Source: Promethearchaeota archaeon
Lineage (GTDB): Archaea > Asgardarchaeota > Heimdallarchaeia > Hodarchaeales > Hodarchaeaceae
NCBI GenBank assembly: GCA_048939265.1
Contig: JBHLPQ010000002.1
Span: 1 to 60,641 of the forward strand
Reading direction: 5' to 3'
DNA length: 60,641 nucleotides
In this document: positions 1 through 60,641 of the stretch, in pieces
How positions within the stretch are numbered: the stretch's first letter is position 1
How the letters are laid out: each line of letters begins with the position of its first letter
Program-made: the position numbers and the translations under genes
The notes under the pieces: model-generated
The model's database searches: none
Told to the model about the DNA's origin: nothing
The model's input: only the letters and a program-made list of their open reading frames with translations

Positions 1-230
1 CACAAAGGCTTTTTAATGTTGGAGAGGTAATAATATCTACTAAATCATCCTCAATATCTTTAAAAAAATCTAAAAGCACAATATTTAGAGAACTAATCGG
101 ATCTATCACGAATCTTACTTCCAGAAGAGAGATTTCAAATCTAGGAGAAATCAATTTACATTTAAAAAAATATCACTTTTTTCTGAGCTATTGAAATCGA
201 TAAGAAATTTTATAAATACTATATAAATAT

Positions 231-1841
231 TTGAAAACATTAAGATTTTGGGTAGTTGGATTAAGAACTATTCTACGTTGGGTGAACCTGGAAATGGCAT
301 ATCAACGCAAAACGTGGAAGAAGTTTATGAAAACTATATTATCTCAGACTCCTGTCTATATCGCGAAATATCCTCCTTCAGATCAAAAAATACTCAATGA
401 ATTCCTTTCTATTTTACAAAATTACATCGTTGATACCCAGGAAAGCCGAAATCAGCTTTTTGAGCGTTTTGAAAGTTTCCCTGCGAAATATCATGAGAGT
501 GAGCAATTCCTCAACCTACCGTTCTTATGGTTTGTAGATAGCTATTTTTCAAATGCTGCAAAATTACTAAGTGTAGCAAGTTTTCATGCTGATGATTTTT
601 ATGAGTACTTAGTAAAACAACTCCGTGGATATCCAGATACCGAGGGAGTTTTCCAGCTCCTTCGTAAAGGTATTCCATTGACCGATCTTAAGTGGGAAGA
701 TCTTCAATATGCCTGTAATAAACTTAGTGTTCCACTCAAAAGTGAAGAACTACATACTCTTGAAACGATACATAGAATGTCTCTTGAAGCTGGAACTAAT
801 GCTTTAGATCAAAGATATATTAAAACTACTGTATTTAATACTGTAAAATCACCAACAGTTAACAAAAAGTTAGAGAATTTTTTTCTTAGATTAGATTCAA
901 GATGGTTTCTACGGTTTAATGTTCCGGCGTTTGATTTAAAGCTGTTCTTTTTTCAATTTAAACTGACGAATTCTACTTCTTTAAAGGAAATCATTGATTT
1001 CCATGATTCAACCAACACTACATTATGTAATAGCAGTATATATTGGAATCGAGATACCCCGAATATGTATTGTGGGATTTTAGTGGTACCTGTTAAGTCT
1101 GCAGATGTCTTCTTTCAGTATTTACAAAGCTGTCACAATCAAGATAAAGTAGAACTTATCGAATTAACTAAAATCAAGACAACTCGTATTAGTGTCTCAT
1201 TAATTCTCTATCAAGCTACAAAAGGATGGCGGACTCCAACTCCAACGGACTGGAGTAGATTAATTCCAATGTTACGGACGAAGTCCCCACGCAAAATACG
1301 TACGAATCTCTCATCATTATATCTTTCACCCCCTTTTGACAAAGAAACAATAGAAGAATATGATTTGACCCGAGCAGTTCAGCTTTTATGTAAACTACCC
1401 CGTGAATTTTCGTTTAAGGAATTGGTTTCAGGCTCAAACAAAGACCAAATCAAGATAAACCTAACTAAAATTGAATTCAAACTTCTAAAAGAAATGTATC
1501 AACGAAATATAGTTCAAATAGGATTTCTTTCAAGAGGATTGGTTTATGAGTTTTCACTTGATAATTATTGGATCAAAGTTCCTAAAATACCTCTTGATCA
1601 GCTTTCAAGGCTATTAGCTTGGATTCCATTTTGTCGCCTTTATTTCTCAGAAAATAATATTTTTATTTGGTCTTATTTGACTCGAGAGTTTGCTCATTGG
1701 TTGAGAACAGATCTAGAAGATTTAGAATGGACAGTCATACCAATTATAGAGAACCATAGGCCCCAAAATTTTAATTTTGACTGGTACGACAGTGACATTC
1801 AACAATGGAAAACACCTCACATTTTAAAGAATGAAAAATAA
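231..1841 (+). CDS. Family-A paralog 1: uncharacterised ~510-aa protein with two HTH-like segments
   Basis: 536-aa ORF from TTG 231; more likely start is ATG 294 (MAYQRKTWKKF aligns with MVRPGRESFKRF of other copies). Collinear with ORFs 5332, 21502, 30711, 40475 through blocks FHA..(Y/F)YEYLVK.LRG, W..LQY, PAF(G/D)L, EIIDF, G.L.VP, GW, LLK..Y, YEFSLD.YWI..PKIP, QW.TP. Confidence 0.85.
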   Translation: MKTLRFWVVGLRTILRWVNLEMAYQRKTWKKFMKTILSQTPVYIAKYPPSDQKILNEFLSILQNYIVDTQESRNQLFERFESFPAKYHESEQFLNLPFLWFVDSYFSNAAKLLSVASFHADDFYEYLVKQLRGYPDTEGVFQLLRKGIPLTDLKWEDLQYACNKLSVPLKSEELHTLETIHRMSLEAGTNALDQRYIKTTVFNTVKSPTVNKKLENFFLRLDSRWFLRFNVPAFDLKLFFFQFKLTNSTSLKEIIDFHDSTNTTLCNSSIYWNRDTPNMYCGILVVPVKSADVFFQYLQSCHNQDKVELIELTKIKTTRISVSLILYQATKGWRTPTPTDWSRLIPMLRTKSPRKIRTNLSSLYLSPPFDKETIEEYDLTRAVQLLCKLPREFSFKELVSGSNKDQIKINLTKIEFKLLKEMYQRNIVQIGFLSRGLVYEFSLDNYWIKVPKIPLDQLSRLLAWIPFCRLYFSENNIFIWSYLTREFAHWLRTDLEDLEWTVIPIIENHRPQNFNFDWYDSDIQQWKTPHILKNEK

Positions 1842-1910
1842 AAAAAAGAATATTATTGAGATAAGAGGAGAAAATAGAGAAGGGCTTCCAACACATAGTA
1901 TATTTGTGGC

Positions 1911-1949
1911 TTATTGGTATGGGCCAGTACCACCAGGAGGGGGAGACAC
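1911..1949 (-). CDS. Candidate convergent micro-ORF (12 aa, GTG start: MSPPPGGTGPYQ) downstream of family-A paralog 1
   Basis: Positional counterpart of the ATG-initiated MPP/MLPP micro-ORFs after the other four family-A genes. Minus-strand TATA-like ATTATATTTA (1992-1983) lies ~33 nt upstream. A-run 1842-1849 is a T-run on the minus strand. Confidence 0.3.
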   Translation of the reverse strand: MSPPPGGTGPYQ

Positions 1950-2038
1950 TTTATTATACCTCAGACCTCCACTCCATCAACTAAATATAATCTCCCAACT
2001 TTTTTCGACAAATAATACAAGTTAAATAAGCAATTTCT

Positions 2039-4183
2039 TTACATATCGCTAGGAATAAAATCCAGATTTTGATATGATTCACGTAATCTCCTTTGCTGAG
2101 GCTGATTTTGAAGAACGGTAATATCTATAGCTGATTCTAAAGTAACTGGAAAATCGTGGGTCTTCATAAGAGAGATTCGACCATTAATTGAAATAATACA
2201 TCGTCGTTCATCATTCTTAGCTTTTAATAAATTGCGAAATTGCTCATACTCATTTCTAGTTAAACCAAGTAGGTTTGATATGACATATGGATCAAATTTA
2301 GTGAAAAAAACAGCTAGAACTCCAGTATTCGTCAATATAGGCTGCTCTACTATCGGGTCAGTACCAACGAAGATCATAGAAATATCATACGCACGCAAGG
2401 TCCAAGGCCCCTTTGCAACTAAAGATTCAGGAGTCCTAGCTTTATAACTTCTAGGTGGAACAAGTTTTTGAATTTCATCTAGGACGATAATATTCTTTGG
2501 TAGAGAGTCTTCCTTGAACGGTGAGCGAGAACTCCGAACATAATAGTAGATGTATTGAAGAATAACATCAAGGAAAATTTGCCTCCCGCTTTGATCTTCC
2601 AATGACTCAAATGCCGAAAGGTCAATGATCGCATTCTGATCTAGTAAATTAGATACTTCAAATGTGGTTTTACGAACAGTCAGACATCTTCCAATATTCC
2701 CAAAAAGAAGCTTCTCAATACGATTCATTATACCAGCAGTGGTATTTTCTAGATACGCGCCCTTCATACCTAATTTTATTGGTGAATTTAGGTTATCAAG
2801 AAAAGTACGAAAATCCCCTTGGTCCTTCACAGTCTGAATGACCGCAAGATGAAGAAGACGGCGCATTTGGGGCGAAACAGCTTCAGAATCTTCAAAAAAA
2901 TGTTCAAGGAGAGACATAACAAATTGAATATGATCTTCTATGGGAATATCATTGTCTCCTTTTTCATTTTTGGGAATTTGGAATATATTAATTCCCCAAG
3001 GGAATGTGGTAGAGCCAGGTTTTAAATAAATAAAATTTTGACAAAAAGATTGGATTGGAGCAAGATACTCACCTTTAGGATCGAAAATTAGGAATTTAAC
3101 ATTCTTTATAAGAAATTCCTTGATTAAACCATATACAAAACGACTTTTCCCCTCACCAGTCATTCCAAAAACAGCCATATGTCTGTTCAGATCTTTTCCA
3201 TTAATCAATAGAGGGATCTTATCTGCTGTTTTACCACTAATAATTGGAATACCAAGATTAATCGCCTGCAAAGGAGTAGCTTCAGTGACACCAGATGAGA
3301 GAGTGTAATCTTCTTTATTAGGGACAAGAGTGTAACCTTCATGCGAGTACTGTCGTTGAGGAGGAAGAATAAAACTTATTAAAGAAAATCCATCAATAAT
3401 AATCGGTGAAATCAGTTTACGTCGCGAACAGAGACTTTTAAAGGAAGAAAAACGATGCCAAAAAGCTGGATAAACCCGTACTTTTAATCCATTCGAGATA
3501 AATAGAACAGATAACCTATCAAGCTTGGATTGTAACGCCTGTTGACTATTTTCAACTACTAAGATTCGCGGTGAGAATTTAAAGCATCCAGTTTCTTCCA
3601 TTATATTCTTTCTTTGAGGATTAAATCGACGTTCTACCTTTCCTCTTTGAATATCAAATCGAACTTGTGTCATATGACTTTCTGGAGTTTCATCTGTCTG
3701 GTATTCCTTTGGAAGCTTGATAGGTTTGAAAACCAATTGAATATATGCAAATTGAGGATTATCCGTTAAAATTTCAAGAATATTATCTGAAAAACCATCA
3801 GCTGTAGTGATAGATTGATTTGCTTTGTCTCTTAATCCAATTACCCCTCCACAAAAATATTTAGGACCATCAGAACCTACCTGAAAGTTTGTTTGGAGAA
3901 TTTCTAGTACCTTTTGGACTGGTGTTTCCCCTATGTGATGATAATCTGAATGAAGGCCAAGTGCTGTGGCAAATTGTTGGATAGTTGCCATCCCCCTTTC
4001 TATTCCTTTTTTACGGATTCGTCCCTGTGGAAGAGGAATCATCTTAATCCAGACAGTTTTAGGATCAAAAATCGTGTACTCTAATGAAAATGCTTGTTTA
4101 GCATTTTGAAAGACTTTTATACTAGATTTGTCTGCTCTCATTGGAATGTGATCGAAATTGAAAGCAGGTGTGTTTTCAATCAT
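2039..4183 (-). CDS. FtsK/HerA-superfamily P-loop NTPase (DUF87/HerA- or VirB4-like), motifs intact
   Basis: 714 aa; Walker A AVFGMTGEGKSRF, Walker B NIIVLDEIQKL; ~330-aa N-terminal extension; convergent with family-A paralog 1. Confidence 0.7.
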   Translation of the reverse strand: MIENTPAFNFDHIPMRADKSSIKVFQNAKQAFSLEYTIFDPKTVWIKMIPLPQGRIRKKGIERGMATIQQFATALGLHSDYHHIGETPVQKVLEILQTNFQVGSDGPKYFCGGVIGLRDKANQSITTADGFSDNILEILTDNPQFAYIQLVFKPIKLPKEYQTDETPESHMTQVRFDIQRGKVERRFNPQRKNIMEETGCFKFSPRILVVENSQQALQSKLDRLSVLFISNGLKVRVYPAFWHRFSSFKSLCSRRKLISPIIIDGFSLISFILPPQRQYSHEGYTLVPNKEDYTLSSGVTEATPLQAINLGIPIISGKTADKIPLLINGKDLNRHMAVFGMTGEGKSRFVYGLIKEFLIKNVKFLIFDPKGEYLAPIQSFCQNFIYLKPGSTTFPWGINIFQIPKNEKGDNDIPIEDHIQFVMSLLEHFFEDSEAVSPQMRRLLHLAVIQTVKDQGDFRTFLDNLNSPIKLGMKGAYLENTTAGIMNRIEKLLFGNIGRCLTVRKTTFEVSNLLDQNAIIDLSAFESLEDQSGRQIFLDVILQYIYYYVRSSRSPFKEDSLPKNIIVLDEIQKLVPPRSYKARTPESLVAKGPWTLRAYDISMIFVGTDPIVEQPILTNTGVLAVFFTKFDPYVISNLLGLTRNEYEQFRNLLKAKNDERRCIISINGRISLMKTHDFPVTLESAIDITVLQNQPQQRRLRESYQNLDFIPSDM

Positions 4184-4281
4184 GAGAGGAACAACTCAAA
4201 AAGGAAGTTTGCACATTCTCACTTTGAAGTTATACTTATTTACTCCCAAAAATAATAAAAGTATCTTACACAACTCTGAAT

Positions 4282-4572
4282 TCATTGATTATTTAAATTC
4301 AGATAATTCTGTCGGATTTTGTGTATATTTTTCCATGATACCTCCTCTTCTACAGGTATTTCATTCATTAACTCTAGAACTGTCTTTAAAACCTGATTAA
4401 TAGGAATATTCTTCTCATCCTCTTTTATTATCAATTTGACAGTCTTCATTGAAGATGATTTCTTGATCTTACGGTTTTTTGGGGGAAATTTTTGCTTAGG
4501 TAATAACAACTGGACAGCCTTCAAATTTACCACATCATTAACTACTGAAGAAGGAAGAATATAATTACCCAA
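4282..4572 (-). CDS. Hypothetical small protein upstream of the ATPase gene
   Basis: 96-aa ORF with TTG start; alternative ATG at 4449 gives 55 aa. Same strand as and 98 nt upstream of ORF 2039-4183. No recognisable domain. Confidence 0.35.
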   Translation of the reverse strand: MGNYILPSSVVNDVVNLKAVQLLLPKQKFPPKNRKIKKSSSMKTVKLIIKEDEKNIPINQVLKTVLELMNEIPVEEEVSWKNIHKIRQNYLNLNNQ

Positions 4573-5089
4573 AAATGAGAGGCATCTTCTTTTTCGAGTG
4601 CATTTTCAATAGATTTCTCCTATTTCGACTTCTATTTCATCTTCATATTGTTTAAGGTGATACATGAAACGAAAAACCACCTCTATTTCGACTTCAATTT
4701 CAATCAGTATCAATTTGAATACCAAAGCGAATACTTTCATCCATTCTAGGGAATAAAACCGACTTATTTATCTTCTTATTCAGTAATAATGAACCCTTCT
4801 AGCGCGTGGAATTAGGTTGTTATCGCATTCTTAGATGTAATCCTCTTCTCATAAGAATTGATTTCTGAATAAAGCAAGAGGTAGAGACATTTTACTTACG
4901 ATTTAATCCTATGAATTCTTTGAAAAATTAGTCTCTCAGGATGGATGTTAAAAGCAAGAAAGAGTTATAGAAATTAGAGAACAAATCTATGAAAGTCATC
5001 ACAGTTTTGAGTATAAAAGCAGTATAGGATAATCAAAGATACAAGTAAAGAATATTGAAAAGTGGAAAGAAATGATCAAAGTTGAGAGT

Positions 5090-5200
5090 ATGGAAGATGA
5101 AAGACTAATCTATAATATAATCACTTCTGACACCCCAAAGCGAATTAAACAGAAACTGTTTGACGCAATTGAGGCCTTTGAAGAGAAACGATCGGTGTAG
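5090..5200 (+). CDS. Conserved 36-aa micro-protein, copy 1 (MEDERLIYNIITSDTPKRIKQKLFDAIEAFEEKRSV)
   Basis: Below the ORF-track cutoff; found by hand translation. In-frame ATG 5072 would give 42 aa. 21/36 identical to the 10303-10413 ORF, with mostly synonymous or conservative nucleotide changes. Confidence 0.6.
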   Translation: MEDERLIYNIITSDTPKRIKQKLFDAIEAFEEKRSV

Positions 5201-5269
5201 CTCTCTGAAAAAACAATTTTTTATTCTTTTTAAATAGGCTTTTTAAGCTAAAAAATATTTATAAAAATC

Positions 5270-5292
5270 GTTCCATCTATTGATGATGGAAC
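5270..5292. promoter_or_regulatory. Perfect 8-bp inverted repeat (operator-like) in the family-A paralog 2 promoter
   Basis: GTTCCATC-N7-GATGGAAC lies between TATA-like TTTATAAAAAT (5258-5268) and the GTG start at 5332. Confidence 0.4.
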
Positions 5293-5331
5293 TTCTTCAT
5301 TGAGTCTATTTGCTAAAAGGTGTAGCGTGAG

Positions 5332-6867
5332 GTGGTTCGTCCAGGCCGCGAGAGTTTTAAACGTTTTATCAGCACTATTATGGATTTATTACCACCTTAT
5401 ATTGAAAAATATCCACCCTCTGACCAACTTCTGTTGAGGGAGTTTCTATCAGTCCTTCGACACTATGATGAAGCTGACTATCAACGAAAGAAGCTATCCC
5501 AGCGATTCAGAGAATACATTGATAGACATTTCAACACTGATCAATACTTACAAACTGCTTTTCTCTGGTTCACTGATACATACTTTAGAAATGCATATAG
5601 ATTATTAACTGTCTCAAAATTTCACGCAAATTCCTATTATGAATACTTGGTAAAACATTTACGGGGGAGCTCCAACATTCCAGGGGTTTTTAAACTGATA
5701 CAGAATAAAGTTTCAATTACAAATCTTGCTTGGGAGCAATTACAATATGAAAGTGTTAAACTTATAGTTCCCCTTACAATTGACCAATTACAAATCATTT
5801 CAACTGTTTATTCTGCTGTTATGGAAGAAGGAGTTCACGCTTTAGATTCTCGAAAACTGAGAGCGCTTATCGGAAATCAGGTGGGCTCTCCAAGAAATTT
5901 AAATGATGAGCTCATCCGTTTCTTTAATTTAATAGATGGACAGTGGGTATATCGTTTTTTTACGCCAGCTTTTGGATTAGATATGGTTATTATGCAAATT
6001 CAACTAGATGGATCCGTTTCTCTAGAAGAGATTATTGATTTTCAAAACCCCGCGAATACAGTTATTAGTAGAAGTGATGTATATCTAGTTAGAAACTTGC
6101 CAAATACCTATATTGGGATATTAAGCGTCCCTACTCAAGATTTTGAACAATTAAAAGGATATCTTCAGGAATGTGAACATCAGGGAAGATTAATCTTAAA
6201 AAGCTTAGAAAAAATAGAAACAAGGAGATTTAGTAGTTCTCTAGCACATTATCGTACGAACACAGGTTGGTTTGAACCAAGTCCATCTAGAATGCGGAGA
6301 TTAGCACAGTTATTAAGGACTCAAAATCCGAGAGAAAACCAGGGACAGTATTCTTCACTTTTCATTCCACCTCAATTTAACTCTCATTGGCATTTCAGCG
6401 ATCATCCTCTTCCTAGAGAGATCATCAATCTTTTCTGTAATATATCCCTTCATACATACACATATCAAAATCTTCCTTTAACCAATCAAGATCTCTTCTC
6501 ACTTACGCAAGCTGATGTTGGTTTATTAAAGCAGTTATTTTATAACCGAGTTTTACAAGTCAGGTTTGTCCCCCAGCGATTGTTGGATGAGTTTTCACTT
6601 GACTTATACTGTATAATTCTACCCAAAATCCCAGTTTACCAGTTAATACACTTTTTAAATTTAATTCCAAATAGTGATGTATATTATACTGAGGAATCAA
6701 TCTATGTGTGGGGTCGGTTTACTTCCAAACTTATCCAATGGATCGAAAATAATCTTCAATGGACTGTATTGCAGATAATACGAAAAAATATTCCCTTAAA
6801 CTTTGAATTTAATCAATTTGATCCAGGGGAACTTCAGTGGATAACCCCACAGTTCTTGAGAGAATGA
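5332..6867 (+). CDS. Family-A paralog 2
   Basis: 511 aa, GTG start (MVRPGRESFKRF); roughly half identical by eye to the 21502 and 30711 copies; same block order as all five. Confidence 0.9.
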   Translation: MVRPGRESFKRFISTIMDLLPPYIEKYPPSDQLLLREFLSVLRHYDEADYQRKKLSQRFREYIDRHFNTDQYLQTAFLWFTDTYFRNAYRLLTVSKFHANSYYEYLVKHLRGSSNIPGVFKLIQNKVSITNLAWEQLQYESVKLIVPLTIDQLQIISTVYSAVMEEGVHALDSRKLRALIGNQVGSPRNLNDELIRFFNLIDGQWVYRFFTPAFGLDMVIMQIQLDGSVSLEEIIDFQNPANTVISRSDVYLVRNLPNTYIGILSVPTQDFEQLKGYLQECEHQGRLILKSLEKIETRRFSSSLAHYRTNTGWFEPSPSRMRRLAQLLRTQNPRENQGQYSSLFIPPQFNSHWHFSDHPLPREIINLFCNISLHTYTYQNLPLTNQDLFSLTQADVGLLKQLFYNRVLQVRFVPQRLLDEFSLDLYCIILPKIPVYQLIHFLNLIPNSDVYYTEESIYVWGRFTSKLIQWIENNLQWTVLQIIRKNIPLNFEFNQFDPGELQWITPQFLRE

Positions 6868-6931
6868 AAGATAATGTAAAGTTCAGAAAAAAAAAAGAAA
6901 AGGGAAGTTGTTCTTAAATGATTTGCCTTAT

Positions 6932-6967
6932 TCATAGTGTGGGTTCGCCGCCACCAGGAGGGAGCAT
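6932..6967 (-). CDS. Candidate convergent micro-ORF (11 aa: MLPPGGGEPTL)
   Basis: ATG 6967. Minus-strand TATA-like TTAATAAAGG (about 7008-6998) lies ~30 nt upstream, with GGTGAAAAACC just before the ATG. A-run 6887-6896 is a T-run on the minus strand next to the A2 stop. Confidence 0.35.
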   Translation of the reverse strand: MLPPGGGEPTL

Positions 6968-7239
6968 GGTTTTTCACCACATCCCCATTCCACAACGCCT
7001 TTATTAACTCCCAAAATCATTCTAGTAAGTTTATCCTTACTTTAGGCAAATATAAATATACCTAAGAATGTATGAGAATATTAGCAGGTTTATTTAAAGA
7101 AACAGATTGTTTAGACATCTGTATTATCATTTTGACATCACATTTCTAGTATCATAAATAGCTTTTAATCTCACGAAAATAAGACGATTATTTTTCACAG
7201 AGATAACTGAAAATGACGAACTATAATTTTGTACGCGCT

Positions 7240-7632
7240 TCATTCTGAAAGAAGAGGGAATAAAAAGCCAATATAAACGCCTTGAGCTATAATAGCTACA
7301 ACTAATGCGAAAAAGAAGCTCAAGAGAGTCCCAATGAGATAATATTCTGCAAATTGACGGTGTTCAAGTTGCTTAAACCGCGCCATCGATTTGGCAACGA
7401 AAACGAATGAAATTGCCCCATATTCTCCAAGTAAACCAAAAGTAAGAATAATTCCTCTCTCCAACATACCAATGACTTTTCCTGCGCCAGGTAAACCTGT
7501 TTCGGATGAATTCTCAAGTGAGATATTAAGAGATTTCAAGAAGAACTCCACAAAGAATCCACCAACTATTATAGCAATGAAATATGCACAGATATAATAA
7601 CCACATAGAAGTAATAATGGCATCCAGCTCAT
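7240..7632 (-). CDS. Small polytopic membrane protein (possibly DUF3307-like), coupled to upstream regulator gene
   Basis: 130 aa, about 4 hydrophobic helices. Its ATG overlaps the stop of ORF 7632-8255 (TAATG). Confidence 0.55.
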   Translation of the reverse strand: MSWMPLLLLCGYYICAYFIAIIVGGFFVEFFLKSLNISLENSSETGLPGAGKVIGMLERGIILTFGLLGEYGAISFVFVAKSMARFKQLEHRQFAEYYLIGTLLSFFFALVVAIIAQGVYIGFLFPLLSE

Positions 7633-8255
7633 TAATGCTCATCCTCGAAATGTTCAATGAAAATGTCTGTTAGATTATCCAACATGTCAATAGCTAAGAA
7701 AACAGCTTTTGACTGGGTGTATTTAAGAATTTTGGACACAGCCTGTTTACTTATCCCTTTCTTCTCCCCAATTTCTTCATATGTCATTCCTTCCCGTCTA
7801 AACTGAATAATCTGCCGTTGATGATCATTCCACCTAGTTTTGATTGCATATACCAGCGTTAAAAGAGTGTTCACCATTTTATCGAAGTGAGTATTGCCAG
7901 ATGACATCCAAGCATAGCACCGCTCTTTCTTTGCAGTATTGAGGGCATCTTGGGCACGGTGAAAAGCTAATCCATCCATTTCCAAGGTGTTAGGAGAAAA
8001 TTCAGTTGAAATTTCCCCAATTCCCACCCCACATCGAAATTCAATGGAAATCAATTGCTCAAATGTATCTAAAATGTTGTAGAATCCATTAAAGGATTTT
8101 AAAGCCCCCTGAAAGGAATCACCCCAGACAAGAGTAAAAGGACATAAAAGTTCGTTTGAAAATCTTTCGTTGACAATATTCACAGCATTCTTTAATTCTT
8201 GTTGAACTTTGAATCTTTCCTGAACTTTTTTCGATTGAATAAGATCACAAGTCAT
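7632..8255 (-). CDS. SatD-like regulator: cyclase-like N-domain plus C-terminal HTH
   Basis: 207 aa; LVWGDSFQG motif reminiscent of the nucleotidyl-cyclase/SatD fold; C-terminal sigma-70 region-4-type HTH MTYEEIGEKKGISKQAVSKIL. Confidence 0.5.
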   Translation of the reverse strand: MTCDLIQSKKVQERFKVQQELKNAVNIVNERFSNELLCPFTLVWGDSFQGALKSFNGFYNILDTFEQLISIEFRCGVGIGEISTEFSPNTLEMDGLAFHRAQDALNTAKKERCYAWMSSGNTHFDKMVNTLLTLVYAIKTRWNDHQRQIIQFRREGMTYEEIGEKKGISKQAVSKILKYTQSKAVFLAIDMLDNLTDIFIEHFEDEH

Positions 8256-8310
8256 GATATAATACGTAGAAAATCACATCCAGTGCATTTTTCATCATGC
8301 TAGCAGTCAT

Positions 8311-8387
8311 GTCAACCTTATCATATTGACTTTAAAAAGTCGACCTTATGATGTTGATACATCATATATCAACCTTAACTTGTTGAC
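8311..8387. promoter_or_regulatory. Three tandem ~20-bp operator-like sites upstream of the 8255 operon
   Basis: GTCAACCTTATCATATTGAC (8311-8330), GTCGACCTTATGATGTTGAT (8339-8358) and ATCAACCTTAACTTGTTGAC (8368-8387); period ~28-29 bp; 56-130 nt upstream of the start at 8255. Confidence 0.5.
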
Positions 8388-8778
8388 ATTGAATTTCGAT
8401 AACAATAAAGAAACGAATTAATTCGATCTTCTGGTAACAAACAGTTGATTTAAGTAAAAAATGAAAAATATAGGCAAGGCTAAAGTAAAACCATTCTTAA
8501 AAATTATTTTAAATGAAGTTTTCATTATAAGCATTAATCTAAATTGATATAGACTTGATTATATAAATTTAATTTCATTAATAACACAATAAATATATTG
8601 TTACTGTGACCAAAAGTATATAGACACGTCTCTCAGAGAATAGAGACGAAATCTTCTGGATACTTCACATAATTATATGGTAAGAAAGTTAATTCAGTCA
8701 CCTAGAAGGTTCCGAAAGCATGTATTCAGAAGAATGTAAATAGGTAAATAAGTCGTCTCAAACAGTTGGGAAGGTTTC

Positions 8779-9453
8779 TTATTTTCTAGAGAATTCAAAA
8801 AGCCTCAGCCGATCTAGAAAGTAAAAACTTTGATATACGGGTTGAAGTTGCCTTCCAATAGAAACTTCATTCAACAAACCAATTTTAATCAAAGAAAGAC
8901 GATAACTAGAGACGGGATCAAGATATCTCTCAAACTTATGAGATGTACAAGCGATTATCAACAAGGGTGAAGTGGCAAAATTCTGACTTAAAAAATCAAA
9001 AATTAGTTTATAATGCCCCTCCCCAGCGTATTTTATTAGGAAAACGTCTGGTTTAAAATCAATTATCTTCTCCTTTGAAGATTCAAGAGACTGATCAAGA
9101 ATTCTCAGTCGATCTGAATTAAGTGCTTCCTCAAAATGAGGGATCTGATGATTGGATATCTCTGATTGATAATCATGCCAGGACTCATCAAAAAGTAACC
9201 AATTCCCCCCTAATAAATAGGGGGCAAGGACATCTAATCCACAAAAAGGATAAATCCCGTTAAAATCTTTTCCGTAACGATTTTTCAGAATAATAGCACA
9301 AAAAGAACACAATTCTTCTGAGAAAATCCTTAAATCGTGAGAATTTTCAGCGTTTTTGCCCAACTCGACAATTTCTGCGAGAATCATCTTCAGCTGATCA
9401 TTTAAAATCTTTAGCACCTTAGTAGGGAAACAAATATTTCGACCAAAAGACAA
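8779..9453 (-). CDS. Hypothetical protein
   Basis: 224-aa ORF (TTG start; ATG alternative 22 codons in). No motif recognised. Confidence 0.5.
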   Translation of the reverse strand: MSFGRNICFPTKVLKILNDQLKMILAEIVELGKNAENSHDLRIFSEELCSFCAIILKNRYGKDFNGIYPFCGLDVLAPYLLGGNWLLFDESWHDYQSEISNHQIPHFEEALNSDRLRILDQSLESSKEKIIDFKPDVFLIKYAGEGHYKLIFDFLSQNFATSPLLIIACTSHKFERYLDPVSSYRLSLIKIGLLNEVSIGRQLQPVYQSFYFLDRLRLFEFSRK

Positions 9454-9504
9454 CTGGAGGATAAATAAGAAGAGTACCTTACGAGTACCACGAAAAATAG
9501 AGTC

Positions 9505-10110
9505 TTATTCCCTAAATCTTTTTCCAACATCAAAGGCTTTAGCAATGGGCTTTCCTAGAATCCAATAGTACCTGTCTGATGCGATATAGATAGGGTTAGC
9601 TTTCTTGATATCTGCTTCACATTGGTTAGTATTGTTGTCAGTTAGATACTGTTCTTCAATGTATGCCTCAACTACCTCAGCAAAAAAGATATCCCCATCA
9701 GGAGAGAAATCGGAAATATATCTGATAACTTTGCATTCAAAGTTTATGGGACACTCTAAAATCATAGGTACAGATCCCAAAACTCCGTAAAAAGACCGGA
9801 AAACAGTTGATTTGTCTACTTGATGTCCAGATACAATACCACAATAATCAGTTGCTTGTACTAAATCCGCTGAAGGAATATTTACACTAAAAGAATTATT
9901 TTCTTTGATACCTTGAGTAGTATAGTGGTCTCTTGCAGTAGAAATATAAATAGTGAAGGGGGAAGAGATCCGTATTACTCCGAAGTTCCCAACAACATTG
10001 TAAGTAGGTCGATTGTTGACATTTGCACCGATTAAAACAACCGGATTTCCACACAATATCGCCTTAGATCCACATTTAACTTTTCCACTTCTTTTATCGA
10101 TAATTCTCAC
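9505..10110 (-). CDS. Flavin reductase-like (FMN-binding split-barrel) protein
   Basis: 201 aa; NPVVLIGANVNNRPTYNVVGNFG ... FSVNIPS matches the typical flavin-reductase-domain pattern. Confidence 0.65.
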   Translation of the reverse strand: MRIIDKRSGKVKCGSKAILCGNPVVLIGANVNNRPTYNVVGNFGVIRISSPFTIYISTARDHYTTQGIKENNSFSVNIPSADLVQATDYCGIVSGHQVDKSTVFRSFYGVLGSVPMILECPINFECKVIRYISDFSPDGDIFFAEVVEAYIEEQYLTDNNTNQCEADIKKANPIYIASDRYYWILGKPIAKAFDVGKRFRE

Positions 10111-10302
10111 AAAATAACCTCCAGATGAGAAATCATATCAGTTCCCACATGTTTTCTTTAAGATTCTGACTCATCAATTCCAAGCTATTTTCCTAAAATT
10201 AATGAATTGCGAGTATAAAAGGAGGAGACAGGCATTAAAGGTGAGATGAAGAGAAGAAGTAAGGGATGAAATCCGATATTTTCCGTCATTAAAATCGAAA
10301 CC

Positions 10303-10413
10303 ATGGAAGAAGAACGACTAATATATTCCATCCTCACTTCTGAGACACCTAAACGCGTGAAAGAGAAGATTCTCCAGGCCATAGAATCCTTTGAAGAACA
10401 ACGACCGATTTAA
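10303..10413 (+). CDS. Conserved 36-aa micro-protein, copy 2 (MEEERLIYSILTSETPKRVKEKILQAIESFEEQRPI)
   Basis: Hand-translated paralog of 5090-5200; ends 60 nt upstream of ORF 10474-13140. Confidence 0.6.
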   Translation: MEEERLIYSILTSETPKRVKEKILQAIESFEEQRPI

Positions 10414-10473
10414 AGATAGTAATATTTTGAATATAAATAAGGAGGAGGGAATCTATAGCAAAAGGTCTCATTA

Positions 10474-13140
10474 ATGTATAGGCATTGGCTTAGACACACT
10501 CCACAAGAGGGTTCCCAGAAACGGATGAAAATCGGGTCAAAAGTGCTAGAGGATGACTCCACATTCTTCATCATGCAAACCCTTGACAATGATACGATGG
10601 ACATCCCGTGGGCCCCACTAGCGGAACTAAACTCATTCTTAGCTGTCCAACCACGGAAAGACTTCAGCAACGCGGCAAAAATCCTAGCGTTAGTTAATAA
10701 TGAAGAGGGAGTAAATGTGATTCGGGAACCCTTTACTGTACGTAAGGTTAAATCCCAAAAAAGTGACGATGATAAATCCGACACAGCTTTACTCCTCTTG
10801 GTTCATATTTCGTATAGGTTTTATATTAAATCAGAACATATTTTACCAGAAATCTTACGGGAAGCACGGAAAAAGTTTAACCAAAGACGGTCCACCACAC
10901 ACACCATGCTACAAGGGGGAGGGATGAAGGTAACATTAATAACAGGGAAGAGGATAGAACAGGTGTACTGGCAGAGGGAACGCCCATCAGAGGGGATTTC
11001 GGTTTTCAAAGGGCGAAAGGGTTTTCATTCTGATCTAGTTGATCATTTCCTCCAGCTGGATCGCGTACCCTCCCGGAATATTCATGAATACGCTACCCCA
11101 GATCTACAGATAAGCCACAGGCTCGGAGTGCAGTTAAGAAACCCCGCACAGTCTGTTGGATTCCCCACATTAACTACAGGGACAGTCTTAATTTGTGGGT
11201 CAGACAAGAAGGAGGTGACAACACTCATCCAACAACTAGTTCATTCAATTAGTACCACCCAGAACTGCAAGCAGATCTTCGTTATAGACACTCAGAATGA
11301 GCTGAATGGACTCATTCGCTTATTACAAACTCATCCTAAAGGGTTCCCCTCGCAAGTGTTCCAGTTAGGTACCAATATTCACTTGAACCTATGTGATGTG
11401 ATCGTTCCGTCCTTACCTAGCGGAGAAAAACAAGAAGCTAGAGCCCAAGCAGCATGGAAATCACACTTAATCTGCCAACTCCTACTAAACTCACTGCATA
11501 CTTCAGAATACTTGACCGCACGCTATGCGGTGCCATTAGAATCCCAAGTCAGACAAACAGCGGAAAAAAACAATCAATTCACACTCCAGGATGTTAGTCT
11601 TCGGTTTGGAGGAATGTCTGAAAGTCACATTGGAGAGAGTACGGAAGGATCAAATATGATGTATGCAGACATGATGGCTATAGAGGCCATTATAGGAATT
11701 CTGGAACAATTCCGATCGTTTCCAGAGGTAAACTATTCCTCGTTTACTGGACACTACAGTAATACCATGGTGCGAGAAGGAACCATTACCTTTTTTCAGT
11801 TTGGAGCTCAGGCACCACTGATTCGAAAAGCCACAGTTGGGTTCCTCCTCCATTTCCTCTCACAGACCATGAAAAAAGGGTGTGTGGTTCTGACGCATGC
11901 AGCGAAGTATCTTCCTACACAGGTAGGTTATAAGCGTGAACGGAAGATAGGGGGTTCGAGTATCATGAATACTATAGACACGATCACCAAGTATAATCTC
12001 CTAATCTTAGGAAGCCAACAATTACAGGAAATGGCCGAAGGTATGGATTTTTTTGACGAAATCAAAAACATAGCATATTTAAAAATGGCGAATGACCAAG
12101 ATCGGAAACTTGTGGTGACACGGCACGAATTGGAACTAAATAAACCCAGACGCCGAAACAATTACCAACCATACCAATCACTAGGTATAGCTGAAGGAGA
12201 AGGGCTCCTATTTCGAGAGGATGCCCCACAAAATGTTGGATTCCACTTTAAACTGGATCAGGGCATACCAATTGATTATGCGCCTATCCAAGTAACAGAG
12301 GCTAAACAACGAGGATCAGAAACCCTCGGGTTAACCCCGAGAAAATATGATTTGCTAATGAAACTACTGAAAGTCCTGGTCACACAAGCATGTCGGGCGG
12401 ATGAAGCCACAGCTCTTATCGAAACCACAAAACAGGGAGAGCTGATATTGGATCATCTCAAGTCATTAGACTTATTTCAAACTCAGATAGATGGTGGGGT
12501 CACATACTGGGTGATAACAAATAAAGGACGTGAATTCTACAAGAAACAACATGATTTTGTGAACCAACTACCCCCACCATTGATGGCGGACGAAATTGGA
12601 CAAATTCCATACGAACTAAATCAATTAGAGTCGTTTTACGACATCTCCTCCTCGAAACAAGATCGGCTAGAGACCAATAAGGCAGTCAAAAAACTAGTAG
12701 GGCGGCTTCTGAACTACACCCGACACTTACGAGCAACTTCAATCCCCTGGATACGGATCGCTGAATACCACGACCTAGTGGTGATTGAGGGAGTAGAGTG
12801 GCAAGACTTTCGTAATTTGTTTTACCTGGCCCACGTACTGGTTAATAACCTCTTGTTGGAAATATCTCAACTACAGAAACGACGCTCAAATACAAAAACC
12901 CAGGAACAGCTCCAGATGGCTAATGTTCAAACCTTCTCCCAAGAGCACAACCTGGACGATTTTCTTCCTCCTGATGACTATTCTCGGTTACAACAGCTTT
13001 CAAAAGAACTCGGATTAGATACTTACCCCCAAACGGGGATTCTCGATTTGTATTTTATCCTCAACAAGAAAGGGCGCTCCTTATCCGAAGAGCTCGAGAG
13101 ACAAAAAAGGGAAAACGACACAGAAAATGCATTATCCTAA
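10474..13140 (+). CDS. Degenerate HerA/FtsK-like ATPase paralog (Walker A and B lost) with C-terminal wHTH-like region
   Basis: 888 aa, collinear with ORF 2039-4183 around the P-loop. GTVLICGSDKKEVTT replaces FGMTGEGKSRF, QIFVIDTQNEL matches KFLIFDPKGEY, and CVVLTHAAKYL replaces IIVLDEIQKL. Later LTPRKYDLLMKLL...YWVITNKGREFY looks like a winged HTH. Visibly more GC-rich than its neighbours. Confidence 0.6.
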   Translation: MYRHWLRHTPQEGSQKRMKIGSKVLEDDSTFFIMQTLDNDTMDIPWAPLAELNSFLAVQPRKDFSNAAKILALVNNEEGVNVIREPFTVRKVKSQKSDDDKSDTALLLLVHISYRFYIKSEHILPEILREARKKFNQRRSTTHTMLQGGGMKVTLITGKRIEQVYWQRERPSEGISVFKGRKGFHSDLVDHFLQLDRVPSRNIHEYATPDLQISHRLGVQLRNPAQSVGFPTLTTGTVLICGSDKKEVTTLIQQLVHSISTTQNCKQIFVIDTQNELNGLIRLLQTHPKGFPSQVFQLGTNIHLNLCDVIVPSLPSGEKQEARAQAAWKSHLICQLLLNSLHTSEYLTARYAVPLESQVRQTAEKNNQFTLQDVSLRFGGMSESHIGESTEGSNMMYADMMAIEAIIGILEQFRSFPEVNYSSFTGHYSNTMVREGTITFFQFGAQAPLIRKATVGFLLHFLSQTMKKGCVVLTHAAKYLPTQVGYKRERKIGGSSIMNTIDTITKYNLLILGSQQLQEMAEGMDFFDEIKNIAYLKMANDQDRKLVVTRHELELNKPRRRNNYQPYQSLGIAEGEGLLFREDAPQNVGFHFKLDQGIPIDYAPIQVTEAKQRGSETLGLTPRKYDLLMKLLKVLVTQACRADEATALIETTKQGELILDHLKSLDLFQTQIDGGVTYWVITNKGREFYKKQHDFVNQLPPPLMADEIGQIPYELNQLESFYDISSSKQDRLETNKAVKKLVGRLLNYTRHLRATSIPWIRIAEYHDLVVIEGVEWQDFRNLFYLAHVLVNNLLLEISQLQKRRSNTKTQEQLQMANVQTFSQEHNLDDFLPPDDYSRLQQLSKELGLDTYPQTGILDLYFILNKKGRSLSEELERQKRENDTENALS

Positions 13141-13264
13141 TTACAATTTCTAAAATAATTACTCAAGGTACAAGCCAAAAAGCGAAAGGGGAAGAAACTG
13201 TAGTCTTAAAAATACTATGGGTGATTAATGAGAGACTCTACTTAATGTGGATCGCTAGGAGCCA

Positions 13265-14572
13265 CTACTTGGGAATTTGTTGGAGCATTTTTTGCGCATC
13301 TTGAAGATAAGCCAAAACATCCAACATCTGAGCTTGTTCATATGCCTGGGGAGAGGCCTTGTATAAGCGCTTAAGGGTATTCATTTGATCTTGAAGTTGC
13401 TCGAGTGCTGTTTGGGCTTTATTCACCAAGAAAGACATCCCACGTTGCTCCGCTTCTTTCTTAGTTGATAAGAAATATTCGCTGGCTCCCTCTAAATCAA
13501 ATTCCGCCCGCTTTAATAACCCTTGTAAAAAAAGAAGTTCAATATAAGCCCAAAACCAAGATTTTTTGAGGTTGAGGTCGGTTAATTCAGTCAAGGCTGT
13601 CTTGATCGCCGATTTATGTTTCTCTTGCTTATTAAGTAACCAGAGTTGGAGATGAACCTGAATCAATAAAAGGTTCACGTCCGTCAGTCTGAAAATTGGA
13701 TAATCCAAAGACATCTGGGTGAGGAGGGATTTAGCGGTTGATGTGTATTCCAAAGCAGAAGAAAGCTCATATTGGTGCAATTTCAGCTGACCCATCAGAA
13801 TTTGAAAGAACAAAAAGACTTCATTCGCTTCGGAGGATTCAAGTGTCGGTTTCACAAGATTAAGGAGTGAAGCAGCGTCATCAATGGCGTCAAATTCTAA
13901 ATGAAGCCTAGCAAGAGACAGACGATTAGCTGTTAAAACTAGCTCCTGGTTGGATTGCGCGATCTGGGCAATATTTTGCTCAAGTATTTTCTTGGCAGAA
14001 AGATAGTCCCCACGAGAACGATAAACCGCAGCTAAGTTGTTTCGGACAAATACAATATTTTGTTCATCACCAAGTTCCTTATAGATAGCGATACTGCGCT
14101 GGTAATGGGTTTCAGCAGCGGAATATCCTCCAAGACGCCAATAAGTTACTCCAAGATTGAGTAAAATACCAGCGGATGTCTCAAGATCTTTAAGCTGCTC
14201 CGATAAAACTAAAGCCCGATGAAAACAGCCTTTAGCCAGGATATTTCTCCCATCCTTTGCATAGACATCCCCAAGGTCTAGTAAAGCATTCATTTGATCT
14301 TTTTGAGTCCCCCCTTTTTCCCAGAGAGTAAGGGCACGATTTAAAAAGTGCTCAGCCGTAGAATAATCCTGTTTTTTCAAGGAAATTAATCCTAAGTTAT
14401 GAAGAGTATCTCCCTGACCGAAGAGGTTCGTAGGATCTTGATTGGCTAGCTGTAAAGCTTCTTGAGCAAGATTCTCTGCCTTTTCAAGCTGGCCATTTCT
14501 CCATAGAGTCTCAGACTGTTCAATGAGTTGTCTGATACGAGTGTTTAATTGATTTGGGTTACGAGTTTCCAT
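13265..14572 (-). CDS. Tetratricopeptide-repeat (TPR) protein
   Basis: 435 aa with many 34-aa A/Y/L-patterned repeats (e.g. LHNLGLISLKKQDYSTAEHFLNRAL). Confidence 0.85.
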   Translation of the reverse strand: METRNPNQLNTRIRQLIEQSETLWRNGQLEKAENLAQEALQLANQDPTNLFGQGDTLHNLGLISLKKQDYSTAEHFLNRALTLWEKGGTQKDQMNALLDLGDVYAKDGRNILAKGCFHRALVLSEQLKDLETSAGILLNLGVTYWRLGGYSAAETHYQRSIAIYKELGDEQNIVFVRNNLAAVYRSRGDYLSAKKILEQNIAQIAQSNQELVLTANRLSLARLHLEFDAIDDAASLLNLVKPTLESSEANEVFLFFQILMGQLKLHQYELSSALEYTSTAKSLLTQMSLDYPIFRLTDVNLLLIQVHLQLWLLNKQEKHKSAIKTALTELTDLNLKKSWFWAYIELLFLQGLLKRAEFDLEGASEYFLSTKKEAEQRGMSFLVNKAQTALEQLQDQMNTLKRLYKASPQAYEQAQMLDVLAYLQDAQKMLQQIPK

Positions 14573-14839
14573 ACTGATCGCGATTCGGTGTAATTTGAGA
14601 GATCATATAATCATGGCTAGATATTTTTAAAAAGAATAACACTCTCATAGGTAGAGGAGGAGGAGAAAAATTGAATAGAAAAACCAGACTATTCATTCTT
14701 TGTCTCTCAACTTTGTTACTAATATCAATTGAAAACTCCTCTGCACGAAGAAATGAGTAAGAGTTAGAGTGGGACGTATTTGTAGGGATTCACCTGTACA
14801 AAATAAATAGCAGCTGTTAACCCAGATTAAACCACGAAT

Positions 14840-15139
14840 CTAAGTCCAGACGTAATGGTTACCATCGTCTCCCTTTTTGAAAGTATAAATCAAGCCAATA
14901 CCGCAACCAAGCATAATGAGAAGACCAAATATCCAATGATGGAAATCAGCAATATGAAATTGACTCAAATCGGGAAGAATCCGTTCGGGGAATCCTATCG
15001 CATCTAAAAAGGGAGTAAGGCCGTCCAAAAACGGAATAATGCGGATCTCATCGATAAACAGAATAAACCCAACGAGAAACCCTAGACCAAATAATCCATA
15101 CAAGATAAATTTTTTCCTACCCATGTTCTCAAACTCCAT
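14840..15139 (-). CDS. Small membrane protein
   Basis: 99 aa with two hydrophobic helices. Confidence 0.55.
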   Translation of the reverse strand: MEFENMGRKKFILYGLFGLGFLVGFILFIDEIRIIPFLDGLTPFLDAIGFPERILPDLSQFHIADFHHWIFGLLIMLGCGIGLIYTFKKGDDGNHYVWT

Positions 15140-15193
15140 TGTTTATCCTGAGTCAAGAATTTAAAAACCCACTGCTTAGGGATTTACTTCCTG

Positions 15194-15276
15194 CATCGTG
15201 AAAACATACTTGACAGAGAGGGGCTGCTATCTACCTAAAGATTTCGGGACAAATCTCAATTTCCAAATTATTAGGG
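15194..15276 (+). repeat. R element, degenerate copy
   Basis: CATCGTG..ACATACTTGA..CTACCTAAAGATTTCGGGACAAATCTCAATTTCCAAATTATTAGGG retains the inner hairpin AGATTT/AAATCT. It abuts the stop of ORF 15286-16578. Confidence 0.5.
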
Positions 15277-15285
15277 TAAAATTTT

Positions 15286-16578
15286 TCAGTTTGGAATTGG
15301 TGAAACATCACCAATGGAAGGTTCTGTCATATGTTGTTCAAGTTCAGGGAGTGTTGTCATGAACCATGAATAAGCTATTGCTATAAATCCTAACACAACA
15401 CAGCTAAAGAAGATTAAACGAATATCAAGAAATTCAGCAATAATACCAGAGAGAAGGGAAGAAACTGGAATCGTGAACCAAATTATAGTTCTTCTAACAG
15501 CAGTAAATTGACCTAATTTTTCAGGAGGGATTATCGAATGATAGAGAGTGAGAATCGTTGTGTTCAGGATAACAAGAGTTAAGCCAACAAGAGAAAAGCC
15601 AATACCTATAATGTAAAAATACTCAGAATTGGGAGGGATAATTGTTATAATCAACATTCCGATAAATATTCCGACAAAAGCTAAAATGGTGCCAAATATC
15701 TTCCTCCTGAAACCCTTCCAGACCATCATAAGGACAGATCCAGAAATATATCCTATTTGGAGAAGAACCATCATGAAAGCTATCTCATCTTTGCCTTTAG
15801 CATGCGTTTGAATGATAAACATAGGAAGAAGGACAAATAAGGGGTTGAAGAAGAAGTTCAACACAGAAAACAGGAGAACTAAGGGTAAAAGACCAGATTT
15901 GTTCAAAATAAACGAAATGCCTGCGGAAAATTCGGCTTTATAGGAGATTTTTTCCTTTTGTTCTGTTTTTTCCTTCTTGGGTGAGGGAATTTCAATGAAT
16001 AAGACTGGGAGTATTGCTAAGATAAAGGTGAGGGGATCGAGTAATAGAATTAACCGTATTTCCCAATAATTTAACAGAAAAACAGCTACTACTGGCCCGA
16101 TGACTCCACTAACCCCATCGGAAAACTGTCTGAAGCCATTGATCCGACTTAATTTACCTTTGGGCACCATTAAAGGGACGATGGCTTCTGTTGCTGGCAT
16201 GTGAAAGGCCTGTAAAACAGCCCGAGCGGCAAGAATGAGTAAAATATGGACAATTGTAACCAGTTCAGTCCAAAATAAATACACAAGAAGTAAAGTGACA
16301 AGGGCTTGAAGAGAGTCTACTATGATTATGATAGCCTTGCGATTGTAGCGATCTACAAGGACGCCGGTGAAGAGAGTAGCAACGACCATAGGTGCAAAGC
16401 CGACGAATGAAGCCAATCCAAGATAAAAGGTACTTTGATACTCGAGAGTAATCCAAAGAATGAGAACAAACTGGACGATTATTGAACCTAGCTGAGATTG
16501 CACCTGCCCAATCAAGAAGAGCAAATAACTCTTAACGTGATTCATCTCGTGAGTATTCTGGAAACTGATCCGAGACAC
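15286..16578 (-). CDS. MFS transporter
   Basis: 430 aa, ~12 TM helices; MFS motif A-like GVLVDRYNRKAIII. Confidence 0.85.
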   Translation of the reverse strand: MSRISFQNTHEMNHVKSYLLFLIGQVQSQLGSIIVQFVLILWITLEYQSTFYLGLASFVGFAPMVVATLFTGVLVDRYNRKAIIIIVDSLQALVTLLLVYLFWTELVTIVHILLILAARAVLQAFHMPATEAIVPLMVPKGKLSRINGFRQFSDGVSGVIGPVVAVFLLNYWEIRLILLLDPLTFILAILPVLFIEIPSPKKEKTEQKEKISYKAEFSAGISFILNKSGLLPLVLLFSVLNFFFNPLFVLLPMFIIQTHAKGKDEIAFMMVLLQIGYISGSVLMMVWKGFRRKIFGTILAFVGIFIGMLIITIIPPNSEYFYIIGIGFSLVGLTLVILNTTILTLYHSIIPPEKLGQFTAVRRTIIWFTIPVSSLLSGIIAEFLDIRLIFFSCVVLGFIAIAYSWFMTTLPELEQHMTEPSIGDVSPIPN

Positions 16579-16750
16579 AACCCTTTAGGACGATCAGAGA
16601 GGAGAGTTTATTGAAATTTAAGAAAGGTTATGATTTGGGCAATCTTTTTAGCTTGTGTATTTTAGGATTATTTCTCTATACATATACGCAATGGAAATTG
16701 TTCTTAGAAACACGGGAGGTCATAGAATTAGAAAGAATTCCAGAAGAATT

Positions 16751-16836
16751 AAATGAAGTTACAGAACTTTAACCAGCTGATGAAAGGATTTTGGGGAAAA
16801 TCTGATAGAAATGAGCCCGAGTGCGATTAGTGGGAG
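16751..16836 (+). repeat. R element copy
   Basis: AAATGAAGTTACAGAACTTTAACCAGCTGATGAAAGGATTTTGGGGAAAATCTGA...GAGTGCGATTAGTGGGAG. Confidence 0.75.
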
Positions 16837-16967
16837 AGACATTCTGCTTGACAATTCTTAGCTCTTCTCTTCATTATGACACATGCTGCGTATTCCTGAA
16901 ATATACCACGTCAAGAAAATTTCCAGAACAGTCTCATCAAAGATTGAAAAATCCCCTAGCTTTCCTC

Positions 16968-18434
16968 TTATTTCTTTTGTGTCTTTCTTTTGATGACACT
17001 AAGACATAGTAACATTAGGAATATCGGAACTAGGAACCAAGAGGTACTAGCTGGAGGGAGGGGTGCTGCGATATCGGGGCTATCGGGGTTAACTTTGGAG
17101 GCAAGAGGTGAGGAATCAGTATTTTCAGCAAGACCAGCAATTGCATAGGGTTTAGTTATATCAGTCCAGTCATACCAATAGTTAGATACAAAAGAATTGT
17201 TCGTACCATCATCTTTGGCGTGGCTCCACTCATTAGCAATGAAATCATTCCATTGGAAGGTGTTACCACGGCAATCAGAATCAATTGCTACTCCACGAAG
17301 ATTGAAATAAATCGAATTATTCCGAAAAAGATTATCATCGGCCCATTCCAGGAAAATACCATGGGTATTATTGTGAATTTGGTTATGTTCAATAATGCAT
17401 TCAGCGGCCTTTTCATCTACCGTTAACTCCCATCTATATCCTAGATTAAAGCCAAATTCATTATCATACAAAATATTGGATGAAACCGTGTTATTGGTTC
17501 CTTTCAGACCTATGGCAATATTATTCTGAGAAAAAATGTTTCTAGTAAGAAGGTTGTGTGAGAAAAATCTCCCCTCAATCCGAAATCCAGTTCCAAGGCT
17601 CTGAATAATATTCTCGGAAATAGTATTATATTCCGAGGTAGCCCAAAACCAGAACCCCGCACCATTCGTGTCAACGGTATCAACAATGGTATTATTGTCA
17701 ATGGTATTCCAAGAGGATAAGTAGATGGTGAGACCTGTATACCAATTATTATTAATAATATTATTGCGAATAAGATGAGATTGTGATTGGTCTAGATAAA
17801 TCCCAGATAAATAGATGTGGGGTTCATAGATACTATGCGCAGAAACCCCTGATTTTCCATTATTTGAAAGCGTATTTCCTGTTATTTCAATAGATTCTGA
17901 GAGTAATGAATATACCCCAGTAGCTTCACACTTAGTTATTATGTTGTCTGAAACTGAGGAGTTCGTCACGTTTTTCAAACGAACACCCATCCAAGTTTGT
18001 TGGATGGTATTATTCCTTATGCAAGCGTTTGTGACATTAACTAGAGAGATTCCATCGTAAAGCGAAGATAAGCCATTTAATGTTGATTCAGTTATTTTGA
18101 AATGGACATTGGTGTTCCTTATCTCTATTAAATTCACTGTATTGCTCGTAATTTCATATCCCCTGATGACATAAGGGGATGGGGCTGAACCATCTCCAGA
18201 CCACCCTTCATTCAGAGCAGTAATAGTGAAATTTTGATTGCCGTCAATGAAGATAGGATCATTAGAAGATGTCATATGGTTATCTGAAAGCTTTTGAGTG
18301 GCTACATGGCAAGAGAAAGGATTTATTGTAAGGTGTGATACATTAGTTGCTGTACTAGGAGAAGAAAAAAGAATAAGACAGACAAATACTGTTCCAAAGA
18401 GAAAGAAATAATTAGAATTCCTTTTCATATGCAA
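16968..18434 (-). CDS. Secreted/anchored right-handed beta-helix (PbH1/NosD-like) protein
   Basis: 488 aa; N-terminal signal/anchor; tandem N.I..N-type beta-helix repeats; YWYDWT motif shared with the 28507 and 53922 proteins; C-terminal TM plus KRKTQKK tail. Confidence 0.8.
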   Translation of the reverse strand: MHMKRNSNYFFLFGTVFVCLILFSSPSTATNVSHLTINPFSCHVATQKLSDNHMTSSNDPIFIDGNQNFTITALNEGWSGDGSAPSPYVIRGYEITSNTVNLIEIRNTNVHFKITESTLNGLSSLYDGISLVNVTNACIRNNTIQQTWMGVRLKNVTNSSVSDNIITKCEATGVYSLLSESIEITGNTLSNNGKSGVSAHSIYEPHIYLSGIYLDQSQSHLIRNNIINNNWYTGLTIYLSSWNTIDNNTIVDTVDTNGAGFWFWATSEYNTISENIIQSLGTGFRIEGRFFSHNLLTRNIFSQNNIAIGLKGTNNTVSSNILYDNEFGFNLGYRWELTVDEKAAECIIEHNQIHNNTHGIFLEWADDNLFRNNSIYFNLRGVAIDSDCRGNTFQWNDFIANEWSHAKDDGTNNSFVSNYWYDWTDITKPYAIAGLAENTDSSPLASKVNPDSPDIAAPLPPASTSWFLVPIFLMLLCLSVIKRKTQKK

Positions 18435-18530
18435 TCACTTCAAAAAGTTTGATTTCTATCCAAGTTTACTCTTAAAAAAATTGTATATACTATAAATTTA
18501 TAATCTTTTTGTATATAGTATGAAAAAGTT

Positions 18531-18914
18531 TTGAACACCTCTCTAAAGAAAAGAAAAAAACCCCTTTTACTACCAAAATTGCTTAGATCTTGTCAAGAAG
18601 TGGAATTTTTGCCTGAGGAAGACCAACATAAGGTGGAAAAAACTACATTCGAAATTTATAAAGTTCTAAAAGATGAGAGCAGACTGGCGATATTTCTCTA
18701 TTTGATGACAAACCAGAAATTGACGTTGAAGCAATTAAGTGAGGCACTAGACAAGGGGAAAACTACAATACATCATCATATCCGAAGACTAGAAGGCGCA
18801 GGGATAGTGATATGGGAAGAAAAGAAGGAGGATAAAAAAAAGCTGAAGACACGGTATTACTCCTTAAATTTCAATCTCTTGAAAGAAGTCTTTGGACAGG
18901 AAACAAAAAGATAA
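18531..18914 (+). CDS. ArsR/SmtB-family HTH regulator
   Basis: 127 aa; ESRLAIFLYLMTNQKLTLKQLSEALDKGKTTIHHHIRRLEGAGIV. Confidence 0.8.
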   Translation: MNTSLKKRKKPLLLPKLLRSCQEVEFLPEEDQHKVEKTTFEIYKVLKDESRLAIFLYLMTNQKLTLKQLSEALDKGKTTIHHHIRRLEGAGIVIWEEKKEDKKKLKTRYYSLNFNLLKEVFGQETKR

Positions 18915-18958
18915 TATTTCTTTGAGCAGTAGATGTCCTATTAGATTCGGAGATAACC

Positions 18959-20074
18959 ATGAGAAAATTAATGATAGTTGAGATCGAAAATAGTTATTTA
19001 AATCTCTTCACGCCTGCAGTGATTGTGGCAGCAGGTTACTTCCTCTTCAATCTCATGTTTTGGCTTATACTTTTGATAGCGTTGTTATTGATTGATGTCG
19101 AAAATCCATTCCGAATATGGTCATTCATAACAATTTTCGCGAATTTCTCAGTGTGTGTAATTATCTATTTGATTATCATTCCAAAACTAAAAATTCGAGA
19201 TACTGAATATAAGGAAGCCACTCCGATTAACTTTGCAGTTGTGGGCCTGGTGACCTGTATGACAATTTTTTCTCAAGCGCTGTTAAAAGGCTTAGCCGAA
19301 TTGTTTGATATTGGATGGATTTATCAGTTTCCGATTCCTGAAAACCTGGAAGATCCAGCTTTTGAAATATTATACCTCTTTTTGCTGTTGATGAGTATTG
19401 CTCTTTTTACAGAGCTATTTTCTCGGCGAACAACAATCCCATTATTGGAAGATCGGGGGGTGAGGCCTGTTTATGCAGTAATATTATCGAGTCTAGGAAA
19501 TGGTCTCATCATTCTACCTTTGTATATAATCCAAATATTTCAAATACGCCTAAATATGCCATCTATGGTATTAGAATTTACTTCAATCGCCGTTTTTGGA
19601 TTTTTCGCAGGAATTACCTACATTATAACCCGAAATATCCTATTTCCTATCTTGGTTGGATTTTTATACAATTCTTATGAGATGATTGGCTTGTTAGGAA
19701 GATCGTTAGAGATTGAAATGCTAGTAACCATATTTAATCTAATATTCATCATTTCTTGTTTAGTAACCATTCTATGTGGAGTTTTTGCCATTTGGAGATT
19801 TAGAGGCAAAAACTCAGTGAATGAACTCATTAGAAAAATGAAATTGCGTTCCGCACAAAAGATTCAACGGGGAATAATAGGATTTTTCTTGATTTCCATT
19901 GGCTTGTTAGTGTTTCAAGCTCTAGCTGTTATAGTTGTTAGACATTTAACGGATAGCTGGAACAATCCAAGTAATCTATTTCCCGGGTATGTGGTAGGTA
20001 TCACAATATTTTATCTGATTGCCTCGGTTATCCCGTTCTTTTTAACGGTCTCCACGGAATATGCCCGCGATTAG
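18959..20074 (+). CDS. Polytopic membrane protein, possible CPBP (CAAX-type) intramembrane protease family
   Basis: 371 aa, >8 TM helices. FTELFSRR resembles the CPBP EExxxR motif; the family call is weak. Follows the ArsR gene by 44 nt. Confidence 0.5.
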   Translation: MRKLMIVEIENSYLNLFTPAVIVAAGYFLFNLMFWLILLIALLLIDVENPFRIWSFITIFANFSVCVIIYLIIIPKLKIRDTEYKEATPINFAVVGLVTCMTIFSQALLKGLAELFDIGWIYQFPIPENLEDPAFEILYLFLLLMSIALFTELFSRRTTIPLLEDRGVRPVYAVILSSLGNGLIILPLYIIQIFQIRLNMPSMVLEFTSIAVFGFFAGITYIITRNILFPILVGFLYNSYEMIGLLGRSLEIEMLVTIFNLIFIISCLVTILCGVFAIWRFRGKNSVNELIRKMKLRSAQKIQRGIIGFFLISIGLLVFQALAVIVVRHLTDSWNNPSNLFPGYVVGITIFYLIASVIPFFLTVSTEYARD

Positions 20075-20087
20075 AACGGGATAAGTG

Positions 20088-20137
20088 TAAAAATCTCAAG
20101 TTCCACAAGAAGTTAGCCTAGGTGCGATTAGTGGGAG
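20088..20137 (+). repeat. R element, 3' part only
   Basis: AAAAATCTCAAGTTCCACAAGAAGTTAGCCTAGGTGCGATTAGTGGGAG, between convergent genes. Confidence 0.7.
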
Positions 20138-20196
20138 GAAATAATGTTATAAAGCAAGTTATTGCGTATCATTTCTATTTCTGAATCTATGATTGT

Positions 20197-21273
20197 CTAA
20201 CATCGATTGTCGCGATGAAAGAAAAGGATCACAAACAATAATCCAATGATGGATAAGAATAAACCGATTCTAATCAAAATGGGCGTGGGTCTGGTTATTG
20301 GAAAAGTTCTATCAAACTCCCAAAAGATTTCATCTTCTCCATTATCGCGGCAGGTGTTGTTAACTATAATGGAAGAGGTATATGAATAACCAAGGTAGAG
20401 GCCGTACTCATGATTGTGGTTACAGGTGTTATTGGTTACAATTGAAGAATCAGAACGGTAAAGGTAAATGCCAATCCAACCATTGTGGTTACTGGTGTTG
20501 TTGGTTACAGTCGAAGAATTAGAAAAAATAAGGTAGATACCCTGGTCATTATAGTTACAATTGTTGTTGACTACAGACGCAGCATCAGAAGAACTAACGA
20601 AAATGCCATGATTATCGTTGTGGTTGCAGGTATTATTAGCTAGATTCGAAGTTTCGGATCCTCCAAGGGAAATGCCAGATAAACTATTGTTGTTACAGGT
20701 GTTGTTGGCAACAATTGAAGAATGAGAACGAAAGAGGGATATTCCAGTCCCAACATTGCTACTGCAAGTGTTGTTAACAACAACCGAAACACTTGCAGAA
20801 GACAGGCGGATACTAGAATACCTATTGTCATTGCAGGTGTTGTTGGTAATAGTAGTTAGACCTGGGGGAACATCTTCCACAAATATACCATGGGTGTTTG
20901 AACTGCCAATGACACAATTCTCTATTCTATAATGCTTCGTTATCCCCGTGATATAAATCCCATGAACTGTAGCACCAGAAATATTCCAATTAGCAATAAT
21001 GTAAGGATCCATTGCCGTTCCTGAACCACTATTCGCCACAGCAGCTAGTTCATTATTGTTGGTAATAGCAATGGGGTCATGGTTAATGTAACGTTGTGAA
21101 ACAGATCTGTTGGCTGAATTTAACGAGGTCGATAGAGTATTTTGGTCTGGAGAGAGAGAGATGCTCAAAGTAACCAACAAAAGAGTGAATAATAATCGAA
21201 CTGCAGAAAAGCTGGTTCTCCTCCTTGACACCTTACGCATAAAGAGCATTTCTTTCCAAATATTCTGAAGCAT
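20197..21273 (-). CDS. Anchored beta-helix repeat protein (NNTCN.N repeats)
   Basis: 358 aa; signal/anchor; about ten tandem ~22-aa repeats (VVNNTCSSNVGTGISLFRSHSS...); C-terminal TM. Confidence 0.75.
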   Translation of the reverse strand: MLQNIWKEMLFMRKVSRRRTSFSAVRLLFTLLLVTLSISLSPDQNTLSTSLNSANRSVSQRYINHDPIAITNNNELAAVANSGSGTAMDPYIIANWNISGATVHGIYITGITKHYRIENCVIGSSNTHGIFVEDVPPGLTTITNNTCNDNRYSSIRLSSASVSVVVNNTCSSNVGTGISLFRSHSSIVANNTCNNNSLSGISLGGSETSNLANNTCNHNDNHGIFVSSSDAASVVNNNCNYNDQGIYLIFSNSSTVTNNTSNHNGWIGIYLYRSDSSIVTNNTCNHNHEYGLYLGYSYTSSIIVNNTCRDNGEDEIFWEFDRTFPITRPTPILIRIGLFLSIIGLLFVILFFHRDNRC

Positions 21274-21408
21274 TTCCAGATATTAAGTACATTCAAATAT
21301 TTAAATTTTCAGATCATATTAAAAAGTCTCTCCTAGGCGTTTATTCACTAAAAGTGAGTAACTCATCCAGAATAATTCTCCTAGAATGAATCTTTATAAG
21401 AGTTATAT

Positions 21409-21430
21409 AAGATTGCAAAATCTTTTAAAT
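21409..21430. promoter_or_regulatory. Palindrome AAGATTGCAAAATCTT overlapping the TATA-like box of family-A paralog 3
   Basis: AAGATT-GCAA-AATCTT (21409-21424) runs into CTTTTAAAT (21422-21430), ~85 nt upstream of ATG 21514. A near-identical arrangement occurs at 30666-30688. Confidence 0.4.
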
Positions 21431-21501
21431 CCGATGTTTATCTTTTTGTCAGTTAAGAGTGGAATAGAGTTTAAATTTTCTAAGCGTTTTTCTTTTCAGA
21501 G

Positions 21502-23040
21502 ATGAGTAGTGAGATGGTTCGTCCAGGTCGGGAGAGTTTTAAACGCTTCCTTAAAACCATTCTTAACCAGCTACCAGCTCATGTTGAACAATATATAGCA
21601 CAAGATCAAGAATTGTTGAACGATTTCTTATCAGTACTTCAACATCATGAAGAGGCTGAATTTCAGAGAAAAAAACTTTCAAAGCGGTTTGAAAGGTATA
21701 TTAAGAGCATTTCTGGAACGGATCAATACTTACAAACTCCTTTCCTATGGTTTTCTTTCACTTACTTTTCTAATGCAAGATTATTGTTAAGTGTATCAAG
21801 ATTTCATGCAAATTTATTCTATGAATACTTGGTAAAACATCTTCGGGGTAACAATGGAAATCCTGGAGTTTATAGGCTAGTATGTGAAAATACTCCCTTA
21901 TCAGATCTCACATGGGAGCAATTACAGCATGAAAGCAATAAACTCATTGTCCCACTTACTGAAGACCAACTACAAATATTAAATACAGTATATTCTTTTA
22001 CTAAGGAAGCAGGAATATATTCATTGGATCCTCAGAAGCTTCGAGAGGCTATTGTTAAACAGGTGAGTTTTCCAAGAAACCAGAAGCCATTTGATGAGCT
22101 AAAACGATTTTTCACTCGTGTTAATGGACGGTGGGCCTTACATTTCTTTTCCCACGTTTTTGGTTTGGATCGTTTAAATATCCAGATAGAACTCCAAGAA
22201 TCTACTTCATTAGAGGAAATAATCGATTTTAATGACACTGAAAACACGGTCTTAACCATAAGCGATGTATTTGAAGTTAGGGGTCAAGCAGAGAATTATA
22301 TTATGACCCTATATGTCCCCATTCAGGCAGTTGACTGTCTAGAAAGATATTTTCTGAATCGTGAGAAAGAGAGATCCTTAATCCTAAAGGACATGTCAAG
22401 GGTAATAACCACTAATATAAGTGCCTCTCTAAACCAGTATAAAGCGAATGTTGGATGGATTGAACCAACACAAACGCAAATACAAAGAATCACACGAATA
22501 TTAAGATCAACACGACCCCCCAACTCTAAACTCTTCTATCATCCACCGTTTAATAATCATTGGGATTTCAAACAGCACCCACTTCCCGTTGAGATAATTA
22601 AGCTTTATAGTAATATCCCCTTAGATTATTCATACTCCAATCTACCATTAAACAATCATCAGGATTTGACACATCTGACTAGAAAAGAAATTGGGCTGTT
22701 AAAGCAATTATATTATAATAGAGTAGTGTACACGGGATTTGTCCCATGGCGATTAGTATACGAATTTTCACTTGATTTATATGGCATAAATTTACCTAAG
22801 ATCCCCTTTATCCAGCTTCAACAGTTCTTAATTCTGATTCCCTTTAGCCAAATCTATTTCACAGAGAAATTAATTCATATTCGTGCTCGTGTAACTCCTA
22901 AACTCGTTCGTTGGATAGAAAGAGACCTTGAATGGACGATTTTTCCAATAATAAGGAAACAATATCGTCTTGATCTTGAGTTTAATTGGTTTGATTCAGA
23001 ATTACTTCAGTGGAGAACTCCAGGAATTATAGACCAATAG
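21502..23040 (+). CDS. Family-A paralog 3
   Basis: 512-aa ORF; probable start is ATG 21514 (MVRPGRESFKRF). Confidence 0.9.
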   Translation: MSSEMVRPGRESFKRFLKTILNQLPAHVEQYIAQDQELLNDFLSVLQHHEEAEFQRKKLSKRFERYIKSISGTDQYLQTPFLWFSFTYFSNARLLLSVSRFHANLFYEYLVKHLRGNNGNPGVYRLVCENTPLSDLTWEQLQHESNKLIVPLTEDQLQILNTVYSFTKEAGIYSLDPQKLREAIVKQVSFPRNQKPFDELKRFFTRVNGRWALHFFSHVFGLDRLNIQIELQESTSLEEIIDFNDTENTVLTISDVFEVRGQAENYIMTLYVPIQAVDCLERYFLNREKERSLILKDMSRVITTNISASLNQYKANVGWIEPTQTQIQRITRILRSTRPPNSKLFYHPPFNNHWDFKQHPLPVEIIKLYSNIPLDYSYSNLPLNNHQDLTHLTRKEIGLLKQLYYNRVVYTGFVPWRLVYEFSLDLYGINLPKIPFIQLQQFLILIPFSQIYFTEKLIHIRARVTPKLVRWIERDLEWTIFPIIRKQYRLDLEFNWFDSELLQWRTPGIIDQ

Positions 23041-23084
23041 AAAAAAAAGAAGAAAGGAGGAGGTAACTTCTAACAAGTTAAACC

Positions 23085-23120
23085 TCATTTTGGATTATCT
23101 CCACCATCTTGCGGGGGCAT
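23085..23120 (-). CDS. Candidate convergent micro-ORF (11 aa: MPPQDGGDNPK)
   Basis: ATG 23120. Minus-strand TTTATAAA (23155-23148) lies 27 nt upstream, with GGTTGAAAAAAAG before the ATG. A hairpin AGGT(TT)AAC..GTTACCT follows, then a T-run (= A-run 23041-23048) abutting the A3 stop. Confidence 0.35.
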   Translation of the reverse strand: MPPQDGGDNPK

Positions 23121-23374
23121 CTTTTTTTCAACCTCGAGTATTTTGCCTTTATAAACACCCAAAAATTCTGAAGAGAAACCTTCTTTTTCGCAGATTGCAC
23201 CATTAAAAGCACCTAAATATTCGTGTTTTAGGCAAAAACCACTATTTCTGAAAAAAATGATTTATAAACCTAACGGAATCGAGATCTTCCCTTAACCATT
23301 ATAAGGATCCAAATTTGGCAAATCCCCGAAATTAACAAAATAGGGAGGTAATGAAATCACCTAGCGATACTAAT

Positions 23375-23462
23375 CTGAAGAAGAACTCCAACAAACACCT
23401 TTCGGATCGACAACCGAGAATCCGTCATATTGACAGCGGAGCTAACTTATCTGGGATATAAC
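23375..23462 (+). other. Conserved non-coding block shared with 42329-42442
   Basis: CACCTTTCGGATCGACAACCGAGAATCCGTCATATTGACAGCGGAGCTAACTTATCTGGGATATAAC is ~87% identical over 67 nt to the block after paralog 5. It contains nested inverted repeats TCGG..CCGA and CGGAT..ATCCG. Confidence 0.6.
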
Positions 23463-23580
23463 ATAGAAAATGTGTTCTTTGAGGCGGGGGATTTCGAAGG
23501 AAAGACGCTCACAGGAGAAATCAAGCGAGATAAGGATTTCTATCAATAGATAGTCGATTAATAGTGTAGATCGGTCATTA
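23445..23580 (+). repeat. R element-like, degenerate
   Basis: ACTTATCTGGGATATAAC...GGATTTCGAAGGAAAGACGCTCACAGGAGAAATCAAGCGAG...CGATTAATAGTGTAGA parallels the R order (ACTTG.., hairpin region, AATCAAGGCG, CGATTAGTGGGAG). Confidence 0.4.
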
Positions 23581-23901
23581 TCAGCTATCGATCTTCTACT
23601 TCCTAACAATTTCCTATGTTACTCGTTTAACTTCTTCATTATCATCTTTACATAAATTGAAGATTACCTCAATACAATGGAGGCCAGGTCCGTGCTATTA
23701 TTTCTAAACCAATTCTTTGAACTATAAGCGAATTTATTAAGGATTAGTGTAATCTATGATGATTAGAGGTAAAAGGCAAAAAACTATATCTATAACTAAT
23801 GAATTTCAGCCAAAGGATGGAGTAATAAAAATACTCTAATATAGCAAAAATCTCACAGTAATTAGTTTCGTCTTATCTAATACCAGTTGATCTAGAGGAT
23901 A

Positions 23902-25128
23902 TTGAAAATGGTGAAAATTATTGTGCTAGGAGGATCTGGTGTTGTAGGGCAGGTAGCGATTAAGACGCTTAGTACATTTTCTGAAGTTTCAGAAGTGATC
24001 ATAGGAGATATCAACATCAGAAAAGCCCATGAGGTAGCTGAAGAGGTAAATTCAGACAAAGTTGTTGTTTGTGAAGTCGATGTCACCGACTCCAAATCCC
24101 TCCAGAATGTAATAAGGGATGTTGATATCGTCGTGAATTGTGTCGGCCCCTTCTATAAATTTGGTCCCCTTATTCTAAAATCAACAATAGAAACAGGAAG
24201 AAACTATGTTGATATTAATGATGATGTAGACGCAACCCAAGAAGCACTCAAAATGGATAATGCCGCAAAAAAAATGAATATCACCGCGTTGATTGGGATG
24301 GGTAGTTCTCCTGGGATCACGAATCTCTTGGCAAAATTCGCTGCTGATCAATTGCTAGATGAAGTGAATTCGATTGATCTCTATCATGCACATGGGGGGG
24401 AACCATTTGAAGGACCTGGAGTAATTTATCATCGAATTCACTCTATGAGCATGGATATCCCAGTTTTTCTAAAAGGTAAGTTTGTCTCAGTTGGGTTCTT
24501 TGACAACAGTGGAAGAGCATTAGAAGAGGAAATAGATTTTCTGAAACTTGGAAAATATCGAGTCCATCCATATCCACATCCAGAAACAATCACTCTGCCT
24601 AAATATATCAAAGATGTCACGCGAGTCACAAACAAAGGAACAGTAATCCCCTCGGAATATTTCTATCTGATTTCTAACCTGGTTAAACTAGGGCTTACTG
24701 ATGAAGAACCATTGAATGTAAAAGGAAACATAATCACTCCCCTTGATTTCACCATTTCATACATCATTAAACAGCGAGAGAGAATATTAAAGGAAACAAA
24801 TTTTGGCTCCCAACGGGGGTGTGTAAAGATTGTGGTGAAAGGGAAAAAAGATGAAAAAACTCACACGTATATATTCTCATTGGCATCAGAGAACCAGGCA
24901 ATGGGAGAAGCAACAGGTATCCCTGCGGCTATCGGCGCGGTACTACTAAATAGAAAAAAAGTCACAAAGAGAGGCGTTTTACCACCAGAAGCGTGTGTTA
25001 ATCCTCTAGACTTTCTAAATGTTATGCAAGAACATCTTGGACTGGAAACTGCTAGTGGACAAGGTTCCCCCCTAACAATTGAATCCATTGACGATGAGAA
25101 GAATAGCGAGATAATTACTCTTCAGTAA
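23902..25128 (+). CDS. Saccharopine dehydrogenase-family NAD(P) oxidoreductase
   Basis: Rossmann N-terminus MVKIIVLGGSGVVGQVA (likely start ATG 23908); VVNCVGPFYKFG; ~400 aa. Confidence 0.75.
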   Translation: MKMVKIIVLGGSGVVGQVAIKTLSTFSEVSEVIIGDINIRKAHEVAEEVNSDKVVVCEVDVTDSKSLQNVIRDVDIVVNCVGPFYKFGPLILKSTIETGRNYVDINDDVDATQEALKMDNAAKKMNITALIGMGSSPGITNLLAKFAADQLLDEVNSIDLYHAHGGEPFEGPGVIYHRIHSMSMDIPVFLKGKFVSVGFFDNSGRALEEEIDFLKLGKYRVHPYPHPETITLPKYIKDVTRVTNKGTVIPSEYFYLISNLVKLGLTDEEPLNVKGNIITPLDFTISYIIKQRERILKETNFGSQRGCVKIVVKGKKDEKTHTYIFSLASENQAMGEATGIPAAIGAVLLNRKKVTKRGVLPPEACVNPLDFLNVMQEHLGLETASGQGSPLTIESIDDEKNSEIITLQ

Positions 25129-25139
25129 AAAGGATAGGT

Positions 25140-26711
25140 ATGTCAGACCAAAACAATAAATATGTATTGGCATTCGATCATGGAACATCAGGTGTAAAAG
25201 CTGCCATTTGTTCGATGTACGGAGAAGTTTTAGATTTTGTTTTTGAAAAGACACCAGTCTATCTGATAGGAAAGAGTGGTGCTGAACAAGATCCTGATGA
25301 ATGGTGGAAAGCTATAATTACAACTGCACATCAGCTGATTGATAAAGATATAGTTCCCATTGATAATATCGTTGCGATATCCTGTTCAAGCCAATGGTCT
25401 GGGACAATTCCTGTGGACGCTGATGGAAATCATTTGATGAATGCAATTATCTGGATGGACTCACGAGGAGCCCCCTACCTTAGAAAAACATTGAAAGGGT
25501 TCCCAAAGATTTCGGGGTACCCATTGAAAGACATAGTTAGATTTATTTATAAAACAGGTGGAGCGCCAGGGTTATCAGGGAAGGATCCAATTTCCCATAT
25601 ATTGTATATTAAAAATGAACTTCCAGAGATTTATGATCAAACCTACAAATTCCTCGACTGTGTTGATTATCTAAATCTAAAATTCTCAGGAAAATTCGTG
25701 GCTTCAACGGGATCGATTACCCTCCATTGGGTCACAAATACTCGTAATATCCATAATGTTAAGTATGATAATTCCTTAATAAAACGGTTTAAACTTGATG
25801 GTACCAAATTACCTGAATTAAAAGATCCTACAGAGATTTTAGGAACTGTAAAGACGACTGTTGCCGATAAATTAGGTATCAATCCAAATACAAAGATAGC
25901 AATGGGTGCTCCAGACCTACTTTCTGCAATAATTGGTTCAGGAGCAGTAAAGGATTATCAAGGACATATCTATATTGGAACTAGTTCCTGGGTCATTTGT
26001 CACGTTCCCTATAAAAAAACTGATATTTCCCACAATATGGTTTCAATTCCTGCAATTATTCCTGGAAAATATTTCGTTGTCAATGAACAGGAAAGTGCTG
26101 GAGCGTGTTTAAATTTCTTACGTGATAATATTCTCTATATTGATGACGAGAAGTACTTTGGAAATCCCGCCGTGTATAACGTATTTGATAAAATTGTGGA
26201 AAATGCCCCAGTTGGCAGTGGTGGAGTCATCTTTACTCCGTGGCTTTATGGGGAACGAACACCTATTGAAGACCATACGGTTCGTGGGGGTTTGTTTAAT
26301 CTTTCTCTAAACACCAAAAAAGAACATTTAATCAGAGCAGTATTTGAAGGGGTAGCCTATAATACTAGGTGGGTCTTGAGATATGTTGAAGCCTTTATCA
26401 AGAGAAAAATGGATCCATTGAACATTATTGGTGGTGGTGCGCAATCTGATGTTTGGTGTCAGATTTATGCTGATGTATTGGACAGAACTATTCAACGGGT
26501 CGAGGATCCAATTCAAGCAAACGCTAGGGGAGCCGCTTTTCTTGCTTCTGTTGCTTTAGGATACATAACTTTTAATGACATTCCTAATCTCATTCAGTAT
26601 TCCACCATTTTTCATCCCAATCCAAAGCATGTTGAAATCTACAACCGCCTTTTCCCAGAATTTTTATCGATTTATAAGAATAATAGAAAAATGTACAAAC
26701 GATTGAACTGA
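25140..26711 (+). CDS. FGGY-family carbohydrate kinase (xylulokinase/glycerol kinase-like)
   Basis: 523 aa; YVLAFDHGTSGVKAAI N-terminal motif and GGGAQSDVWCQIYADVL C-terminal motif. Confidence 0.9.
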   Translation: MSDQNNKYVLAFDHGTSGVKAAICSMYGEVLDFVFEKTPVYLIGKSGAEQDPDEWWKAIITTAHQLIDKDIVPIDNIVAISCSSQWSGTIPVDADGNHLMNAIIWMDSRGAPYLRKTLKGFPKISGYPLKDIVRFIYKTGGAPGLSGKDPISHILYIKNELPEIYDQTYKFLDCVDYLNLKFSGKFVASTGSITLHWVTNTRNIHNVKYDNSLIKRFKLDGTKLPELKDPTEILGTVKTTVADKLGINPNTKIAMGAPDLLSAIIGSGAVKDYQGHIYIGTSSWVICHVPYKKTDISHNMVSIPAIIPGKYFVVNEQESAGACLNFLRDNILYIDDEKYFGNPAVYNVFDKIVENAPVGSGGVIFTPWLYGERTPIEDHTVRGGLFNLSLNTKKEHLIRAVFEGVAYNTRWVLRYVEAFIKRKMDPLNIIGGGAQSDVWCQIYADVLDRTIQRVEDPIQANARGAAFLASVALGYITFNDIPNLIQYSTIFHPNPKHVEIYNRLFPEFLSIYKNNRKMYKRLN

Positions 26712-26802
26712 AGACTGTGAAAACAAAAATTCTCTGATCTTAAAAGGTTGAAGAAGAAAATGGTTCATCTCAAAGCAATCTTCTTTCTTAATCCTTCCCC
26801 TG

Positions 26803-26878
26803 TGACAGATTTGGTGCCTGAAGCCACCTGACGACCGGTCCGTGTCTTATACTCTGGAGAGAACAATTCACGTCAATC
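26803..26878 (+). repeat. R element-like, degenerate with insertion
   Basis: GACAGATTTGGTGCCTGAAGCCACCTGACGA..[insert]..GAGAGAACAATTCACGTCAATCG resembles the 46261 copy (CCTGAAGCCATCTGACGAGAGAACCATCTCAATTTCACACGG). Confidence 0.35.
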
Positions 26879-26947
26879 GTCTCGTGCATAAAGGACAGCT
26901 CTAGCAAATCCATGAATGTAGTGATAAACTTCATATAGTAGGAATAA

Positions 26948-27253
26948 GTGATGACTAACGATCTACCTCTTGATTTAAAGAGGGAATGTGAAATCAAAAT
27001 AAAAACGTCAAAATCTGAAGGCCCAAAGAAAAAACTTACCCCCCTCGGATGGATTTTGTCTATAGGTGGAATGATGTTAGCAGTCTTATCCTATTTTCTT
27101 CTTGACATTGGACAGTTCTTTCTCGAGCTAAATGGCGTACTAGGATTAAACGAGACTTACTGGGTTATCATAGGAGGGGTAGTTTGGCTTTTCGTCATAA
27201 TGGCCATTTTAACCCCAATCATATTGAAACTAGGGACAAAAACCATTGCTTGA
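26948..27253 (+). CDS. Small membrane protein
   Basis: 101 aa with two TM helices. Confidence 0.55.
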   Translation: MMTNDLPLDLKRECEIKIKTSKSEGPKKKLTPLGWILSIGGMMLAVLSYFLLDIGQFFLELNGVLGLNETYWVIIGGVVWLFVIMAILTPIILKLGTKTIA

Positions 27254-27325
27254 GATCTCAAGAAATAGAACATTAAACATCAGACAAAATACTCTGAGTT
27301 TAAAATCCTGAGAGGAGCTGATGTA

Positions 27326-28525
27326 ATGAGATTTCCAATGGAGCAGGAGCAATTATACCATTCATCAATTCGGGATGAGCTCAGTACTAGAATCAATACA
27401 ATCACCCCTTCTTATCGTATACTACCTATCGATTTTGTGAGAGGGGTAGTTATGGTTTTAATGGCGTTAGACCACACTTCACTATTTTGGAACTTAGGTC
27501 ATGATGCAGGTGAAGGGCTACAAGGATATAGGCCCATATTTATGGATTTATTTCAATTTATGACTCGCTTTGTTACTCATTATTGCACACCAACTTTCAT
27601 CTTCCTAGCAGGTACTGGAATAGCTTTAAGTGAAATAAAACAGAAAGAAAAAGGCTCAACTCAACAAGAAATAACACTTCACTTTATTATTCGAGGAGCT
27701 ATCCTTCTAGGTCTGGCGTGGACACTAATTGTTTGGATATTTCAAGCAGATCCATTCTATTTTGGTGTCTTAGCCTGTATTGGTGTAGGATTTCTTATCT
27801 TTGCATTTGGTCGTAAAATCCCTGTGAAGACAATATTGGTTTTATCAACAGGTTTTATATTATTATCTCCAATAATTTGGCTCCCTATCAGTGGATACCT
27901 AAATATCCTCTTTCAAAGTCCAGAATGGCCGTATGGTATGTATCCACTAAAACCATGGTTAGGAGTGATGGGACTAGGGTATGTATTTGGACATTATTTG
28001 CAGGGACAGAATAATTCTGACTCAAAGAATCGTATTGCTACTCAATTAACACTTCTAGGTGGAGGATTAATTATTTTTTTCTTTACTTTAAGATGGTTCA
28101 GCTTCCTCAAGGTTACATTGATTCCAAATGCAGAAGCAGGATGGCCTGCGAACTATCTTCCTCCAGAAAGCTCGGCTCTTGAACATTTTTTTCTCTTATC
28201 AAAATACCCCCCAAGTATCGTCTTCCTTCTTTGGACGATTGGTGGCATGTTTATAGTTCTGGGACTCGCCTTCTATCTTCAATCTCACCAGTGGTTTAAA
28301 AAATGGACAAAACCTCTCGTTATATTTGGAACAACTCCCCTCTATTTCTATTGCGCTCATCTGTACCTGTATGGCACCATTCCACGCCTCCTAGGACAAG
28401 CTCTTTTCCCCCTACCGATCCCCCTCTTCGTATGGGCAGTGGGATTAGTCACTTTATTTCCATCATGTCTATTATTTCGAGAAATCAAGAATAATCATCC
28501 AAATTCTTGGGTGAAATATTTTTAA
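27326..28525 (+). CDS. DUF1624/heparan-alpha-glucosaminide N-acetyltransferase-like membrane acyltransferase
   Basis: 399 aa, polytopic; LPIDFVRGVVMVLMALDHT signature near the N-terminus. Confidence 0.65.
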   Translation: MRFPMEQEQLYHSSIRDELSTRINTITPSYRILPIDFVRGVVMVLMALDHTSLFWNLGHDAGEGLQGYRPIFMDLFQFMTRFVTHYCTPTFIFLAGTGIALSEIKQKEKGSTQQEITLHFIIRGAILLGLAWTLIVWIFQADPFYFGVLACIGVGFLIFAFGRKIPVKTILVLSTGFILLSPIIWLPISGYLNILFQSPEWPYGMYPLKPWLGVMGLGYVFGHYLQGQNNSDSKNRIATQLTLLGGGLIIFFFTLRWFSFLKVTLIPNAEAGWPANYLPPESSALEHFFLLSKYPPSIVFLLWTIGGMFIVLGLAFYLQSHQWFKKWTKPLVIFGTTPLYFYCAHLYLYGTIPRLLGQALFPLPIPLFVWAVGLVTLFPSCLLFREIKNNHPNSWVKYF

Positions 28526-29658
28526 TGGAGGATCTGAACTTGATGAGAATAAACCAGTATGGAAGACGACTAGCGATCGTGTTAGGTATCCTCTTAACCA
28601 GCGGAGTGATCGGATCAGAACCCATAGCGAGTGGGAACCCAGGGGGGGAACAAAAATATAGTGAAAAAACCATTGGAACTAGTAAACTTCACCAAATACC
28701 CCAATCTATTAGTCAAAACTTAGAACTGGTTCTTCGAAACTCCTCTATACAATACATCGAACACGAACCAATCTTCATAAATGATAACTGGAAATTTCAA
28801 GAGTGGAATGGGAGTGGAACAGAAGCAGATCCGTTTATCATAACAGGCCTTAATATCACCAGTACATCTGATTGTATATGGATTCAAAGTACAGATGTTT
28901 ACTTCCAAATAATAAATTGTATTCTAATAGGGGGAGGTGCAGTCTTCCCTGGTAGTAATGGGATTACCCTTTTTGATGTAAAAAATGGGATTATCAAAAA
29001 CAATTTCATTACCCAGCATGAGAACGCAGTTGGCCTTGGAGGAGCTAGTAACAACGTAATTACTAATAATTATCTGGTCCAAAATTTCAGAGGGGTGGGA
29101 GGTAGTGACAGTACTGATAATCTATTTGTGGAGAATACCATTCATAATTCAGAAGAAATAGGCATAAATCTAGGTGATTCGAATACAAACATAATCGCAA
29201 ACAATACGATTTCGTATAATCTGGGCCATGGGATCTTATGTGAGGGGGACTCAAATGGAAATGTCATAACATGGAATAATTTTATAGATAACAATCCCTT
29301 TGAAGCAAAACAAGTGGACGATCACAAAGGAACTAAATCGGACAATTTATTTCAGTACAACTATTGGAATGACTGGACAAGTCCAGATATAAATGAAGAT
29401 GGGATCGTAGACACCCCGTACACGTTTTGGAACTACAATCAAGATCAATTTCCATTGACGTCTCCAGCACCAGCTGCACCCAGAATTCCCGAAAAACCAG
29501 CTGGTTTTGAATCACAAAACCCTGTTAAACAGTTAGATACCTCAGCGTATGCGCGCTTAGGAATATTTTGTGGGGTGTGTGTGGTTGTGTTCGGATGGAG
29601 TATGATAGCTCTCCTCCAAAAAAGGCTCCCAAATTCACTTGAAGCAAACGACTCCTGA
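28507..29658 (+). CDS. Secreted/anchored beta-helix (NosD-like) protein
   Basis: 383 aa in the track; likely start is ATG 28525 (TAATG overlap with the upstream stop) or 28543. NYWNDWTSPDINEDGIVDTPY motif as in the 53922 protein; C-terminal TM. The last ~22 nt and the stop lie inside an R copy. Confidence 0.8.
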   Translation: MGEIFLMEDLNLMRINQYGRRLAIVLGILLTSGVIGSEPIASGNPGGEQKYSEKTIGTSKLHQIPQSISQNLELVLRNSSIQYIEHEPIFINDNWKFQEWNGSGTEADPFIITGLNITSTSDCIWIQSTDVYFQIINCILIGGGAVFPGSNGITLFDVKNGIIKNNFITQHENAVGLGGASNNVITNNYLVQNFRGVGGSDSTDNLFVENTIHNSEEIGINLGDSNTNIIANNTISYNLGHGILCEGDSNGNVITWNNFIDNNPFEAKQVDDHKGTKSDNLFQYNYWNDWTSPDINEDGIVDTPYTFWNYNQDQFPLTSPAPAAPRIPEKPAGFESQNPVKQLDTSAYARLGIFCGVCVVVFGWSMIALLQKRLPNSLEANDS

Positions 29659-29743
29659 ATCTATCTAACGAAAGATTTTTTCCGAAAAATCTCGCTTTCC
29701 ACCTGTTTTCGCAAAAATTAGCTCAGATGCATTAGTGGGGGAG
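29637..29743 (+). repeat. R element copy overlapping the 3' end of ORF 28507-29658
   Basis: CACTTGAAGCAAACGACTCCTGAATCTATCTAACGAAAGATTTTTTCCGAAAAATCTCGCTTTCCACC...GATGCATTAGTGGGGGAG. Confidence 0.8.
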
Positions 29744-29804
29744 AATTATCCAACCATAATATTTTTAATACTGTACTACATGTATATACAATAGGGGTCA
29801 TATA

Positions 29805-30062
29805 ATGGCTAATATCAGTGTACGCGTCGATGCAAAAATGAAGAAAGAAATGGAGCGTCTAAAGCAAGTAAATTGGAGTGAAGTGATCAGAGTAGCGATA
29901 AAAGAGCGCCTCGATCAGGAAAAACAAAAAAATCTTGCAAAGGCAGTTTTAATTAACGAAAAAATCCGTAAAAAAGCCCCAAGCGGATATGATAGTACAA
30001 GGATCATTCGAGAATGGAGAGATCGGAGAAGTCAGAGCACTGAAGGGTCGACAGGAGGGTGA
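29805..30062 (+). CDS. vapB: VapB-type antitoxin
   Basis: 85 aa; 4-nt overlap (GTGA) with the downstream PIN gene; paralog of 60347-60598 (shared NWSEV.R.A...R). Confidence 0.7.
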   Translation: MANISVRVDAKMKKEMERLKQVNWSEVIRVAIKERLDQEKQKNLAKAVLINEKIRKKAPSGYDSTRIIREWRDRRSQSTEGSTGG

Positions 30063-30517
30063 AACAGATACAAAAAATAGTCGTAGATGCAAGTCTAGTG
30101 GTAAAGTGGTTCATAAGCGAAGAATACAGTAATCTAGCTCTAGAAATTAGAGACCATTTTGTTGAAGGGCAAATAGAGTTGTATGCGCCTAATCTATTGC
30201 ATTATGAGGTGCTGAATGCACTAAAATACAGTAATTTATTCTCTCGGGAGAACCTAGCAGATGCAGTCACCTCATTAGAAAATTATGGGATTATTCAATT
30301 ACCATTAAACGGAGAATATGCACAAAAAACAATGCAACTAGCAGTGGAACAGAACATCTCCATCTATGATGCAGCATATGTGAGTTTAACCGATGTCATG
30401 GGAATTATCGCCTATTCAGCAGATAAAAAATTAGTGGATACAGTGCAAAAAGACTATGGAAAGGCCTTCTTGTTCATTACACTCCTAGAGGAGAAGAATG
30501 AAAAACCTGTCACCTAA
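30059..30517 (+). CDS. vapC: PIN-domain toxin VapC
   Basis: 152 aa; N-terminal IVVDASLVVKWF PIN signature with acidic residues downstream. The stop TAA lies in the ACCTAA variant of the R motif ACCTGA. Confidence 0.85.
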   Translation: MKQIQKIVVDASLVVKWFISEEYSNLALEIRDHFVEGQIELYAPNLLHYEVLNALKYSNLFSRENLADAVTSLENYGIIQLPLNGEYAQKTMQLAVEQNISIYDAAYVSLTDVMGIIAYSADKKLVDTVQKDYGKAFLFITLLEEKNEKPVT

Positions 30518-30562
30518 AAATCTCAATTTCTAATCAAGTCACCCAGGTGTGATTAGTGGGAG
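30509..30562 (+). repeat. R element, 3' part (inner hairpin deleted)
   Basis: CACCTAAAAATCTCAATTTCTAATCAAGTCACCCAGGTGTGATTAGTGGGAG. Confidence 0.7.
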
Positions 30563-30665
30563 CTGATAATTAATTATCTAACATCATTTCCTATATTTTT
30601 AAGAAATTAAGTTTGAATCTAACTGAAGGTATAAAACAGACCTCAAGAGCTTTTATACGATTTAT

Positions 30666-30688
30666 AAGATTCCAATATCTTTTAAATA
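30666..30688. promoter_or_regulatory. Palindrome AAGATTCCAATATCTT overlapping the TATA-like box of family-A paralog 4
   Basis: AAGATT-CCAAT-ATCTT followed by TTTTAAATA, ~83 nt upstream of the probable GTG start 30771. Same layout as 21409-21430. Confidence 0.4.
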
Positions 30689-30710
30689 ACAAGAATCATT
30701 TCTTAATTGG

Positions 30711-32315
30711 TTGAAAAGAAAATTAGGATTAGTGTTTCCAGTTCTCTCCTTTCGTGAGGTGAGCAATATAGTGGCACGGCCTGGTCGAGAGAGTTTTAAA
30801 CGTTTTATTAAAACAATTCTCGAACAAATTCCCCCCTATATTAAGGGATACTTACCATCAGATCAAACTTTATTGACAGAATTCTTCTCAATTCTCGAAA
30901 ATTACGAGGAGGCCGATTTTCAGAGAGATAGACTCTCACAACGAATCGAAAAATACATTGAAGGGATTTCTGAAACACCAGAACTCATAGAGAAAGCATT
31001 TCTTTGGTTTACATACTTCTATATACAAAATGCGGATACTTTATTGAATATTTCTGGATTTCACGCCGACTCCTTTTATGAATACTTAGTTAAACATCTC
31101 AGGGGGAGTGGGGACACTCCAGGAGTATTCAATCTGATTCGCCAGCAAGTACCACTGACAAATCTGGCATGGGAAAAATTACAGTATGAAAGTAACAAAC
31201 TCATCTATCCTCTTTCAGAACAGCAACTACAAATCATACACGCTCTATACTCATTTATTAAAAAAGGGGGAATAGACGCCCTAAATCCACGAAGAATTAA
31301 AAAGGCTATAACAAACCAAGTACCTTTTCAGTCGAATGAGAAACCAGCCACCATACTTTCACGGTTTTTTAAATTCATTAATGGTTCTTGGTACTTACGT
31401 TTTCATAGTCCTGCCTTTGGTTTGGATCGTTTGGCTTTTCATTTTGAAGTAAATAAAGGGAGGTCGCTAAGTGACATAATCGACTTTCTTGACTCAAGTT
31501 CCACGGTGTTAGGTTATAGCGCAATATACTATGATCGAAACAATCCCAAAACCCATTTTGGTACATTAGTTATCCCAATAGAAACAATTAACCAGTTAAC
31601 AGAGTATCTTCATCAACGAGACGCAGAAGGAGCTATCAACCTAATTGATTTAACAAAAATAAACAGCATACATCGAAAGGTGTCGTTTGAAAAGTATGAA
31701 ATAGGCACTGGATGGGCACAGCTGAAAAAAACGGAACAGCAGCGATTAACCGATCATATAAAGGCGAAAAATCCTCGAAAAATGAGAAAACCAGCTGCAT
31801 TATCATTCACTACTCCAGACTATAACATTGACTGGAATTTCAGGGATCATCCCTTACCCTCTGAAATCATTCAATTGTATTGCAGAGTTCCAGGCGAATT
31901 TTCGTATTCGTCACTACCAATCCAACCAGTAGATAGACAAAACGCGTTTACACTCTCGCAAGCAGAAATCGGGTTATTGAAACAATTACTCTATAACCAT
32001 GTGGTTCATATTGGATTCGTCCCATATCGTCTAGTTTATGAATTTGCATTGGATGCCTATTGGATTAAAATCCCCCAAATTCCCCAAATTCAATTGAAAA
32101 AATTCCTAAACATATTACCATATTGTGAATACTATCTTACTGATTCTTCTATTCTGGTATGGACGAGATTAACTCCCCAATTGAGACAATGGATAGAAAA
32201 GGACCTCCTGTGGGAAATCTATCAACTCCTACCAACACATCCTCCACAAGAATTGAAAGAGGAATGGTTTGATGACAATAATCTCATGTGGATTCCACCT
32301 GAATTTCTCCAGTAA
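30711..32315 (+). CDS. Family-A paralog 4
   Basis: 534 aa in the track; probable start is GTG 30771 (VARPGRESFKRF), preceded by GAGGTGA. Confidence 0.9.
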   Translation: MKRKLGLVFPVLSFREVSNIVARPGRESFKRFIKTILEQIPPYIKGYLPSDQTLLTEFFSILENYEEADFQRDRLSQRIEKYIEGISETPELIEKAFLWFTYFYIQNADTLLNISGFHADSFYEYLVKHLRGSGDTPGVFNLIRQQVPLTNLAWEKLQYESNKLIYPLSEQQLQIIHALYSFIKKGGIDALNPRRIKKAITNQVPFQSNEKPATILSRFFKFINGSWYLRFHSPAFGLDRLAFHFEVNKGRSLSDIIDFLDSSSTVLGYSAIYYDRNNPKTHFGTLVIPIETINQLTEYLHQRDAEGAINLIDLTKINSIHRKVSFEKYEIGTGWAQLKKTEQQRLTDHIKAKNPRKMRKPAALSFTTPDYNIDWNFRDHPLPSEIIQLYCRVPGEFSYSSLPIQPVDRQNAFTLSQAEIGLLKQLLYNHVVHIGFVPYRLVYEFALDAYWIKIPQIPQIQLKKFLNILPYCEYYLTDSSILVWTRLTPQLRQWIEKDLLWEIYQLLPTHPPQELKEEWFDDNNLMWIPPEFLQ

Positions 32316-32358
32316 TGAAAAAAAGGTAGGAGGGGGGAGTGGATATAGAATTTTAACT

Positions 32359-32391
32359 TTATTTGGGAGGAGGAGAACCTGGTGGAGGCAT
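32359..32391 (-). CDS. Candidate convergent micro-ORF (10 aa: MPPPGSPPPK)
   Basis: ATG 32391. Minus-strand TTCTTAAAGA (32433-32424) lies ~32 nt upstream, with GGTGAAAAATAAA before the ATG. CTGGTG..CACCAG inverted repeat spans the start. A-run 32319-32325 is a T-run on the minus strand. Confidence 0.35.
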   Translation of the reverse strand: MPPPGSPPPK

Positions 32392-32589
32392 TTTATTTTT
32401 CACCAGTTCTCTATTCCGTACAGTCTTTAAGAACACCCAACATTTACCCAATGGACTATTAATTGAGTTTTTTAAGATTTGAAATTTACCAATTGCCATT
32501 CACAGTCTTTTCCACGCGCTCCATATAAGCTCCCAAGCAAAAGTGTACACTATCACTGAGACATGAGTTATAAAACAAAAGCCCTGCAG

Positions 32590-32647
32590 TTTCGATTCGT
32601 TCTGATAGAGGATAACAACTACTCAATGCCTAAACGATTAGTGAGAG
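32590..32647 (+). repeat. R element-like, short degenerate
   Basis: TTTCGATTCG...ACTCAATGCCTAAACGATTAGTGAGAG; the end resembles GCGATTAGTGGGAG. Confidence 0.3.
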
Positions 32648-33061
32648 TATTATTATGAATTATACATTTATTGCTGAAACTCCTTCCTTCATCAGAAGAT
32701 TTTTAGCTGCTTGCACATACTCCTCGAATTTCTGAAAGGTCATCTCTCTCGGGGTCAAGTCACTTTCTTTTTGCCACTCGTCCACCTGTTCCCAAATCAT
32801 CGTTAAGTCTACATTGGGGTTGAGCTCTAATCAAAGGTTGAACACTTAAAAACACCAAACTAATTAGTATCAGCGAAATATCCATCAATTCTTTCTCCCA
32901 AGGTTTTTTTACCTTCTGTTGGGAGTCTGAGTGAACTTTCATCCTTTCTTTCATTCGTCTCCGACTAGCTTAAGTTTTCCCCCTATCACCTATTTATGTT
33001 CATTCACGTTAGAGTGGTATTTTTCGTGTGAAGACCTTCCCTCAGAAAATAAATAGGAAAA

Positions 33062-33150
33062 GACAGACATCAGACCACTGGCACTCTACTTGAAGCACAC
33101 GACTCCTTAACGCAAAATGACGAGAGGGCCATCTCAATTTCCACACGGTT
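33062..33150 (+). repeat. R element copy (short-3'-end variant)
   Basis: GACAGACATCAGACCACTGGCACTCTACTTGAAGCACACGACTCCTTAACGCAAAATGACGAGAGGGCCATCTCAATTTCCACACGGTT. CTTAAC..GTTAAG is a terminal inverted repeat. Confidence 0.85.
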
Positions 33151-33303
33151 AAGTTACTTTCAGTTTCCATTACTTCCTAATAAATCTTGAACTTTTTCAT
33201 TGAAAAGTGATTCAACAGACAAGAAAAAAAGCTATATGATTAATGATATAAGAGACCCTTACCAAGAAACTCTTGCAGCGAGACGCACCATGGGTTGGAG
33301 TGA

Positions 33304-33795
33304 ATGTCCCCCAAAGCACAAAAGTCTGACCAAACACTTGAATTTGAAACGTGCCCGTTTTGTCGAAGTTATAGCATCATGAAATTGCCGATATATGACG
33401 ATGGCACGATGTATCGACGGCATAGATGGAACCAAGGAGCAGTATCTTATGCCAAAACAGGAGTGAAAACCAGCGAGATAATCAAATGTGGGAACTGTAA
33501 TCAAGTAATCGCGATTGATGTATACGCAGGGGAAAAAAATTTCCGAGGAAGGCAACTGAATCCTAACGTGAAAATTCGAAAGAAAGCGATCCCCAATACT
33601 TCCCCAGACCAGGTGCCCCAGAACCATCAAAAAGTGGGAGAACAGAAAGAACCAAAGAAACCGCGCTGTAGGCACTTAAAAACGTCACATGCGGACCCAA
33701 ACGCGCTCTTTTGTCATGAATGTGGGAAATTAACAATCGTTGGAAAATTCCTCCAATTGGATAATAATAAGAGACGGATTCAGATGGAGTGGTAG
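33304..33795 (+). CDS. Zinc-ribbon-rich small protein
   Basis: 163 aa with CPFC, CGNC and CHEC(GK) Cys pairs. Preferred over the antisense ORF 33259-33675. Confidence 0.55.
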   Translation: MSPKAQKSDQTLEFETCPFCRSYSIMKLPIYDDGTMYRRHRWNQGAVSYAKTGVKTSEIIKCGNCNQVIAIDVYAGEKNFRGRQLNPNVKIRKKAIPNTSPDQVPQNHQKVGEQKEPKKPRCRHLKTSHADPNALFCHECGKLTIVGKFLQLDNNKRRIQMEW

Positions 33796-34412
33796 GTATG
33801 AATCGAGCGAGTCGGTTTCTTCAGTGGATAGAAGAGAATTTTCCTCCCCTAGAAGAGTTTAGGTTGATCTATCCCGGCGAATTGCCATTCGCGCAGCATT
33901 TCGATATCAGTTTGAGGCGAACGGGCTCATTAATGAAGGGGAATCAATGGTATCTATTCAAAGAAGTTCCATGGAATTTGACACAAGAGACAGCGAATCA
34001 GCTTGCATTTGAAAGAACCCAACTGGTAAAGGAGAAGGGGAAAATCCTAAAAGGCATAGTGGATATCATGGTCTTTATTTACGTTTCTGAGAAGACCGTG
34101 CCATCAGAAGTGCTAGAGTGTCTGGGAAATTTTCATTCGATAAAGAAAAGCCTCCTCCGAAATGTCCATGAAATTAATCTGTTTTTCAATGTGGGGACAG
34201 GCGAATATTTCCAACCCCAAAAGATCGGGTTCACAGCAAGATTACCAATAATGACGCTTCTCAAGGAAACACGACAATTTATTTTTGAGCCATACAAAAA
34301 ATGGCTCCAGTCAGGGGAACAAATAGCGAGTTTCTGTCGGAAATGTGGACAGGAAAATCCTGGGAAATATAATAAATTCTGCGGAAAATGCGGAGAAAGC
34401 CTGGTATTATAG
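33789..34412 (+). CDS. Hypothetical protein with C-terminal zinc ribbon
   Basis: 207 aa; FCRKCGQENPGKYNKFCGKCGESL at the C-terminus; overlaps the upstream ORF by 7 nt. Confidence 0.6.
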   Translation: MVGMNRASRFLQWIEENFPPLEEFRLIYPGELPFAQHFDISLRRTGSLMKGNQWYLFKEVPWNLTQETANQLAFERTQLVKEKGKILKGIVDIMVFIYVSEKTVPSEVLECLGNFHSIKKSLLRNVHEINLFFNVGTGEYFQPQKIGFTARLPIMTLLKETRQFIFEPYKKWLQSGEQIASFCRKCGQENPGKYNKFCGKCGESLVL

Positions 34413-34444
34413 GAAAGGGAAAATCTTAACGGATGATGGGACAA

Positions 34445-34825
34445 TTAACTGACAATATAAAAAATCGCAAAGAAAAAGCCAGAATATGTGAAATAGTCGC
34501 CAATATCGGAGTGGATACGATCAAACTCCTCACAGGAAGTCTCAAAGCTGACAGTGGGGTCAGAGGTGGAGGGATCGAGTAAAACTGTAATGGCATGATA
34601 GAGAGTGGGGTACGCGCTGAAATCAAGGTGAGTGATGTTCCGATAGGGTTGGGTGATATCAGAGTCGGGGTGAGAGAGGAGATGAACCTCGATCCCACAA
34701 TAATTTCCTGGCCCGGGGGCGTAAACACACCCCGACACAAGAAAAAGACAGATTAGACACCCCCCAACAAATTTCAAGTTAGCAGAGACGAATCCCTTCC
34801 GTTCTGAAGAGGAGGACGCTCGCAT
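34445..34825 (-). CDS. Lipoprotein-like small secreted protein, paralog of 59714-60115
   Basis: 126 aa; hydrophobic N-terminus with Cys. The shared block NITHLDF(S/T).YPTLY.AIT.L.DP...FTYS.F.F.I.Y(I/V)VS supports this frame over ORF 34426-34740. Confidence 0.65.
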   Translation of the reverse strand: MRASSSSERKGFVSANLKFVGGCLICLFLVSGCVYAPGPGNYCGIEVHLLSHPDSDITQPYRNITHLDFSAYPTLYHAITVLLDPSTSDPTVSFETSCEEFDRIHSDIGDYFTYSGFFFAIFYIVS

Positions 34826-34879
34826 CGTAACCCCAAATCATAGATGGAACTTGATCCTTATAAGGTAACTCGAGGAAGT

Positions 34880-35128
34880 TTATCGATTCTCTGCCCCTTC
34901 TTTCTTAGGTGGATAACAAGCCTCACACGCTAAATTTAAGCATTTAATTTTCTCTCTACTCCGGTTTCTAAAAAATACCTTAAATCTAGTTCCACAGAAT
35001 AAGCATTCTTGGCGCCTATCCCACCCTCTTTGAGAAATTAAGGTAATACAGAACTCACACGTGTATCTGTAACAGCGAGCACACTGAAGAAGAAAATCAT
35101 CCCTTCCACAGATCTGACACTGATTCAT
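34880..35128 (-). CDS. Small CxxC zinc-finger protein
   Basis: 82 aa; CQICG, CARC, CEFC, CLFCG and CEAC pairs. Confidence 0.55.
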   Translation of the reverse strand: MNQCQICGRDDFLLQCARCYRYTCEFCITLISQRGWDRRQECLFCGTRFKVFFRNRSREKIKCLNLACEACYPPKKEGAENR

Positions 35129-35236
35129 ATTTCCTTTCTTCTATATCTCCGACGAAATTTCTTTCTCATAATTAAAGGGACTTAGGGGAATAAAAGGCTA
35201 TCTCGAGAATCTCTCCGAGTAGCTAAAGAAATATAC

Positions 35237-35434
35237 ATGACATTCTGCTTCATTGGAAACTTTATTGAAACGGAAAAATATCAGAGACCTTTAGATAGAG
35301 TAGCTAAAACAATTGTTGTGAAAAGAGAACAAAAAATTCCCATCTGGAAAAATATCTTAACTGTCATGTTACTGTGTCTAGTAAGTATTTCTTCATACCC
35401 CCTGGCATTTTTTATTATAAATTTACCGCCCTAA
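35237..35434 (+). pseudogene. C-terminal remnant of an RDD-family membrane protein gene
   Basis: KYQRPLDRVAKTIVVKREQKIPIWKNILTVMLLCLVSISSYPLAFFIINL matches the C-terminus of ORF 42972-43715. There is ~75% nt identity over ~190 nt including the 3' flank TAAACTCAGAG, and the N-terminal ~180 codons are missing. Confidence 0.6.
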
Positions 35435-35800
35435 ACTCAGAGTACTAGACAAGGCTTCTCAGCTATGTGTAGCTCCACAATCCACTTCCTTATATTTCCT
35501 CCGAAACGCAAGAACAGTGGGCATGTGTTAAGAAAATGACCTAAGGTTTCATAAACGAGTGGGGGGTAACTTTATATTCAATAAAACCCTAAAGAATCAG
35601 GGGATTCTTCAAGAGGTTTCATGATGAAAGAGCGTGAAAGCAAAGAAAAGGATATTGTCGTAGAAGGGACAGTCATTGACAACCCCCTTTTCGGGGTGCA
35701 TATAATCACAAAACTACGCATTATTTTTTAACACAAGCCAGGTGTATAATGAAACGTTACAGTTCGGATTCAATTCCCCTTACTAGACGAACTATCCTCA

Positions 35801-35906
35801 TATCAGACCAACTACTCTCTACTTCAAGTATACGACTCCTTCAAGCTATTTGACGAAAAAACCATCTCATTTTCTAATCAAATCGCCCTGGTGCGATTAG
35901 TGGGAG
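35801..35906 (+). repeat. R element copy
   Basis: TATCAGACCAACTACTCTCTACTTCAAGTATACGACTCCTTCAAGCTATTTGACGAAAAAACCATCTCATTTTCTAATCAAATCGCCCTGGTGCGATTAGTGGGAG. Confidence 0.85.
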
Positions 35907-35955
35907 AAATTATCTGGGTTATAGGTTCGAGGGATAGAAGGACTTATATACTTCT

Positions 35956-36372
35956 ATGCATCGAATATCTATGTATCTTGAAAGGATAGATTTCAAGAAG
36001 GAATCTATGATGTCTCTTGAGAAACGACTTGAGAATGAAGTCACAGCTAATTTAATCACATTTCTTATTCTTAAATGTATCCAACAGCACAGTAAATCAT
36101 ATGGCTACCAAATGAAGAAGTATATTCAAGAGTATACAGGAAAATCTATCCCAGAAGGAACACTTTACCCCATTCTAAGTAAATTAGGAGATAAAAAGCC
36201 TCCCCGATATGGATATCTACGATCATTTAGAGAGGAAGTACAAGGAGGACGAAAGCGGAGATACTATCAGCTGACGGAACGCGGGAAGGCACAATTGAAA
36301 ATCTGGCCCAATAAATGGCTTGAATTAAACGATTTCGTCCAAGCGATCCTTAAGCGTCTCAATTCGGAGTAG
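35956..36372 (+). CDS. PadR-family transcriptional regulator
   Basis: 138 aa; SYGYQMKKYIQEYTGKSIPEGTLYPILSKL signature. Confidence 0.85.
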   Translation: MHRISMYLERIDFKKESMMSLEKRLENEVTANLITFLILKCIQQHSKSYGYQMKKYIQEYTGKSIPEGTLYPILSKLGDKKPPRYGYLRSFREEVQGGRKRRYYQLTERGKAQLKIWPNKWLELNDFVQAILKRLNSE

Positions 36373-36385
36373 GAAGGATGATAAA

Positions 36386-38185
36386 ATGACTGACCTCATT
36401 AAAAAATATTTAAATCAAATTGAAGAAATATTAAAGGACAAATCGATTCCCCCTGAATATATTGAGGAGTTTATCGACAATTTGGCTGACCAACTGACTA
36501 CCATGGTGGAGGAAACCCAAGAAAAAGAACCAACATTGAGTCTAGAAGATGTTGAAGTAAGAGTCTTAACCCAATGTGAACCCGTTGAAAAAGTCATTGA
36601 ACGGGTAACACAAGAACTGAAAACTGAGGAATCATGGATCACCGCAGAACGGGTTAGTGATGTCAAATTTCTTCGCCCATTTGAAACTCTTATCCTCTCA
36701 ATCGTAAATAAGCTTGATCGGGGATTAATTTTCTGTGAAAAACATTTCCGTAGGTTTTCAAGCTGGTATGAAAAACATGAGAACCCTGTGTTTACTAGTA
36801 TTGCTTTTTTTCTTGCAATCGCAGCTTCAACTATTGTATTCGGCCTTATTTTGGCCCTTCTCCCTTCTCTTTGGCAGACAACGACTTTTCCTGACAATAG
36901 GACTTATTTTACTCTTAATGCACCAGCAGAACATGCTATGGATCAACCGAATATCACAGGTGCGAGTATAATGGAGGTCTCCCAAATTTTTAAAATCACC
37001 TTATTACTCTTGTTAATTTTCCTTGTCATCGGATTGATCGGTTGGAGATATTCCTATAGGTATGCCCTGATGAGTGGAGCCCTTCTTAGTCTTCTTATCG
37101 GTTTGTTATGGACATTCATGTCACAAGATACAAGATTGTGGCCAATTTCAAATCGAATCATTTACGAAGATAGGTGGACTTTTACTTCTGATTGGGTGAG
37201 AACAGTCCCCCCAACACTTAATGATTTCACTAGTTTTGTTTTAAATTCCATTATTTCGTATTGGTTCTATTTCATCACATTGATTCTCCTCTTAATCTCA
37301 GCTGGTTTTCTACTAAAGCAAATAATTAAGAGAAAAGAAAGAACTAGTCAGCCCTATCATCTAAATACACTATTGAAGATTGGATTATTACTAGGCTGTT
37401 TAATGATAGGATTCATAATCCCACAACCAAAACCTCTAAGGTTATTCCCCTCCAAGGTTATTCCTATTCCAACAACAGATGAACCACTTTTGTATAAGTT
37501 TGATATAGATTGGACAGCTGTGTACCAAAGCAGGGGATATTCTGAAGAATATTTAACTAGACTTAAGGAGTTTGGAGACCTAGGTTTTTATTTTTATGAA
37601 TATTTCAACTTCTCATTATCCGAAGTAAATTCAGAGAACCCCGACCTTAGAAGTGAAGGAGCTTTCACGCCAATTCTCACAAAGGATGAGGAGCCGTCTA
37701 TCTCTTCTCAACGACCATTTAAATTGCTAGGACTCCTACATCTTCCTAATCAATTCAATGGCCTGACCGTTCAAGAGATTATCACTATTCATCTGAATGA
37801 CTCTTACCCTTTCCGTGGATTCACCCCCTCAATTGATAACACAATCAAGAATATTGAATGGCACGTCAATGGAACAGAACATAACCTAACTGTAAATACG
37901 ATAAAGTATAGCTCAACAACAAATGGATCAGAATATCTCTTCTCCTTTGATCGAGCAACTGGGTGGTTAATGAAGGCAGAATTGACAAAAACCAATGATA
38001 CATGGGTAACTAGCTTAGAATTGGAAACGCTGACAATTACCAGAAGTTTTACTTATAATCGAATAGCGAATCCTGAAGATTACTATAATCTTGACAATCT
38101 TATACTGATGATGTCTCTCCTGGGAACTGGACTAGTGTTTCTCTTCTGTGAAGGATTCTACTTTGTGACCCAGAAAAAAAAATAA
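36386..38185 (+). CDS. PadR-associated membrane protein (DUF1700-like N-terminus)
   Basis: 599 aa; N-terminal helical KKYLNQIEEILKD...EEFIDNLADQL, then multiple TM helices and a large extracytoplasmic domain; 13 nt after the PadR gene. Confidence 0.7.
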   Translation: MTDLIKKYLNQIEEILKDKSIPPEYIEEFIDNLADQLTTMVEETQEKEPTLSLEDVEVRVLTQCEPVEKVIERVTQELKTEESWITAERVSDVKFLRPFETLILSIVNKLDRGLIFCEKHFRRFSSWYEKHENPVFTSIAFFLAIAASTIVFGLILALLPSLWQTTTFPDNRTYFTLNAPAEHAMDQPNITGASIMEVSQIFKITLLLLLIFLVIGLIGWRYSYRYALMSGALLSLLIGLLWTFMSQDTRLWPISNRIIYEDRWTFTSDWVRTVPPTLNDFTSFVLNSIISYWFYFITLILLLISAGFLLKQIIKRKERTSQPYHLNTLLKIGLLLGCLMIGFIIPQPKPLRLFPSKVIPIPTTDEPLLYKFDIDWTAVYQSRGYSEEYLTRLKEFGDLGFYFYEYFNFSLSEVNSENPDLRSEGAFTPILTKDEEPSISSQRPFKLLGLLHLPNQFNGLTVQEIITIHLNDSYPFRGFTPSIDNTIKNIEWHVNGTEHNLTVNTIKYSSTTNGSEYLFSFDRATGWLMKAELTKTNDTWVTSLELETLTITRSFTYNRIANPEDYYNLDNLILMMSLLGTGLVFLFCEGFYFVTQKKK

Positions 38186-38232
38186 TTATAAGAGGAGACC
38201 AAGAAATTATCAAAATTGTCAAACATAAACGA

Positions 38233-38290
38233 TTATTGAAAGCCATCTGACGAAAGATTTTTCGGGGAAAAATCTCAAGTTCTATAAACT
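38233..38290 (+). repeat. R element, central part
   Basis: TTATTGAAAGCCATCTGACGAAAGATTTTTCGGGGAAAAATCTCAAGTTCTATAAACT, between convergent genes. Confidence 0.65.
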
Positions 38291-38303
38291 CGTTTTTTTT
38301 CTT

Positions 38304-38861
38304 TTAGTAATCCTTAATGACAACTGTGCCAGCGATTATATCCCCAAGTCGTCGTCGGCTATTACTATCGAAAATCGCAAAAATATAGCAGCTAGCTGAA
38401 TCACAAGAACCACACAGACAATTACGAATCATAGACTGGCCGATAGTAGCAGGCCTCCCAGTCTGAAAGTCGACCACACGAAGATTCATTGATCCTTTAC
38501 CTAATGATTGCCCCTCTCGTATTCCATCCTTGATAAAGTCATACAAAAACCCAAACGGGACACAACAGACCATACAGGATACCAGACTTATACAGGCACT
38601 AATGCAGTTATCAATGAGGAGAGCAAAACATCGGTCCCCTAATGAGGCTTGCATTGTCGGGTGGAATGGTTTTGGGGTATATCTCTGAGGAATATGTCGA
38701 GGAGGAGGAGTTGGTGGGGGATACATCACAGGTTGCCTTGGGTATCTTTCTTCACGAATTGGTTTCTTACTTACTCCTGTGGGTAATTTGATTCCACATT
38801 GCAGGCAATAGACCGCATTAGGCTCCACTTTGCTACCACAATGTGGACAAAACTGAATCAT
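38304..38861 (-). CDS. Zinc-ribbon plus RDD-domain membrane protein
   Basis: 185 aa; CPHCGSKVEPNAVYCLQCG, a Pro-rich linker, RCFALLIDNCIS and C-terminal LGDIIAGTVVI typical of the RDD family. Confidence 0.75.
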   Translation of the reverse strand: MIQFCPHCGSKVEPNAVYCLQCGIKLPTGVSKKPIREERYPRQPVMYPPPTPPPRHIPQRYTPKPFHPTMQASLGDRCFALLIDNCISACISLVSCMVCCVPFGFLYDFIKDGIREGQSLGKGSMNLRVVDFQTGRPATIGQSMIRNCLCGSCDSASCYIFAIFDSNSRRRLGDIIAGTVVIKDY

Positions 38862-39111
38862 CTTTTATCTCTCCAGTAGAATCTTCCCTATTTCAGTGTA
38901 TTTTTTCTTCTAGCGGTATTAAACACAAGATAATCACATAATACAATTTTCCTTACCCTCACACATCATACTTACTGCTTAGAATGAGTGGGATTGTCTT
39001 ACCAAGGAAGTAAATCCAAATAAAAAGGTTTACCTGTACTATCTAATAATCCAAGAGAATAGGAACAGGTCGGAGTACATCACAAAAAAACCCAAAAATA
39101 GAAATAAAGCT

Positions 39112-39207
39112 TACAAACATCAGATCGTTTGTTCGCTACTTGAAGCACACGACTCCTTAAACAAACTGACGAAAGATTTTTTGGGAAAAGCTCACTTTCC
39201 ACACGGG
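39112..39207 (+). repeat. R element copy (short-3'-end variant)
   Basis: TACAAACATCAGATCGTTTGTTCGCTACTTGAAGCACACGACTCCTTAAACAAACTGACGAAAGATTTTTTGGGAAAAGCTCACTTTCCACACGGGTAG; abuts the stop of ORF 39213-39599. Confidence 0.85.
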
Positions 39208-39212
39208 TAGTA

Positions 39213-39599
39213 TTAACAAAATCGGAACCCACAACCCGGACAGCTTTTCTTAGTTGATTCACATTTCTTGAGGCAAGAAGGACACATCATAAGCTTGGAA
39301 ATAGCTTCAGCACAAGCAGCAGGCTGGCCTTTGGGATAAGGAAAACAGTAAATCTTGGGAGTAGGAGGTTTTTCGAGATCATCAATTCTTCCAGGTGTTC
39401 CAGGTACAAACTGATCACAGCGTATAGGACAAGGTTGGTTCCAACTCTGGAATTTCAAGCAATACCAACGTCGCTCATCATGTGACCTCAGTAATAAATC
39501 ACACTCCTTGAGACTATCGCAATTCGCCTCAGAACGATTTGTCCACCTGTAAGGACAACTGGAATAATGAGAGGGTTTCTCTTTAAATTCAATTAGCAT
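39213..39599 (-). CDS. Cys-rich small protein (tandem paralog of 39675-40034)
   Basis: 128 aa; shares the CLK......CP.RC..FV.G.PG pattern with the neighbouring ORF. Confidence 0.6.
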   Translation of the reverse strand: MLIEFKEKPSHYSSCPYRWTNRSEANCDSLKECDLLLRSHDERRWYCLKFQSWNQPCPIRCDQFVPGTPGRIDDLEKPPTPKIYCFPYPKGQPAACAEAISKLMMCPSCLKKCESTKKSCPGCGFRFC

Positions 39600-39674
39600 T
39601 CTCCATCACCAAATAGAGGATTAATTATAGCTTAATTCTTTCAATAAATTCTTGTGATATTCAATCTGAATTGT

Positions 39675-40034
39675 CTAATCCTCACTCTTATACCTAGCAT
39701 AAAAACACCTCGCACAGAGAGGTTGAGAACTCTTATACAAGTCACAATAAAATGTGGGTGCTTCCTCGGTGCTGAATTGGGGAAGATTTTGTCGTGTGCA
39801 ATACAGGCACTCAATATCAAGTTCTCTCTCTAGCGCGTCCTGATAGGAGCCTGGGGCACCTTCGACGAAAAATGGACAGCGGGCAGGACATTTGGTATTT
39901 ACTTCTTTTAACTTCAAACAGAAACCAATATTGGCAGCTCGAAGTAGATAAACACAATTCATGCGTTCTCCTTTCCTCATTTGTTCATTATTTACTACTA
40001 ATACTTTTAAATTGTTACACGGGGACACTGACAA
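39675..40034 (-). CDS. Cys-rich small protein (tandem paralog of 39213-39599)
   Basis: 119 aa; CLKLKEVNTKCPARCPFFVEGAPG plus further CxxC pairs. Confidence 0.6.
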   Translation of the reverse strand: MSVSPCNNLKVLVVNNEQMRKGERMNCVYLLRAANIGFCLKLKEVNTKCPARCPFFVEGAPGSYQDALERELDIECLYCTRQNLPQFSTEEAPTFYCDLYKSSQPLCARCFYARYKSED

Positions 40035-40474
40035 TCACCTTATTGTTATTAGATGATGTTTAGAGATATCAATTTCATGCATATTGGTGAAAATGATATC
40101 CATGATCTTATATTTCATTTATATACTCGAAAAAAGTGATATTGTCGAAAAGCTTGCTAATTACCTTTTATTACTGGTAAAATGCATTAATTAACTTTTG
40201 ACATTTAAGAATATAATAATTTTGTTAAAAACTCTCAAATTTCGGTTTTTTCGACTGAATTTCGTGATAGAAGATTACCATCTTAAGTTAAAACACTGGT
40301 ACCTCTGAAAAAGACTGTTAGCAAGGAATATTATAAACATCATAAGAAGACGATTTAAAATTAAAATTCTAAAGAGATTGAAAATAATTATTGCAACTCT
40401 AAAAATCACTGAAACAGGTATAAAATAACATAATCATAGAATGGATCATTCTTACCGACCATGGTGGTTTATGA

Positions 40475-42016
40475 TTGGTAAAAAGAATCGAAGTACTCAA
40501 AAAATTCATTGTGACATTTGTTGACCAGGTACCAAAATACCTTTCCCCTTATTCCTTATCAGAAAGGAAATATATAATTGAATTACTTGATTTACTTAGA
40601 CTCTGCGAATCTCAAGCGGATATTGCCAGAGAAGAACTCTCCACACGTTTGGAAACCTATTGTACTCAGCTTAAAAATGGAAAGGATTACTATTCCACCC
40701 CATTCTTGTGGCTTACAGAAATCTACTTCGATAATGCAAATCTGTTCCTTAGAGTCGCCGATTTCCATGCGTCCAATTTCTATGATTTCCTAGTTCAGGT
40801 CATTAGAGGATTTGCTGACTTACCAGGACTTTTTCAACTCATTCGCGAAGGAACGTCTTTACAAGACTTAAAATGGGAAAAATTACAATATCATGTTATT
40901 AACAGTTTTAAATTCCCGCTAACAGAGGAAGAACTAATAACAATAAAGGAGCTTTATTCATTTATTTATTCAGCTGGAATTGATGGATTTGATCAAAAAA
41001 GTATAGCTATTAATTTGAAAGCAAAGCAAGGGATGTCGGAAAGAAAATACAAAGATTTCATACAATTATTAAATCTATTAGATGCGTTATGGAGTTTTTT
41101 CCTATATTTACCAGCATTTGGTCTTAGATATTATTATGCACATTTCAATTTGAAAAAGCTATATTCATTAGAAGATATTTTTGATTTTTTCGATGCTACC
41201 AATACAACCCTTTGTCACAGTCGAATATATAGAATAGACAAATTTCCAAACAGTTTTATGGGATATTTAGTGGTCCCTATGAATAAATGGGACAAATTGA
41301 GAAATTACTTTCATAAATGTGAACGTCAAAACAAGTTAAAATTAATAGAGTTAACAGAGATACGAGACATTTATAGAAGTATTTCTCTTTCAAATTATCA
41401 TGCGGGAAAAGGTTGGCCAACTCTTTCTTCTAAAGAAATTAAGGATTTAGTTCAACAATTGACTGTGAAACATCCTCGGAAGTTAAAGAAAAAGCATCCT
41501 GCGTTGTTTCACGATAAACCTTATAACCATGATTGGGACTATAAAAAGGGCCGGGATCCAAAACAGATAATTTCCCTGGTATGCAAAATACAACGGAAAT
41601 TCTCTTATGAAACCTTACCAATTAATTCTGAAAATGATAAAATCGCTTTCTCCAAGTCTGAGATAGAAATTTTAGAGAATTTAATCCAAAATAAACTCTG
41701 CCAACCATTTTTTTCATTAGATCACATCCGTTATGAATATTCTATTGATGTTTATTCGATTAGAACGCCTCATATGCCTATAAAACAGATCTCACGCCTT
41801 TTAAGGGTTCTTCCATCTGCTCATCTAAACATAATGGAGAATTCAATCGTTATATGGACTCATCTATCATCACAAGATAGGAAATGGATAAAAGAAGAGC
41901 TAGGATGGGAACCATGGCATATTATACCATATAAACGTCAGCAGGCTCTTGATTATACTTGGTTTAACTCTAAAACACTCCAATGGAGCCCTCCCAAAGT
42001 TTTCGAGGATTTATGA
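40475..42016 (+). CDS. Family-A paralog 5 (diverged)
   Basis: 513 aa, TTG start (MVKRIEVLKKF); same block order (FHASNFYDFLV..IRG, PAFGL, DIFDF, GYLVVP, GW, HPRK, YEYSIDVY, LQWSPP). Confidence 0.85.
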   Translation: MVKRIEVLKKFIVTFVDQVPKYLSPYSLSERKYIIELLDLLRLCESQADIAREELSTRLETYCTQLKNGKDYYSTPFLWLTEIYFDNANLFLRVADFHASNFYDFLVQVIRGFADLPGLFQLIREGTSLQDLKWEKLQYHVINSFKFPLTEEELITIKELYSFIYSAGIDGFDQKSIAINLKAKQGMSERKYKDFIQLLNLLDALWSFFLYLPAFGLRYYYAHFNLKKLYSLEDIFDFFDATNTTLCHSRIYRIDKFPNSFMGYLVVPMNKWDKLRNYFHKCERQNKLKLIELTEIRDIYRSISLSNYHAGKGWPTLSSKEIKDLVQQLTVKHPRKLKKKHPALFHDKPYNHDWDYKKGRDPKQIISLVCKIQRKFSYETLPINSENDKIAFSKSEIEILENLIQNKLCQPFFSLDHIRYEYSIDVYSIRTPHMPIKQISRLLRVLPSAHLNIMENSIVIWTHLSSQDRKWIKEELGWEPWHIIPYKRQQALDYTWFNSKTLQWSPPKVFEDL

Positions 42017-42069
42017 ATACCTCTATTAAAAAAAAGGGGGAGAGAGTTGGTTTAAACATTAATAAACGC

Positions 42070-42102
42070 TCATTCCATTCCACTTGGATCTTTTGGGGGC
42101 AT
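42070..42102 (-). CDS. Candidate convergent micro-ORF (10 aa: MPPKDPSGME)
   Basis: ATG 42102. Minus-strand TTTTAAAA (42137-42130) lies 27 nt upstream, with GGTTGAGATTTAAG before the ATG. A-run 42029-42036 is a T-run on the minus strand. Confidence 0.35.
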   Translation of the reverse strand: MPPKDPSGME

Positions 42103-42328
42103 CTTAAATCTCAACCTTGAATTTATTGCTTTTAAAAACGCCCAAAAGTTCCTGGATGTCTTCTTCCTTGGAATCTTCGCTATTGTAAGCACCCACAGAT
42201 ACTCTTGAAAGCGTTTTCTGGTCTACAATAGCAAAATTCCTTTTAACATCCAAAAAATGCCTTAAAAACACCCTAATTTCTAATCATCAGAAAGGAAGGA
42301 GATATTGAATCCCACAATTAATACTAGT

Positions 42329-42442
42329 CTGAAGAAGAGGCACCAAAAGGAGTGAGACCAAAACATGAAAGAGAACACCATTCGGATCGACAACCGAAAA
42401 TCCGCCATATTAACAGCAGAGCTAACGTACTTGGGGTATAAC
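42329..42442 (+). other. Conserved non-coding block shared with 23375-23462
   Basis: CTGAAGAAGA..[40-nt insertion]..CACCATTCGGATCGACAACCGAAAATCCGCCATATTAACAGCAGAGCTAACGTACTTGGGGTATAAC. The overlapping 60-aa minus-strand ORF (42280-42462) is not conserved in the paralog 3 copy, which has a stop. Confidence 0.6.
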
Positions 42443-42497
42443 GTACCTGACGCTAGTTCCACTCAATTTCCAATCAAGTCGCCCTTGTGTGGAGTCC
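42425..42497 (+). repeat. R element copy (5' part shortened, 3' end degenerate)
   Basis: ACGTACTTGGGGTATAACGTACCTGACGCTAGTTCCACTCAATTTCCAATCAAGTCGCCCTTGTGTGGAGTCC is near-identical in its centre to the 49724 copy. Confidence 0.65.
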
Positions 42498-42606
42498 TTG
42501 AATGCTTGAACTGGAATTTTCCATCATTTAAATAACCATTAATTTTAAGTCAAGAATACTATATAGAAAACTATTAATAGAGCTATAGATAGATTTATAG
42601 ATAAAG

Positions 42607-42975
42607 GTGACTTCCTTGGAAATCTCAGAACTTCAGTCAAAATGGGAAATCGAATTCAAGAAAGGATTTGCAAAACCCCTGATTCTATTGATACTCGCTG
42701 AAAAGGAAAATTATCCTTATCAAATTACTAAAGAAATTTTTACAATCACACAGGGCCAGCTTTCGATTGCTACCTCCAATATTTATCCAATTCTCAAGAA
42801 TCTCAAGGAGGAGGGAATGATTTCTGAAAATAAAGACATCAAAACACGGAGAATAATGTATCAGATTACTAAGAAAGGATTAGCCCTTTCAAAGAGTATT
42901 ACTTTTTCTCTTAACAGTTTTATTACTGTTTTACGGGAGGTAATCAATCTCAAAGGAGTTGATATGAAATCATGA
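42607..42975 (+). CDS. PadR-family transcriptional regulator
   Basis: 122 aa; NYPYQITKEIFTITQGQLSIATSNIYPILKNLKEEGMI. Confidence 0.8.
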   Translation: MTSLEISELQSKWEIEFKKGFAKPLILLILAEKENYPYQITKEIFTITQGQLSIATSNIYPILKNLKEEGMISENKDIKTRRIMYQITKKGLALSKSITFSLNSFITVLREVINLKGVDMKS

Positions 42976-43715
42976 CAAAAAATAGCTTGATTGATCCAAT
43001 TTCTGAATATCTACACAAGATTGAACAATATTTTCCGTATTCTACCAATAAAAAAATAGAAGCTATTATGAATTTACGAACAGACATTGAAGAAGCACTG
43101 AAAGACTCAAAAAAAGAGGATCCAGAGGAGGTTTTTGGGCATCCGCAGGAAGTAGCGAAAAATTATAGCATGAATTACGAATGGGGAGTGGTAAGAGTCG
43201 GTTTTAGAAGCAGAACATTGGCTTATTGCATGGATTTAGGAGTCAGTTTTACATTCTTTAGTCTCTTTCTTTTAGGATGGATATTATCGACATATCTGGC
43301 CATAATTAGTTTTCATGAAGTTTCTGTAATTATATTTATTTTAGCTTGGATTACCCTTACTGGAGCATCCTGGCATCAAATGATTACTGAACGGTATTTC
43401 TCAACGACAATCGGAAAACAAATGCTGGGTTTAATTGTTTGTGACCAATCAGGGATTCGAATCACATGGAGTCAAGCAATACTACGGAACTTGTCTAAGG
43501 TCATCCCTGGACTAATTCTACCCGAATTAATCATTGGAAAGTATATCAAAACTGACAAACTTCAGCGACCTTTAGATAAAGTAGCTGAAACAATGGTGGT
43601 GAAGAACGACCAAAAAATCGTTTTCTGGAAATTGGGTTTAACTATCATACTACTGTGTCTAGCAAATATTTTTGCATACGCACTGGCATTTGTTATTTAC
43701 AGGTTGCTCCTCTAA
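42972..43715 (+). CDS. PadR-associated RDD-family membrane protein (DUF1700-like N-terminus)
   Basis: 247 aa; 4-nt overlap with the PadR gene; RSRTLAYCMDLGVSF and C-terminal PLDKVAETMVV are RDD-type motifs. Confidence 0.75.
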   Translation: MTKNSLIDPISEYLHKIEQYFPYSTNKKIEAIMNLRTDIEEALKDSKKEDPEEVFGHPQEVAKNYSMNYEWGVVRVGFRSRTLAYCMDLGVSFTFFSLFLLGWILSTYLAIISFHEVSVIIFILAWITLTGASWHQMITERYFSTTIGKQMLGLIVCDQSGIRITWSQAILRNLSKVIPGLILPELIIGKYIKTDKLQRPLDKVAETMVVKNDQKIVFWKLGLTIILLCLANIFAYALAFVIYRLLL

Positions 43716-43786
43716 ACTCAGAGCACTATTATTTTTACCACTACCAGGGGGACACATGGGTTTATAAAAAAAAGAATGTGATCATA

Positions 43787-44347
43787 TCACAATTCGATCT
43801 CAATATCAGCCATCCCTAGTTGGATAGACTCAAAAATCGCTTGACACAGGTCCTGGTTCTTCCTCCTTCTCTTACCAAGAAAGGATTTCACCCCTTCAAC
43901 ATCCGTGATCTCTTTCCGAGCCAGGGGCACTAACATGGAGGGTTGAAGGATCATAAACGGGGGCCGATCTACTCTCCGAGCTTCCTTCTCACGCCAGAGA
44001 AAAAGGTTCTTGAGAACCTTTCGCTTCTGATCTGAGAGTTGTCTTGCCCCTCGTAATTTGGTATAACCCATAGGGTCAAATTCCTTGGGGATACGCTCGA
44101 TCTTTTCCATCTGTTTGCATTTGTCTTGAAAAATAGCATTCACCCCCAATTCTACTTTTAATAAAGCCCTTAATTCAATTAGGTATCGGACATCATTAGC
44201 TGCATAGGTTAACCACTCTTTGGGGAGGGGTCTTTTTCCCCAGCCGGCTTTTTTGAATTTCTTTGTGATTTTGACCCCAAAATACCTCTCTAGAAGAGCA
44301 TCCAGCCCTAATCGTTTAACTCCGAGAAGTTGGGCTGCTAGTGAAAA
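43787..44347 (-). pseudogene. 5'-truncated RNase D-like gene (ExoIII motif plus HRDC only)
   Basis: Hand translation upstream of the track ORF (43787-44149) stays open to a stop at 44348-44350. It reads ...GWGKRPLPKEWLTYAANDVRYLIELRALL (DEDD ExoIII Y-A-A-x-D motif), then the HRDC-like LFLWREKEARRVDRPPFMILQPSMLVPLA. The N-terminal ExoI/ExoII region and a start codon are absent. Confidence 0.65.
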
Positions 44348-44512
44348 TCAATTAGGAGCTCTTTTTGATTATCTATTACAGGTTTTAGGTGTAATGAACT
44401 ATATCGAATACGTCACTAAGAAAGTTCCGAGAAAAGAATTCATAAGGTGGTGATTCTGAACAAAAGAACTGACAAAGAACCAAATAAAATGTCTTTGATC
44501 CTCTTCTAAAAA

Positions 44513-44564
44513 AATTGAAGCTGAAAAAATTAAACTGAAATATGACTTGGTGCATTAGTGGGAG
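44513..44564 (+). repeat. R element, compressed copy overlapping the stop of ORF 44555-46189
   Basis: AATTGAAGCTGAAAAAATTAAACTGAAATATGACTTGGTGCATTAGTGGGAG. Confidence 0.6.
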
Positions 44565-46189
44565 TTTTTTCTTCTTATTATACATATCAAAGTAGTTAGC
44601 ATAATAAAAATAGGGCATAAATCAAAGCCAGAAGTTAAATCAGGTATCATCATAGGGGATTCAGAAGTTTTAGAGGTCTTAGAGCTTGTGATTATCAGGG
44701 ATTCAGGAATAGGATCGGGTTTCGTGGCGTTAAGTCCATGGAGGTACTCATAGTGGTCAGACAAAGTATCACCATCAGTATCAGTATTACCAGGGTCGCT
44801 ACCGAAAACATACTCAAGAATATTAACCAACTGATCTCCATCACTGTCTTCGTACTTATCATGGAAACAAGTTGGATCTAGACCGTGGAGGTTTTCCCAG
44901 CTGTCAATCATTCCATCTCGGTCTTGGTCAACAACAAAGTCCGTAATATTCAATAATTCGATCAGATTCCAAAGTTTAACTTTGTGATCAGAAGATGAGG
45001 AGGCAAGGGTAGATCCATCTGGATGCAAAGCTAAATCAGATCCATAATTACTCTCATGGGCAATAATTTTACATATCTCGGAACCATCAAGCAGATTCCA
45101 CACACCAATAGTCTGATCAGATGACAAAGAAAATAGGAAAGGTTCCGATGGATGGAATAATAAACTATCTATTGTGCTAGAATGAGCTTCCAATATTGTT
45201 TGATGGATACAACCATCAGTCAGATTCCAAACCTGAATCACAGGTGCTTCTGATTTGAATCCATAACCAGCAGCAAGTAACTGGGAATCAGGACTACATT
45301 CCAAAGCTAAAACCTGGCTGCCTGGAACTGAGCTTGTCAAGTTAGCAACGACCCTTCCGTTGATCTCTCTCACCTGCATCACTCCGTCATAATTCCCAGC
45401 AATTATCTGTTTCCCATCAGGACGTATTACGACTGATGATGGATCATTAAGACCAGTCCAGGATAATTGTTTAACATCTCTTTGGACTGACCATTGAATA
45501 ACATTAAAAAGCTGATCAACCGTTATCAGTACCAGGTCCTCGTTATCCTCTATGAAAACCATATCCACCACACTCCCATACGGCCCCTGATGTGCCATGG
45601 TTCGAAATAGGGAATGGTCAGCTGTCTTATACACATGGACTATAGTTCCTGGACCGCTCCCAGCAGCTAGCAAATTCCCTTTGTCATCATACGCGGTAGT
45701 CACCACTGACCAGCGATTTTTCTGATCAGATTTCTTGTCGTGCAGAGTGAATGTTTTCATATTAAACAAGAGTAATTCACCACATCCGTCACCAGCAGCG
45801 AGAATCTGGCCATCTGGCGAAAAAGCGAGTCCTGTTGAGACACAGAGGTGATCAGTAAATTCGTGAATGAGGAACGATTCGGAATTGCTCATCGCAGAGT
45901 GTTTCACCCTAGAAGAAATGATACATTCAGATTTTAGATCGCGAGAAATACTAGGTTTAGTTCCAATCTCAACATCATGAAAGGGAAAATAAATTACCAC
46001 CGAAAAAATAATTAAACAAGAAACAACACTAACTTTGGACAGTTTTTCAGAGAAAAGTGACAAAGAACGACCCTCACTTCTGGATTGATTAACGAACCTC
46101 GAAGAAGATATTCTCCAATTCTTACCTCTAATAATTATTTCTTTATAATGGTTATTATCTTGATGACACTTCTGAGGTTTTATACTCAC
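44555..46189 (-). CDS. Anchored WD40 beta-propeller protein with Asp-rich Ca-binding-type repeats
   Basis: 544 aa; N-terminal anchor; WD-like repeats (IGVWNL, VKLWNL); DQDRDGMIDSWE / DSDGDQLVN / DTDGDTLSD repeats; C-terminal TM plus RRKNSH. The last codons are the reverse complement of the R 3' end. Confidence 0.85.
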   Translation of the reverse strand: MSIKPQKCHQDNNHYKEIIIRGKNWRISSSRFVNQSRSEGRSLSLFSEKLSKVSVVSCLIIFSVVIYFPFHDVEIGTKPSISRDLKSECIISSRVKHSAMSNSESFLIHEFTDHLCVSTGLAFSPDGQILAAGDGCGELLLFNMKTFTLHDKKSDQKNRWSVVTTAYDDKGNLLAAGSGPGTIVHVYKTADHSLFRTMAHQGPYGSVVDMVFIEDNEDLVLITVDQLFNVIQWSVQRDVKQLSWTGLNDPSSVVIRPDGKQIIAGNYDGVMQVREINGRVVANLTSSVPGSQVLALECSPDSQLLAAGYGFKSEAPVIQVWNLTDGCIHQTILEAHSSTIDSLLFHPSEPFLFSLSSDQTIGVWNLLDGSEICKIIAHESNYGSDLALHPDGSTLASSSSDHKVKLWNLIELLNITDFVVDQDRDGMIDSWENLHGLDPTCFHDKYEDSDGDQLVNILEYVFGSDPGNTDTDGDTLSDHYEYLHGLNATKPDPIPESLIITSSKTSKTSESPMMIPDLTSGFDLCPIFIMLTTLICIIRRKNSH

Positions 46190-46260
46190 AAACTTAGTAC
46201 TCCTAGAGGAAAAGGGGTATCGAAGATAAAAAAAAATATCAAAGAATGGAACCCTCCGAA

Positions 46261-46329
46261 TTCGTGTAATTGAAGTACACGACTCCTGAAGCCATCTGAC
46301 GAGAGAACCATCTCAATTTCACACGGTTA
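46261..46329 (+). repeat. R element copy (lacks 5' head; short-3'-end variant)
   Basis: TTCGTGTAATTGAAGTACACGACTCCTGAAGCCATCTGACGAGAGAACCATCTCAATTTCACACGGTTA. Confidence 0.8.
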
Positions 46330-46348
46330 GCCTTTGTCAGGGGTATGC

Positions 46349-47746
46349 TCACTTTCTTTTTATAACGACAGTGATTAAAAAGCTGAGGAAAAGAATGACG
46401 AGGGGGAAACCAGGGACAACCTCACCAGTAAAATCATCAGTAATATCGCGGGTGTCAGTGATTTGAGTGACCTGACTCCACTTCCCTGTGTCGGTGTGAT
46501 ACGAGACGGTAAAGAGCTCGTGTAAAAAGTTCCCTCTATTAACCTGTTGGTTCCAAAACACCCGCCAAGTGGATCCATCAGCTAATAAATCAATATTAAA
46601 AACTTTTGGTTCTTCAGGAGAATATACAGACATTTTTTTCTGGGAATAAGCGAGCTGGCTGATCGGGATCCAAGTATTATTCAAGAGATCATATGTCCAG
46701 AGCTCGATGGAGCTATTCGTGACAAATGTGGTGATAAATGAGGGATCCTCATTGAGACTCTGAAGTAGCTTAAATGTGGCGCGGGAATTTTTATCTTGGG
46801 GATCAATCTTAATAGGAAATTCGATGAGGTGCACTGAAAGATTGGTAGCTGTCAGATCAGTCAGAGTCCAGTAGAGATTCGCTTGATCATCCAGGTCAGA
46901 GGTCAGTAAATATCGATTATGGATTAATTGTGACCCATATTCTCCATGCAATCCAGTGGGCTGCCAGGTAGACCACGAATCATTTGGCAAAAGGATGGAT
47001 CGATATAAATATGAGGGAGAATACAACAATAATGAGGAATTCCTAGCCACAAAGTTCACCCCGGAGTAGCGGTGATAGAGAGTGCGTTCTGATCCAGTAG
47101 AGGGAATCACTTGGGATTGGATAGTTCCGTTTGAGAAGACAGTACTGAGAATGTAATGCTTTTCATATTCATGGTTCTGGTTTTCAAAGCTCCAAACAAC
47201 GTTTATGGCTCCATTATGTAAGTGAAAGAGGGAATGAATCCAAGAATGATCGATAGATGCCTGTAGATAGTCAGACATATCAAATTCACTGAACAGTTCT
47301 TCCAAACCTGACCATTGATTCGTCTTCCCGTCGTAAGTCATTTTGAATAATTCAGCTTCTTTACTGAAGTAAACACTGAAGTCATCTTCACGGGATTCAT
47401 TTTGAATTATCAGAAAATTAGTCATAGAATACATACCGGAGAAGGCCAGATCCTCCAGTTTAACTGGAACAGCCCAGCTACGATCCTCCAGTTCGTAAGA
47501 ATGATAAATATTAGAGTCCAATTGATCATATTCCTGAGTTTGATGAAGAAAGAGGAGATGAGTTTGGCCTGAGTCTGAGCGAAAGGCTCTAGGATGGTAG
47601 GAAGAAGAATTCCTGGAAGCTAATACAGAGGTGATCACACTAGACTGAAGGGATGCGGTTTGGGAAAACAAGAAAGCGAAGAAAAGAAGGAGGATCAGAC
47701 TCAGACTAATTGTAGTACCTGCCACGGGTTTTTGGGGAGACGTCAC
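46349..47746 (-). CDS. Secreted beta-rich protein with PGF-CTERM-like sorting signal
   Basis: 465 aa; signal peptide; C-terminus VVPGFPLVILFLSFLITVVIKRK (PGF motif, TM, basic tail). Confidence 0.75.
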   Translation of the reverse strand: MTSPQKPVAGTTISLSLILLLFFAFLFSQTASLQSSVITSVLASRNSSSYHPRAFRSDSGQTHLLFLHQTQEYDQLDSNIYHSYELEDRSWAVPVKLEDLAFSGMYSMTNFLIIQNESREDDFSVYFSKEAELFKMTYDGKTNQWSGLEELFSEFDMSDYLQASIDHSWIHSLFHLHNGAINVVWSFENQNHEYEKHYILSTVFSNGTIQSQVIPSTGSERTLYHRYSGVNFVARNSSLLLYSPSYLYRSILLPNDSWSTWQPTGLHGEYGSQLIHNRYLLTSDLDDQANLYWTLTDLTATNLSVHLIEFPIKIDPQDKNSRATFKLLQSLNEDPSFITTFVTNSSIELWTYDLLNNTWIPISQLAYSQKKMSVYSPEEPKVFNIDLLADGSTWRVFWNQQVNRGNFLHELFTVSYHTDTGKWSQVTQITDTRDITDDFTGEVVPGFPLVILFLSFLITVVIKRK

Positions 47747-48098
47747 TTGCTCTCAACTTTGAATCCTATTTAAATCACCAGATCAGCATTATTTCACTAA
47801 TAATCCACCGCAATATTTATCCTCATCAATATCATTATAGGTATCTAGATGCATCACCTTGTCCCAAGACCCGCTTCCAGTCATAATATATCCTGAAGAA
47901 GAAAGATCCTCTGCATCATAAGTGTGAAGACCCTCATGAATGGTTGTATGATCGATATTATAGTCCTTTTTAGGGCATTAATGTAGTGTGTGTGTTTTTA
48001 AGTTAAGAAGGATGAAAAAGATACAAAATCATCATTAATAATTGTATCAATAAGAATAGGTAATCCAGTCGCTATTCCCCAAAAGAAAGACAACAGCG

Positions 48099-48160
48099 GA
48101 CAAACATCAGACCGCTACTCGGGTAATTGAAGCTCCTGACTCCTTAGGCTATCTGAAGCC
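48099..48160 (+). repeat. R element, 5' part only
   Basis: GACAAACATCAGACCGCTACTCGGGTAATTGAAGCTCCTGACTCCTTAGGCTATCTGAAGCC. Confidence 0.7.
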
Positions 48161-48259
48161 TCGTGGATCCAACAGGTCTAGTAACAAATTACACACAAAA
48201 TATTGTAATTTTTTATCCCCTCTATTCATAAATACCCATATGCCTGAACAGTTCAAAGA

Positions 48260-49258
48260 GTGGGACATTTGTTCAACTCTAAACTCAAAATACAACAGAG
48301 GGAATATGAAGTGAAAAAAAGACAACTTGTAAGAATATATCTTGCATTGGCCTTGATACTCCTGGGATTGTCACTAATTTATCCTGCATACGGAGATATC
48401 AATGGAGATATTTGGATAGAAACCTGGGCAAGTTCACCCCAGTTTGACTATAGCGGGGATCCAGAAACGATGGTTACTTCACTTGAAATACTAGATCAAA
48501 TGATAGGGGGGACAATATTCCAATTTGGAATGGCAGTGTGTGTTTATCAATATCAACCCCATTTTCAAGATTACAATGAAGTGAATTTCCGCATCTCCAC
48601 GTATTTTGAATCGACAGCAATTGCTCCTTATAGACCCGTACAAGCGACAGAGGTCATACTATTCATAGAAAAAGTTGGTCCATCTTATCATTATGACGAT
48701 CAGAGGATTAAATTTGTGGTTGATTATGACATGCCATATGTAAGTGGAACGAATTTGGAGCCATGCTATGTCACAAAAGCTCGGAGTGATGCGATTGCTC
48801 AAGAAATCGAAGGATTAGCACATACTGCGCTCTCAATGGCAGTCAATTATTGTATTCCTTTCGGAGGAGTAGCGGTTGATTTCGTCGTAGGTTGGCTAAT
48901 TAGCCATGCGTATAAAATTGATACATCAGGTTCAGCATATGATAACGCAGGATGGTCATCAGGAGACACACAGGCGCACTTTGGTTGGAGCCAAAATGCA
49001 GATATTGGACCCTGGAGTCAGAATTGTCCAGATTATATTCGTCAATCTACTTTTAATTGTCTGGAATGGTATCAGAAGAAAAATGTCAATCCTGTCTACC
49101 CCATGGGAATCAAAGTATACGCCAAACTGAAGATAGATGGCCCCAATGTGGGCTGCTTTGATAGCTGCTGGTACGACACTCGTGATTACCCTGGTGGAAC
49201 AAAGTACTTGTATATCGGTCACAAAGACTATAACCTCCCTCCAGGCATCGAACCTTAA
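48260..49258 (+). CDS. Hypothetical secreted/anchored protein
   Basis: 332 aa; N-terminal TM/signal anchor, then a Trp/Tyr/Cys-rich soluble domain. No family recognised. Confidence 0.7.
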   Translation: MGHLFNSKLKIQQREYEVKKRQLVRIYLALALILLGLSLIYPAYGDINGDIWIETWASSPQFDYSGDPETMVTSLEILDQMIGGTIFQFGMAVCVYQYQPHFQDYNEVNFRISTYFESTAIAPYRPVQATEVILFIEKVGPSYHYDDQRIKFVVDYDMPYVSGTNLEPCYVTKARSDAIAQEIEGLAHTALSMAVNYCIPFGGVAVDFVVGWLISHAYKIDTSGSAYDNAGWSSGDTQAHFGWSQNADIGPWSQNCPDYIRQSTFNCLEWYQKKNVNPVYPMGIKVYAKLKIDGPNVGCFDSCWYDTRDYPGGTKYLYIGHKDYNLPPGIEP

Positions 49259-49386
49259 GGAGAACTCCTCTCCTTCTCTTTTTCTACTTATGTGGATTCA
49301 GTTAATATTATACACTCCTAGGTTTCCGATTGAATCATTTTTGCGATGGTCACAACAGACATGATTCATCAACCTCCTTTTCGATG

Positions 49387-49614
49387 TCATAATTTCAAAA
49401 AGAATAGATTGACTTCTGGGATGGGATAGCCACCATAGCTATCAAAATAACGATAGGTAGTAAACTGGATTGTACTATTAGTATAGACTTTTTCATCAAT
49501 TATTTTAAGACTGAAATGGGCGTACGGGCCTTCGGGAATCTCAGATTCATCTTTGGCTAGTAATAACTGATGGATGGTAACAAGAACTGTTAACCCCATT
49601 ATTAGAACACTCAA
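49387..49614 (-). CDS. Possible small membrane protein
   Basis: 75-aa ORF with a hydrophobic N-terminus; no other support. Confidence 0.3.
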   Translation of the reverse strand: MSVLIMGLTVLVTIHQLLLAKDESEIPEGPYAHFSLKIIDEKVYTNSTIQFTTYRYFDSYGGYPIPEVNLFFLKL

Positions 49615-49723
49615 AAGGCCCCTACAGCGAGAATTTTTGTGCGAAAATGGAGTTTATACCTCTTCACAGAGAAATTCCCTTCCTTTCTGGAGAGCTGAAA
49701 CTGCGCATGATAGCCCCTTATTA

Positions 49724-49833
49724 GACAGACATCAAACCGTTGCTCGTGTAATTGAAGTTCCTGACTCCTTAACGCTACCTGACGATAGTTCCACTCAATT
49801 TCCAATCAAGTCGCCCAGGTGCAATTAGTGGGA
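49724..49833 (+). repeat. R element, full-length copy (AT inner hairpin replaced)
   Basis: GACAGACATCAAACCGTTGCTCGTGTAATTGAAGTTCCTGACTCCTTAACGCTACCTGACGATAGTTCCACTCAATTTCCAATCAAGTCGCCCAGGTGCAATTAGTGGGA. Confidence 0.9.
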
Positions 49834-50105
49834 AAAATCAAATCAGAAATTAATCTAGTCTATTGACTAGAATTAAACCAATTTGTTCTGAGAACATTAA
49901 TTTGATTCCACGATCCAAGACTATTTAAAATCGCAAATTCAGGGAGACCTGAAAAAGAGCTGCTGATATTGAGGAAACACAACTGCCTCGCAGATTAAGA
50001 AGCCCTCAAATACTCCGAAGTCCGTATACTCCAAGATCTAGCCAGGGAAAGTCAATTCTCTTAACTGCGATTCCTGCTCCGACACAAAAATTACAACTGA
50101 TCGCC

Positions 50106-50834
50106 TTGACGTGGGATCTCCTGCGAAGTGGAATATTCGTTGTCTGGGTAATTGGGACAATCCTAAGCGTGATGTTTACTCCATGGATTCAAGATAATCT
50201 GCTACTTCCAGATACTTCAGCATATCTAGCGACTGAAAATATCACCTTAAAGTATGATCATTTCTGGTGTGAACCAGAGACCGATTTATCATTCTCTCGG
50301 GGGGACATACTAAGGATAACTTGGGTAGCAAATGGAACCATCGACTTTTACATATTGGATTACGAAAATCTGTGCGAATTTGAACAAGAAGATAATCGAT
50401 TACTTAAGAAATTTCAAACCCTATTCGAAGTAAAAGGGGAAAAGAACCTAACAACTGAGATTCAAGTGACAGAAACCGCAAGATACTATCTTGTATGGCA
50501 TTACTCACACGAAAACGCAATTAAAAACTCAGAACATGATATAGATCTCAGCTTCACAATTCAATTTCCTCCCAGCTCAAAAACTGTCATTTCACCGTTG
50601 TTGATTCTGATTGGTTTCTGTTTAATTACCTATTTTATGGTAATTCTGGTAGTCTTTGTGAAGAAATTTGCCCTCTCTCCTGTGCCCAAAGATTTAGAGG
50701 AGGAAAGAGAACCGAAGAAGGATGAGAAACGAATTCAAGAACCCCAATTATGCCCCAATTGCTATACAATAGTGCTTGGGAACGAAACGTGTTGTTCTAA
50801 ATGCGGGAGAAATACGTTCTTAGAGGACTCCTAG
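50106..50834 (+). CDS. Membrane protein with C-terminal zinc ribbon
   Basis: 242 aa (TTG start); two TM helices; CPNC...CSKCG. The terminal GAC TCC TAG lies inside the R copy. Confidence 0.7.
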   Translation: MTWDLLRSGIFVVWVIGTILSVMFTPWIQDNLLLPDTSAYLATENITLKYDHFWCEPETDLSFSRGDILRITWVANGTIDFYILDYENLCEFEQEDNRLLKKFQTLFEVKGEKNLTTEIQVTETARYYLVWHYSHENAIKNSEHDIDLSFTIQFPPSSKTVISPLLILIGFCLITYFMVILVVFVKKFALSPVPKDLEEEREPKKDEKRIQEPQLCPNCYTIVLGNETCCSKCGRNTFLEDS

Positions 50835-50921
50835 AGTCGGAACCTAGAACCCAGAACTGACATTGAAGTTCGGAAAAAATTTCAAGTTCCACTCAAGTTA
50901 CCCTGGTGTGATTAGTAGGAG
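50824..50921 (+). repeat. R element copy overlapping the stop of ORF 50106-50834
   Basis: AGGACTCCTAGAGTCGG...ACTGACATTGAAGTTCGGAAAAAATTTCAAGTTCCACTCAAGTTACCCTGGTGTGATTAGTAGGAG. Confidence 0.75.
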
Positions 50922-50937
50922 AAGCTATATTGTTGAA

Positions 50938-51459
50938 TTACTCATGTTTTGTAGCTAGAACTTTCCGAGACAAAGACCTCAAGAGCAGATCTAAGGTCTG
51001 AAGATCATTCACAGCCATCTCAAAATACTCCGCACCAAGCTCTTGAGCAAGGGATTGACCTTCAGCGTGAGTAACTACCTCATGTTCCTCAAACAGACCG
51101 ATAAAAACGATAGGGCCATCAGGAATGTGCTGTCGAAATTCAAGATACTGATCAATGGCAGCCTTGAGGAAGCGATGATTACTTTTGGAAAAAGCAAAGA
51201 CAACAGCAGAAGCACCACGGAGGTATCGAGGAAGACGGGGATGTTGGGGAGCAAAAGAAGAGTTTGTAGAAATATCAGCAAGAATAAGCTTGATTTTATC
51301 ATTATTCAGATGAATTCGTTTAGTAGGTATATCAACACCAAAAGATAATCGTTGAGTAGGATAGTATTTAGACCCTGCATAAGAATGTAAAGCAGGGGAT
51401 AATAATGCATCAGGATAACAGAAAAGACAGACCTTGAGGAGATATTCGTTCCCTACCAT
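50938..51459 (-). CDS. Degenerate Ras/Rab-like small GTPase homolog lacking the P-loop
   Basis: 173 aa; Rab-like spacing. SFGVDI matches TIGVDF, KLILADISTNS replaces KLQIWDTAGQE, and YLRGASAVVFAF matches YYRGA.G.llVyD. G1 (GxxxxGKS) is replaced by CLFCYPDA, and NKxD is absent. Confidence 0.6.
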   Translation of the reverse strand: MVGNEYLLKVCLFCYPDALLSPALHSYAGSKYYPTQRLSFGVDIPTKRIHLNNDKIKLILADISTNSSFAPQHPRLPRYLRGASAVVFAFSKSNHRFLKAAIDQYLEFRQHIPDGPIVFIGLFEEHEVVTHAEGQSLAQELGAEYFEMAVNDLQTLDLLLRSLSRKVLATKHE

Positions 51460-51513
51460 AGATACCGTTCACCAGCCACTCTTTTTCCATTCCCCCAAAA
51501 CACAAGAATAACG

Positions 51514-51635
51514 GACAGACATCAGATCATATGCTCCTTTAATTGAAGCACACGACTCCTTAACGCTACCTGACGAAAGATTTTTGGAACAAATCTCACT
51601 TTCCAATCAAGGCGCCCTGGTGCGATGAGTGGGAG
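51514..51635 (+). repeat. R element, full-length reference copy
   Basis: GACAGACATCAGATCATATGCTCCTTTAATTGAAGCACACGACTCCTTAACGCTACCTGACGAAAGATTTTTGGAACAAATCTCACTTTCCAATCAAGGCGCCCTGGTGCGATGAGTGGGAG. Confidence 0.95.
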
Positions 51636-51879
51636 TCATTCTAATTCTATTACACCACATATTGAACTTTTATTGATAGTCAAGTCATTATTAACAAAGA
51701 ATATAATCATTCTGTTGATGTGAATAGGTTTCTGGTAGAAAGACTCAATAGTTCCGACAAAAAATTTGCCATTAGTTACTTTTTTTTGAATATAGAGAAA
51801 TGTTCTCTAAACACCTGGAGAGATTCTCGAGATAGCCTTTTATTAGCTTCAGTAACTCAACTTACTAGAAGGGAGAAAC

Positions 51880-52335
51880 GTGGTAGAAGGAATCCCCTTA
51901 AACACACCAACTGTTAGTCTGGTACATATGATCAAGATAACAAAGGACAATCCAATTTTCATACCATCCAAATTCGTTGAAAACCTCAGGTTAAAGGACA
52001 AGGAAGAAGAATGGGCTGTTATGATCTTTACTTCCCCCTGTACATCAAAAATAATTAGGGTTATATCCACGAAGAGTCCAATGGTAATTAAAGTCTTCAT
52101 TGAGTGGAGCCAAACTGGACCAGACACACTACACGAGCTCGGAGTAGTTTATATGAGAAATAACATTAAAACCCTGTATAGTACATCGATATGTTTCTGT
52201 GGACATATACCCCCCCATCTTTATGAAGGGTATATCGATTCGTGTGATTTGCCTATCTCCGAAGATCAATTAAAATCAGAATTATTAGCTCTCCCCAATG
52301 CTACAAAGGTAAGGTTAACACAATACTCGTTGTAA
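51880..52335 (+). CDS. Hypothetical protein (possible SpoVT/AbrB-like N-terminus)
   Basis: 151 aa in the track; ATG 51928 (MIKITKDNP) is a plausible start. IFIPSKFVENLRLKDKEE resembles the AbrB-type motif; this is weak. Confidence 0.45.
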   Translation: MVEGIPLNTPTVSLVHMIKITKDNPIFIPSKFVENLRLKDKEEEWAVMIFTSPCTSKIIRVISTKSPMVIKVFIEWSQTGPDTLHELGVVYMRNNIKTLYSTSICFCGHIPPHLYEGYIDSCDLPISEDQLKSELLALPNATKVRLTQYSL

Positions 52336-52364
52336 TCTTTCAGTATGAGAATTATAAAAAAGGC

Positions 52365-52449
52365 GTACAAACATCAGACCGATACTCGTTTACTTGAAGC
52401 ACCTGACTCCTTCAAGCTACCTGACGAAAGAACCATCCCACTTTCCACA
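52365..52449 (+). repeat. R element copy (short-3'-end variant)
   Basis: GTACAAACATCAGACCGATACTCGTTTACTTGAAGCACCTGACTCCTTCAAGCTACCTGACGAAAGAACCATCCCACTTTCCACA; abuts the stop of ORF 52462-53487. Confidence 0.85.
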
Positions 52450-52461
52450 ATTTTTTTTAAC

Positions 52462-53487
52462 TTAACCTGCGACACCAATCCCAGGCTCTAGTGGAAGAAG
52501 GGGAAAAGACAGAAGAACCAAAATAACCCCATACACCAGAAGAATAAGGATAATTTCCCTGTTAGTTTCTGGCCATTCCTTCTTCAATAGGATCCTTAGT
52601 GGCCAGAGAATAAATGAGAGGATAACCTTTGGAAGGGGAATCATGAAGGGTGTTCGCTTCCGCCAGTTTGTAAATTCTAAATTAGCTTCTTTGAGAAAAT
52701 TATTTTCTTCGGTAATAGCCATTCCAATGATGATGAGAGTCAAGAGTAACCAAGGGAGAGTTGGAAGGGGAGGATGGGGGCCTCCAAAAGGGAAGAGCAT
52801 AGGGATAATAATGAGGCCATAATTGAAAAGTATCAAACCTAGATATTGTGGGTGTCGAGAATACCTGTAAATCCAAAAATCAATTATTGTCCTCCCTTGA
52901 AATTTGCCATAAAGCCAGGTGATAACACCAAATACAAAGATAAACAGTCCTAGGAAAATAAGAACAACCATTAAGGGTAATAATAATAACGTACCAAAAA
53001 TTCCTAAGAAAAGGACAATGTGGTGAAGATATAAGGGGAAAAGGATAATAAGGGCAGCATTGAGTAAATCTGGTGCAAAATCAAAGAAGGGTAGCCAGAG
53101 AATTCGGATGACTCCAAGACCTGCGAATAACACAGTCATGGTAAAACTAAAACTACCAAATAATGGAAGATACAGCACGTAGGAACCAAAGACACTAATC
53201 TGGTACCGTTTGACTATCAATCCAAGGAGAATAAAGACTATAGTGAGGAGAAAACACAGGTATCCAAGGGGAGCCAAGAACGCCACAATTGAATCATAGG
53301 TTTGATAAGTGTAGTCAGTCCCAATACAAGCCCATGGATCTTTGATATACTCGTCCAAAAGATCATTTAACATTAATGTAATGCTAACCATCAAGTAGAG
53401 ACCACTTATCGTAAAGATAATTGCTAAAATAATTGCCAAACATAAATTTCTAACACTTAATGATGAAGCAGGCACTATTCCCACCAT
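52462..53487 (-). CDS. Polytopic membrane methyltransferase-like protein (ICMT/PEMT family)
   Basis: 341 aa, many TM helices; YSRHPQYLGLILFNYG matches the RHPxYxG signature of the isoprenylcysteine carboxyl / phospholipid methyltransferase family. Confidence 0.65.
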   Translation of the reverse strand: MVGIVPASSLSVRNLCLAIILAIIFTISGLYLMVSITLMLNDLLDEYIKDPWACIGTDYTYQTYDSIVAFLAPLGYLCFLLTIVFILLGLIVKRYQISVFGSYVLYLPLFGSFSFTMTVLFAGLGVIRILWLPFFDFAPDLLNAALIILFPLYLHHIVLFLGIFGTLLLLPLMVVLIFLGLFIFVFGVITWLYGKFQGRTIIDFWIYRYSRHPQYLGLILFNYGLIIIPMLFPFGGPHPPLPTLPWLLLTLIIIGMAITEENNFLKEANLEFTNWRKRTPFMIPLPKVILSFILWPLRILLKKEWPETNREIILILLVYGVILVLLSFPLLPLEPGIGVAG

Positions 53488-53608
53488 ACCACTGTTCGTT
53501 ATTTGTAATCACCAATGAACAACTTCATTCAGACACATAGTAGAAAGAAGGATATTAGATTTTCGCTTGAGTCTGAAGTATCCTTGTCCTAAAAGGAGAG
53601 AAAAAGCA

Positions 53609-53728
53609 GACAGACATCAGACGGCTGGCGCTCTACTTGAAGCTGGGGACTCCTTACAGCTACCTGACGAAAGATTTTTGGAAAAATCTCACTTTCCACT
53701 CAAGGCGCCCTGGTGCGATTAGTGGGAG
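53609..53728 (+). repeat. R element, full-length reference copy
   Basis: GACAGACATCAGACGGCTGGCGCTCTACTTGAAGCTGGGGACTCCTTACAGCTACCTGACGAAAGATTTTTGGAAAAATCTCACTTTCCACTCAAGGCGCCCTGGTGCGATTAGTGGGAG. Inner hairpin is AGATTTTT (53672-53679) / AAAAATCT (53682-53689). Confidence 0.95.
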
Positions 53729-53921
53729 AGAGTTCCTCTCACAGATCCAAGACATAGGCAGCTCTTTAAAAGACCTATATAAGCAAACAAAAAGATTTAA
53801 GAGCTTTTGATTTCATTATGATAAGTTAAAAAAAATTAATGTAATGTTATTTAGAGTTTAAATGCTGGTATTATCGGTATCTCTAAATCAGGGGTTGTGA
53901 AACCAGAAAAGGGGATAAATA

Positions 53922-56900
53922 ATGAAAAAATATTGGATGTTATCAATCATCATAGTAATCATGCTTGGAATTCCTTTTGGGTTGTTTAATCAAATCTCAT
54001 TAAACAAAAAGGCAACTAACTTATCAAAGATGGATCCAGATGTGGGTTGTAAAATACTAGATGTATCACCTCCAATTCTTATAGATAATAACACTGATTT
54101 TGCTAGTCAATCATCCTCTAAGGGGTGGCCAGGGCAAGGTACGGAGCTAGAACCTTATATACTGCAAAACCTCAATATTTCGAATACTGAAAGCGGACTA
54201 ATTCATGTCAGGAATACGGATTGTCATTTTATTATTACGGATTGCTTTCTTTCGGGACTAGGGGGCAGTTACTGGGGAATTGTGTTCAGTAATGTTTCAA
54301 ATGCACAGATAATAAATACTACATCTGTCCATCTTAAGGGTGGTGCATTTAGCATTTGGGGGTCAAAACATATAACAATTATGAATTGTACATCGCATAT
54401 CGAGAGGGGAGATATGATTGGGAGGTCAAGTAACATACGAATTATTAATAACACCCTGAACCAGACTGGTGATTATTCTTATAACGATTTACTAACCGTA
54501 GATGAGACTTCTGATAGTGAAATACGGAATAATACACTGTTTCAACCATCTTCAACCTATGGAATTAAGATTGAGGAATCTAACAATAATGTAATTTCAG
54601 ATAATTTGTTAAATAATTCAAGTATTTTCCTAAGGAGGAGTGAGAAAAACACAATTATAAACAATACTGGAAGCACAAGCCGGATTTCCCTTGATGAAAC
54701 CACAAATAGCTCTATCTCTAAGAATAAGGTTAACTCTCTAAGTCTTTCTTACCATTCTAAGAATAATACTGTTCAAAATAATACTATTCTCTCTGGGCTA
54801 AGTCTTAGAGAATCAGGAAATAATGTAGTAGTAAATAACACAATGGGGCGGGGAATATCAATTTATGGGGATGAATTAGGGGATTATATTCAACGAAAAG
54901 TGGTAAATAATACAATAAAGGGGAAAAAATTAGTCTATTGGCAACATGTTAGCCAATCTACATTACCTGTCGACGTTAGCCAGATAATCTTAATTAATTG
55001 TAGCTCTATTGATATATCAAACAGAGAGTTTACTCATGAATCAAGGGGTCTTTATGCAGTTCATTGTACCTCAATATCTGTAGAACAGAACAATTTTAAT
55101 TGGTCATATCTCATTTTTTCCTCTGTAAACCAGAGTTCTATTTCAAATAATGAGTTTAAACACGGGGACCTTAATATTTATTCCTCCAATGAGCTGATAA
55201 TCGAAAACAATCAATTAGAAAGTGATTCAGATATAGATTTTTCCGAATCGAAGAATTGCTCCATTCTTGATAATAACCTTAATAATCCATATCAAGGGGT
55301 AACCCTTAGTCACAGTGACTTTATGGAAATATCCAATAACGAAATCATGAATAGTCAAAGAACAGGAATAGAATTGACCTATTCAGATAATACTACCATC
55401 ATCGCAAATAATGTGTCTCATGCAGCTGAATATGGAATTTATTTACTTTATTCCGACGAGAATTCAATCCACTCAAACAGAATTTGGAATAGCACACAAG
55501 ATGGGATATATCAATATCGATCAGATAGAAATAAAATCTGTTTTAATGTTCTCTATGAGAATCTCAACGGAATTATGTTTTCCTCGAAATGCCTAGAGAG
55601 CCTGATCTGTGGAAACCACATTTTTAGAAATTCAGAAACGGGAATATTCATGGATGGAGGAACTGCTAGTTCTTATTATCCTAAAGATAACTTCATTCTC
55701 AATAATCTGATATATAACAATGATCGCGAAGGCATTTTGTTATACAATAGTGGATCAAACGACTTATTAAACAATACAATATATGATAATGGGTTAAGCG
55801 GATTATATATGTATGATGCAGGAGGGAATCTAGTTTCAGTAAATTCAATATTCAATAATAATGGGGAGGGGGTGTCTATTTCCTCCTCTTCTTCTAATGA
55901 TATCATTGGAAACACCATCTATAACAACATTGAGTACGGGATTAATATCACTTCCAGTAACCATAATGAAGTCTATTCGAATAATTTCATTGACAATAAT
56001 TTGCAGGGAGACACTCAAGCTTATGATGTAGGCCATTATGGAGACTATGTCAATATCTTTGAAGGGAATTTTTGGAGTGAGTGGACGGAACCAGACATAA
56101 ACGATGATGGATTTGTGGACGTTCCCTATGAGATTGATGGGGAAGACAATACGACTGATGCCTTTCCTCTAACGTCTCAAGCGGCATTCCTTACATCCCC
56201 CCTCATAATTCACCCTCAAAAGGATGATACTGTTTCAAGAGTCATAGAAATTAGTTGGTATACCTTTCACTCCCAGGATAAAGATGTCACCTATTCAATT
56301 CAGGTTCTTAATTACGATTATGCATATGAATGGTTTGTAATTGCATCTGATGTGAAATCTACAACCTATATTTGGGATTCACTTGGTTTTGTAGATGGGG
56401 AATGCTATCTTAGAATTGTCGCGGAAGCGGAGGATGGGCTTAGCGCAGAGAGTCTTGTCAGAATAGTCATTCATAATCATTTTCTCACAGATATTTCAAT
56501 AATTTCTCCAGCAAGTGAGGATAAAGTCCTAACAGGGACAATATTGGTTGAATGGACCTCCGTGAATGACTCACTTGACCATTCAATAGTATATGATGTC
56601 TTCATTTCTCCAAATGGAGGAATTGATTGGGAACCCATAGAAACAGGGGTTTCTGTGACAAAATCTCTATTTGATACAACATCGGTACCAGATGGCTTCG
56701 ATTATAAATTCAAAGTCGTAGCTAGGTGTGCTGAGGGACTTCAAGTAGAAAAGGAGTCAGATAGAACCTACATTTTGAATTATTTGGAATACATGTATCA
56801 TGATCCCATCTATATAGAAAATAACTCAGATTTTGAATCACAGGCCAGTTTGAATGGATGGGACGGGGATGGGTCTGAAACAACTCCTTATATTATTGAA

Positions 56901-59180
56901 GGATATAATCTAACCTCTATTGAAATCTTAGACCCCCAAGCTTACTTCATCATTCGTAATTGTCTGATATTCGGTGGGGATGGGATACTATTGATGAGGG
57001 CGAATGCAGGGGTGATTGAAGCGAACATAATTCTTGAAACAAGGGACGGTGTGGAATTACGTGAATGTTACGGGATTAACATCTCGAATAATCGAATTTT
57101 TGATTGTTACTCTCAAGGAATACATATAAGGGATTCCAGAAATTGCATTATAATTGAAAACCTTATGTACGGACAATCACTCCATGTAGATGAAGTCATT
57201 CTCCTTCAAAATTCTCAAAATTGTACAATAGAGAAGAATAATCTAACTCATAATAGTCATTGTGACTCAGTTATAAGCATAGAGTCAGGTGAAGATATCA
57301 TAATAAGAGCCAACTCTATAACCCATAATGAGGATGGGATTTTTATAAGAGGCTGGAAGGTAAGAATAAACAATAACACCATTTCCAACAATAATGGTGA
57401 TGCGATATACATTGGAGAGGGTTGGCGCGGGACTGAAATGACAATTTCTTACAATTCTATCTTTAACAATCGGAGAAACGGGATACGCCTAGATCATTGT
57501 TACCAAAGTGTAATCTCTGATAACATTATCTCTCATAACGGCGATTCTGGGATTTTTGGTTGGTTTTCTGGGGATACTCAAATCTCAAATAACATAATAT
57601 ACAATAATGATCAAGGCATTACCCTAAGGTACACGGAAGAGGAATCCTCTAACGGACCATATCGAGTAATTGACAACTATTTGAGAGATAACCGAGATGC
57701 AGGATTATATTTACAGGAGTCATATTCTAATGTGATCTTGAATAATAGATTTGAAAATAATGGGATAACCATGTATCAGAGTGAAACAGTGGACAAATGT
57801 TTGCAATCAGAAGTGAGAGGAAATACCATAAATGGGAAACCAATAGTCTTTTGGCAGAACGAAAGGGACAAAAGGATAACTCAGCAAGATATTGGGCAAA
57901 TAATCTTGATAAATTGTGAGTCAATAGAAATAATAGGACTGGAATTATCCAACTGTTCTACTGGAATCGTAGCTCTTCATTGTAACAACTTGATCATAGC
58001 TTCAAACACGATTACGTCTACATCTCAGGGAATATACCTTGGTTATTGTAGTGAAGTTCAAATCTACAATAATCATTTACTCAATATCGAAGATGACGAG
58101 GGGATTTATGTGTACAGCGGGGAGTGTATCATCTCGCACAATGTAATTCAGGAGAGTAAAGCAGGTATTTCTATTTCCAAAGCCGATAGGTGTGAGATCA
58201 CAAATAATTGGATTCAGGTAAGATACTATGGAATCACAATAAGTTATAGTTCCAGTTTTGTAGTCTCTCAGAATACTCTAATAGTAAGAATTGAATTTGG
58301 GATTTCTATAAGGGAGAGTAATCATGGATTTATTCAAAAAAATCTGATTTCTTGCGACTATGACGGAATCAGAGTTAGTCACACTCACAACAGTCTCATT
58401 CAATATAATTATCTCATGGGAAGTCGTGGTTACACAATTGATTTAGGCGCAAGCAACAATAACACCATAACACAAAATATCTTCATATTTTATGAGGGAT
58501 ATCGAGAAGGAGATTCACAGGGGTATGAATATGATGGGGAGAATAATACCTTCACCATGAATTTCTGGAGTGAATGGCCACTCCCCGACGCGAATTCGGA
58601 TGGATTTGGTGACACGCCTTACCCAATAGACCGTTCTCCCAACTTTGATTATTATCCGTTAATAGTACCTCCACATTTTATGTCATCTCCTATTTTGAAT
58701 ACTACTATATGTTACCAAACGATTTCTGGGGTGACTGAAATTGAATGGCTTCCCTGTAATGACAGTTTAGATCACACTATCACTTATTCTTTATACTATT
58801 CACGAAATAATGGGAAAACATGGAATCTGTTGGTTTCCGATCTCATAGAAACGATCTATTCTTGGGATACAACGACAGTATTTGACGGAGAATATCTTCT
58901 CAAACTCGTTTGCTCCTGTGAAGCAGGGTATACTGAAGCAAGTCAAACACCAATAACCTTTAAAATATTCAATAATCAACCTCCTCCCGAAACATCAACC
59001 CTACCAACTTCTACTACTTCACCTAGCTCCACTACCCCTAACTTGCCAGTTGCTCCAACATCAGAAACCTCAGTTCATTCCTCTGAAATACCTCCACTGA
59101 AACCCGCATCAGGGTGGTCAATAGTTATGCTTATCATTTCGACTGGAGTATTAGTCTCGATTAGAAAAATTAAACGATAA
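53922..59180 (+). CDS. Giant (1752 aa) surface protein: two beta-helix modules plus Ig-like domains, C-terminal anchor
   Basis: Signal peptide. Module starts are similar (PPILIDNNTDFASQSSSKGWPGQGTELEPYIL near 54060; DPIYIENNSDFESQASLNGWDGDGSETTPYII near 56800). Each module ends in FWSEW..PD.N.DGF.D.PY (about 56070-56150 and 58562-58640), followed by ~95-aa Ig-like domains. An S/T/P-rich linker, TM and KIKR tail close the protein. Confidence 0.9.
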   Translation: MKKYWMLSIIIVIMLGIPFGLFNQISLNKKATNLSKMDPDVGCKILDVSPPILIDNNTDFASQSSSKGWPGQGTELEPYILQNLNISNTESGLIHVRNTDCHFIITDCFLSGLGGSYWGIVFSNVSNAQIINTTSVHLKGGAFSIWGSKHITIMNCTSHIERGDMIGRSSNIRIINNTLNQTGDYSYNDLLTVDETSDSEIRNNTLFQPSSTYGIKIEESNNNVISDNLLNNSSIFLRRSEKNTIINNTGSTSRISLDETTNSSISKNKVNSLSLSYHSKNNTVQNNTILSGLSLRESGNNVVVNNTMGRGISIYGDELGDYIQRKVVNNTIKGKKLVYWQHVSQSTLPVDVSQIILINCSSIDISNREFTHESRGLYAVHCTSISVEQNNFNWSYLIFSSVNQSSISNNEFKHGDLNIYSSNELIIENNQLESDSDIDFSESKNCSILDNNLNNPYQGVTLSHSDFMEISNNEIMNSQRTGIELTYSDNTTIIANNVSHAAEYGIYLLYSDENSIHSNRIWNSTQDGIYQYRSDRNKICFNVLYENLNGIMFSSKCLESLICGNHIFRNSETGIFMDGGTASSYYPKDNFILNNLIYNNDREGILLYNSGSNDLLNNTIYDNGLSGLYMYDAGGNLVSVNSIFNNNGEGVSISSSSSNDIIGNTIYNNIEYGINITSSNHNEVYSNNFIDNNLQGDTQAYDVGHYGDYVNIFEGNFWSEWTEPDINDDGFVDVPYEIDGEDNTTDAFPLTSQAAFLTSPLIIHPQKDDTVSRVIEISWYTFHSQDKDVTYSIQVLNYDYAYEWFVIASDVKSTTYIWDSLGFVDGECYLRIVAEAEDGLSAESLVRIVIHNHFLTDISIISPASEDKVLTGTILVEWTSVNDSLDHSIVYDVFISPNGGIDWEPIETGVSVTKSLFDTTSVPDGFDYKFKVVARCAEGLQVEKESDRTYILNYLEYMYHDPIYIENNSDFESQASLNGWDGDGSETTPYIIEGYNLTSIEILDPQAYFIIRNCLIFGGDGILLMRANAGVIEANIILETRDGVELRECYGINISNNRIFDCYSQGIHIRDSRNCIIIENLMYGQSLHVDEVILLQNSQNCTIEKNNLTHNSHCDSVISIESGEDIIIRANSITHNEDGIFIRGWKVRINNNTISNNNGDAIYIGEGWRGTEMTISYNSIFNNRRNGIRLDHCYQSVISDNIISHNGDSGIFGWFSGDTQISNNIIYNNDQGITLRYTEEESSNGPYRVIDNYLRDNRDAGLYLQESYSNVILNNRFENNGITMYQSETVDKCLQSEVRGNTINGKPIVFWQNERDKRITQQDIGQIILINCESIEIIGLELSNCSTGIVALHCNNLIIASNTITSTSQGIYLGYCSEVQIYNNHLLNIEDDEGIYVYSGECIISHNVIQESKAGISISKADRCEITNNWIQVRYYGITISYSSSFVVSQNTLIVRIEFGISIRESNHGFIQKNLISCDYDGIRVSHTHNSLIQYNYLMGSRGYTIDLGASNNNTITQNIFIFYEGYREGDSQGYEYDGENNTFTMNFWSEWPLPDANSDGFGDTPYPIDRSPNFDYYPLIVPPHFMSSPILNTTICYQTISGVTEIEWLPCNDSLDHTITYSLYYSRNNGKTWNLLVSDLIETIYSWDTTTVFDGEYLLKLVCSCEAGYTEASQTPITFKIFNNQPPPETSTLPTSTTSPSSTTPNLPVAPTSETSVHSSEIPPLKPASGWSIVMLIISTGVLVSIRKIKR

Positions 59181-59257
59181 GATAAATTCGATTACATGAT
59201 TGAGAGGTGAACCAGATGCCAAAGGTTAGAGCTGACGCTTGGTATACAAATCTATAT

Positions 59258-59494
59258 TCATGGGGACGATGCAAGAGTACGTTTTCCTGTTTGTTTATTC
59301 ACCTGCCGCGTTAAAGTTGTGATCAAACTTGTATTATCGGTACCTAGTAGTTTCAATTGATCATCATAGAAACGAAAACCATAGTTAACAGGAAAATAAG
59401 TCACATCATTATATGTTTGATTAGCATTTTCAATAGTAAATGTATATTTCTTGGTAAACTCGACAATCTTATCAGATAATGATTTAATTGACAC
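59258..59494 (-). CDS. Hypothetical small protein
   Basis: 78-aa ORF; no recognisable motif. Confidence 0.4.
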   Translation of the reverse strand: MSIKSLSDKIVEFTKKYTFTIENANQTYNDVTYFPVNYGFRFYDDQLKLLGTDNTSLITTLTRQVNKQTGKRTLASSP

Positions 59495-59647
59495 AGTCTA
59501 GACGGTGATTTGTAATGACGATTCTGAAAAATAGACTAAACTTACCGTCATTTGTTGGTAATGTGTCTTTCTTCTTCTTCATATCACTTATTTTGTGCTC
59601 TTGAACTATATCAAGGTTTCTTGTTATACTTTTCTTTGCACAAAGCA

Positions 59648-59712
59648 TACAGACATCAGATCATTTGCTCTCTACTTGAAGTCAACGGTTCCTTAAGCCA
59701 GTAGTGGCGAGA
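59648..59712 (+). repeat. R element copy with internal deletion (5' part fused to a 3'-end-like AGTAGTGGCGAG)
   Basis: TACAGACATCAGATCATTTGCTCTCTACTTGAAGTCAACGGTTCCTTAAGCCAGTAGTGGCGAGA; abuts the stop of ORF 59714-60115. Confidence 0.7.
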
Positions 59713-59713
59713 T

Positions 59714-60115
59714 TTAGCTTACAACATACCCAATCGAAAAGTAAAACTGGGAATAGGTGAAGTAATTATCTTCAATAAGGGATTGGATACGATTCCATTC
59801 CTCCTGGGGAGTTTCTAAAAGCACACTGCTTTCATGAGTCGGGGGGTCGATTAAGAAAGTGATAGCTTGGTACAGAGTAGGATAATCGGTGAAATCTAGG
59901 TGAGTAATATTCAGAAAGGGATGGAGAAGAGCAGCCACTTCGTCTTCAGAGAGGAGCTCGACATCGATACCATAATAGACGGTTTCCCCAACAAAACAGC
60001 CAGATAAAAGAAATATACCGATCAGGAAAACCCCAACGAGAGAATGAGTGGAAGAAAAGAGAGGGAGAGACACAAAATTATCTTCCTTGCCATCCTCAGA
60101 GGGCATGGTATTCAC
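59714..60115 (-). CDS. Lipoprotein-like small secreted protein, paralog of 34445-34825
   Basis: 133 aa; TM/signal with Cys; shared NITHLDFTDYPTLYQAITFLIDP...FTYSQFYFSIGYVVS. Confidence 0.7.
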   Translation of the reverse strand: MNTMPSEDGKEDNFVSLPLFSSTHSLVGVFLIGIFLLSGCFVGETVYYGIDVELLSEDEVAALLHPFLNITHLDFTDYPTLYQAITFLIDPPTHESSVLLETPQEEWNRIQSLIEDNYFTYSQFYFSIGYVVS

Positions 60116-60154
60116 CGAAAGTTGAAAAAAAGCGTTTGCTGTAGCGACAAATTT

Positions 60155-60246
60155 CTACTACATCCCAGTATAAAAACTATCTGACGAAAGATTTTGGGAA
60201 CAAATTTCACTTTTCAATCAAGTCGCCTGGGTGCGATTAGTGGCAG
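60155..60246 (+). repeat. R element copy (5' part degenerate)
   Basis: ...CTATCTGACGAAAGATTTTGGGAACAAATTTCACTTTTCAATCAAGTCGCCTGGGTGCGATTAGTGGCAG. Confidence 0.8.
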
Positions 60247-60346
60247 AACAATATTACTATTGATTTTGAGGTCTTCTTCCAGAATGGATTCCTCAGGTGG
60301 ATCGAAAGGTAATATTTTTAAGACCAAGTGGTATTACTTTTTATGA

Positions 60347-60598
60347 ATGATCATGCCAACAATGAGTACCAAAATCCCAGAAACCCTGAAAAAACGGATC
60401 GAAAAACTATCTCATATAAATTGGAGTGAAGTAATGAGAACAGCAGTTCTGAAAAGAGTTGAAGAGGAAGAGAAAAGAATTATGGAGCGGGATAGGAAGC
60501 TGATTGATCAGACAATACAAAAGATGGATCAATTGCGGAGAAAGGCCAAGGGAAACACCACAAAGGAATTAAGAGCATGGCGAGAGATCAGACATTAG
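60347..60598 (+). CDS. vapB: VapB-type antitoxin (paralog of 29805-30062)
   Basis: 83 aa; INWSEVMRTAVLKRV matches VNWSEVIRVAIKERL; followed by a PIN gene. Confidence 0.65.
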   Translation: MIMPTMSTKIPETLKKRIEKLSHINWSEVMRTAVLKRVEEEEKRIMERDRKLIDQTIQKMDQLRRKAKGNTTKELRAWREIRH

Positions 60599-60641
60599 TT
60601 GTTGACGCATCTGTTGCACTCAAATGGTTTGTAGACGAAAT
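60576..60641 (+). CDS. vapC: PIN-domain toxin VapC, 5' fragment (runs off the window)
   Basis: Hand translation from ATG 60576 gives MARDQTLVVDASVALKWFVDE, matching IVVDASLVVKWFISEE of ORF 30059-30517. It overlaps vapB by 23 nt. Confidence 0.7.

Follow-up and report, generated by a model that had tools for sequence, protein, structure and literature searches.

The window analysed here, 60,641 nucleotides of an Asgard-archaeal contig, carries five co-oriented genes for a protein of about 510 residues, and the question is what such a set of copies is for. A first-pass annotation had described the protein (family A) as unrecognisable, HTH-like and internally duplicated, accompanied by the same 3' antisense module and by repeats of one polarity (R), and had proposed it as a component of a mobile, cassette-shuffling or regulatory system. 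In this report, we describe what looks like an undescribed regulator-plus-micro-peptide cassette rather than a mobile element, because the paralogs are old and fixed and every one of them has a tiny convergent gene as its partner.

Results

The five ORFs, all on the + strand within 42 kb, are indeed collinear homologs, and the motif blocks listed in the annotation can be seen in their alignment (A1). Pairwise identity among the paralogs is 31–54%; to copy 1 it is 35–39% for each of the others, and to copy 2 it is 54% for copy 3, 46% for copy 4, 39% for copy 1 and 31% for copy 5. A family HMM returned exactly five matches in the window (E 1e-182 to 1e-200). Judged by the alignment and the SD-like GGTGA/GAGGTGA, the ORF starts at 231, 21502 and 30711 were probably placed too far upstream, the likely starts being 294, 21514 and 30771 (Table 1).

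Table 1. Family-A genes and their convergent micro-genes in the window
Feature	Position	Strand	Details
Family-A copy 1	294..1841	+	Likely ATG start at 294, 515 aa (mechanical ORF from 231); alignment A1, HMM E 3e-199, start analysis; orthologs L026b (71%) and L008 (56%), both adjoining HerA
Family-A copy 2	5332..6867	+	511 aa, GTG start; copy used for modelling; syntenic orthologs L026a, L001, L010
Family-A copy 3	21514..23040	+	Likely ATG start at 21514 (mechanical ORF from 21502); alignment A1, start analysis, HMM
Family-A copy 4	30771..32315	+	Likely GTG start at 30771 (mechanical ORF from 30711); alignment A1, start analysis, HMM; orthologs L024 (73%), L005/L022 (65%)
Family-A copy 5	40475..42016	+	513 aa, TTG start; most diverged copy in the window; alignment A1, HMM
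Micro-ORF 1	1911..1949	-	VSPPPGGTGPYQ, GTG start; ortholog in L026 VSPPLHGTGPDQ, likewise GTG start
Micro-gene 1 promoter-like motif	1981–1999	-	T-rich tail reaches copy 1 stop codon
Micro-gene 2	6932..7015	-	ORF 6932–6967, MLPPGGGEPTL; T-run ~6890–6900
Micro-gene 2 promoter motif	6997–7015	-	TTTGGGAGTTAATAAAGGC, 25.3 bits
Micro-gene 3	23041..23217	-	T-run 23041–23048; ORF 23085–23120, MPPQDGGDNPK
Micro-gene 3 promoter motif	23145–23163	-	27.2 bits; second, weaker copy 23199–23217
Micro-gene 4	32316..32441	-	T-run; ORF 32359–32391, MPPPGSPPPK; promoter motif 32423–32441; ortholog peptides MPPQDGSPPSQ, MPPQSGSPPCQ
Micro-gene 5	42017..42276	-	T-run ~42029–42036; ORF 42070–42102, MPPKDPSGME
Micro-gene 5 promoter motif	42128–42146	-	More motif copies at 42179, 42258

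By sequence the family is as unrecognisable as had been claimed: searches of Pfam, NCBIfam, PADLOC and PDB, the last also with a family profile, gave no match, and those of Pfam, NCBIfam and PDB gave no catalytic domain; no cofactor or metal motif was found in the proteins. The AsnC-type Pfam models (HTH_AsnC-type / AsnC_trans_reg) matched none of 33 members even at E<=1, and hhalign of the family against a small Lrp alignment gave a probability of about 1%. A search of 1.8 billion proteins found ~186 representatives (50% clustering), and members were seen solely in Asgard MAGs; family A is an uncharacterised Asgard-archaeal protein family.

Structure prediction was more informative. The AF2 model of full-length copy 2 has a pLDDT of 92.2 and a pTM of 0.89, and that of isolated unit 1 (residues 141–310) a pLDDT of 89. 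In fold searches, the unit 1 model aligned with full-length Lrp/AsnC structures over 153–172 of 170 columns (probability 1.0, TM 0.5–0.61); the matches include the regulators 2dbb, 7fby, 4pcq, 2efq, 2gqq, 2cg4, 2qz8 and 2p5v, as well as the DNA complex 2e1c and the Lrp-like enzyme AhbA/B (4czd). The modelled unit 1 is therefore an HTH+RAM module of the Lrp/AsnC type, in agreement with the HTH-like character first noted, and an Lrp-like fold for unit 2 is suggested by topology alone, its secondary-structure elements following one another in the full model as those of unit 1 do. From the full-length alignment of the unit with Lrp/AsnC proteins, the predicted architecture is a single-chain pseudo-dimer in which a helical domain at the N-terminus precedes two HTH+RAM-like modules in tandem; the full chain shows a weak likeness to dimeric alpha+beta barrels and ACT domains, which is expected because the RAM domains are paired. 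The proposed internal duplication thus holds at the level of secondary-structure topology and of motif position, PAFGLD and YEFSLD each lying directly ahead of strand 1 in an alpha/beta domain, but not in profile-profile comparison, where hhalign detected no repeat (probability 0.5–2%).

Most invariant residues of the family lie outside the HTH. The majority (Y27, R52, Y72, F77, W79, W134, E135 and Q138) are in the family-specific N-terminal helical domain of ~140 aa, and S303, Y307, G312 and W313 are at the inter-unit junction. The proteins are basic (mean net charge +8.8), with +2.9 in HTH1 and +4.0 in the inter-unit linker of ~80 aa; the counterpart of the recognition helix lacks a strongly basic character, and in the copy 2 model unit 2 has an HTH that looks degenerate or reduced.

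The 3' antisense module turned out to be a complete micro-gene following all five copies: a promoter motif of its own (TTTGGGTGTTTATAAAGGC), a Shine-Dalgarno-like GAGGT/GGTGA 6–10 nt 5' of the start, a convergent micro-ORF and an oligo-T terminator 3' of it. The ORF has 10–14 codons and reads M-x(0–2)-PP-x(1–2)-G; its product would be a Pro-Pro-x-Gly peptide of 10–13 residues. This pattern occurs eight times in 121 kb (both strands), five of them exactly at the family-A sites, against a chance expectation of ~0.01 per site, and in the window the promoter motif exceeds 15 bits solely within the modules. Conserved promoter motifs and AT-rich inverted repeats are found near both the protein gene and the micro-gene. 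No ORF lies downstream on the micro-transcript, the micro-ORF being followed by the T-run and then by sequence antisense to the protein gene, and no conserved hairpin, anti-terminator or alternative RNA structure was found between micro-ORF and T-run.

Of 30 loci, 28 have the convergent micro-gene, among them one whose protein is only 22% identical (L032) and L016, where the gene is on the opposite strand; it was not found at L007 or at L031, the most divergent homolog. This tight tie between protein gene and antisense module, already suspected from the window, points to a regulatory system. Peptide sequences follow the protein clades. All of them have PP within codons 2–5, the Pro codons differ at their third positions, and the ORF stays at 10–14 codons. 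The residue that follows PP varies greatly (often Q, K or A), but a conserved Gly comes 1–2 positions later, a pattern that suits a motif for recognition better than one for stalling alone. The peptides are hydrophilic, rich in Pro, Gly, Asp, Asn and Lys, and weakly constrained (pN/pS about 0.6); they carry no export signal, and comparison of locus neighbourhoods found no transporter conserved beside the gene pair.

Each window copy has a separate ortholog clade in other MAGs, so the expansion is old, as had been supposed. Gene order around copies 1, 2 and 4 is kept in L026, L001, L008 and L024, where the neighbours share 63–94% identity, and the order A_c1–HerA–96aa … A_c2–130aa–SatD–224aa recurs in L026, L001 and L008. 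The R repeats (n=18) share one polarity, as first described, all being on the + strand, but they have no specific link to family A: they span 16.7–60.2 kb, fill most intergenic regions there and reach 18 kb past the last family-A copy, whereas the nearest ~10 kb around copies 1 and 2 hold none and the L026 counterparts of these copies also lack them nearby. R is a region-wide polar intergenic repeat without specificity for family-A genes. One R copy splits a small ORF at 42444, and R itself may for this reason be mobile.

These data bear directly on the suggestion that family A is a mobile or cassette-shuffling protein, for example a novel transposase or recombinase acting with the R repeats. 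The co-oriented copies, the agreement of R and gene polarity in every R-bearing locus and the interrupted ORF speak for this reading, yet several related MAGs have fixed orthologs of the copies in synteny, beside conserved neighbours, which effectively refutes it, and we reject it as most improbable. The paralogs are deeply diverged, one ortholog clade each; profile and fold searches found no signature or fold of a recombinase, transposase or nuclease, the profiles matching no DDE/RNase H, HUH or Ser-/Tyr-recombinase catalytic domain and the fold searches leading to Lrp/AsnC and ferredoxin-like structures alone; and the window holds no transposase or integrase gene. Neither the catalytic domain nor, around copies 1, 2 and 4, the variable genomic position of transposases and recombinases is thus found, and R, as described above, has no specific link to the genes.

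Discussion

The analysis shows the paralogy, the fold, the anatomy and conservation of the micro-gene and the synteny, while DNA binding, peptide binding and a feedback loop are inferred. Among the closest known systems are the Lrp/AsnC (feast/famine, FFRP) regulators, such as E. coli Lrp (2gqq) and AsnC (2cg4), Pyrococcus PH1519/FL11 (2e1c), Sulfolobus ST1022 and M. tuberculosis LrpA/AldR. These are built on a module of ~150 aa in which an HTH at the N-terminus precedes a RAM domain (beta-alpha-beta-beta-alpha-beta), an arrangement that the modelled unit 1 of family A reproduces; the ~170-aa unit superposes on them over its whole length (probability 1.0, TM 0.5–0.6), and by eye L..RFF.LIDG.W..RFF.PAFGLD takes the position of the Lrp pattern L.R.RRLE..G.I.GY.A.L.P..LG. 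Basic charge is shared as well, and the expected logic, predicted also for family A, is DNA binding combined with effector sensing. In Lrp/AsnC proteins an amino-acid effector at the RAM interface modulates sequence-specific DNA binding; for family A, the basic HTH1 and linker and the promoter motifs and AT-rich inverted repeats near both genes are indirect hints that it may act in a similar way. However, homology is undetectable at the level of sequence profiles, and where the known proteins are homodimers, family A fuses two modules in one chain and adds the conserved 140-aa N-domain, the basic 80-aa linker and a reduced second HTH. To our knowledge, Lrp/AsnC loci do not include a paired micro-peptide gene.

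Siroheme decarboxylase (AhbA/AhbB) and the NirDL/NirGH fusions also use Lrp/AsnC-fold modules as a hetero- or pseudo-dimer, sometimes in tandem fusion, and it is possible in principle that family A is likewise an enzyme or scaffold re-using this fold rather than a transcription factor, with the conserved N-domain as its active or binding site and a micro-peptide that serves as substrate, cofactor precursor or subunit. The appearance of 4czd among the fold matches, the location of the invariant residues mostly in the N-domain and junction and the degenerate-looking HTH of unit 2 favour such a role, and AhbA/B, as proof that the Lrp fold can be an enzyme, counts against a regulator, as do the missing sequence-level link to Lrp/AsnC, the topological basis of the unit 2 fold and the lack of a strongly basic recognition-helix counterpart. 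Nevertheless, we judge enzyme and scaffold together to be quite unlikely. AhbA/B and NirDLGH have Pfam models of their own and a heme d1 or alternative heme biosynthesis context, whereas family A matches none of them in sequence, has a different N-terminal domain, is multi-paralogous and showed no heme-biosynthesis neighbour at the loci examined nor any conserved biosynthetic gene; the searches that returned no catalytic domain or cofactor motif and the overall basic charge speak in the same direction, and a set of at least five paralogs that have separate promoters and peptides is more typical of regulators.

A second alternative leaves the identity of the protein unchanged and lets the micro-ORF act as a cis translation sensor and gives its peptide no role. 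Translation of Pro-Pro (with Gly or Asp) is slow without aIF5A; the pause would alter the stability of the ~100–130-nt transcript or the extent to which it runs on into the protein gene's 3' end, and the convergent regulator mRNA would be tuned by antisense pairing or transcriptional interference. Prokaryotic ORFs this short are typically cis-acting leader peptides (ErmCL and the Erm, cat and cmlA leaders), and the eukaryotic PPW uORFs, such as that of AZIN1, sense polyamine and eIF5A; these share with the micro-ORF a very short frame, a hard-to-translate proline motif and a dependence on EF-P or (a/e)IF5A. aIF5A is the archaeal orthologue of EF-P/eIF5A, which are documented as rescuers of polyproline stalls, and the invariant PP in a Pro-, Gly- and Asp-rich peptide, the weak constraint on its remainder and the strict convergent, overlapping geometry, retained even at the inverted L016, all suit a sensor. 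We still hold this account to be somewhat unlikely. Stalling leaders and uORFs act on a downstream ORF of their own mRNA, whereas the micro-transcript, though its PP motif is present, has none and ends at a T-run facing the 3' end of the convergent gene, with no conserved hairpin or anti-terminator in between; Q, K and A after PP are not the strongest stallers, whereas conservation is seen in the downstream Gly and in ORF length, and a dedicated strong promoter, SD and terminator suggest a gene made for its product.

A precedent for a regulator with a peptide partner exists in streptococci, where a genome can carry several paralogous regulator genes, each next to a convergent gene for an ultra-short peptide (PMC3679016, PMC10518010). 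In the group III Rgg/SHP and the RopB/LCP pairs, the regulator is cytoplasmic, the convergent peptide gene lies immediately downstream and the peptides diversify with their receptors (PMC3679016, PMC10518010). LCPs are leaderless products of 8–10 aa. Family A resembles these RRNPP systems in its adjacent, co-diversifying ultra-short peptide gene (28/30 loci), but it belongs to Asgard Archaea rather than to Bacteria (Firmicutes), combines an N-helical domain with a double Lrp-like one in place of an HTH and a TPR-like peptide-binding receptor (no TPR or RRNPP profile matched), and has Pro/Gly-rich, hydrophilic peptides without a linked transporter in place of highly hydrophobic ones that are exported and re-imported. 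Against a cognate peptide also stand its weak constraint, the lack of an export signal and the loci L031 and L007 without a micro-gene. The known ligands of RAM domains, moreover, are amino acids, not peptides.

With these points weighed, we tentatively favour a two-gene regulatory cassette at each locus, consisting of a ligand-responsive regulator and a cognate micro-peptide partner. Two basic regions of the protein, the HTH of unit 1 and the linker between the units, would bind nucleic acid, and its ligand would be sensed by the paired RAM-like domains and/or the aromatic-rich N-domain. Since the protein mRNA must presumably cross the micro-gene before it reaches the T-run on the + strand, the transcripts would overlap, and a degree of mutual interference, by antisense pairing or by collision, would be built in. 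The module-specific promoter motif is a likely site of feedback by the regulator on peptide production; being common to all paralogs, it cannot confer paralog specificity. The micro-gene, standing alone and convergent, may supply the effector or partner of the adjacent protein, a regulator–peptide logic that would be analogous to that of the Rgg/SHP and RopB/LCP pairs.

Results

The five collinear + strand genes that the first-pass annotation had read as paralogs of an unrecognisable ~510-aa protein (family A, copies 1–5) are genuine: alignment gave identities to copy 2 of 54% (copy 3), 46% (copy 4), 39% (copy 1) and 31% (copy 5), and a family HMM picked out these five and no others in the window. 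Their likely true starts, judged from the alignment and from SD-like sequences, are 294, 5332, 21514, 30771 and 40475. That the family is unrecognisable was borne out as well, as nothing consistent came from scanning the five copies against Pfam, NCBIfam and PADLOC, or 33 homologs against Pfam, and profile searches of PDB sequences with 33- and 76-sequence alignments returned nothing below E=0.5. Searching 1.84 billion cluster representatives exhaustively with an HMM yielded 186 matches in total, all full-length proteins or fragments of one architecture. The homologs are ~500–535 aa long, come exclusively from Asgard MAGs (kingdom Promethearchaeati) labelled Promethearchaeota, Hodarchaeota, Heimdallarchaeota or Thorarchaeota, and are called hypothetical wherever a source names them; paralog clustering is also frequent in other MAGs (loci L006, L007, L014, L016 and L026). 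Literature searches found no description of family A proteins or of the Pro-Pro micro-ORF characterized below.

The copy 2 AlphaFold2 model, built from the 33-sequence alignment, was confident (pLDDT 92.2, pTM 0.89) and consists of a helical N-domain (residues ~1–140) followed by two similar blocks, the second at residues ~345–511, each comprising helices and then a domain of beta-alpha-beta-beta-alpha-beta type. Whole-chain Foldseek searches against PDB and BFVD gave nothing at E<=1e-3, the weak resemblances being to two-domain ferredoxin-like proteins and ACT domains (chlorite dismutase, ABM, PAH regulatory domain), and the Lrp/AsnC likeness was resolved because a single unit was searched by itself. 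Unit 1 modelled alone (copy 2 residues 141–310, pLDDT 89.4) had top matches that are nearly all full-length Lrp/AsnC regulators, including PH0061, PH0140, ST1022, E. coli Lrp and AsnC, M. tuberculosis LrpA/AldR, NMB0573 and the PH1519–DNA complex; AhbA/B, an Lrp-like enzyme, was also among them (probability 1.0, TM 0.5–0.61, 153–172 aligned columns, 9–17% identity). The segment previously thought to be duplicated within each protein is therefore an Lrp/AsnC-type HTH+RAM module that is present twice; the duplication shows in the topology and in where the motifs sit, whereas profile comparison does not detect it (hhalign 0.5–2%). The sequence-level link to Lrp/AsnC was likewise not significant by hhalign, for which the E. 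coli Lrp sequence was checked against 2gqq, and no Lrp homolog was found in 272 kb of family A loci. Family A proteins are basic (mean net charge +8.8), chiefly in the HTH of unit 1 and the inter-unit linker. Near-invariant residues lie mostly in the N-domain (Y27, R52, Y72, F77, W79, W134, E135, Q138), with others at the junction past unit 1 (S303, Y307, G312, W313).

Directly 3' of all five copies, on the opposite strand, lies a complete miniature gene (the micro-gene). Its promoter-like motif (consensus TTTGGGTGTTTATAAAGGC) begins 43–53 nt ahead of the start codon, an SD-like GAGGT/GGTGA is located 6–10 nt 5' of a micro-ORF of conserved length (10–14 codons), and the protein gene's stop codon is directly flanked by a pyrimidine tract containing 6–10 consecutive T. 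The predicted peptides of copies 1–5 are, in order, VSPPPGGTGPYQ, MLPPGGGEPTL, MPPQDGGDNPK, MPPPGSPPPK and MPPKDPSGME; the universal peptide motif of the family is M-x(0–2)-P-P-x(1–2)-G, the third positions of the Pro codons vary, and pN/pS over six ortholog pairs is ~0.6. In the window, the promoter motif exceeds 15 bits exclusively inside these modules, some of which hold two or three copies of it, and five of the eight occurrences of the ORF pattern on both strands fall at the expected sites, with a chance expectation of ~0.01 per site. Because the first + strand T-run lies beyond the micro-ORF, the transcripts of the two genes, as read from the sequence, must overlap. A search 3' of the micro-ORF for a conserved terminator/anti-terminator hairpin found only oligo-T tracts. 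On sequence inspection, the possibility of a longer ORF that runs across the promoter motif, for example 6834–6995 (-), was rejected, as its frame differs between copies.

The association of family A with this antisense module, which had been noted for the window copies, holds in 28 of the 30 family A loci examined, including one on the Heimdall chromosome CP070665. Where the family A copy lies on the opposite strand (L016) the micro-ORF accordingly lies on the other, and even a homolog at just 22% identity (L032) has a micro-gene. The two exceptions are L007, in which another family A gene comes next, and L031, the most divergent member, which belongs to an operon of co-directional genes. Peptide sequences follow the protein clades, as seen for copy 1 and its counterparts in L026 (gene L026b, VSPPLHGTGPDQ) and L008 (MSPPPGGPGPKE). 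An overly strict module pattern run against GTDB genomes gave one true and two chance matches.

Other MAGs hold separate orthologs of each window copy, with gene order kept. The orders copy 1–HerA–96-aa ORF and copy 2–130-aa ORF–SatD–224-aa ORF recur in L026, L001 and L008, with identities in L026 of 71% and 57% for the family A proteins and 63–80% for their neighbours, and the copy 4 neighbourhood recurs in part in L024 and L022. The mobile reading of family A thus fails, conserved synteny in relatives being the finding that the first-pass annotation had itself named as contrary to it; the regulatory part of that interpretation is retained.

Several features of these neighbourhoods are recorded here (see the table). 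The HerA-like ATPase (DUF87) gene and the conserved 96-aa ORF after it are always convergent with copy 1 and its orthologs, the copy 1 micro-gene occupies the gap that separates its protein gene from HerA, and this HerA matches the PADLOC HerA/mad8 models weakly. The pair 3' of copy 2, conserved in three MAGs, encodes a 130-aa product and a 207-aa SatD-family protein with a sigma-70 region-4-like HTH, and the stop-side end of this pair is turned towards the promoter region of the micro-gene. A double TATA-like promoter with a short palindrome, CTTTATAAGAGCTATATAAGATTGCAAAATCTTTTAAAT, is conserved ahead of copies 3 and 4 and their orthologs, and inverted repeats of 8 bp (GTTCCATC…GATGGAAC) and 6 bp lie between the TATA box and the start codon of copies 2 and 5, respectively; the palindrome and repeats are candidate operators, and the 5' UTRs of these copies are long (~70–100 nt). 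The window has a low G+C content (0.32–0.42) and genes typical of an Asgard chromosome (WD40, Ras-like GTPase, NosD/beta-helix, HerA, PIN, RDD, SatD), with no transposase or integrase among those annotated. One of its four NosD/right-handed beta-helix proteins has 1752 aa, and the gene of another contains a 69-nt periodic internal repeat.

Coordinates of features in the window and at other family A loci
Feature	Window (strand)	Other loci
Copy 1–HerA neighbourhood	231–4572	L008 3995–8513; L026 4009–8432
130-aa ORF + SatD pair	7240–8255 (-)	L026 11908–12938; L001 5936–6966
Double TATA-like promoter	21395–21450; 30640–30700	upstream regions in L002, L004, L005, L024
NosD/beta-helix genes	53922–59180 (+); 16968–18434 (-); 20197–21273 (-); 28507–29658 (+)	
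69-nt periodic repeat within beta-helix gene 20197–21273	20399–20849	
R repeats (examples)	33042–33150; 35785–35919; 49718–49846; 51498–51646; 53589–53741 (+)	
Small conserved ORF	42365–42535 (+); 23394–23549 (+)	

The dispersed ~140-nt R repeat occurs in 18 copies at 16769–60247, all on the + strand, in nearly every intergenic region of its span, irrespective of which way the neighbouring genes point; in related MAG loci, oriented with the family A gene on +, 42 of 42 matches are also on +. The repeats do share the polarity of family A, as had been proposed, but they do not accompany each copy: because R is region-wide, with none near copies 1 and 2 and ten beyond copy 5, it is not a component of a family A cassette. 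R is a polar and probably mobile element, and an orientation this uniform suggests either a chromosome-polarity signal or an element of a replication-oriented or ssDNA-inserting (IS200/IS605- or REP-like) kind. The window gave no match in Rfam and tRNA scans, so both the module and R fall outside the known RNA families. Just past each of micro-genes 3 and 5 comes a small conserved + strand ORF (MKENTIRIDNRKSAILTAELTYLGYN…), the two versions being 86% identical over 72 nt. On the copy 5 side the C-terminus is replaced by an R element that begins right past …GYN (42444); the copy 3 version appears frameshifted, and in L003 the sequence of this ORF is likewise present beyond the micro-gene.

Discussion

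Family A is an Lrp/AsnC-fold protein of novel, fused architecture with a micro-peptide gene as its partner. There is a substantial possibility, if short of an even chance, that it is a ligand-responsive regulator: an Lrp-like pseudo-dimer in one chain that would bind nucleic acid and respond to a ligand, with the cognate micro-peptide as effector or partner of the adjacent protein and feedback at the micro-gene promoter common to all paralogs. Convergent, ultra-short, multi-paralog peptide genes have been documented for Rgg/SHP group III and RopB/LCP (PMC3679016, PMC10518010). The proposed pairs follow the same logic, whereas the family A fold is unrelated and its peptides are hydrophilic.

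The main rival explanation takes the Pro-Pro micro-ORF as a cis-acting translation sensor that would operate by way of the antisense overlap. We consider this rather unlikely, since neither a downstream ORF nor an alternative RNA structure accompanies the micro-ORF and the residue following PP is variable. An enzyme or scaffold with a role like that of AhbA/B, itself among the unit 1 matches, is quite improbable, and a transposase-like function is rejected, mobile-element identity being contradicted by synteny. The regulator model also has a more specific form, which is unlikely as a whole, in which Asgard archaea of the Heimdall/Hod lineage would possess multi-paralog receptor–peptide pairs: each double-Lrp-like regulator would specifically read the unprocessed 10–13-residue PPxG peptide of its own convergent micro-gene and feed back on the common promoter. 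To our knowledge, the Lrp-like fold was not previously known to read peptides. If true, this form would mean peptide-based signalling in archaea, either intracellular or cell-to-cell.

Asgard archaea are the closest prokaryotic relatives of eukaryotes, and regulation in them is, as far as we know, almost unexplored. The fused double Lrp/AsnC-like identity gives a testable biochemical identity to a family invisible to every profile library, and the conserved micro-gene would rank among the shortest conserved protein-coding genes in archaea. Should the micro-ORF instead prove to be a Pro-Pro translation sensor, it would tie aIF5A or polyamine status to archaeal gene control; if the peptide is the ligand of its regulator, these pairs would be a first case, beyond systems of the Firmicutes type, of signalling between a regulator and a micro-peptide.

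Follow-up and report, generated by a model that had tools for sequence, protein, structure and literature searches.

Integrons have been reported in metagenome-assembled genomes (MAGs) of Asgard archaea, and archaeal attC sites fold as bacterial ones do (PMC9668308). The DNA considered here, a stretch of 60,641 nucleotides from a Promethearchaeota archaeon (contig JBHLPQ010000002.1; "the window"), contains an intergenic repeat, R. A first-pass annotation likened its arrangement to attC arrays or to REP/PATE elements mobilised as single-stranded DNA. The likeness holds for the polar partitioning of an accessory region. It does not hold for the single-stranded mechanism, since both attC and REP/PATE need a hairpin and R has none. 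In Asgard archaea of the Hodarchaeales type, R bounds self-contained promoter-to-stop cassettes within variable chromosomal arrays, and these cassettes have been reshuffled between genomes with their orientation preserved.

Searching the window with an iterated nhmmer profile of R (cut-off E<0.01) gives 19 significant copies. All 19 are on the + strand (two-sided p 4e-6), confirming the strand polarity originally described, and no minus-strand match is better than E ~10. Four decayed remnants are likewise all + (Table 1). Only four copies are full-length (35800, 49726, 51516, 53611), and seven lie 0-19 nt from the stop codon of a minus-strand gene. Profile copies match 19 of the 20 starts first listed as clear to within ~40 nt. 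The other, at 44513, does not reach the profile threshold, but by eye an internally deleted + copy can be recognised there. Weak copies proposed at 26803 and 32590 are genuine remnants, both +. In contrast, the one proposed at 23445 belongs to a separate repeat (23394-23465 = 42374-42445) forming the tail of a P-gene cassette, and those at 121-160 and 4680-4715 are unsupported even at E=200. Between 29.6 and 60.2 kb the mean spacing is 2.0 kb for significant copies only; the earlier value of ~1.8 kb is reproduced when two remnants are added.

Table 1. Copies and remnants of R, and cassettes with homologues elsewhere, in the window (bracketed positions are those of the profile model).
Feature	Coordinates	Strand	Evidence	Context
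R copy, internal part (47-93)	15225..15272	+	nhmmer E 4e-6	14-18 nt short of stop of minus-strand MFS gene 15286-16578; orthologous copy in L008 at 18220-18270
R copy without 5' module (23-115)	16749..16836	+	nhmmer E 2e-10	Matching intergenic gap of L008 holds decayed orthologous remnant
R copy, 3' module alone (70-115)	20088..20137	+	nhmmer E 2e-8; repeat family D7	14 nt past stop of + gene 18959-20074
Decayed R remnant (CCTGAAGCCACCTGACGA, blocks 3-4)	26814..26841	+	nhmmer E 0.3; sequence inspection	
R 5' module remnant (AACATCAGACAAAATACTCTGAGTTTAAAATCCTGA)	27274..27311	+	Orthology to full 5' part of R at L031 1371	Next gene cuts R at model position ~41
R copy (22-115)	29634..29741	+	nhmmer E 1e-16	Overlaps end of + gene 28507-29658; VapBC-1 cassette follows
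VapBC-1 cassette (RHH antitoxin and PIN toxin, own TATA box)	29757..30480	+	84% identity to L012 2425-3146	Other neighbours in L012 (Heimdallarchaeota bin272)
R copy, 3' module alone (69-115)	30511..30562	+	nhmmer E 4e-11; junction inspected	Begins at VapC stop codon
Decayed R remnant (CTGATAGAGGA...CGATTAGTGAGAG)	32601..32647	+	Sequence inspection; under profile threshold	
R copy without 3' block (1-92)	33064..33150	+	nhmmer E 5e-19	
Zn/Cys-protein cassette, stop codon to promoter	34883..35225	-	82% identity to L010 15482-15820 and L015 5200-5542	Contexts differ in L010 and L015, orientation same
Full-length R copy	35800..35906	+	nhmmer E 9e-25	
PadR and 599-aa membrane-protein cassette	35936..38181	+	80% identity to L036 11901-14132 (bin6)	Directly after FGGY anchor gene in bin6; homology from TATA box to stop codon
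R copy truncated at both ends (35-88)	38228..38286	+	nhmmer E 2e-8	Flanked by two converging stop codons
R copy without 3' block (1-95)	39114..39210	+	nhmmer E 1e-21	3 nt short of stop of minus-strand gene 39213-39599
R copy, internal/3' part (51-106)	42444..42491	+	nhmmer E 2e-7	
Internally deleted R remnant (ATTGAAGC...TTGGTGCATTAGTGGGAG)	44514..44564	+	Sequence inspection; under profile threshold	3' block adjoins stop of minus-strand WD40 gene 44555-46189
R copy (19-103)	46262..46337	+	nhmmer E 3e-14	12 nt short of stop of minus-strand gene 46349-47746
R copy, 5' half alone (1-59)	48101..48158	+	nhmmer E 2e-11	
Full-length R copy	49726..49834	+	nhmmer E 9e-28	
Membrane/Zn-ribbon protein cassette (gene 50106-50834 and upstream region)	49899..50850	+	78% identity to L036 336-1284	Opposite side of anchor genes in bin6, orientation unchanged
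R copy, 3' module alone (64-115)	50868..50921	+	nhmmer E 3e-10	17-19 nt short of stop of minus-strand Ras-family GTPase gene (Pfam Ras)
Full-length R copy with optional palindrome AGATTTTTGGAACAAATCT	51516..51635	+	nhmmer E 1e-31	
R copy without 3' block (1-89)	52368..52450	+	nhmmer E 6e-18	12 nt short of stop of minus-strand gene 52462-53487
Full-length R copy	53611..53728	+	nhmmer E 5e-33	
R copy, 5' part (1-80)	59650..59721	+	nhmmer E 2e-12	Overlaps stop of minus-strand gene 59714-60115
R copy, 3' part (46-114)	60173..60246	+	nhmmer E 5e-16; junction comparison	Followed by ~60 nt with another decayed R fragment (GGATTCCTC)
VapBC-2 cassette, left end GAAAGGTAATATTTTTAAG, runs past window end	60304..60641	+	Left end same in three unrelated contexts	Window, L006 (99.1% identity), L010/L028 (90.5-91.6%); 5'-truncated R downstream common to L005 and L010

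R is ~115 nt long (~140 nt if a purine-rich flank on its 5' side is counted) and is built from six conserved blocks (CAGACATCAGACC; TTGAAGC; GACTCCTnAAGC; CTGACGAnAG; CTCAATTTCCA; GCCCTGGTGCGATTAGTGGGAG) parted by variable spacers, and the consensus first given for it was correct. An alignment of 19 full copies drawn from 9 sources has 26 columns without any variation and 22 others in which conservation reaches 90% or more. This block-wise conservation indicates sequence-specific constraint. Two A/T palindromes are optional; copies with both, with either one alone and with neither exist, giving mosaic variants. A sub-family said to end early at TTTCCACACGGTTAG is not borne out: in other genomes TTTCCACACGGTTAG is the common form and GCCCTTGTGCGATTAGTGG follows, while the window copies with TTTCCACACGGTTAG are truncated shortly after it. 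Most copies are truncated, lacking one end or the other.

The repeat is also present in MAGs of Hodarchaeota and "Heimdallarchaeota" and on contigs from metagenomes. Independent loci with several copies number 15, drawn from 8 or more genomes or metagenomes, and within each of them all copies share one orientation (70/70 copies; log10 P = -16.6), with a spacing of 0.5-3 kb. Which way the adjacent genes point makes no difference to this polarity: of 71 copies, 35 have a + gene to their right and 31 a minus-strand gene, and to their left 33 have a minus-strand gene and 35 a + gene.

The cassettes common to related genomes (VapBC, the PadR pair, the Zn protein, WD40 and others) are promoter-to-stop units. 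The description of R as dividing an accessory region into units of 1-3 genes is supported. Comparison with relatives, recommended as a check at the outset, speaks for the first-pass annotation: relatives differ in the cassettes they carry and in how these are ordered, the cassettes fit exactly between copies of R, and some breakpoints fall within R. The homology blocks at 29757-30480, 35936-38181 and 49899-50850 each run from TATA box to stop exactly between two copies. VapBC-2 is 99% identical between the window and L006, and the sole other segment that the two share is 71% identical. The order in the window is 888aa, 95aa, anchor, 33789, Zn, PadR-599, 50106, VapBC2; in bin6 it is 50106, anchor, PadR-599, 95aa, P, 33789; in DZ3S.51 it is 95aa, 33789, anchor; and in WORE3 it is VapBC2, Zn, 888aa. 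Orientation relative to R is nevertheless preserved in 37 of 37 homologous segments, counted from best HSPs of at least 150 nt in 20 loci. Homology to L023 (94% identity) starts just 5' of TTGGTGC(G)ATTAGTGGGAG at 44514-44564, a breakpoint inside R, and homology to L031 (91%) stops inside R at 27274-27311. Breakpoints within R lie at positions of about 41, 50, 78, 89 and 96, with no single crossover point.

A plausible reading of these observations, and the one favoured here although only tentatively, is that R is a directional double-stranded DNA site that allows cassettes to be exchanged without a change of orientation, via a trans-acting factor. The blocks would be putative recognition sites for a protein encoded outside the arrays, and R itself may be the substrate of the crossover. 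Pairs of R copies, or a chromosomal copy and one on incoming or excised DNA, could recombine so that whole cassettes are moved, deleted or inserted. Because all copies are direct repeats, such recombination would keep the orientation of the cassette, and it is proposed to explain why gene order differs but the orientation of cassettes with respect to R does not. Candidate enzymes are a site-specific recombinase or host machinery for homologous or microhomology-mediated recombination. Copies beside long-resident cassettes would then decay through truncation and deletion.

Several points count against this reading. At a mean pairwise identity of ~71%, copies of R are ill suited to homologous recombination, and scattered breakpoints argue against exchange at one crossover point. 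R is not needed to hold a cassette in place, given that most copies are truncated and that cassettes shared with the window have only decayed remnants beside them in bin6. No integrase, resolvase, transposase or HUH enzyme was found in the window or, among the 25 most frequent Pfam families listed for the batch scans, across ~350 kb of array DNA from related loci, and the precomputed Pfam annotation of the retrieved loci shows none either; the early remark that the window has no integrase or Y1 transposase holds, and within these scans it holds for related loci too. Breakpoints in R are also partly expected by survivorship alone, because rearrangements must hit intergenic DNA that is not essential, and here R makes up most of it.

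The main rival is that R marks a boundary of gene expression or chromosome organisation, either as a protein-bound insulator or as a terminator acting in both directions between cassettes that are transcribed independently. On this view arrays would enlarge through duplication and ordinary illegitimate recombination, with breakpoints in R only since R is the dispensable DNA between genes, which would suit their variable positions. From their sequence, the conserved blocks appear to resemble protein-binding sites. A putative binder could be the P family (NirD/Lrp-like fold; wHTH-like), whose genes are co-oriented and co-occur with R in 6 genomes. T runs are an archaeal termination signal; just beyond the 5' end of R the minus strand has a T-rich tract, and the optional palindromes give T runs on both strands. 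R sits in convergent, divergent and tandem gaps alike, its truncated copies adjoin stop codons (median 16-33 nt), and copies are retained as orthologues in different species. However, one would expect a terminator or insulator to be symmetric or to follow its genes, whereas the polarity of R ignores genes yet is uniform over >45 kb. The boundary model also leaves the 37 preserved orientations of relocated or shared segments unexplained, as well as the loss of either half in most copies, and bin6 cassettes function with remnants only. As an explanation it is rather unlikely.

It is improbable that R is the decayed remains of a non-autonomous mobile element (MITE, PATE or SINE-like) that was once inserted in intergenic DNA with a replication-linked strand preference, so that co-orientation reflects location on one replichore. 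Strand-specific insertion is known from IS200/IS605-type elements, and such an origin would fit the many partial copies, the absence of R from the same locus in more distant relatives (L037-L039) and a window-specific subfamily with ATCAAGTCGCC / TTAACGC variants, the nearest relative of 10 of the 19 window copies being inside the window. On the other hand, R has no terminal inverted repeats, subterminal hairpins or target-site duplication, no transposase was found in the scans above, and the window gives no clear GC-skew signal. Instead of being scattered, R clusters in cassette arrays: in the 4.9-Mb bin6 chromosome, two exact R patterns match one 8-kb stretch (2 and 1 matches, L002). A search of viral contigs found no R. 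Judging from the low mean identity, the lack of any window pair above 85% and the positions that some copies keep across species 83-90% identical to each other, the copies are old and R is not a recently active mobile repeat.

The size, conserved ends and single polarity of R would suit a transcribed unit, such as a small RNA, a riboswitch-like leader or a guide or scaffold RNA of a mobile-element nuclease. This is very hard to credit. R is non-coding and has no conserved secondary structure. Its fold z-scores are about 0 on both strands (-0.6 to +0.8), RNAalifold predicts 0 pairs for 14 copies, and the two best candidate helices show pairing and covariation no higher than shuffled controls. 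Rfam gives no match at the gathering threshold, nor any at E<=1 for four copies, no consistent promoter was found 5' of R, and most copies miss one end.

That R is attC, in a canonical integron array or a CALIN (an attC cluster without an integrase), has next to no chance of being correct despite the co-oriented sites, their spacing and the small cassettes with toxin-antitoxin genes: it is contradicted by these same structure tests, the RYYYAAC/GTTRRRY core pair is absent from the ends of R, and no IntI was found in the scans described above.

With R read as a directional exchange site, the region can be compared with known systems. It is like an integron cassette array in its co-oriented sites and differs in having neither hairpin sites nor an integrase. 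Its cassettes differ from typical integron cassettes in owning promoters and pointing in both directions. Like sedentary integrons, R arrays carry toxin-antitoxin cassettes, here VapBC and HEPN-NT pairs.

R, a non-coding intergenic repeat of about 115 nt, occurs in the window in a single orientation. A profile built from four full copies and iterated with nhmmer over both strands finds 19 copies at E<0.01, 19/19 on the plus strand (two-sided probability 3.8e-6), and the best minus-strand match reaches only E ~10. In an unsupervised repeat search of the window, the family shows up as several overlapping sets of direct repeats, with no inverted counterparts. Only 4 copies are full-length. The first-pass annotation had listed 20 clear copies, of which the profile confirms 19; the other is an internally deleted remnant, visible by eye. 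One of these copies, given in the table, reads as it had been described. Two of the weaker sites proposed are remnants, a third is part of a different repeat, and two possible copies near the left end are unsupported by the profile search. Alignment with a related contig exposes one extra remnant. Copies lie 0.5-9.5 kb apart, with genes between them. From 29.6 kb onward the mean spacing is 2.0 kb; the ~1.8 kb proposed earlier is obtained only with remnants counted.

The orientation rule extends beyond the window. In every locus with at least 2 copies, all copies are co-oriented (15 independent loci, 70 copies, log10 P = -16.6). Polarity is not set by the direction of transcription, because among 71 non-redundant copies the right neighbour lies on the same strand in 35 cases and on the opposite strand in 31, and the left neighbour in 35 and 33. 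The independence from flanking genes that had been read from the window therefore holds. Replication-linked skew was rejected as an account of this polarity because the window has no clear GC-skew signal, and a tRNA or integrative-element target because the window has no tRNA gene. Truncated copies tend to lie close to stop codons (median 16-33 nt), but the link to truncation is weak. A rule by which every truncated end faces a stop codon does not stand, the effect being weak for 5' ends (17 vs 8; intact ends 18 vs 25) and absent for 3' ends. A split-site model, in which a cassette lies between a 5' part and a complementary 3' part, was rejected because adjoining partial copies are not complementary.

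The window has a G+C content of 37.5%, and its genes include those for a Ras-family GTPase, NosD/beta-helix surface proteins, PadR regulators and VapBC pairs. The MAGs nearest to it carry the labels Promethearchaeota, Hodarchaeota or 'Heimdallarchaeota', which places it among Hodarchaeales-type Asgard archaea. The Hodarchaeales are the archaeal lineage considered closest to eukaryotes. R was sought in 185,579 species genomes with two exact-pattern scans, in JGI metagenomes with one scan, and by a protein-anchored scan. These recover R from the Hodarchaeales-type lineage only: from Heimdallarchaeota bin6 (CP070695.1) and bin272 (CP070760.1), Hodarchaeota WORE3, YT1_021, YT5_056 and CSMAG_10, Promethearchaeota DZ3S.51 and DZ2M.341, and metagenome contigs of low GC. 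High-GC matches were rejected, since they consist of the search pattern alone or at most of a short marginal profile match across it. R is absent from IMG/VR viral contigs, and a viral or plasmid origin was dismissed because the sixteen 16-mer matches there are chance ones, none with a profile hit. No description of R was found in the literature searched. In the 'complete' bin6 chromosome, the end of a full copy coincides exactly with a 100-N scaffold gap, and 5 kb past this there is a second gap; assemblies of these genomes may be broken or wrongly joined at R arrays.

Alignment of copies from nine sources divides R into six conserved blocks with variable spacers between them. From the 5' start, these are CAGACATCAGACC, TTGAAGC, GACTCCTnAAGC, CTGACGAnAG, CTCAATTTCCA and GCCCTGGTGCGATTAGTGGGAG; the 3' end is GCGATTAGTGGGAG. 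Two short A/T palindromes, AGATTTTnnAAAATCT and AATTTTnnnnAAAATT, are optional and internal, and all four combinations of presence and absence are seen. A loosely conserved purine-rich tract, CCCAAAA...AGCGKA, lies 5' of R. Mean pairwise identity is only ~71%, with a maximum of 85% within the window, and 26 columns are invariant and 22 more at least 90% conserved. Low overall identity combined with many fixed columns argues for sequence-specific constraint and against recent copying. Strong concerted evolution was rejected, since copies within genomes share an identity of 0.73 and copies from different genomes 0.71. R was also rejected as a coding remnant, because the consensus has one open frame but none is open across 19 full copies. 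Differences in spacer length are not multiples of three.

R-bounded cassettes differ in order and content between relatives, as expected of the array proposed in the first-pass annotation, and some homology ends inside R. The fixed points are the left 14.5 kb of the window (a gene of the P family of ~510-aa paralogues, a HerA-like ATPase, a second P gene, SatD and others), which is syntenic in four relatives, and an anchor pair encoding a saccharopine dehydrogenase and an FGGY kinase, which is 90% identical in bin6 and DZ3S.51. Around these points the order of shared genes and cassettes varies. In the window it is 888aa, 95aa, anchor, 33789, Zn, PadR-599, 50106, VapBC-2. In bin6 it is 50106, anchor, PadR-599, 95aa, P, 33789. 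Finally, DZ3S.51 has 95aa, 33789, anchor, and WORE3 has VapBC-2, Zn, 888aa.

Features of the window and of related loci, with coordinates in nucleotides
Feature	Position	Strand	Remark
Clear R copy	51514-51635	+	
R remnants	26803; 27274-27311; 32590; 44513	+	27274-27311 is the extra one
Possible R copies, unsupported	121-160; 4680-4715		
P paralogues, five	231-1841; 5332-6867; 21502-23040; 30711-32315; 40475-42016	+	
Conserved stretch after P	23337-23465; 42291-42445; L041 2323-2489; L042 1830-2223		End of the first, at 23445, had been taken for a weak R copy
Conserved left block	1-14600		P gene, convergent HerA/DUF87 ATPase (2039-4183), second P gene, 130-aa membrane protein, SatD-like HTH protein, 224-aa protein; synteny with DZ3S.51, TANS21 and WORE3 contigs; R-free left border of the array
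888-aa protein (888aa)	10474-13140		Reappears as a cassette within arrays of L010, L020 and L035
Surface protein (NosD/beta-helix)	20197-21273	-	Six 69-nt tandem or near-tandem repeats at 20384-20849
Anchor pair	23.9-26.7 kb		
VapBC-1	29757-30480		Shared block
PadR-599	35936-38181		Shared block
Cassette 50106	49899-50850		Shared block
VapBC-2	from 60304		
Zn/Cys protein (Zn)	34883-35225	-	
85-nt inverted duplication	35146-35230; 51803-51887		71% complementary; region upstream of the Zn-protein gene
198-nt direct repeat	35250-35447; 43531-43728		76% identical; first copy in short ORF 35237-35434, second at C-terminal end of ORF 42972-43715
Small secreted/membrane-anchored proteins	34445-34825; 59714-60115	-	Paralogous; different cassettes of one array
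Small GTPase	50938-51459	-	Others in L013, L014, L015, L032, L010
R copy at scaffold gap	L002 2484-2702 (CP070695.1)		bin6

The three shared blocks each lie exactly between window R copies and run from their own TATA box to the stop codon. The left end of VapBC-2, GAAAGGTAATATTTTTAAG, is identical across three unrelated neighbourhoods. VapBC-2 is 99% identical to contig L006, and the sole other segment shared with that contig is 71% identical; a 5'-truncated R downstream of VapBC-2 is common to two of its three contexts. High-identity homology stops inside R just 5' of GGTGCGATTAGTGGGAG in one comparison (L023, 94%) and at about position 41 in another (L031, 91%). Breakpoints fall at several R positions in all (~41, 50, 78, 89 and 96). 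Orientation relative to R is kept in 37/37 best HSPs of at least 150 nt against 20 other loci, 28 of them within the array zone. Only one match is inverted, a secondary hit to a promoter fragment of 85 nt of which the window also contains an inverted duplicate; a segment of L015 matches this second, inverted copy at 81% identity. Orthologous R positions can persist between genomes that are 83-90% identical, and R decays there by deletion. The copies in bin6 are mostly remnants.

A directional role of R at the level of DNA is indicated by its gene-independent co-orientation, its conservation in blocks, its place at cassette boundaries and a reshuffling that strictly preserves orientation. Recombination between direct R repeats, either site-specific or homology-assisted, would move cassettes with polarity kept. 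It is favoured because no simpler process moves segments with their polarity intact, and is proposed tentatively, at somewhat short of an even chance. Its weak points are the missing enzyme, the breakpoints at several R positions and the low identity between copies. Survivorship bias weakens the breakpoint evidence, because breakpoints persist only in dispensable DNA.

Cargo was surveyed by Pfam scans of ~125 proteins (window and 20 loci) and through the precomputed annotations of the fetched loci. The arrays carry Ras/Arf/Roc/Rag GTPases, PIN toxins, HEPN-NT pairs, NosD, WD40 and Kelch proteins, PadR regulators and assorted enzymes. No integrase, resolvase, transposase or HUH enzyme occurs among the Pfam matches listed for these proteins or in the precomputed annotations. 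Phage_integrase, other recombinase families and Y1_Tnp are likewise missing among the matches listed for the window and related loci, so the earlier statement that the window holds no integrase or Y1 transposase extends to those loci.

Small GTPase genes (Ras/Arf/Roc/Rag-like) recur in R-bounded cassettes, making up 5/60 array ORFs scanned. The GTPase expansion of the lineage therefore lies partly in these variable arrays. Other array genes show repeats of their own. The 69-nt units of the surface-protein gene correspond to 23-residue beta-helix turns with an NNTCNxN motif. The short ORF that holds the first copy of the 198-nt repeat resembles a remnant of a gene that has stayed behind next to a cassette. 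The two paralogous small proteins have in common the motif ...NITHLDF..YPTLY.AIT.L.DP...

The P family matches no Pfam family and is found in Asgard MAGs only, with 34 clusters among 5.8 billion. P genes are always co-oriented with R, in six genomes. AlphaFold gives a confident model, with a pLDDT of 92, for which the best match in the PDB, a weak one, is the siroheme decarboxylase NirDL (TM 0.31/0.46), whose fold consists of wHTH and ferredoxin-like repeats of Lrp/AsnC type; no sequence match was found in the PDB. P was rejected as a recombinase because its predicted fold is neither that of a recombinase nor that of a nuclease. P could bind DNA, and is tied to R only by co-occurrence and shared orientation. 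A conserved stretch of ~130-400 nt follows P paralogues in several genomes, and probably holds a small ORF with its own RBS.

It is possible, though doubtful, that R arrays are a hairpin-independent cassette-exchange system of Hodarchaeales: a functional analogue of the integron, independently evolved and mechanistically new. In such a system, a protein specific to the lineage would recognise the asymmetric, double-stranded, multi-block R; it might belong to the Asgard-only P family or be an unlinked recombinase. Single transcription units (small GTPases, surface proteins, toxin-antitoxin pairs) would be captured, reordered and passed between species with their polarity fixed. Among the cargo are surface proteins and the expanded Ras/Arf/Rag-type GTPases, features that make these genomes unusual, and R is a concrete marker by which the variable gene pool of Hodarchaeales MAGs can be searched for.

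The T-rich tracts and block structure of R would also fit a protein-bound boundary or terminator element. This main rival is rather unlikely, since gene-independent polarity and the orientation rule do not suit it. If R did prove to be such an element, a 115-nt protein-binding module that keeps one polarity across tens of kilobases would still represent a new kind of feature in archaeal chromosomes.

That R is a decayed, strand-biased mobile repeat is improbable, as it has no ends, hairpins, duplications or recent copies. REP/BIME (RAYT) and PATE/IS200-IS605 repeats are, like R, intergenic, ~100 nt long and multi-copy, and can be strand-biased. However, they have a palindromic stem-loop, a conserved flanking tetranucleotide and a Y1 HUH transposase (RAYT/TnpA), whereas R has neither hairpin nor nearby enzyme and is restricted to cassette arrays. 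MITEs have terminal inverted repeats, target-site duplications and near-identical recent copies; for R, the repeat search gives no inverted arms, the flanks contain no duplication and window identity stays within the 85% maximum.

A structured RNA is very improbable, and is contradicted by fold, alignment, helix and database tests alike. When 4 full copies are folded as single strands, z lies between -0.6 and +0.8 against shuffled sequences for either strand, and RNAalifold finds 0 pairs. The best candidate stem, GACTCC.../...GGGAGTC, is 65.9% paired vs 66.9% in shuffles and does not covary; nor does CATCAGA/TCTGACG, the sole inverted repeat in the consensus, whose arms are 54 nt apart. These two, the best helices picked by hand, form no more pairs than controls with shuffled columns, and compensatory changes are missing. 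Rfam gives no match at the gathering threshold or at E<=1; with no conserved secondary structure either, R was rejected as a known RNA family. Integrons are described in archaea and their attC sites are reported to fold as bacterial ones do (Ghaly et al. 2022; PMC9668308), which R does not, so that there is next to no chance of its being a canonical attC.

CRISPR arrays have repeats of 25-40 nt and spacers of 25-50 nt, whereas R is ~115 nt long and its copies are separated by genes. Tandem accretion at an att site resembles the R array in that serial integrations leave co-oriented partial target copies between segments, which would explain 5'-only and 3'-only copies. Unlike such accretions, R arrays show neither a tRNA nor a gene as target, and no integrase among the Pfam matches listed; each inserted unit is one transcription unit rather than an element with mobility genes, and partial copies form no complementary attL/attR pairs. 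In pdif/Xer systems (Acinetobacter plasmids; IMEX arrays at dif), modules, often toxin-antitoxin, likewise occur in varied contexts, flanked by short double-stranded recombination sites and with the recombinase encoded elsewhere. But pdif sites are 28 bp, with inverted 11-bp arms, a 6-bp spacer and alternating orientation, whereas R is asymmetric and forms direct repeats only. No Xer-type site or pdif dyad is recognisable in its consensus.

To our knowledge, no system for storing and shuffling single-gene cassettes is well understood apart from integrons, which rely on folded attC hairpins and IntI. The first-pass annotation had likened the R array to integrons and to REP/PATE elements; array layout, co-oriented sites and varying cassettes bear this out, whereas hairpin, core sites and Y1 enzyme are missing. 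As in integron arrays and CALINs (for instance, the Vibrio VCR superintegron), long co-oriented arrays have repeats of ~60-130 nt at about kilobase spacing, with unrelated accessory cassettes of 1-3 genes between them, toxin-antitoxin pairs included. Cassette content and order vary among relatives, and a repeat 3' of a cassette can travel along with it, as seen for VapBC-2. An attC site, however, forms an imperfect-palindrome hairpin (R''-L''...L'-R') with extrahelical bases on its bottom strand, and R has no such hairpin. The conserved core sites of attC are RYYYAAC (5') and GTTRRRY (3'), a pair that the ends of R lack; crossover in attC takes place at one point (G|TT), whereas breakpoints in R are spread. 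IntI and attI stand at one end of an integron array and are optional for a CALIN; in the R arrays examined there is no attI, and IntI is missing among the Pfam matches listed. Integron cassettes are mostly promoterless and array-oriented, whereas R cassettes carry their own TATA box and lie in either orientation. Unlike the repeats of integron arrays, R copies within one genome are hardly closer than copies from different genomes. The R array is thus integron- or CALIN-like at large scale, yet differs in every feature that defines membership at the level of sequence. Integron-like logic with asymmetric, unstructured sites and no linked integrase would indicate a second, independent solution to cassette shuffling.

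Follow-up and report, generated by a model that had tools for sequence, protein, structure and literature searches.

The five genes of the uncharacterised protein family A in the window (the whole 60,641-nt stretch of archaeal DNA analysed here) are all followed beyond their stop codons by the same small minus-strand module, which is centred on a micro-ORF of 10-12 codons (9-12 across genomes). Comparison between copies shows protein-coding constraint on this predicted reading frame, and of 30 distinct 3' ends of A homologues in Hod-, Heimdall-, Thor- and Promethearchaeota assemblies, 27 have the module. The best explanation, on balance the probable one, is that the module constitutes a complete, self-contained micro-gene, whose putative promoter, terminator and translation are deduced from motifs and comparison. 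If real, it would be among the shortest protein-coding genes conserved by selection (27-36 sense nucleotides), strictly linked to an uncharacterised family in Heimdall-group Asgard archaea.

Family A and the module beyond its stop codons

Family A is an Asgard-archaeal family of proteins of about 510 residues, represented in the window by five plus-strand genes: A1 (231..1841; 536 residues from a mechanical TTG start), A2 (5332..6867; 511 residues), A3 (21502..23040; 512 residues), A4 (30711..32315; 534 residues, also from a mechanical TTG start) and A5 (40475..42016; 513 residues). The A3 protein, which served as the query in all searches, is 38% identical to A1 and 31% identical to A5, the most divergent copy within the window. 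Paralogues are in general 30-54% identical and are positionally orthologous between genomes, A1 being syntenic with L026 10001-11497, where a DUF87/HerA gene likewise comes next, and A2 with copies in L017 and L026, each then followed by a 130-aa gene and SatD. The family is narrow, with 187 representatives in a profile search of 1.84 billion. Its structure is predicted with confidence (AlphaFold2 model of A3, mean pLDDT 92.9), but it has no recognised fold relatives or domain: there is no match to Pfam (single proteins and all 63 members), to PADLOC or, by sequence profile, to the PDB, and a Foldseek search of the PDB with the A3 model returned no known fold, its best matches being weak ones to ACT/RAM-like ferredoxin-fold domains (E at least 0.018). 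Since the paralogues are old and positionally orthologous, and since the family lacks a transposase domain (Pfam, PDB profile) and was not found in viral contigs, a mobile element or virus was rejected as the source of A and its module.

Read along the minus strand, the module consists of a TTTGGGTG motif with a TATA-like box, an SD-like GAGGT or GGTGA motif, an ORF that opens with M(x)PP and a pyrimidine/oligo-T tract. A sequence-only reading of the window had reported such a micro-ORF beyond each A stop codon, preceded by a TATA-like box and a GGTGA- or GGTTGA-type motif and followed by a run of 7-10 T, and every one of these parts was recovered, with the five ORFs in exactly the same places and the A1 box weak by PWM. 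When the window was searched end to end on both strands for (ATG|GTG)(NNN)0-1 CCN CCN in ORFs of 8-13 codons, exactly these five came up, all with an SD-like motif and all beside A genes, while Markov shuffles of the window gave on average 2.66 such ORFs, 0.06 with an SD-like motif. The latter motif, present in 5/5 modules as GAGGT, GGTGA or GGTTGAG 6-8 nt ahead of the start codon, occurs before 3/33 long ORFs of the window and in 4% of random 19-mers. The micro-ORFs stop 43-69 nt past the A stop codons, and the T-runs lie 0-19 nt from them. The TATA-like box is part of a longer conserved 19-mer, TTTTGGGTGTTTATAAAGG, and ends 26-33 nt ahead of the start codon in A2-A5 and about 32 nt ahead (hand count) in A1; by PWM, the modules of A2-A5 take the first four places in the window with scores of 21-26, the A1 copy scoring below 9.

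The A1 module has a weak GGGAG and ATTATATTTA TATA-like box at 1982..1996, whose sequence is kept in the orthologous L026_11497 module, then SD-like GGAGGT and GAGGT motifs (1958..1970; 8 and 15 nt ahead of the start), the micro-ORF VSPPPGGTGPYQ with a GTG start (1911..1949) and a pyrimidine tract with a T8 run that overlaps the A1 stop codon (1840..1874); its ortholog in L026, VSPPLGGTGPDQ, has a GTG start as well. Beyond A2, the promoter-like box TTTTGGGAGTTAATAAAGG (6998..7016; PWM 23.6, TATA-like part ending 31 nt ahead of the ATG) and GGTGA (6974..6978; 6 nt ahead) precede MLPPGGGEPTL (6932..6967) and a pyrimidine tract with a T10 run, 19 nt from the A2 stop and with no predicted hairpin (6885..6907), the orthologous micro-ORFs being MLPPRGNEPTD (L008/L009) and MLPPDGNDPKVP (L006). 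The A3 module carries the top-scoring box of the window, TTTTGGGTGTTTATAAAGG (23146..23164; PWM 26.0), from which the earlier reading had taken TTTATAAA and whose TATA-like part ends 26 nt ahead of the ATG; it continues with SD-like GAGGTTGA (23128..23135; 7 nt ahead), MPPQDGGDNPK (23085..23120) and a short hairpin (dG -4.8, z -2.05) before a CCTCCTCC..T8 tract that ends at the A3 stop codon (23039..23084). Beyond A4 lie TGTTGGGTGTTCTTAAAGA (32424..32442; PWM 21.2, ending 33 nt ahead), GGTGA (32400..32404; 8 nt ahead), MPPPGSPPPK (32359..32391) and a CTCCCCCCTCCT tract with a T7 run 2 nt from the A4 stop (32318..32339), and related micro-ORFs read MPPQDGSPPSQ (L016), MPPQSGSPPCQ (L010/L019) and MPPEGSPPGH (L026). 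The A5 module, finally, comprises TTTTGGGCGTTTTTAAAAG (42129..42147; PWM 23.5, ending 27 nt ahead), GGTTGAG (42110..42116; 7 nt ahead), MPPKDPSGME (42070..42102) and a CTCTCTCCCCC tract with a T8 run 11 nt from the A5 stop (42028..42046), all on the minus strand as in the other four. A second copy of the box (PWM 15.7) lies at 42277-42259, and such extra upstream copies of the TTTGGGTG-TATA box (the TTTGGGTGTTTATAAAGG box) lie at intervals of, among others, 51-60 and 96 nt. A CRISPR-like or tandem array of these boxes was rejected, as a repeat search gave only short two-copy matches and the boxes are irregularly spaced, and ARAGORN found no tRNA or tRNA-like att site.

Recurrence and coding constraint

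The tie between module and family that the earlier reading had proposed is borne out by the 27 of 30 homologue 3' ends, at all of which the micro-ORF is intact; one of the three 3' ends without a module has only 101 nt of sequence past the stop. Across the 268 kb made up of the window and related loci, SD-bearing matches to the ORF pattern occur only beside A homologues, and the one copy without an adjoining A, in L014, which has a weaker GCGAGATTGA upstream, was missed by the SD motif pattern. Promoter-like box, SD-like motif and oligo-T tract keep their positions from module to module. Comparison shows, at the level of predicted elements, that the module and A, whose paralogues are old and stable in chromosomal position, have been inherited as a pair in genomes of the Heimdall group, Thor- and Promethearchaeota. 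The module is missing from the called-gene tables of all related loci, a reminder of the gaps left in Asgard genome annotation where gene callers miss such a micro-gene, and no published account of it was found in the literature on Asgard sORFs, polyproline leader peptides and aIF5A leader peptides.

Start codon (ATG in 24, GTG in 2), open frame and stop are kept in all 26 distinct modules, and differences in length amount to whole codons. The extra codon that some copies carry between Met and Pro-Pro (AAC/AAT, CTC, AGT or TCT) is always a 3-nt insertion, and the A3 and L027 micro-ORFs are two in-phase 3-nt indels apart. All modules (26/26) have Pro-Pro at codons 2-3 or 3-4, with variation in the wobble position of both codons: in the first 20, the first Pro codon is CCC in 14, CCT in 5 and CCA in 1, and the second is CCT in 10, CCA in 9 and CCG in 1. 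Counts of synonymous and non-synonymous changes are 23/44 for the ORF frame and 12/121 outside it (p=2e-5); synonymous changes extend past the Pro-Pro site, the excess persisting when start and Pro codons are excluded (15/42 in frame against 8/96 out of frame, p=0.002). These features uphold the earlier suggestion that the ORF is retained while its nucleotides change. Similar peptides accompany rather distant A proteins, as with MPPQDGGDNPK of A3 and the near-identical MPPKQDGGNPK of L027 (neighbouring A 39% identical) or MPPQDGGNGGH (A 37% identical), and tails are kept inside orthologous groups (VSPP.GGTGP.Q, MLPP.G.[ED]P, MPP..GSPP), the C-terminal half otherwise varying in sequence and length. 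The predicted peptides are hydrophilic and Pro/Gly-rich, with Pro near both ends and without a membrane helix; among some 230 residues there are 68 P, 37 G, 16 D and 14 N, and only 13 L/I/V/F.

Two explanations dispense with a micro-gene of this kind. The ORF might be incidental, the conserved entity being an sRNA, a termination or insulator element for A, or a protein-binding site with a GGNGGNCAT core. Conservation is indeed strongest in nucleotide motifs (TTTGGGTG-TATA, GAGGT/GGTGA, ATGCCNCC and CTCCCC-Tn), information content shows no clear 3-periodicity past the Pro codons, the purine-rich 5' part pairs with the pyrimidine 3' tract in many single-sequence folds, and the upstream copies of the TTTGGGTG-TATA box resemble a protein-binding array. 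A motif in DNA or RNA alone, however, would leave unexplained the indels of 3 nt only, the start kept in 26/26 modules and the frame-specific synonymous changes, and the folding and pairing results described below offer neither a consensus structure or covariation on either strand, nor an Rfam match at E<=1, nor cognate-specific complementarity to the A 5' region, which together make the incidental ORF improbable. More improbable still is a longer convergent gene on the minus strand of which the micro-ORF would be the C-terminal tail or a remnant, the 'TATA box' then being coding sequence (..EFLGVYKGKILEVEKK-MPPQDGGDNPK in A3). The A3 frame is open for 47 further codons upstream, and by eye the upstream amino acids of A3, L014 and A5 (a EFLGVYKGKILEVE-like stretch) are alike, with 3-nt indels and some synonymous changes. 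Yet the upstream A3 frame has no ATG or GTG start, in L014 and L004 the stretch and the micro-ORF are in different frames, in A5 the stretch stops short of the ATG, in-frame stops interrupt it in L003, L004, the window copy at 6867 (A2) and L009, and the remaining copies are open for just 2-40 codons upstream with the micro-ORF intact at all 27; the longer gene is thereby largely refuted.

Orientation, predicted transcript overlap and RNA structure

Convergence with A is the usual layout, the module strand past the terminator-like tract being antisense of A in 25/27 loci. Complete modules lie on A's own strand in L007, 436 nt downstream, and in L027 (L027_4554), 159 nt downstream, both with coding constraint kept, and next to the L014 copy no remnant of A is detectable, the closest A gene lying about 600 nt off in divergent orientation. 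The box, SD-like motif, ORF and CTCC..T-run tract move together in all three, which argues for a self-contained micro-gene and not merely a feature of the A 3' UTR. L027_4554 is the one locus where a co-directional gene follows, for an acetyltransferase about 200 nt past the micro-ORF stop. The cis-antisense pair with the A 3' UTR that had been proposed therefore survives as a convergent arrangement in most loci but not as an obligatory pairing, given the same-strand modules and the one without A.

On the A strand, the first T5+ run falls past the micro-ORF in 12/22 convergent loci and ahead of or within it in 5/22, and no T5+ run occurs inside 400 nt in 3/22, so that the geometry fits transcript overlap in 15/22 (12+3). 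As most A mRNAs have no oligo-T stop ahead of the micro-ORF, the convergent transcripts would overlap by about 80-100 nt. Plus-strand T-runs at the micro-ORF start, claimed on the strength of the window, exist as T5+ in 3/5 window copies and in 8/22 convergent modules, so that bidirectional terminators are not a general feature. The hairpin that had been described before the T-run likewise holds for A3 but is clear in only about 9/24 modules overall, and even in A3 a consensus scan found no bacterial-type intrinsic terminator.

A structured sRNA with a CCACC..GGNGG core, the other possibility raised from the letters, found no support. RNAalifold gave 0 consensus pairs on either strand, with or without 75 nt upstream, and no covariation, single-sequence folds are weak (mean z -1.06), and Rfam returned no match at gathering score in the whole window and none at E<=1 in 22990-23300. 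The purine-rich 5' part does pair with the pyrimidine 3' tract in many single-sequence folds, and, with a C/D-box sRNA also considered, a C-box-like ATGATG was seen by eye in a minority of modules only. No mutually exclusive terminator and antiterminator structures emerged from RNAalifold, the hairpin survey or the A3 consensus scan. Pairing in trans between module RNA and the cognate A 5' region was rejected, cognate pairs averaging -31.5 and non-cognate pairs -30.3 kcal/mol (sd 6.6), with uniform ranks.

Possible roles of the proposed micro-gene and known parallels

In the favoured explanation of a self-contained micro-gene, the TATA-type promoter-like box with TTTGGGTG just upstream would drive a small minus-strand RNA, the SD-like GAGGT/GGTGA would precede an ORF for a Pro/Gly-rich hydrophilic peptide with a Met-(optional residue)-Pro-Pro start, and the terminator-like pyrimidine/oligo-T tract, which in the usual convergent layout runs up to the family-A stop codon, would end the transcript. 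With the TATA box 26-33 nt ahead of the ATG, the transcript may begin just 4-14 nt or so upstream of it, and the SD-like motif could therefore fall outside the RNA in several copies. The suggestion that the module acts as a cis-linked regulatory sORF of A is a tentative one. The convergent transcripts would overlap in most loci, and translation of the micro-ORF would require Met-Pro-Pro bond formation at codons 2-3; this step, as established for EF-P and eIF5A, would be the one that depends most on aIF5A. How far ribosomes occupy the 5' end of the small RNA might then set the share of it left for pairing with the A 3' UTR or for read-through into A as antisense, and expression of A would be tuned in this way. 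A more specific and doubtful extension, an archaeal form of translation-coupled gene control, would have the stand-alone Met-Pro-Pro micro-ORF sense the status of aIF5A, hypusine, polyamine or proline. Depending on ribosome dwell time at codons 2-3, the small convergent RNA would either undergo termination and clearance or pair with the adjoining A gene or run on into it. If this were true, every A paralogue would have its own translational-status switch at its 3' end.

A released peptide of 9-12 residues that acts in trans as the adjoining A protein's cognate ligand, substrate or regulatory partner is ranked almost as likely as the cis-regulatory sORF, which leaves it rather unlikely. Each A paralogue would keep its own peptide gene, and the convergence would be inherited from an ancestral unit of A and module. 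The same-strand and A-less modules and the synonymous changes past Pro-Pro speak more for a peptide that works in trans than for cis-antisense or stalling alone, for the module is intact in either orientation and without an adjoining A, and purifying selection reaches past Pro-Pro (the 15/42 in frame against 8/96 out of frame). The N-terminal MPP[QK]DGG is also better conserved than A itself (37-39% identical), tails are conserved inside orthologous groups, and the peptide has almost no hydrophobic residues and carries Pro near both ends, where it would resist exopeptidases. The A model, by its weak fold matches only, offers ACT/RAM-like ferredoxin-fold domains, which are usually ligand-binding. 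Yet A has no recognisable enzyme or peptide-binding domain, the module is convergent with a separate promoter-like box whereas partner genes are usually co-transcribed, and towards its C-terminus the peptide differs among copies in both sequence and length over half of its extent. Ribosomal peptides as short as this that stay free and unprocessed are, moreover, very rare as far as is known (microcin C7's MccA).

The favoured micro-gene would give a handle on family A, through either a cognate Pro-rich peptide or 3'-end control by a translated antisense micro-gene, and would offer a simple test system for archaeal Pro-Pro/aIF5A-dependent translation control. Pro-codon leaders and attenuators include Salmonella mgtL/mgtP, EF-P-dependent leaders and the eIF5A/polyamine-sensing uORFs ending in PPW (AZIN1 uCC). 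The module shares with them a very short ORF, consecutive Pro codons as its most conserved part, an SD-like motif and an oligo-T tract after the ORF, and a coupling to EF-P/aIF5A activity is plausible. Unlike them, it is archaeal, has Pro-Pro at codons 2-3 and not internally or terminally, lacks alternative terminator/antiterminator hairpins and is convergent with its own promoter-like box. In 25/27 loci it does not stand upstream of a co-directional gene and A lies antisense downstream, so that an attenuator in which the short ORF is co-transcribed upstream of the regulated gene was rejected. Cis-encoded antisense RNAs resemble it as small units on the opposite strand directly past the stop of a protein gene, with overlap likely, but the module has a selected reading frame and survives inversion and loss of the adjacent A.

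Small ORFs with antisense overlap of a neighbouring transcript and several copies per genome are also found in type I toxin-antitoxin systems. Type I toxins are hydrophobic and some 20-60 aa long, however, and the module peptides are hydrophilic, 9-12 aa in length, poor in L/I/V/F (13 of about 230 residues) and devoid of a membrane helix, with a gene for a 510-aa protein and not an sRNA as partner; a type I toxin was accordingly rejected. At the small end of known genes stand mccA, whose 7 codons encode the precursor of microcin C7, and Methanosarcina sP26, a small regulatory protein of 23 aa. The module differs from both in that its peptide product is predicted here from sequence, in its convergent rather than operonic arrangement, in having no leader/core layout and in the absence from A of a recognisable modifying enzyme or partner domain; a RiPP or microcin-C-like precursor was rejected because A, which has no Pfam, PADLOC or PDB-sequence match and whose best fold matches are the weak ACT/RAM-like ones, could be placed in no known class of peptide-modifying enzymes. 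What it has in common with them is a tiny ORF with its own translation signals, linked to a far larger partner gene, and a peptide under selection.

The module at A3 and its counterparts in the window

Five paralogous family-A genes (A1 to A5) lie on the plus strand of the window (231-1841, 5332-6867, 21502-23040, 30711-32315 and 40475-42016), whose G+C content is about 37%, and the paralogues share 31-54% identity with copy A3. The stretch 23041-23160 lies directly 3' of the A3 stop codon, and the minus strand here carries a promoter-like box TTTTGGGTGTTTATAAAGG (23164-23146), a Shine-Dalgarno (SD)-like motif GAGGTTGA (23135-23128), the micro-ORF ATG CCC CCG CAA GAT GGT GGA GAT AAT CCA AAA TGA encoding MPPQDGGDNPK (23120-23085), a short hairpin and CCTCCTCCTTTCTTCTTTTTTTT, which terminates at the A3 stop. 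When the whole window was scanned on either strand for ORFs with ATG or GTG, an optional codon and then CCN CCN, 8-13 codons long, exactly the five micro-ORFs listed by the sequence-only reading were returned, with the same coordinates and peptides, and no others, an SD-like motif lying within 20 nt upstream in 5/5. In first-order Markov shuffles such ORFs averaged 2.66, and those that also had an SD-like motif 0.06. Given these counts and the motifs shared by the flanks, the observation is real and far beyond chance.

The 130 nt 3' of the five A stops can be aligned. The TATA-like boxes reported from sequence inspection proved to be part of a longer 19-mer, whose top four PWM matches in the window (scores 21-26) are the A2-A5 modules, the A1 copy being degenerate. 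SD-like motifs are found 6-8 nt 5' of each micro-ORF start, and T-runs of 7-10 are found 34-63 nt past each micro-ORF stop and 0-19 nt from the A stop, which the A1 run overlaps. Two further elements had been overstated: of the 24 modules from all loci, only about 9 clearly show a hairpin ahead of the T-run, and just 3/5 window copies and 8/22 convergent modules (those on the strand opposite their A gene) have a plus-strand T5+ run where the micro-ORF starts.

SD-like motifs precede 5/5 micro-ORFs, in contrast to 3/33 long ORFs of the window (at least 150 aa, mechanical start codons; motifs GAGGT, GGTGA and GGAGG) and 4% of random 19-mers. The few motifs at long ORFs indicate either that most genes are leaderless or weakly SD-led, or that many mechanical starts are wrong. 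Since the TATA-like box ends 26-33 nt 5' of the start codon, the RNA leader of the module may be only ~4-14 nt long, which could leave the SD-like motif of some copies outside the transcript.

Family A and the distribution of the module

Family A has 68 relatives in an index of 5.8 billion proteins, all unnamed, and those with an organism given come from Hodarchaeota/Hodarchaeales, Heimdallarchaeota, Thorarchaeota or Promethearchaeota assemblies; an exhaustive profile search of 1.84 billion clusters found only 187 representatives, and essentially all of these share one ~500-residue architecture. The family is expanded to at least five paralogues per genome. An AlphaFold2 model of A3 (63 sequences) is confident (mean pLDDT 92.9, pTM 0.89), with a helical N-terminal half followed by alpha/beta domains. 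Foldseek gave no match to this model in the PDB at E<=0.001, nor was A matched in Pfam (single proteins and all 63 members), PADLOC or by PDB sequence profile. The best local Foldseek matches, at E 0.02-0.3, are ACT domains (phenylalanine hydroxylase, AHAS regulatory subunit) and Lrp/AsnC RAM-type proteins. The modelled fold may be a new domain architecture, and it offers only a weak hint of a ligand-binding or regulatory role. That the paralogues are mobile was rejected, as gene order is kept between genomes and a search found the family absent from viral contigs; a HerA/DUF87 gene comes after A1, and a 130-aa gene and SatD come after A2, the same arrangement as in loci L026 and L017.

The sequence-only reading had placed the module after every A gene of the window, and it also accompanies the family elsewhere: 28 related loci were compared, and a micro-ORF is present at 27/30 distinct A-homologue 3' ends. 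The exceptions are L025, with only 101 nt of sequence past the A stop, L028, which is too short to judge, and P0068 (L021/L022), the most divergent member (29% identity), where co-directional genes start 126 nt later. Anatomy is as at A3 in 26 distinct modules. Across 268 kb of window and loci, pattern matches with an SD occur only beside A homologues, the pattern not having scored as SD-bearing an L014 copy that has no adjacent A.

Several neighbouring genes were observed. P0068, which has no micro-gene, heads a co-directional cluster (L021 10001-13435 / L022) encoding a 93-aa protein, an Arf/Ras-like small GTPase, a metallophosphoesterase and AliA/AliB; L015 and L018 likewise have Arf/RagA-like GTPase genes, a few kb upstream of A. 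A prolyl-oligopeptidase-type S9 peptidase gene (Peptidase_S9_N + S9; L017 1629-3740, L026 16659-18740), an intriguing neighbour for a Pro-rich micro-peptide, stands immediately upstream of the A2-type orthologue, divergently, in two genomes and is absent from the matching place in the window. In L020, gene calling splits a second A copy (14950-16527; 30% identical) into two genes of 146 aa and 369 aa, and this copy may thus be disrupted; its module is intact (MPPIIPGPDPD), with a strong terminator-like hairpin.

The proposed antisense relation to the A 3' UTR is usual (25/27) but not obligatory, as intact modules in L007, L027 and L014 indicate. In L007, a Thorarchaeota locus whose A is 30% identical, a complete module (TTTGGGTATTTAAA .. 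AAAGGAGGTctgaccg ATG CCC CCA AAC GAA CCA ACT GGC CAA TGA .. CCCTCCTCCTGCTTCTTTTTTT) lies 436 nt past the A stop on A's own strand; its MPPNEPTGQ differs from the Heimdall MPPNEPLQP of L017 in part synonymously. The second same-strand case, L027, has an intact plus-strand copy (4700-4790; MPPKQDGGNPK) 159 nt downstream of A and ~200 nt ahead of an acetyltransferase gene, along with a degenerate minus-strand micro-ORF overlapping the A stop (4540-4600; MPPRVPNRFLDS), a pair that looks like a duplication or inversion. The complete L014 module (minus strand, 2693-2661; MPPQDGIPR, hairpin GGAGATTCTCC, T8) has its nearest A gene ~600 nt away and divergent, and tblastn detected no A remnant on the expected side. 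In L024 (1960-2480), A is partially duplicated in tandem, the repeat covering its last ~60 codons and the module, and each copy has its own module, with MPPQDGGNGGM and MPPQDGGNGGH 430 nt apart. Judged by these arrangements, the pyrimidine/T tract is part of the micro-gene rather than of A.

Coding signature, upstream DNA and RNA structure

The start codon is ATG in 24/26 modules and GTG in one orthologous pair, and where a residue (N, L or S) stands between Met and Pro-Pro, the insertion is exactly one codon. A3 MPPQDGGDNPK and L027 MPPKQDGGNPK are separated by two in-phase 3-nt indels, with A proteins only 39% identical. Among the first 20 modules, the first Pro codon is CCC in 14, CCT in 5 and CCA in 1, and the second CCT in 10, CCA in 9 and CCG in 1. 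In a minimum-spanning set of nearest-neighbour ORF pairs, nucleotide differences at codon positions 1, 2 and 3 number 32, 29 and 49, and synonymous/non-synonymous codon changes are 23/44 in the ORF frame versus 7/60 and 5/61 in the other two (Fisher p=2e-5). The detection pattern forces CCN CCN, and the test was therefore repeated without the start, inserted and Pro codons, giving 15/42 in frame versus 8/96 (p=0.002). The peptides have 9-12 residues, with 31% Pro, 17% Gly and almost no hydrophobic residues. By these substitution patterns the reading frame is under selection, and on comparative criteria the micro-ORF qualifies as a protein-coding sORF.

Whether the micro-ORF is only the tail of a larger gene was considered, its frame at A3 being open for 47 codons upstream and this upstream stretch (..EFLGVYKGKILEVEKK) resembling its equivalent in L014 and A5 at the amino-acid level. 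Four points argue against this: at A3 the stretch lacks an ATG or GTG start, in L014 and L004 its frame differs from that of the micro-ORF, in A5 it stops before the ATG, and in L003, L004, the A2 locus (window 6867) and L009 it has in-frame stops. On sequence grounds it is conserved DNA, not conserved coding sequence, and it holds the promoter-like box, often with a second or third copy.

Extra, weaker TTTGGGTG-TATA boxes lie upstream of the micro-gene promoter on the minus strand (23200-23218, 23296-23314, 42259-42277 and 32520-32538), and others in L004 (1758+77/+166), L010 and L014. About 17 occur across the modules versus ~5 expected (background 0.45 per kb per strand), with 51-60 and 96 nt among their spacings. 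These extra boxes might serve as tandem promoters or as an array bound by a regulator, which may be A itself. Some 350 nt past the A3-type and A5 copies there is also a small, conserved ORF on the plus strand (23390-23549 and 42365-42535; also downstream of A in L003, L004 and L014). After the A5 version (56 aa, MKENTIRIDNRKSAILTAELTYLGYN...) come a 122-aa ORF (42607-42975) and an RDD-family membrane protein. At A3 the conserved frame lacks an ATG, and the ATG at 23351, which an SD precedes, belongs to a different frame, pointing to a frameshift or pseudogene.

The alternative of a structured RNA, which the sequence-only reading had also raised, is not supported: RNAalifold found zero consensus base pairs in the presumed transcript, or with 75 nt of upstream sequence on either strand, single-sequence folds have a mean z-score of -1.06, and Rfam holds no match for the module. 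A test for paralogue-specific pairing in trans of the module RNA with the A 5' region gave a negative result.

Proposed working and likeness to known systems

Comparison of the loci shows that the frame-constrained micro-ORF and its promoter-like, SD-like and oligo-T elements are conserved and inherited together with A. The micro-gene would be transcribed from its own putative promoter and then translated. In 12/22 convergent loci the A strand has its first T5+ run only past the micro-ORF, and in 3 more it has none within 400 nt; with no such run before the micro-ORF in most convergent loci, the A mRNA and the small RNA would overlap by ~80-100 nt. Peptide-bond formation is most dependent on EF-P/eIF5A-type factors where Met-Pro-Pro stands at the very start, as established for bacteria and eukaryotes. 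The model we prefer, tentatively, is a cis-linked regulatory sORF, in which it would depend on how long ribosomes stay on codons 2-3 whether the small RNA can pair with the A 3' UTR or run on as antisense. Nearly as good an explanation, if on the unlikely side, has the peptide act as a partner of A; the selection beyond Pro-Pro, the peptide tails kept within orthologous groups and the intact modules in non-antisense orientation speak for it. The micro-gene is classified as a conserved regulatory or micropeptide sORF that has an unusual layout, stand-alone and convergent, and a strict coupling to a single protein family. Its interest is moderate to high, since it is extremely short, is tied strictly to an orphan Asgard protein family and can be tested.

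No description of this module was found in the literature. Membership tests place it outside type I toxin-antitoxin loci, known RNA families, RiPP/microcin loci with a recognisable enzyme and mobile-element ends. It falls outside the attenuators too, having, unlike them, neither a downstream co-directional gene nor alternative hairpins; the plus-strand module of L027 resembles a classical leader in that locus. Closest to the micro-gene in its proposed working are the Pro-codon leader peptides and eIF5A-sensitive upstream ORFs.

Follow-up and report, generated by a model that had tools for sequence, protein, structure and literature searches.

A co-oriented intergenic repeat as the probable junction site of a gene-cassette array in a Hodarchaeales-group Asgard archaeon

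Introduction

In a 60,641-nt stretch of an Asgard archaeal genome (Promethearchaeota archaeon, assembly GCA_048939265.1, contig JBHLPQ010000002.1; hereafter the window), an intergenic repeat, here called R, recurs in a single orientation, and we judge, at somewhat better than an even chance, that R marks the junctions in a chromosomal array of gene cassettes in this Heimdallarchaeia/Hodarchaeales-group archaeon and that cassettes are exchanged at R. At the level of assembled sequence, the comparison with related genomes demonstrates the architecture of the array, its polarity, the shuffling of its cassettes and the positions of the junctions. The array belongs to the archaeal lineage nearest to eukaryotes and occupies a conserved chromosomal locus, and its exchangeable units would be toxin-antitoxin pairs, lineage-specific ORFans, and small-GTPase and WD40 genes. 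Integron-type arrays are reported to be enriched in Asgard archaea (PMC9668308). Such arrays have been reported in Archaea only recently, and were found through their canonical attC sites, so that an array built on a non-palindromic junction site would presumably be missed by attC-based finders. An earlier reading of this DNA, made from its sequence only, had proposed that R folds as an attC-like palindrome; the attC-like role is supported here, and the fold is not.

Results

Copies of R in the window and their orientation

A profile built from six copies, used in an nhmmer search of the window, recovered 19 copies of R (60–125 nt), and all 19 significant matches lie on the plus strand, none on the minus strand, so the orientation bias remarked on in the sequence-only reading is real. 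The flanking genes lie on both strands and the orientation of R is uniform throughout. Sixteen of the copies fall within 31 kb (29.6–60.6 kb), where nearly every intergenic gap is occupied, and the other three, at 15.2, 16.8 and 20.1 kb, are weak or partial. The array runs on past the window, and its distal end is outside it.

The copies differ in how much of R they hold; all coordinates that follow are window positions (prefixed w where loci are compared), with R on the plus strand. The focal full copy (49722..49836, ~115 nt) comprises a head GACAGACATCAAACC (49724-49738), TAATTGAAG (49749-49757), GACTCCTTAACGC (49763-49775), TACCTGACGATAG (49776-49788), a core ACTCAATTTCCAA (49793-49805), and a linker and tail TCAAGTCGCCCAGGTGCAATTAGTGGGAA (49806-49834), without an inner hairpin. 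Three further copies are full, namely 51511..51636, with an imperfect inner hairpin (AGATTTTTGGAACAAATCT) and GATGAG in its tail, 53606..53730, and 35795..35908, which is also without an inner hairpin and stands upstream of a cassette encoding PadR and a 599-aa protein. The copy at 29634..29745 is nearly full, with the 3' end of ORF 28507-29658 in place of its far head; besides hairpin 1 it has a second T-run/A-run hairpin, in the tail, and a toxin-antitoxin (TA) cassette begins 6 nt beyond it. Five copies are head-less: 30505..30563 (core and tail), which abuts the stop of a PIN gene; 42444..42493 (mid part, core and truncated tail), which is 93% identical to 49776-49821 and begins where a paralogous similarity to 23394-23465 stops, between TATAAC and G; 50860..50922, whose start is the exact end of the homology of the '50k' cassette to locus L028; 60172..60247 (mid part, core and tail), after which come 57 nt of decayed R and, from 60304, a VapBC cassette; and 20087..20138 (core and tail), 19 nt past the stop of gene 18959-20074. 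Tail-less copies are found at 33060..33150, where the exact core TCTCAATTTCCAC (33132-33144) is followed by ACGGTTAAG, at 38225..38292, a degenerate copy with the hairpin AGATTTTTCGGGGAAAAATCT between convergent genes, at 39110..39211, ending 2 nt before the stop of the minus-strand gene 39213-39599, and at 52363..52450, overlapping the 3' end of the minus-strand gene 52462-53487. The remaining copies are 46262..46337, with a truncated head and a short tail (ACACGGTTAGCC) between two minus-strand genes, the head-only fragments 48096..48156, which is without a core, and 59645..59710, which is joined directly to a tail-like end (CCTTAAGCCAGTAGTGGCGAG), and the degenerate copies 16750..16838 (mid part, hairpin and tail) and 15226..15268 (mid part, hairpin and core), the latter being the first in the window and orthologous to copies at L026 18220 and L028 17669.

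In related loci, R likewise keeps a single orientation (9/9 copies in L021, 12/12 in L023, 3/3 in L011 and 4/4 in L028), and among about 50 copies from the window and related loci there is no minus-strand copy. An exact R pattern matched once in a closed 4.9-Mb Heimdallarchaeota chromosome (CP070695.1), in which two R copies lie 500 nt apart, as against four times in the 60-kb window; this one exact-pattern scan is the measure of genome-wide distribution used here. A metagenome scan for R gave only two true contigs, and the viral contigs searched held no true copy. These distributions bear on whether R could be an intergenic mosaic like BOX, ERIC, Correia or MITE repeats, which spread or was duplicated locally and is passive, with no role in exchange; its co-orientation would then result incidentally from strand-biased insertion or from tandem duplication of segments. 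R is indeed modular, with head, hairpin 1, hairpin 2 and tail all optional and present in varying combinations, as in the mosaics known as REP/BIME, ERIC and BOX; a hairpin has been gained or lost at one orthologous copy, and many copies have decayed. We nevertheless regard such a passive origin as improbable, given that R was not dispersed in the one closed genome scanned, that none of the ~50 copies is inverted, that strongly conserved blocks persist despite old divergence, and that blocks of cassette homology are delimited by R. In addition, the MITE-like hallmarks looked for were not seen: the two ends, GACAGACATCAGACC and GATTAGTGGGAG, do not form an inverted repeat, and no duplication is common to the flanks of the four full copies.

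Conserved blocks and core

We gathered about 50 copies from the window and from loci L001 (Ca. Heimdallarchaeota chromosome CP070695.1), L008, L009, L011, L021, L023, L026 and L028, and found that R consists of blocks at least 90% conserved, alternating with spacers that are 40–60% conserved. The 5' part reads, in order, ACAGACATCAGACC, a 10-nt spacer, TTGAAG, a 5-nt spacer, GACTCCTkAAGC and CTGACGAwAG, and is followed in the 3' part by the optional T-run/A-run hairpin 1, the core aTCTCAATTTCCAC, a linker or an optional hairpin 2 (e.g. AATTTTTGAGAAAATT), and GCCCTGGTGCGATTAGTGGGAG. Mean identity among copies is about 67% (68.5% within a genome, 66.5% between genomes), and the conservation of the blocks in spite of this divergence argues that selection, rather than recent copying, maintains them. 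The near-universal core TCTCAATTTCCAC is kept alike in full, head-less and tail-less copies; allowing up to 2 mismatches, it matches the window 14 times as against 3.5 expected, and 12 of the 14 matches are R copies on the plus strand. Hairpin 1 is present at w15226 and absent from the orthologous copy at L026 18220, and must have been gained or lost in place. One linker subtype is enriched in the window genome (8/14 copies, versus 1/25); together with the pair of 93% identical copies, this subtype shows, as far as sequence comparison goes, that sequence is exchanged among R copies too.

As a coding sequence, R was considered and rejected: frames 1 and 2 contain stops, and frame 3, which is open, is shifted between copies by the 10-nt hairpin indel (by inspection). 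R lies within 2–50 nt of gene 3' ends and 46–350 nt from gene 5' ends, which raises the possibility that R acts in cis or is transcribed, as a terminator module, an insulator or a small RNA gene, in which case the T-run/A-run hairpins would supply an oligo-T tract in both directions. Oligo-T tracts are the archaeal termination signal, and hairpins 1 and 2 are T5-6/A5-6 palindromes; moreover, R flanks gene 3' ends on either side and has the conserved blocks with variable spacers that such an element could show. Much speaks against this explanation, and we give it little credence. The presence of a hairpin is not correlated with gene 3' ends, the copies at 51511, 53606 and 60172 lie between divergent gene starts, the orientation of R is independent of that of the neighboring genes, and neither strand carries a signal of RNA structure. 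A search of the window against Rfam 15 gave no match at gathering thresholds, and at E up to 10 the region 49600-53800 gave three chance-level matches to unrelated families, none of them full-length to R. A tRNA/tmRNA scan found none, the two variable head segments show no consistent pairing or co-variation (by inspection), and no RNA-seq run was found that holds the R sequence.

Cassettes are shuffled between genomes

The window was compared, at the DNA and translated levels, with L021, L023, L028, L001, L008 and L011. Between R copies, homology comes in blocks of 1–3 genes, each of which fills a single inter-R interval, the exceptions being the shared HerA and 512-aa-family genes located in the R-free left part of the window. 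At least 11 distinct shared blocks were found, their order shuffled between genomes, and all of them are in the same orientation relative to R (+/+); the sole inverted match is a 47-aa, paralogue-level similarity between GTPases. The TA block (w29751-30530) corresponds to L023 18405-19184 at 93% identity, the VapBC block (w60304 onward) to L021 14530-15247 at 91% and to a block in L008, the 512-aa gene (w30547-32538) to L023 9774-11762 and L021 9891-11773, and block C (w34883-35220) to L021 15482-15820 and L023 5620-5959, and the flavin reductase, 888-aa, Arf and ACT blocks are likewise shuffled with their orientation kept. The order in the window is flavin reductase, 888-aa, TA, 512-aa, block C, VapBC; in L021 it is 512-aa, VapBC, block C, 888-aa, and in L023 block C, flavin reductase, 512-aa, TA. 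In L028, the '50k' cassette of the window stands directly before its '36k' cassette.

The comparison loci are contigs of metagenome assemblies, and for this reason mis-joins at repeats are a residual possibility in this comparison; the exact stretches common to most pairs of R copies are shorter than the assemblers' k. In a search for excision junctions, a 1% sample of the source study's raw reads yielded zero coverage; contigs of the Logan collection held additional R copies with other flanks, with no circular or excision junction seen among them, and exact-protein look-ups of four window ORFs returned nothing new.

The cassettes, which have their own promoter-side spacer, carry mostly ORFans, VapBC/PIN toxin-antitoxin pairs, PadR, Ras/Arf small GTPases, WD40 and NosD genes, about 40% of which are antisense to R. 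The flavin reductase and 888-aa cassettes have no detectable R alongside them in the window and do have R alongside in L021 and L023.

Junctions at the 3' edge of the core

The sharpest junctions coincide with the 3' edge of the core. In both the window and L023, the TA block ends in the same atypical, head-less left part of R (AAAACCTGwCrCCTAAAAATCTyAATTTC; in the window, in the copy at 30505..30563), which is co-inherited with the cassette, and the similarity stops exactly after AATTTC, where the window continues into an R tail and the 512-aa cassette, and L023 into unrelated DNA. Block C and its R, compared between L021 and L023, break after AATTT, and the VapBC cassette begins 5 nt past the core in L021, and in L008 and the window is preceded by R remnants that have decayed differently. 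By our own reading, similarity is lost within −4 to +8 nt of the end of the core in about 13 of the 18 tail-less copies listed. Other edges are less sharp: homology of the PadR cassette begins 25 nt past the R tail in the window and 95 nt past it in L028, and head-less copies begin 0–45 nt upstream of the core, and the breakpoints do not all share one position.

The same junctions are informative about general homologous recombination, in which co-oriented R copies would be no more than portable homology, and RadA-mediated crossing-over between them would delete, duplicate and re-insert cassettes with polarity kept and with no dedicated enzyme. Shuffled order with preserved orientation is what such crossing-over would give, no recombinase gene was found in the ~160 kb searched, and the 93% identical pair (42444-42489 and 49776-49821), which suggests gene conversion, and the linker subtype enriched in the window genome both point the same way. 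Copies with a mean identity of ~67% and exact stretches mostly below 20 nt are, however, a poor substrate; the products of homologous exchange are full-length hybrids, as distinct from copies without head or tail that meet unrelated DNA at the border of a 13-nt core; and mere homology has no need of block-wise purifying selection on at least 6 motifs. The short exact matches, together with the partial copies abutting unrelated DNA at the core edge, favor a site-specific process, and we consider homologous recombination as the sole agent to be unlikely.

Folding and covariation of R

The sequence-only reading had described R as an imperfect palindrome with bulges, CTCCTTAACGC(T)ACCTG pairing with CAGGTGCGATTAG(T)GGGAG around an inner hairpin, and had held that an attC- or IS200/IS605-type site recognized as a folded single strand would account for strand polarity. 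The strings on which it relied are all present within 3 nt of where it had placed them (CTCCTTAACGCTACCTG at 49765 and 51556, CAGGTGCAATTAGTGGGA at 49816, CTGGTGCGATTAGTGGGAG at 53710 and 35888, GAGAGAACCATCTC at 46301); hairpin variants that it put at 29670, 38255 and 15236 were located at 29673, 38255 and 15239, and the CTTAAC...GTTAAG inverted repeat of the copy at 33062 was confirmed. It had assigned the copies at 51514 and 53609 the same 3' arm; in the former the quoted arm is wrong, since GATGAG stands there instead of GATTAG. The inner hairpin, said to be carried by most copies, is found in about half of all copies and is missing from the focal one (49724-49833), and its exact form AGATTTTTGGAAAAATCT has a single occurrence in the window, at 53672 in the full copy 53606..53730.

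We folded the four full window copies on both strands with DNA and RNA parameters, as well as two copies from one related genome (plus strand, RNA), and the whole-copy z-scores against 200 dinucleotide shuffles ranged from −1.37 to +1.57 on both strands and with both parameter sets. Taken alone, the inner hairpins reach −1.5 to −5.9 kcal/mol (z −2.2 to +0.3), and they amount to a weak T-run/A-run module that a copy may have or lack. The proposed pairing was coded in dot-bracket form and counted on alignments of 26 and 42 copies, the larger from at least 6 genomes. In the smaller set 73.8% of cells pair, compared to 73.6% when partners are shuffled, and in the larger one 63.9% compared to 64.1%, the covariation scores lying inside the shuffle distribution in both alignments. 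When partners are instead slid by 1–3 columns, only 30–51% of cells pair as against 64–74%, an excess to be expected of a structure that was itself drawn up from these sequences. RNAalifold, run on nine full copies, gave a consensus of −2.9 kcal/mol with a positive covariation term and picked CTCC/GGAG and GC-ACC/GGTGC pairs.

Changes in the arms are not compensated. On the 5' side ACC becomes ATC, AAC or ATT and on the 3' side GGT becomes TGT or TAT, leaving combinations such as ACC/TGT, AAC/GGT and ACC/TAT; some 5'-arm changes are G.T-compatible, on the plus strand only. An alternative stem, TTTCCAC/GTGGGAG, was rejected, its changes from GGGAG to GGCAG and from CAC to CAA being likewise uncompensated. 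No copy contains RYYYAAC/GTTRRRY boxes: a regular-expression search on both strands found the attC box pair in 0/19 copies and 6 times in the whole window, versus 13 expected in shuffles, and the CCTTAAC...GTTAAGT of the 33062 copy fails the box at its first base, in keeping with the earlier remark, which was correct, that R resembles no known attC or REP consensus. In addition, many functional-looking copies lack one whole arm and keep the core, and neither an HUH transposase nor IntI was found in the scanned window and related loci. By the refuting conditions that the sequence-only reading had itself named, stems no more stable than shuffled controls and an absence of covariation, its palindrome fails. 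Recognition of a folded strand has in its favor the existence of complementary segments, the pairing excess over slid partners and the uniform orientation of R, and is, on the balance of the above, highly improbable. More generally, segments of a conserved repeat can be complementary on paper without this being evidence that the repeat folds. The attC-like role is a separate matter from the fold, and it is supported by comparative sequence evidence that is independent of any fold, namely co-oriented R copies and cassettes of 1–3 genes that are shuffled with their polarity kept.

Chromosomal locus and search for a recombinase

The array adjoins the genes for ribosomal proteins S8 and L6 and a HerA-like ATPase in the window and in L026, L028 and L031, and in the syntenic loci L026 and L028 the region begins about 2.6 kb from the S8/L6 genes. 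Past the first R copy (w15226, equivalent to L028 17669 and L026 18220), gene order in the window differs from that of L028; L031 also diverges from the window at this position, with no R copy detected in it. Genes of the window include those for a HerA-like ATPase, NosD beta-helix proteins, Ras/Arf GTPases and WD40 proteins.

No integrase, transposase or other recognizable recombinase was found in the 60-kb window or in about 100 kb of related loci. Neither a Phage_integrase nor another recombinase domain occurs among ~50 window ORFs or the genes of L001, L009, L011, L021, L023, L026, L028 and L031, none of the scanned ORFs matches Y1_Tnp or OrfB, and searches of Pfam and NCBIfam with RAS, PIN and other cassette ORFs revealed no recombinase signature. 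Five paralogues of a 512-aa ORFan family lie in the window; the family is always co-oriented with R and has relatives only in Asgard archaea (Hodarchaeota, Promethearchaeota or Thorarchaeota MAGs). As a candidate recombinase this family was set aside: it has no sequence match in Pfam, NCBIfam or the PDB and no recognized catalytic signature, and when its confident AF2 model (pLDDT 92) was compared with PDB folds, no match fell below E = 0.02, only ferredoxin-like repeats being seen.

Discussion

In the cassette-array reading that we favor, cassettes would be cut out, inserted and swapped at R as a DNA site. Each would leave as a circle carrying one R and re-enter at another R or at a core-only pseudo-site, and re-entry would preserve the polarity of the cassette but not its position. 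The exchange point would lie at or just 3' of the core TCTCAATTTCCAC, such that the left arm (the head ACAGACATCAGACC, TTGAAG, GACTCCTkAAGC and CTGACGAwAG) would move with the upstream cassette and the right arm (GCCCTGGTGCGATTAGTGGGAG) would be dispensable. A protein would most likely read R through its conserved sequence blocks, in a core-plus-arms manner, and not through a folded hairpin, and the enzyme may be either a dedicated recombinase or general homologous recombination. If this mechanism is true, it provides a concrete route of gene flux in Asgard genomes, as well as a new recombination site and an enzyme to seek.

A more far-reaching proposal, which we offer tentatively and consider doubtful as it stands, is that R arrays form a cassette-capture system distinct from integrons, in which a core-plus-arms site is read as sequence by a predicted archaeal recombinase, and which sustains a hypervariable locus adjoining the ribosomal-protein operon of Hodarchaeales-type Asgards, shuffling and possibly importing accessory genes. 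These accessory genes would then include those for eukaryote-signature small GTPases, WD40 proteins and gelsolin-like proteins.

Comparison with known systems

Among known elements, pneumococcal BOX, enterobacterial ERIC/BIME and Neisseria Correia repeats resemble R in being intergenic, ~100–150 nt long and assembled from optional modules with small hairpins, but they occur genome-wide in both orientations and are mostly real palindromes, whereas R is clustered, keeps one orientation and delimits exchangeable gene blocks. The ends of IS200/IS605 elements and PATEs share with R a strict strand polarity and the absence of terminal inverted repeats and target duplications. In contrast to IS200/IS605, no TnpA/TnpB and no paired subterminal hairpins accompany R, its hairpins being internal and weak, and R copies are junctions between cassettes, not discrete insertions.

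The att sites of phages and ICEs, following the logic of lambda attP/attB, offer another parallel, with a short core common to full (arm-core-arm) and partial (core plus one arm) sites and with conserved arm blocks at fixed spacing; a core with one arm is what integration into a core-only site would produce. R differs in forming dozens of tandem sites per array, compared to one pair per element in the lambda type, in having no tyrosine recombinase or excisionase near it, and in a core without evident inverted half-sites around an overlap region.

Unlike R, the archaeal attC sites published by Ghaly et al. 2022 (Data S9; PMC9668308) are strong palindromes of the canonical kind. R lacks the RYYYAAC/GTTRRRY boxes, the stable bulged hairpin, the covariation and the extrahelical-base architecture of attC, and has instead a conserved 40-nt head outside any dyad, a conserved internal core and dispensable arms. 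About 40% of the genes in R arrays are antisense with their own upstream spacer, in contrast to classical integrons, and no IntI or attI was found in the scanned R loci. CALINs are also without IntI. Sedentary chromosomal integrons (Vibrio VCRs and archaeal CALINs) and R arrays are alike in their co-oriented repeats of ~60–130 nt between cassettes of 1–3 genes, in the abundance of ORFans and toxin-antitoxin pairs among their cassettes, in a chromosomal locus that is fixed, and in a cassette order that varies from one related genome to another with polarity unchanged; in attC, as would be so in R, the left part moves with the upstream cassette and the exchange point lies near the 3' side. R is not a member of the attC family and is analogous to integron attC, its nearest analogue, and the R array would follow the same logic as integron arrays with a different, non-palindromic junction site.

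A 512-aa protein family accompanying the array

Five paralogous genes encoding proteins of a 512-aa family lie on the plus strand of the window (231-1841, 5332-6867, 21502-23040, 30711-32315 and 40475-42016), sharing 31-54% identity with one another, and at all loci seen the family gene points the same way as R, the co-oriented repeat between the gene cassettes. All 34 relatives of the family (34/34) came from Asgard MAGs, and no sequence match was found in Pfam, NCBIfam or PDB. AlphaFold models the protein with confidence (pLDDT 92, pTM 0.89), predicting a helical N-terminal part followed by repeated ferredoxin-like units; when the model was compared with PDB folds, nothing matched below E = 0.02.

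A conserved stretch immediately follows the 3' end of each family gene (aligned regions 6868-7030, 23041-23200, 32316-32480 and 42017-42200), and possibly holds a minus-strand ORF of 40-44 aa (23078-23212 and 42070-42192) with the pattern ...KK.S..NFW.F.KA..SRL...MPP.D. Beyond this stretch, 23394-23465 and 42374-42445 are 86% identical.

Two of the family genes, 231-1841 and 5332-6867, flank a minus-strand gene for a HerA/FtsK-like ATPase (DUF87; 2039-4183), and this group, which adjoins ribosomal-protein genes, is kept proximal to the array in the window and in four comparison loci from related Asgard genomes (L021, L026, L028 and L031).

Variation in R and other repeats

The inner T-run/A-run hairpin is present in only one of two orthologous R copies from syntenic genomes (window 15226-15268 vs L026 18220-18276), and was therefore gained or lost in place. 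Separately, a 198-nt direct repeat (35250-35447 and 43531-43728; 76% identity) sits in two separate cassettes and has no relation to R, and a minus-strand NosD/beta-helix gene (20197-21273) carries six tandem copies of a 69-nt (23-codon) unit at 20399-20849, which are probably beta-helix coil repeats.

Cassette contents

Two toxin-antitoxin cassettes, one comprising an RHH_12 antitoxin (60347-60598) and a PIN toxin (60577 to the window end), the other (29800-30517) a small ORF upstream of another PIN toxin (30059-30517), match cassettes elsewhere in the arrays of L021, L023 and L008 at 90-93% identity. R-bounded cassettes also include genes of eukaryote-signature type, namely Ras/Arf/RagA-like small GTPases, WD40 and a gelsolin-like protein, both in the window (50938-51459 and 44555-46189, both minus strand) and at related loci (L021 6221-6757; L023 1801-2109 and 3736-4299; L011 282-923).
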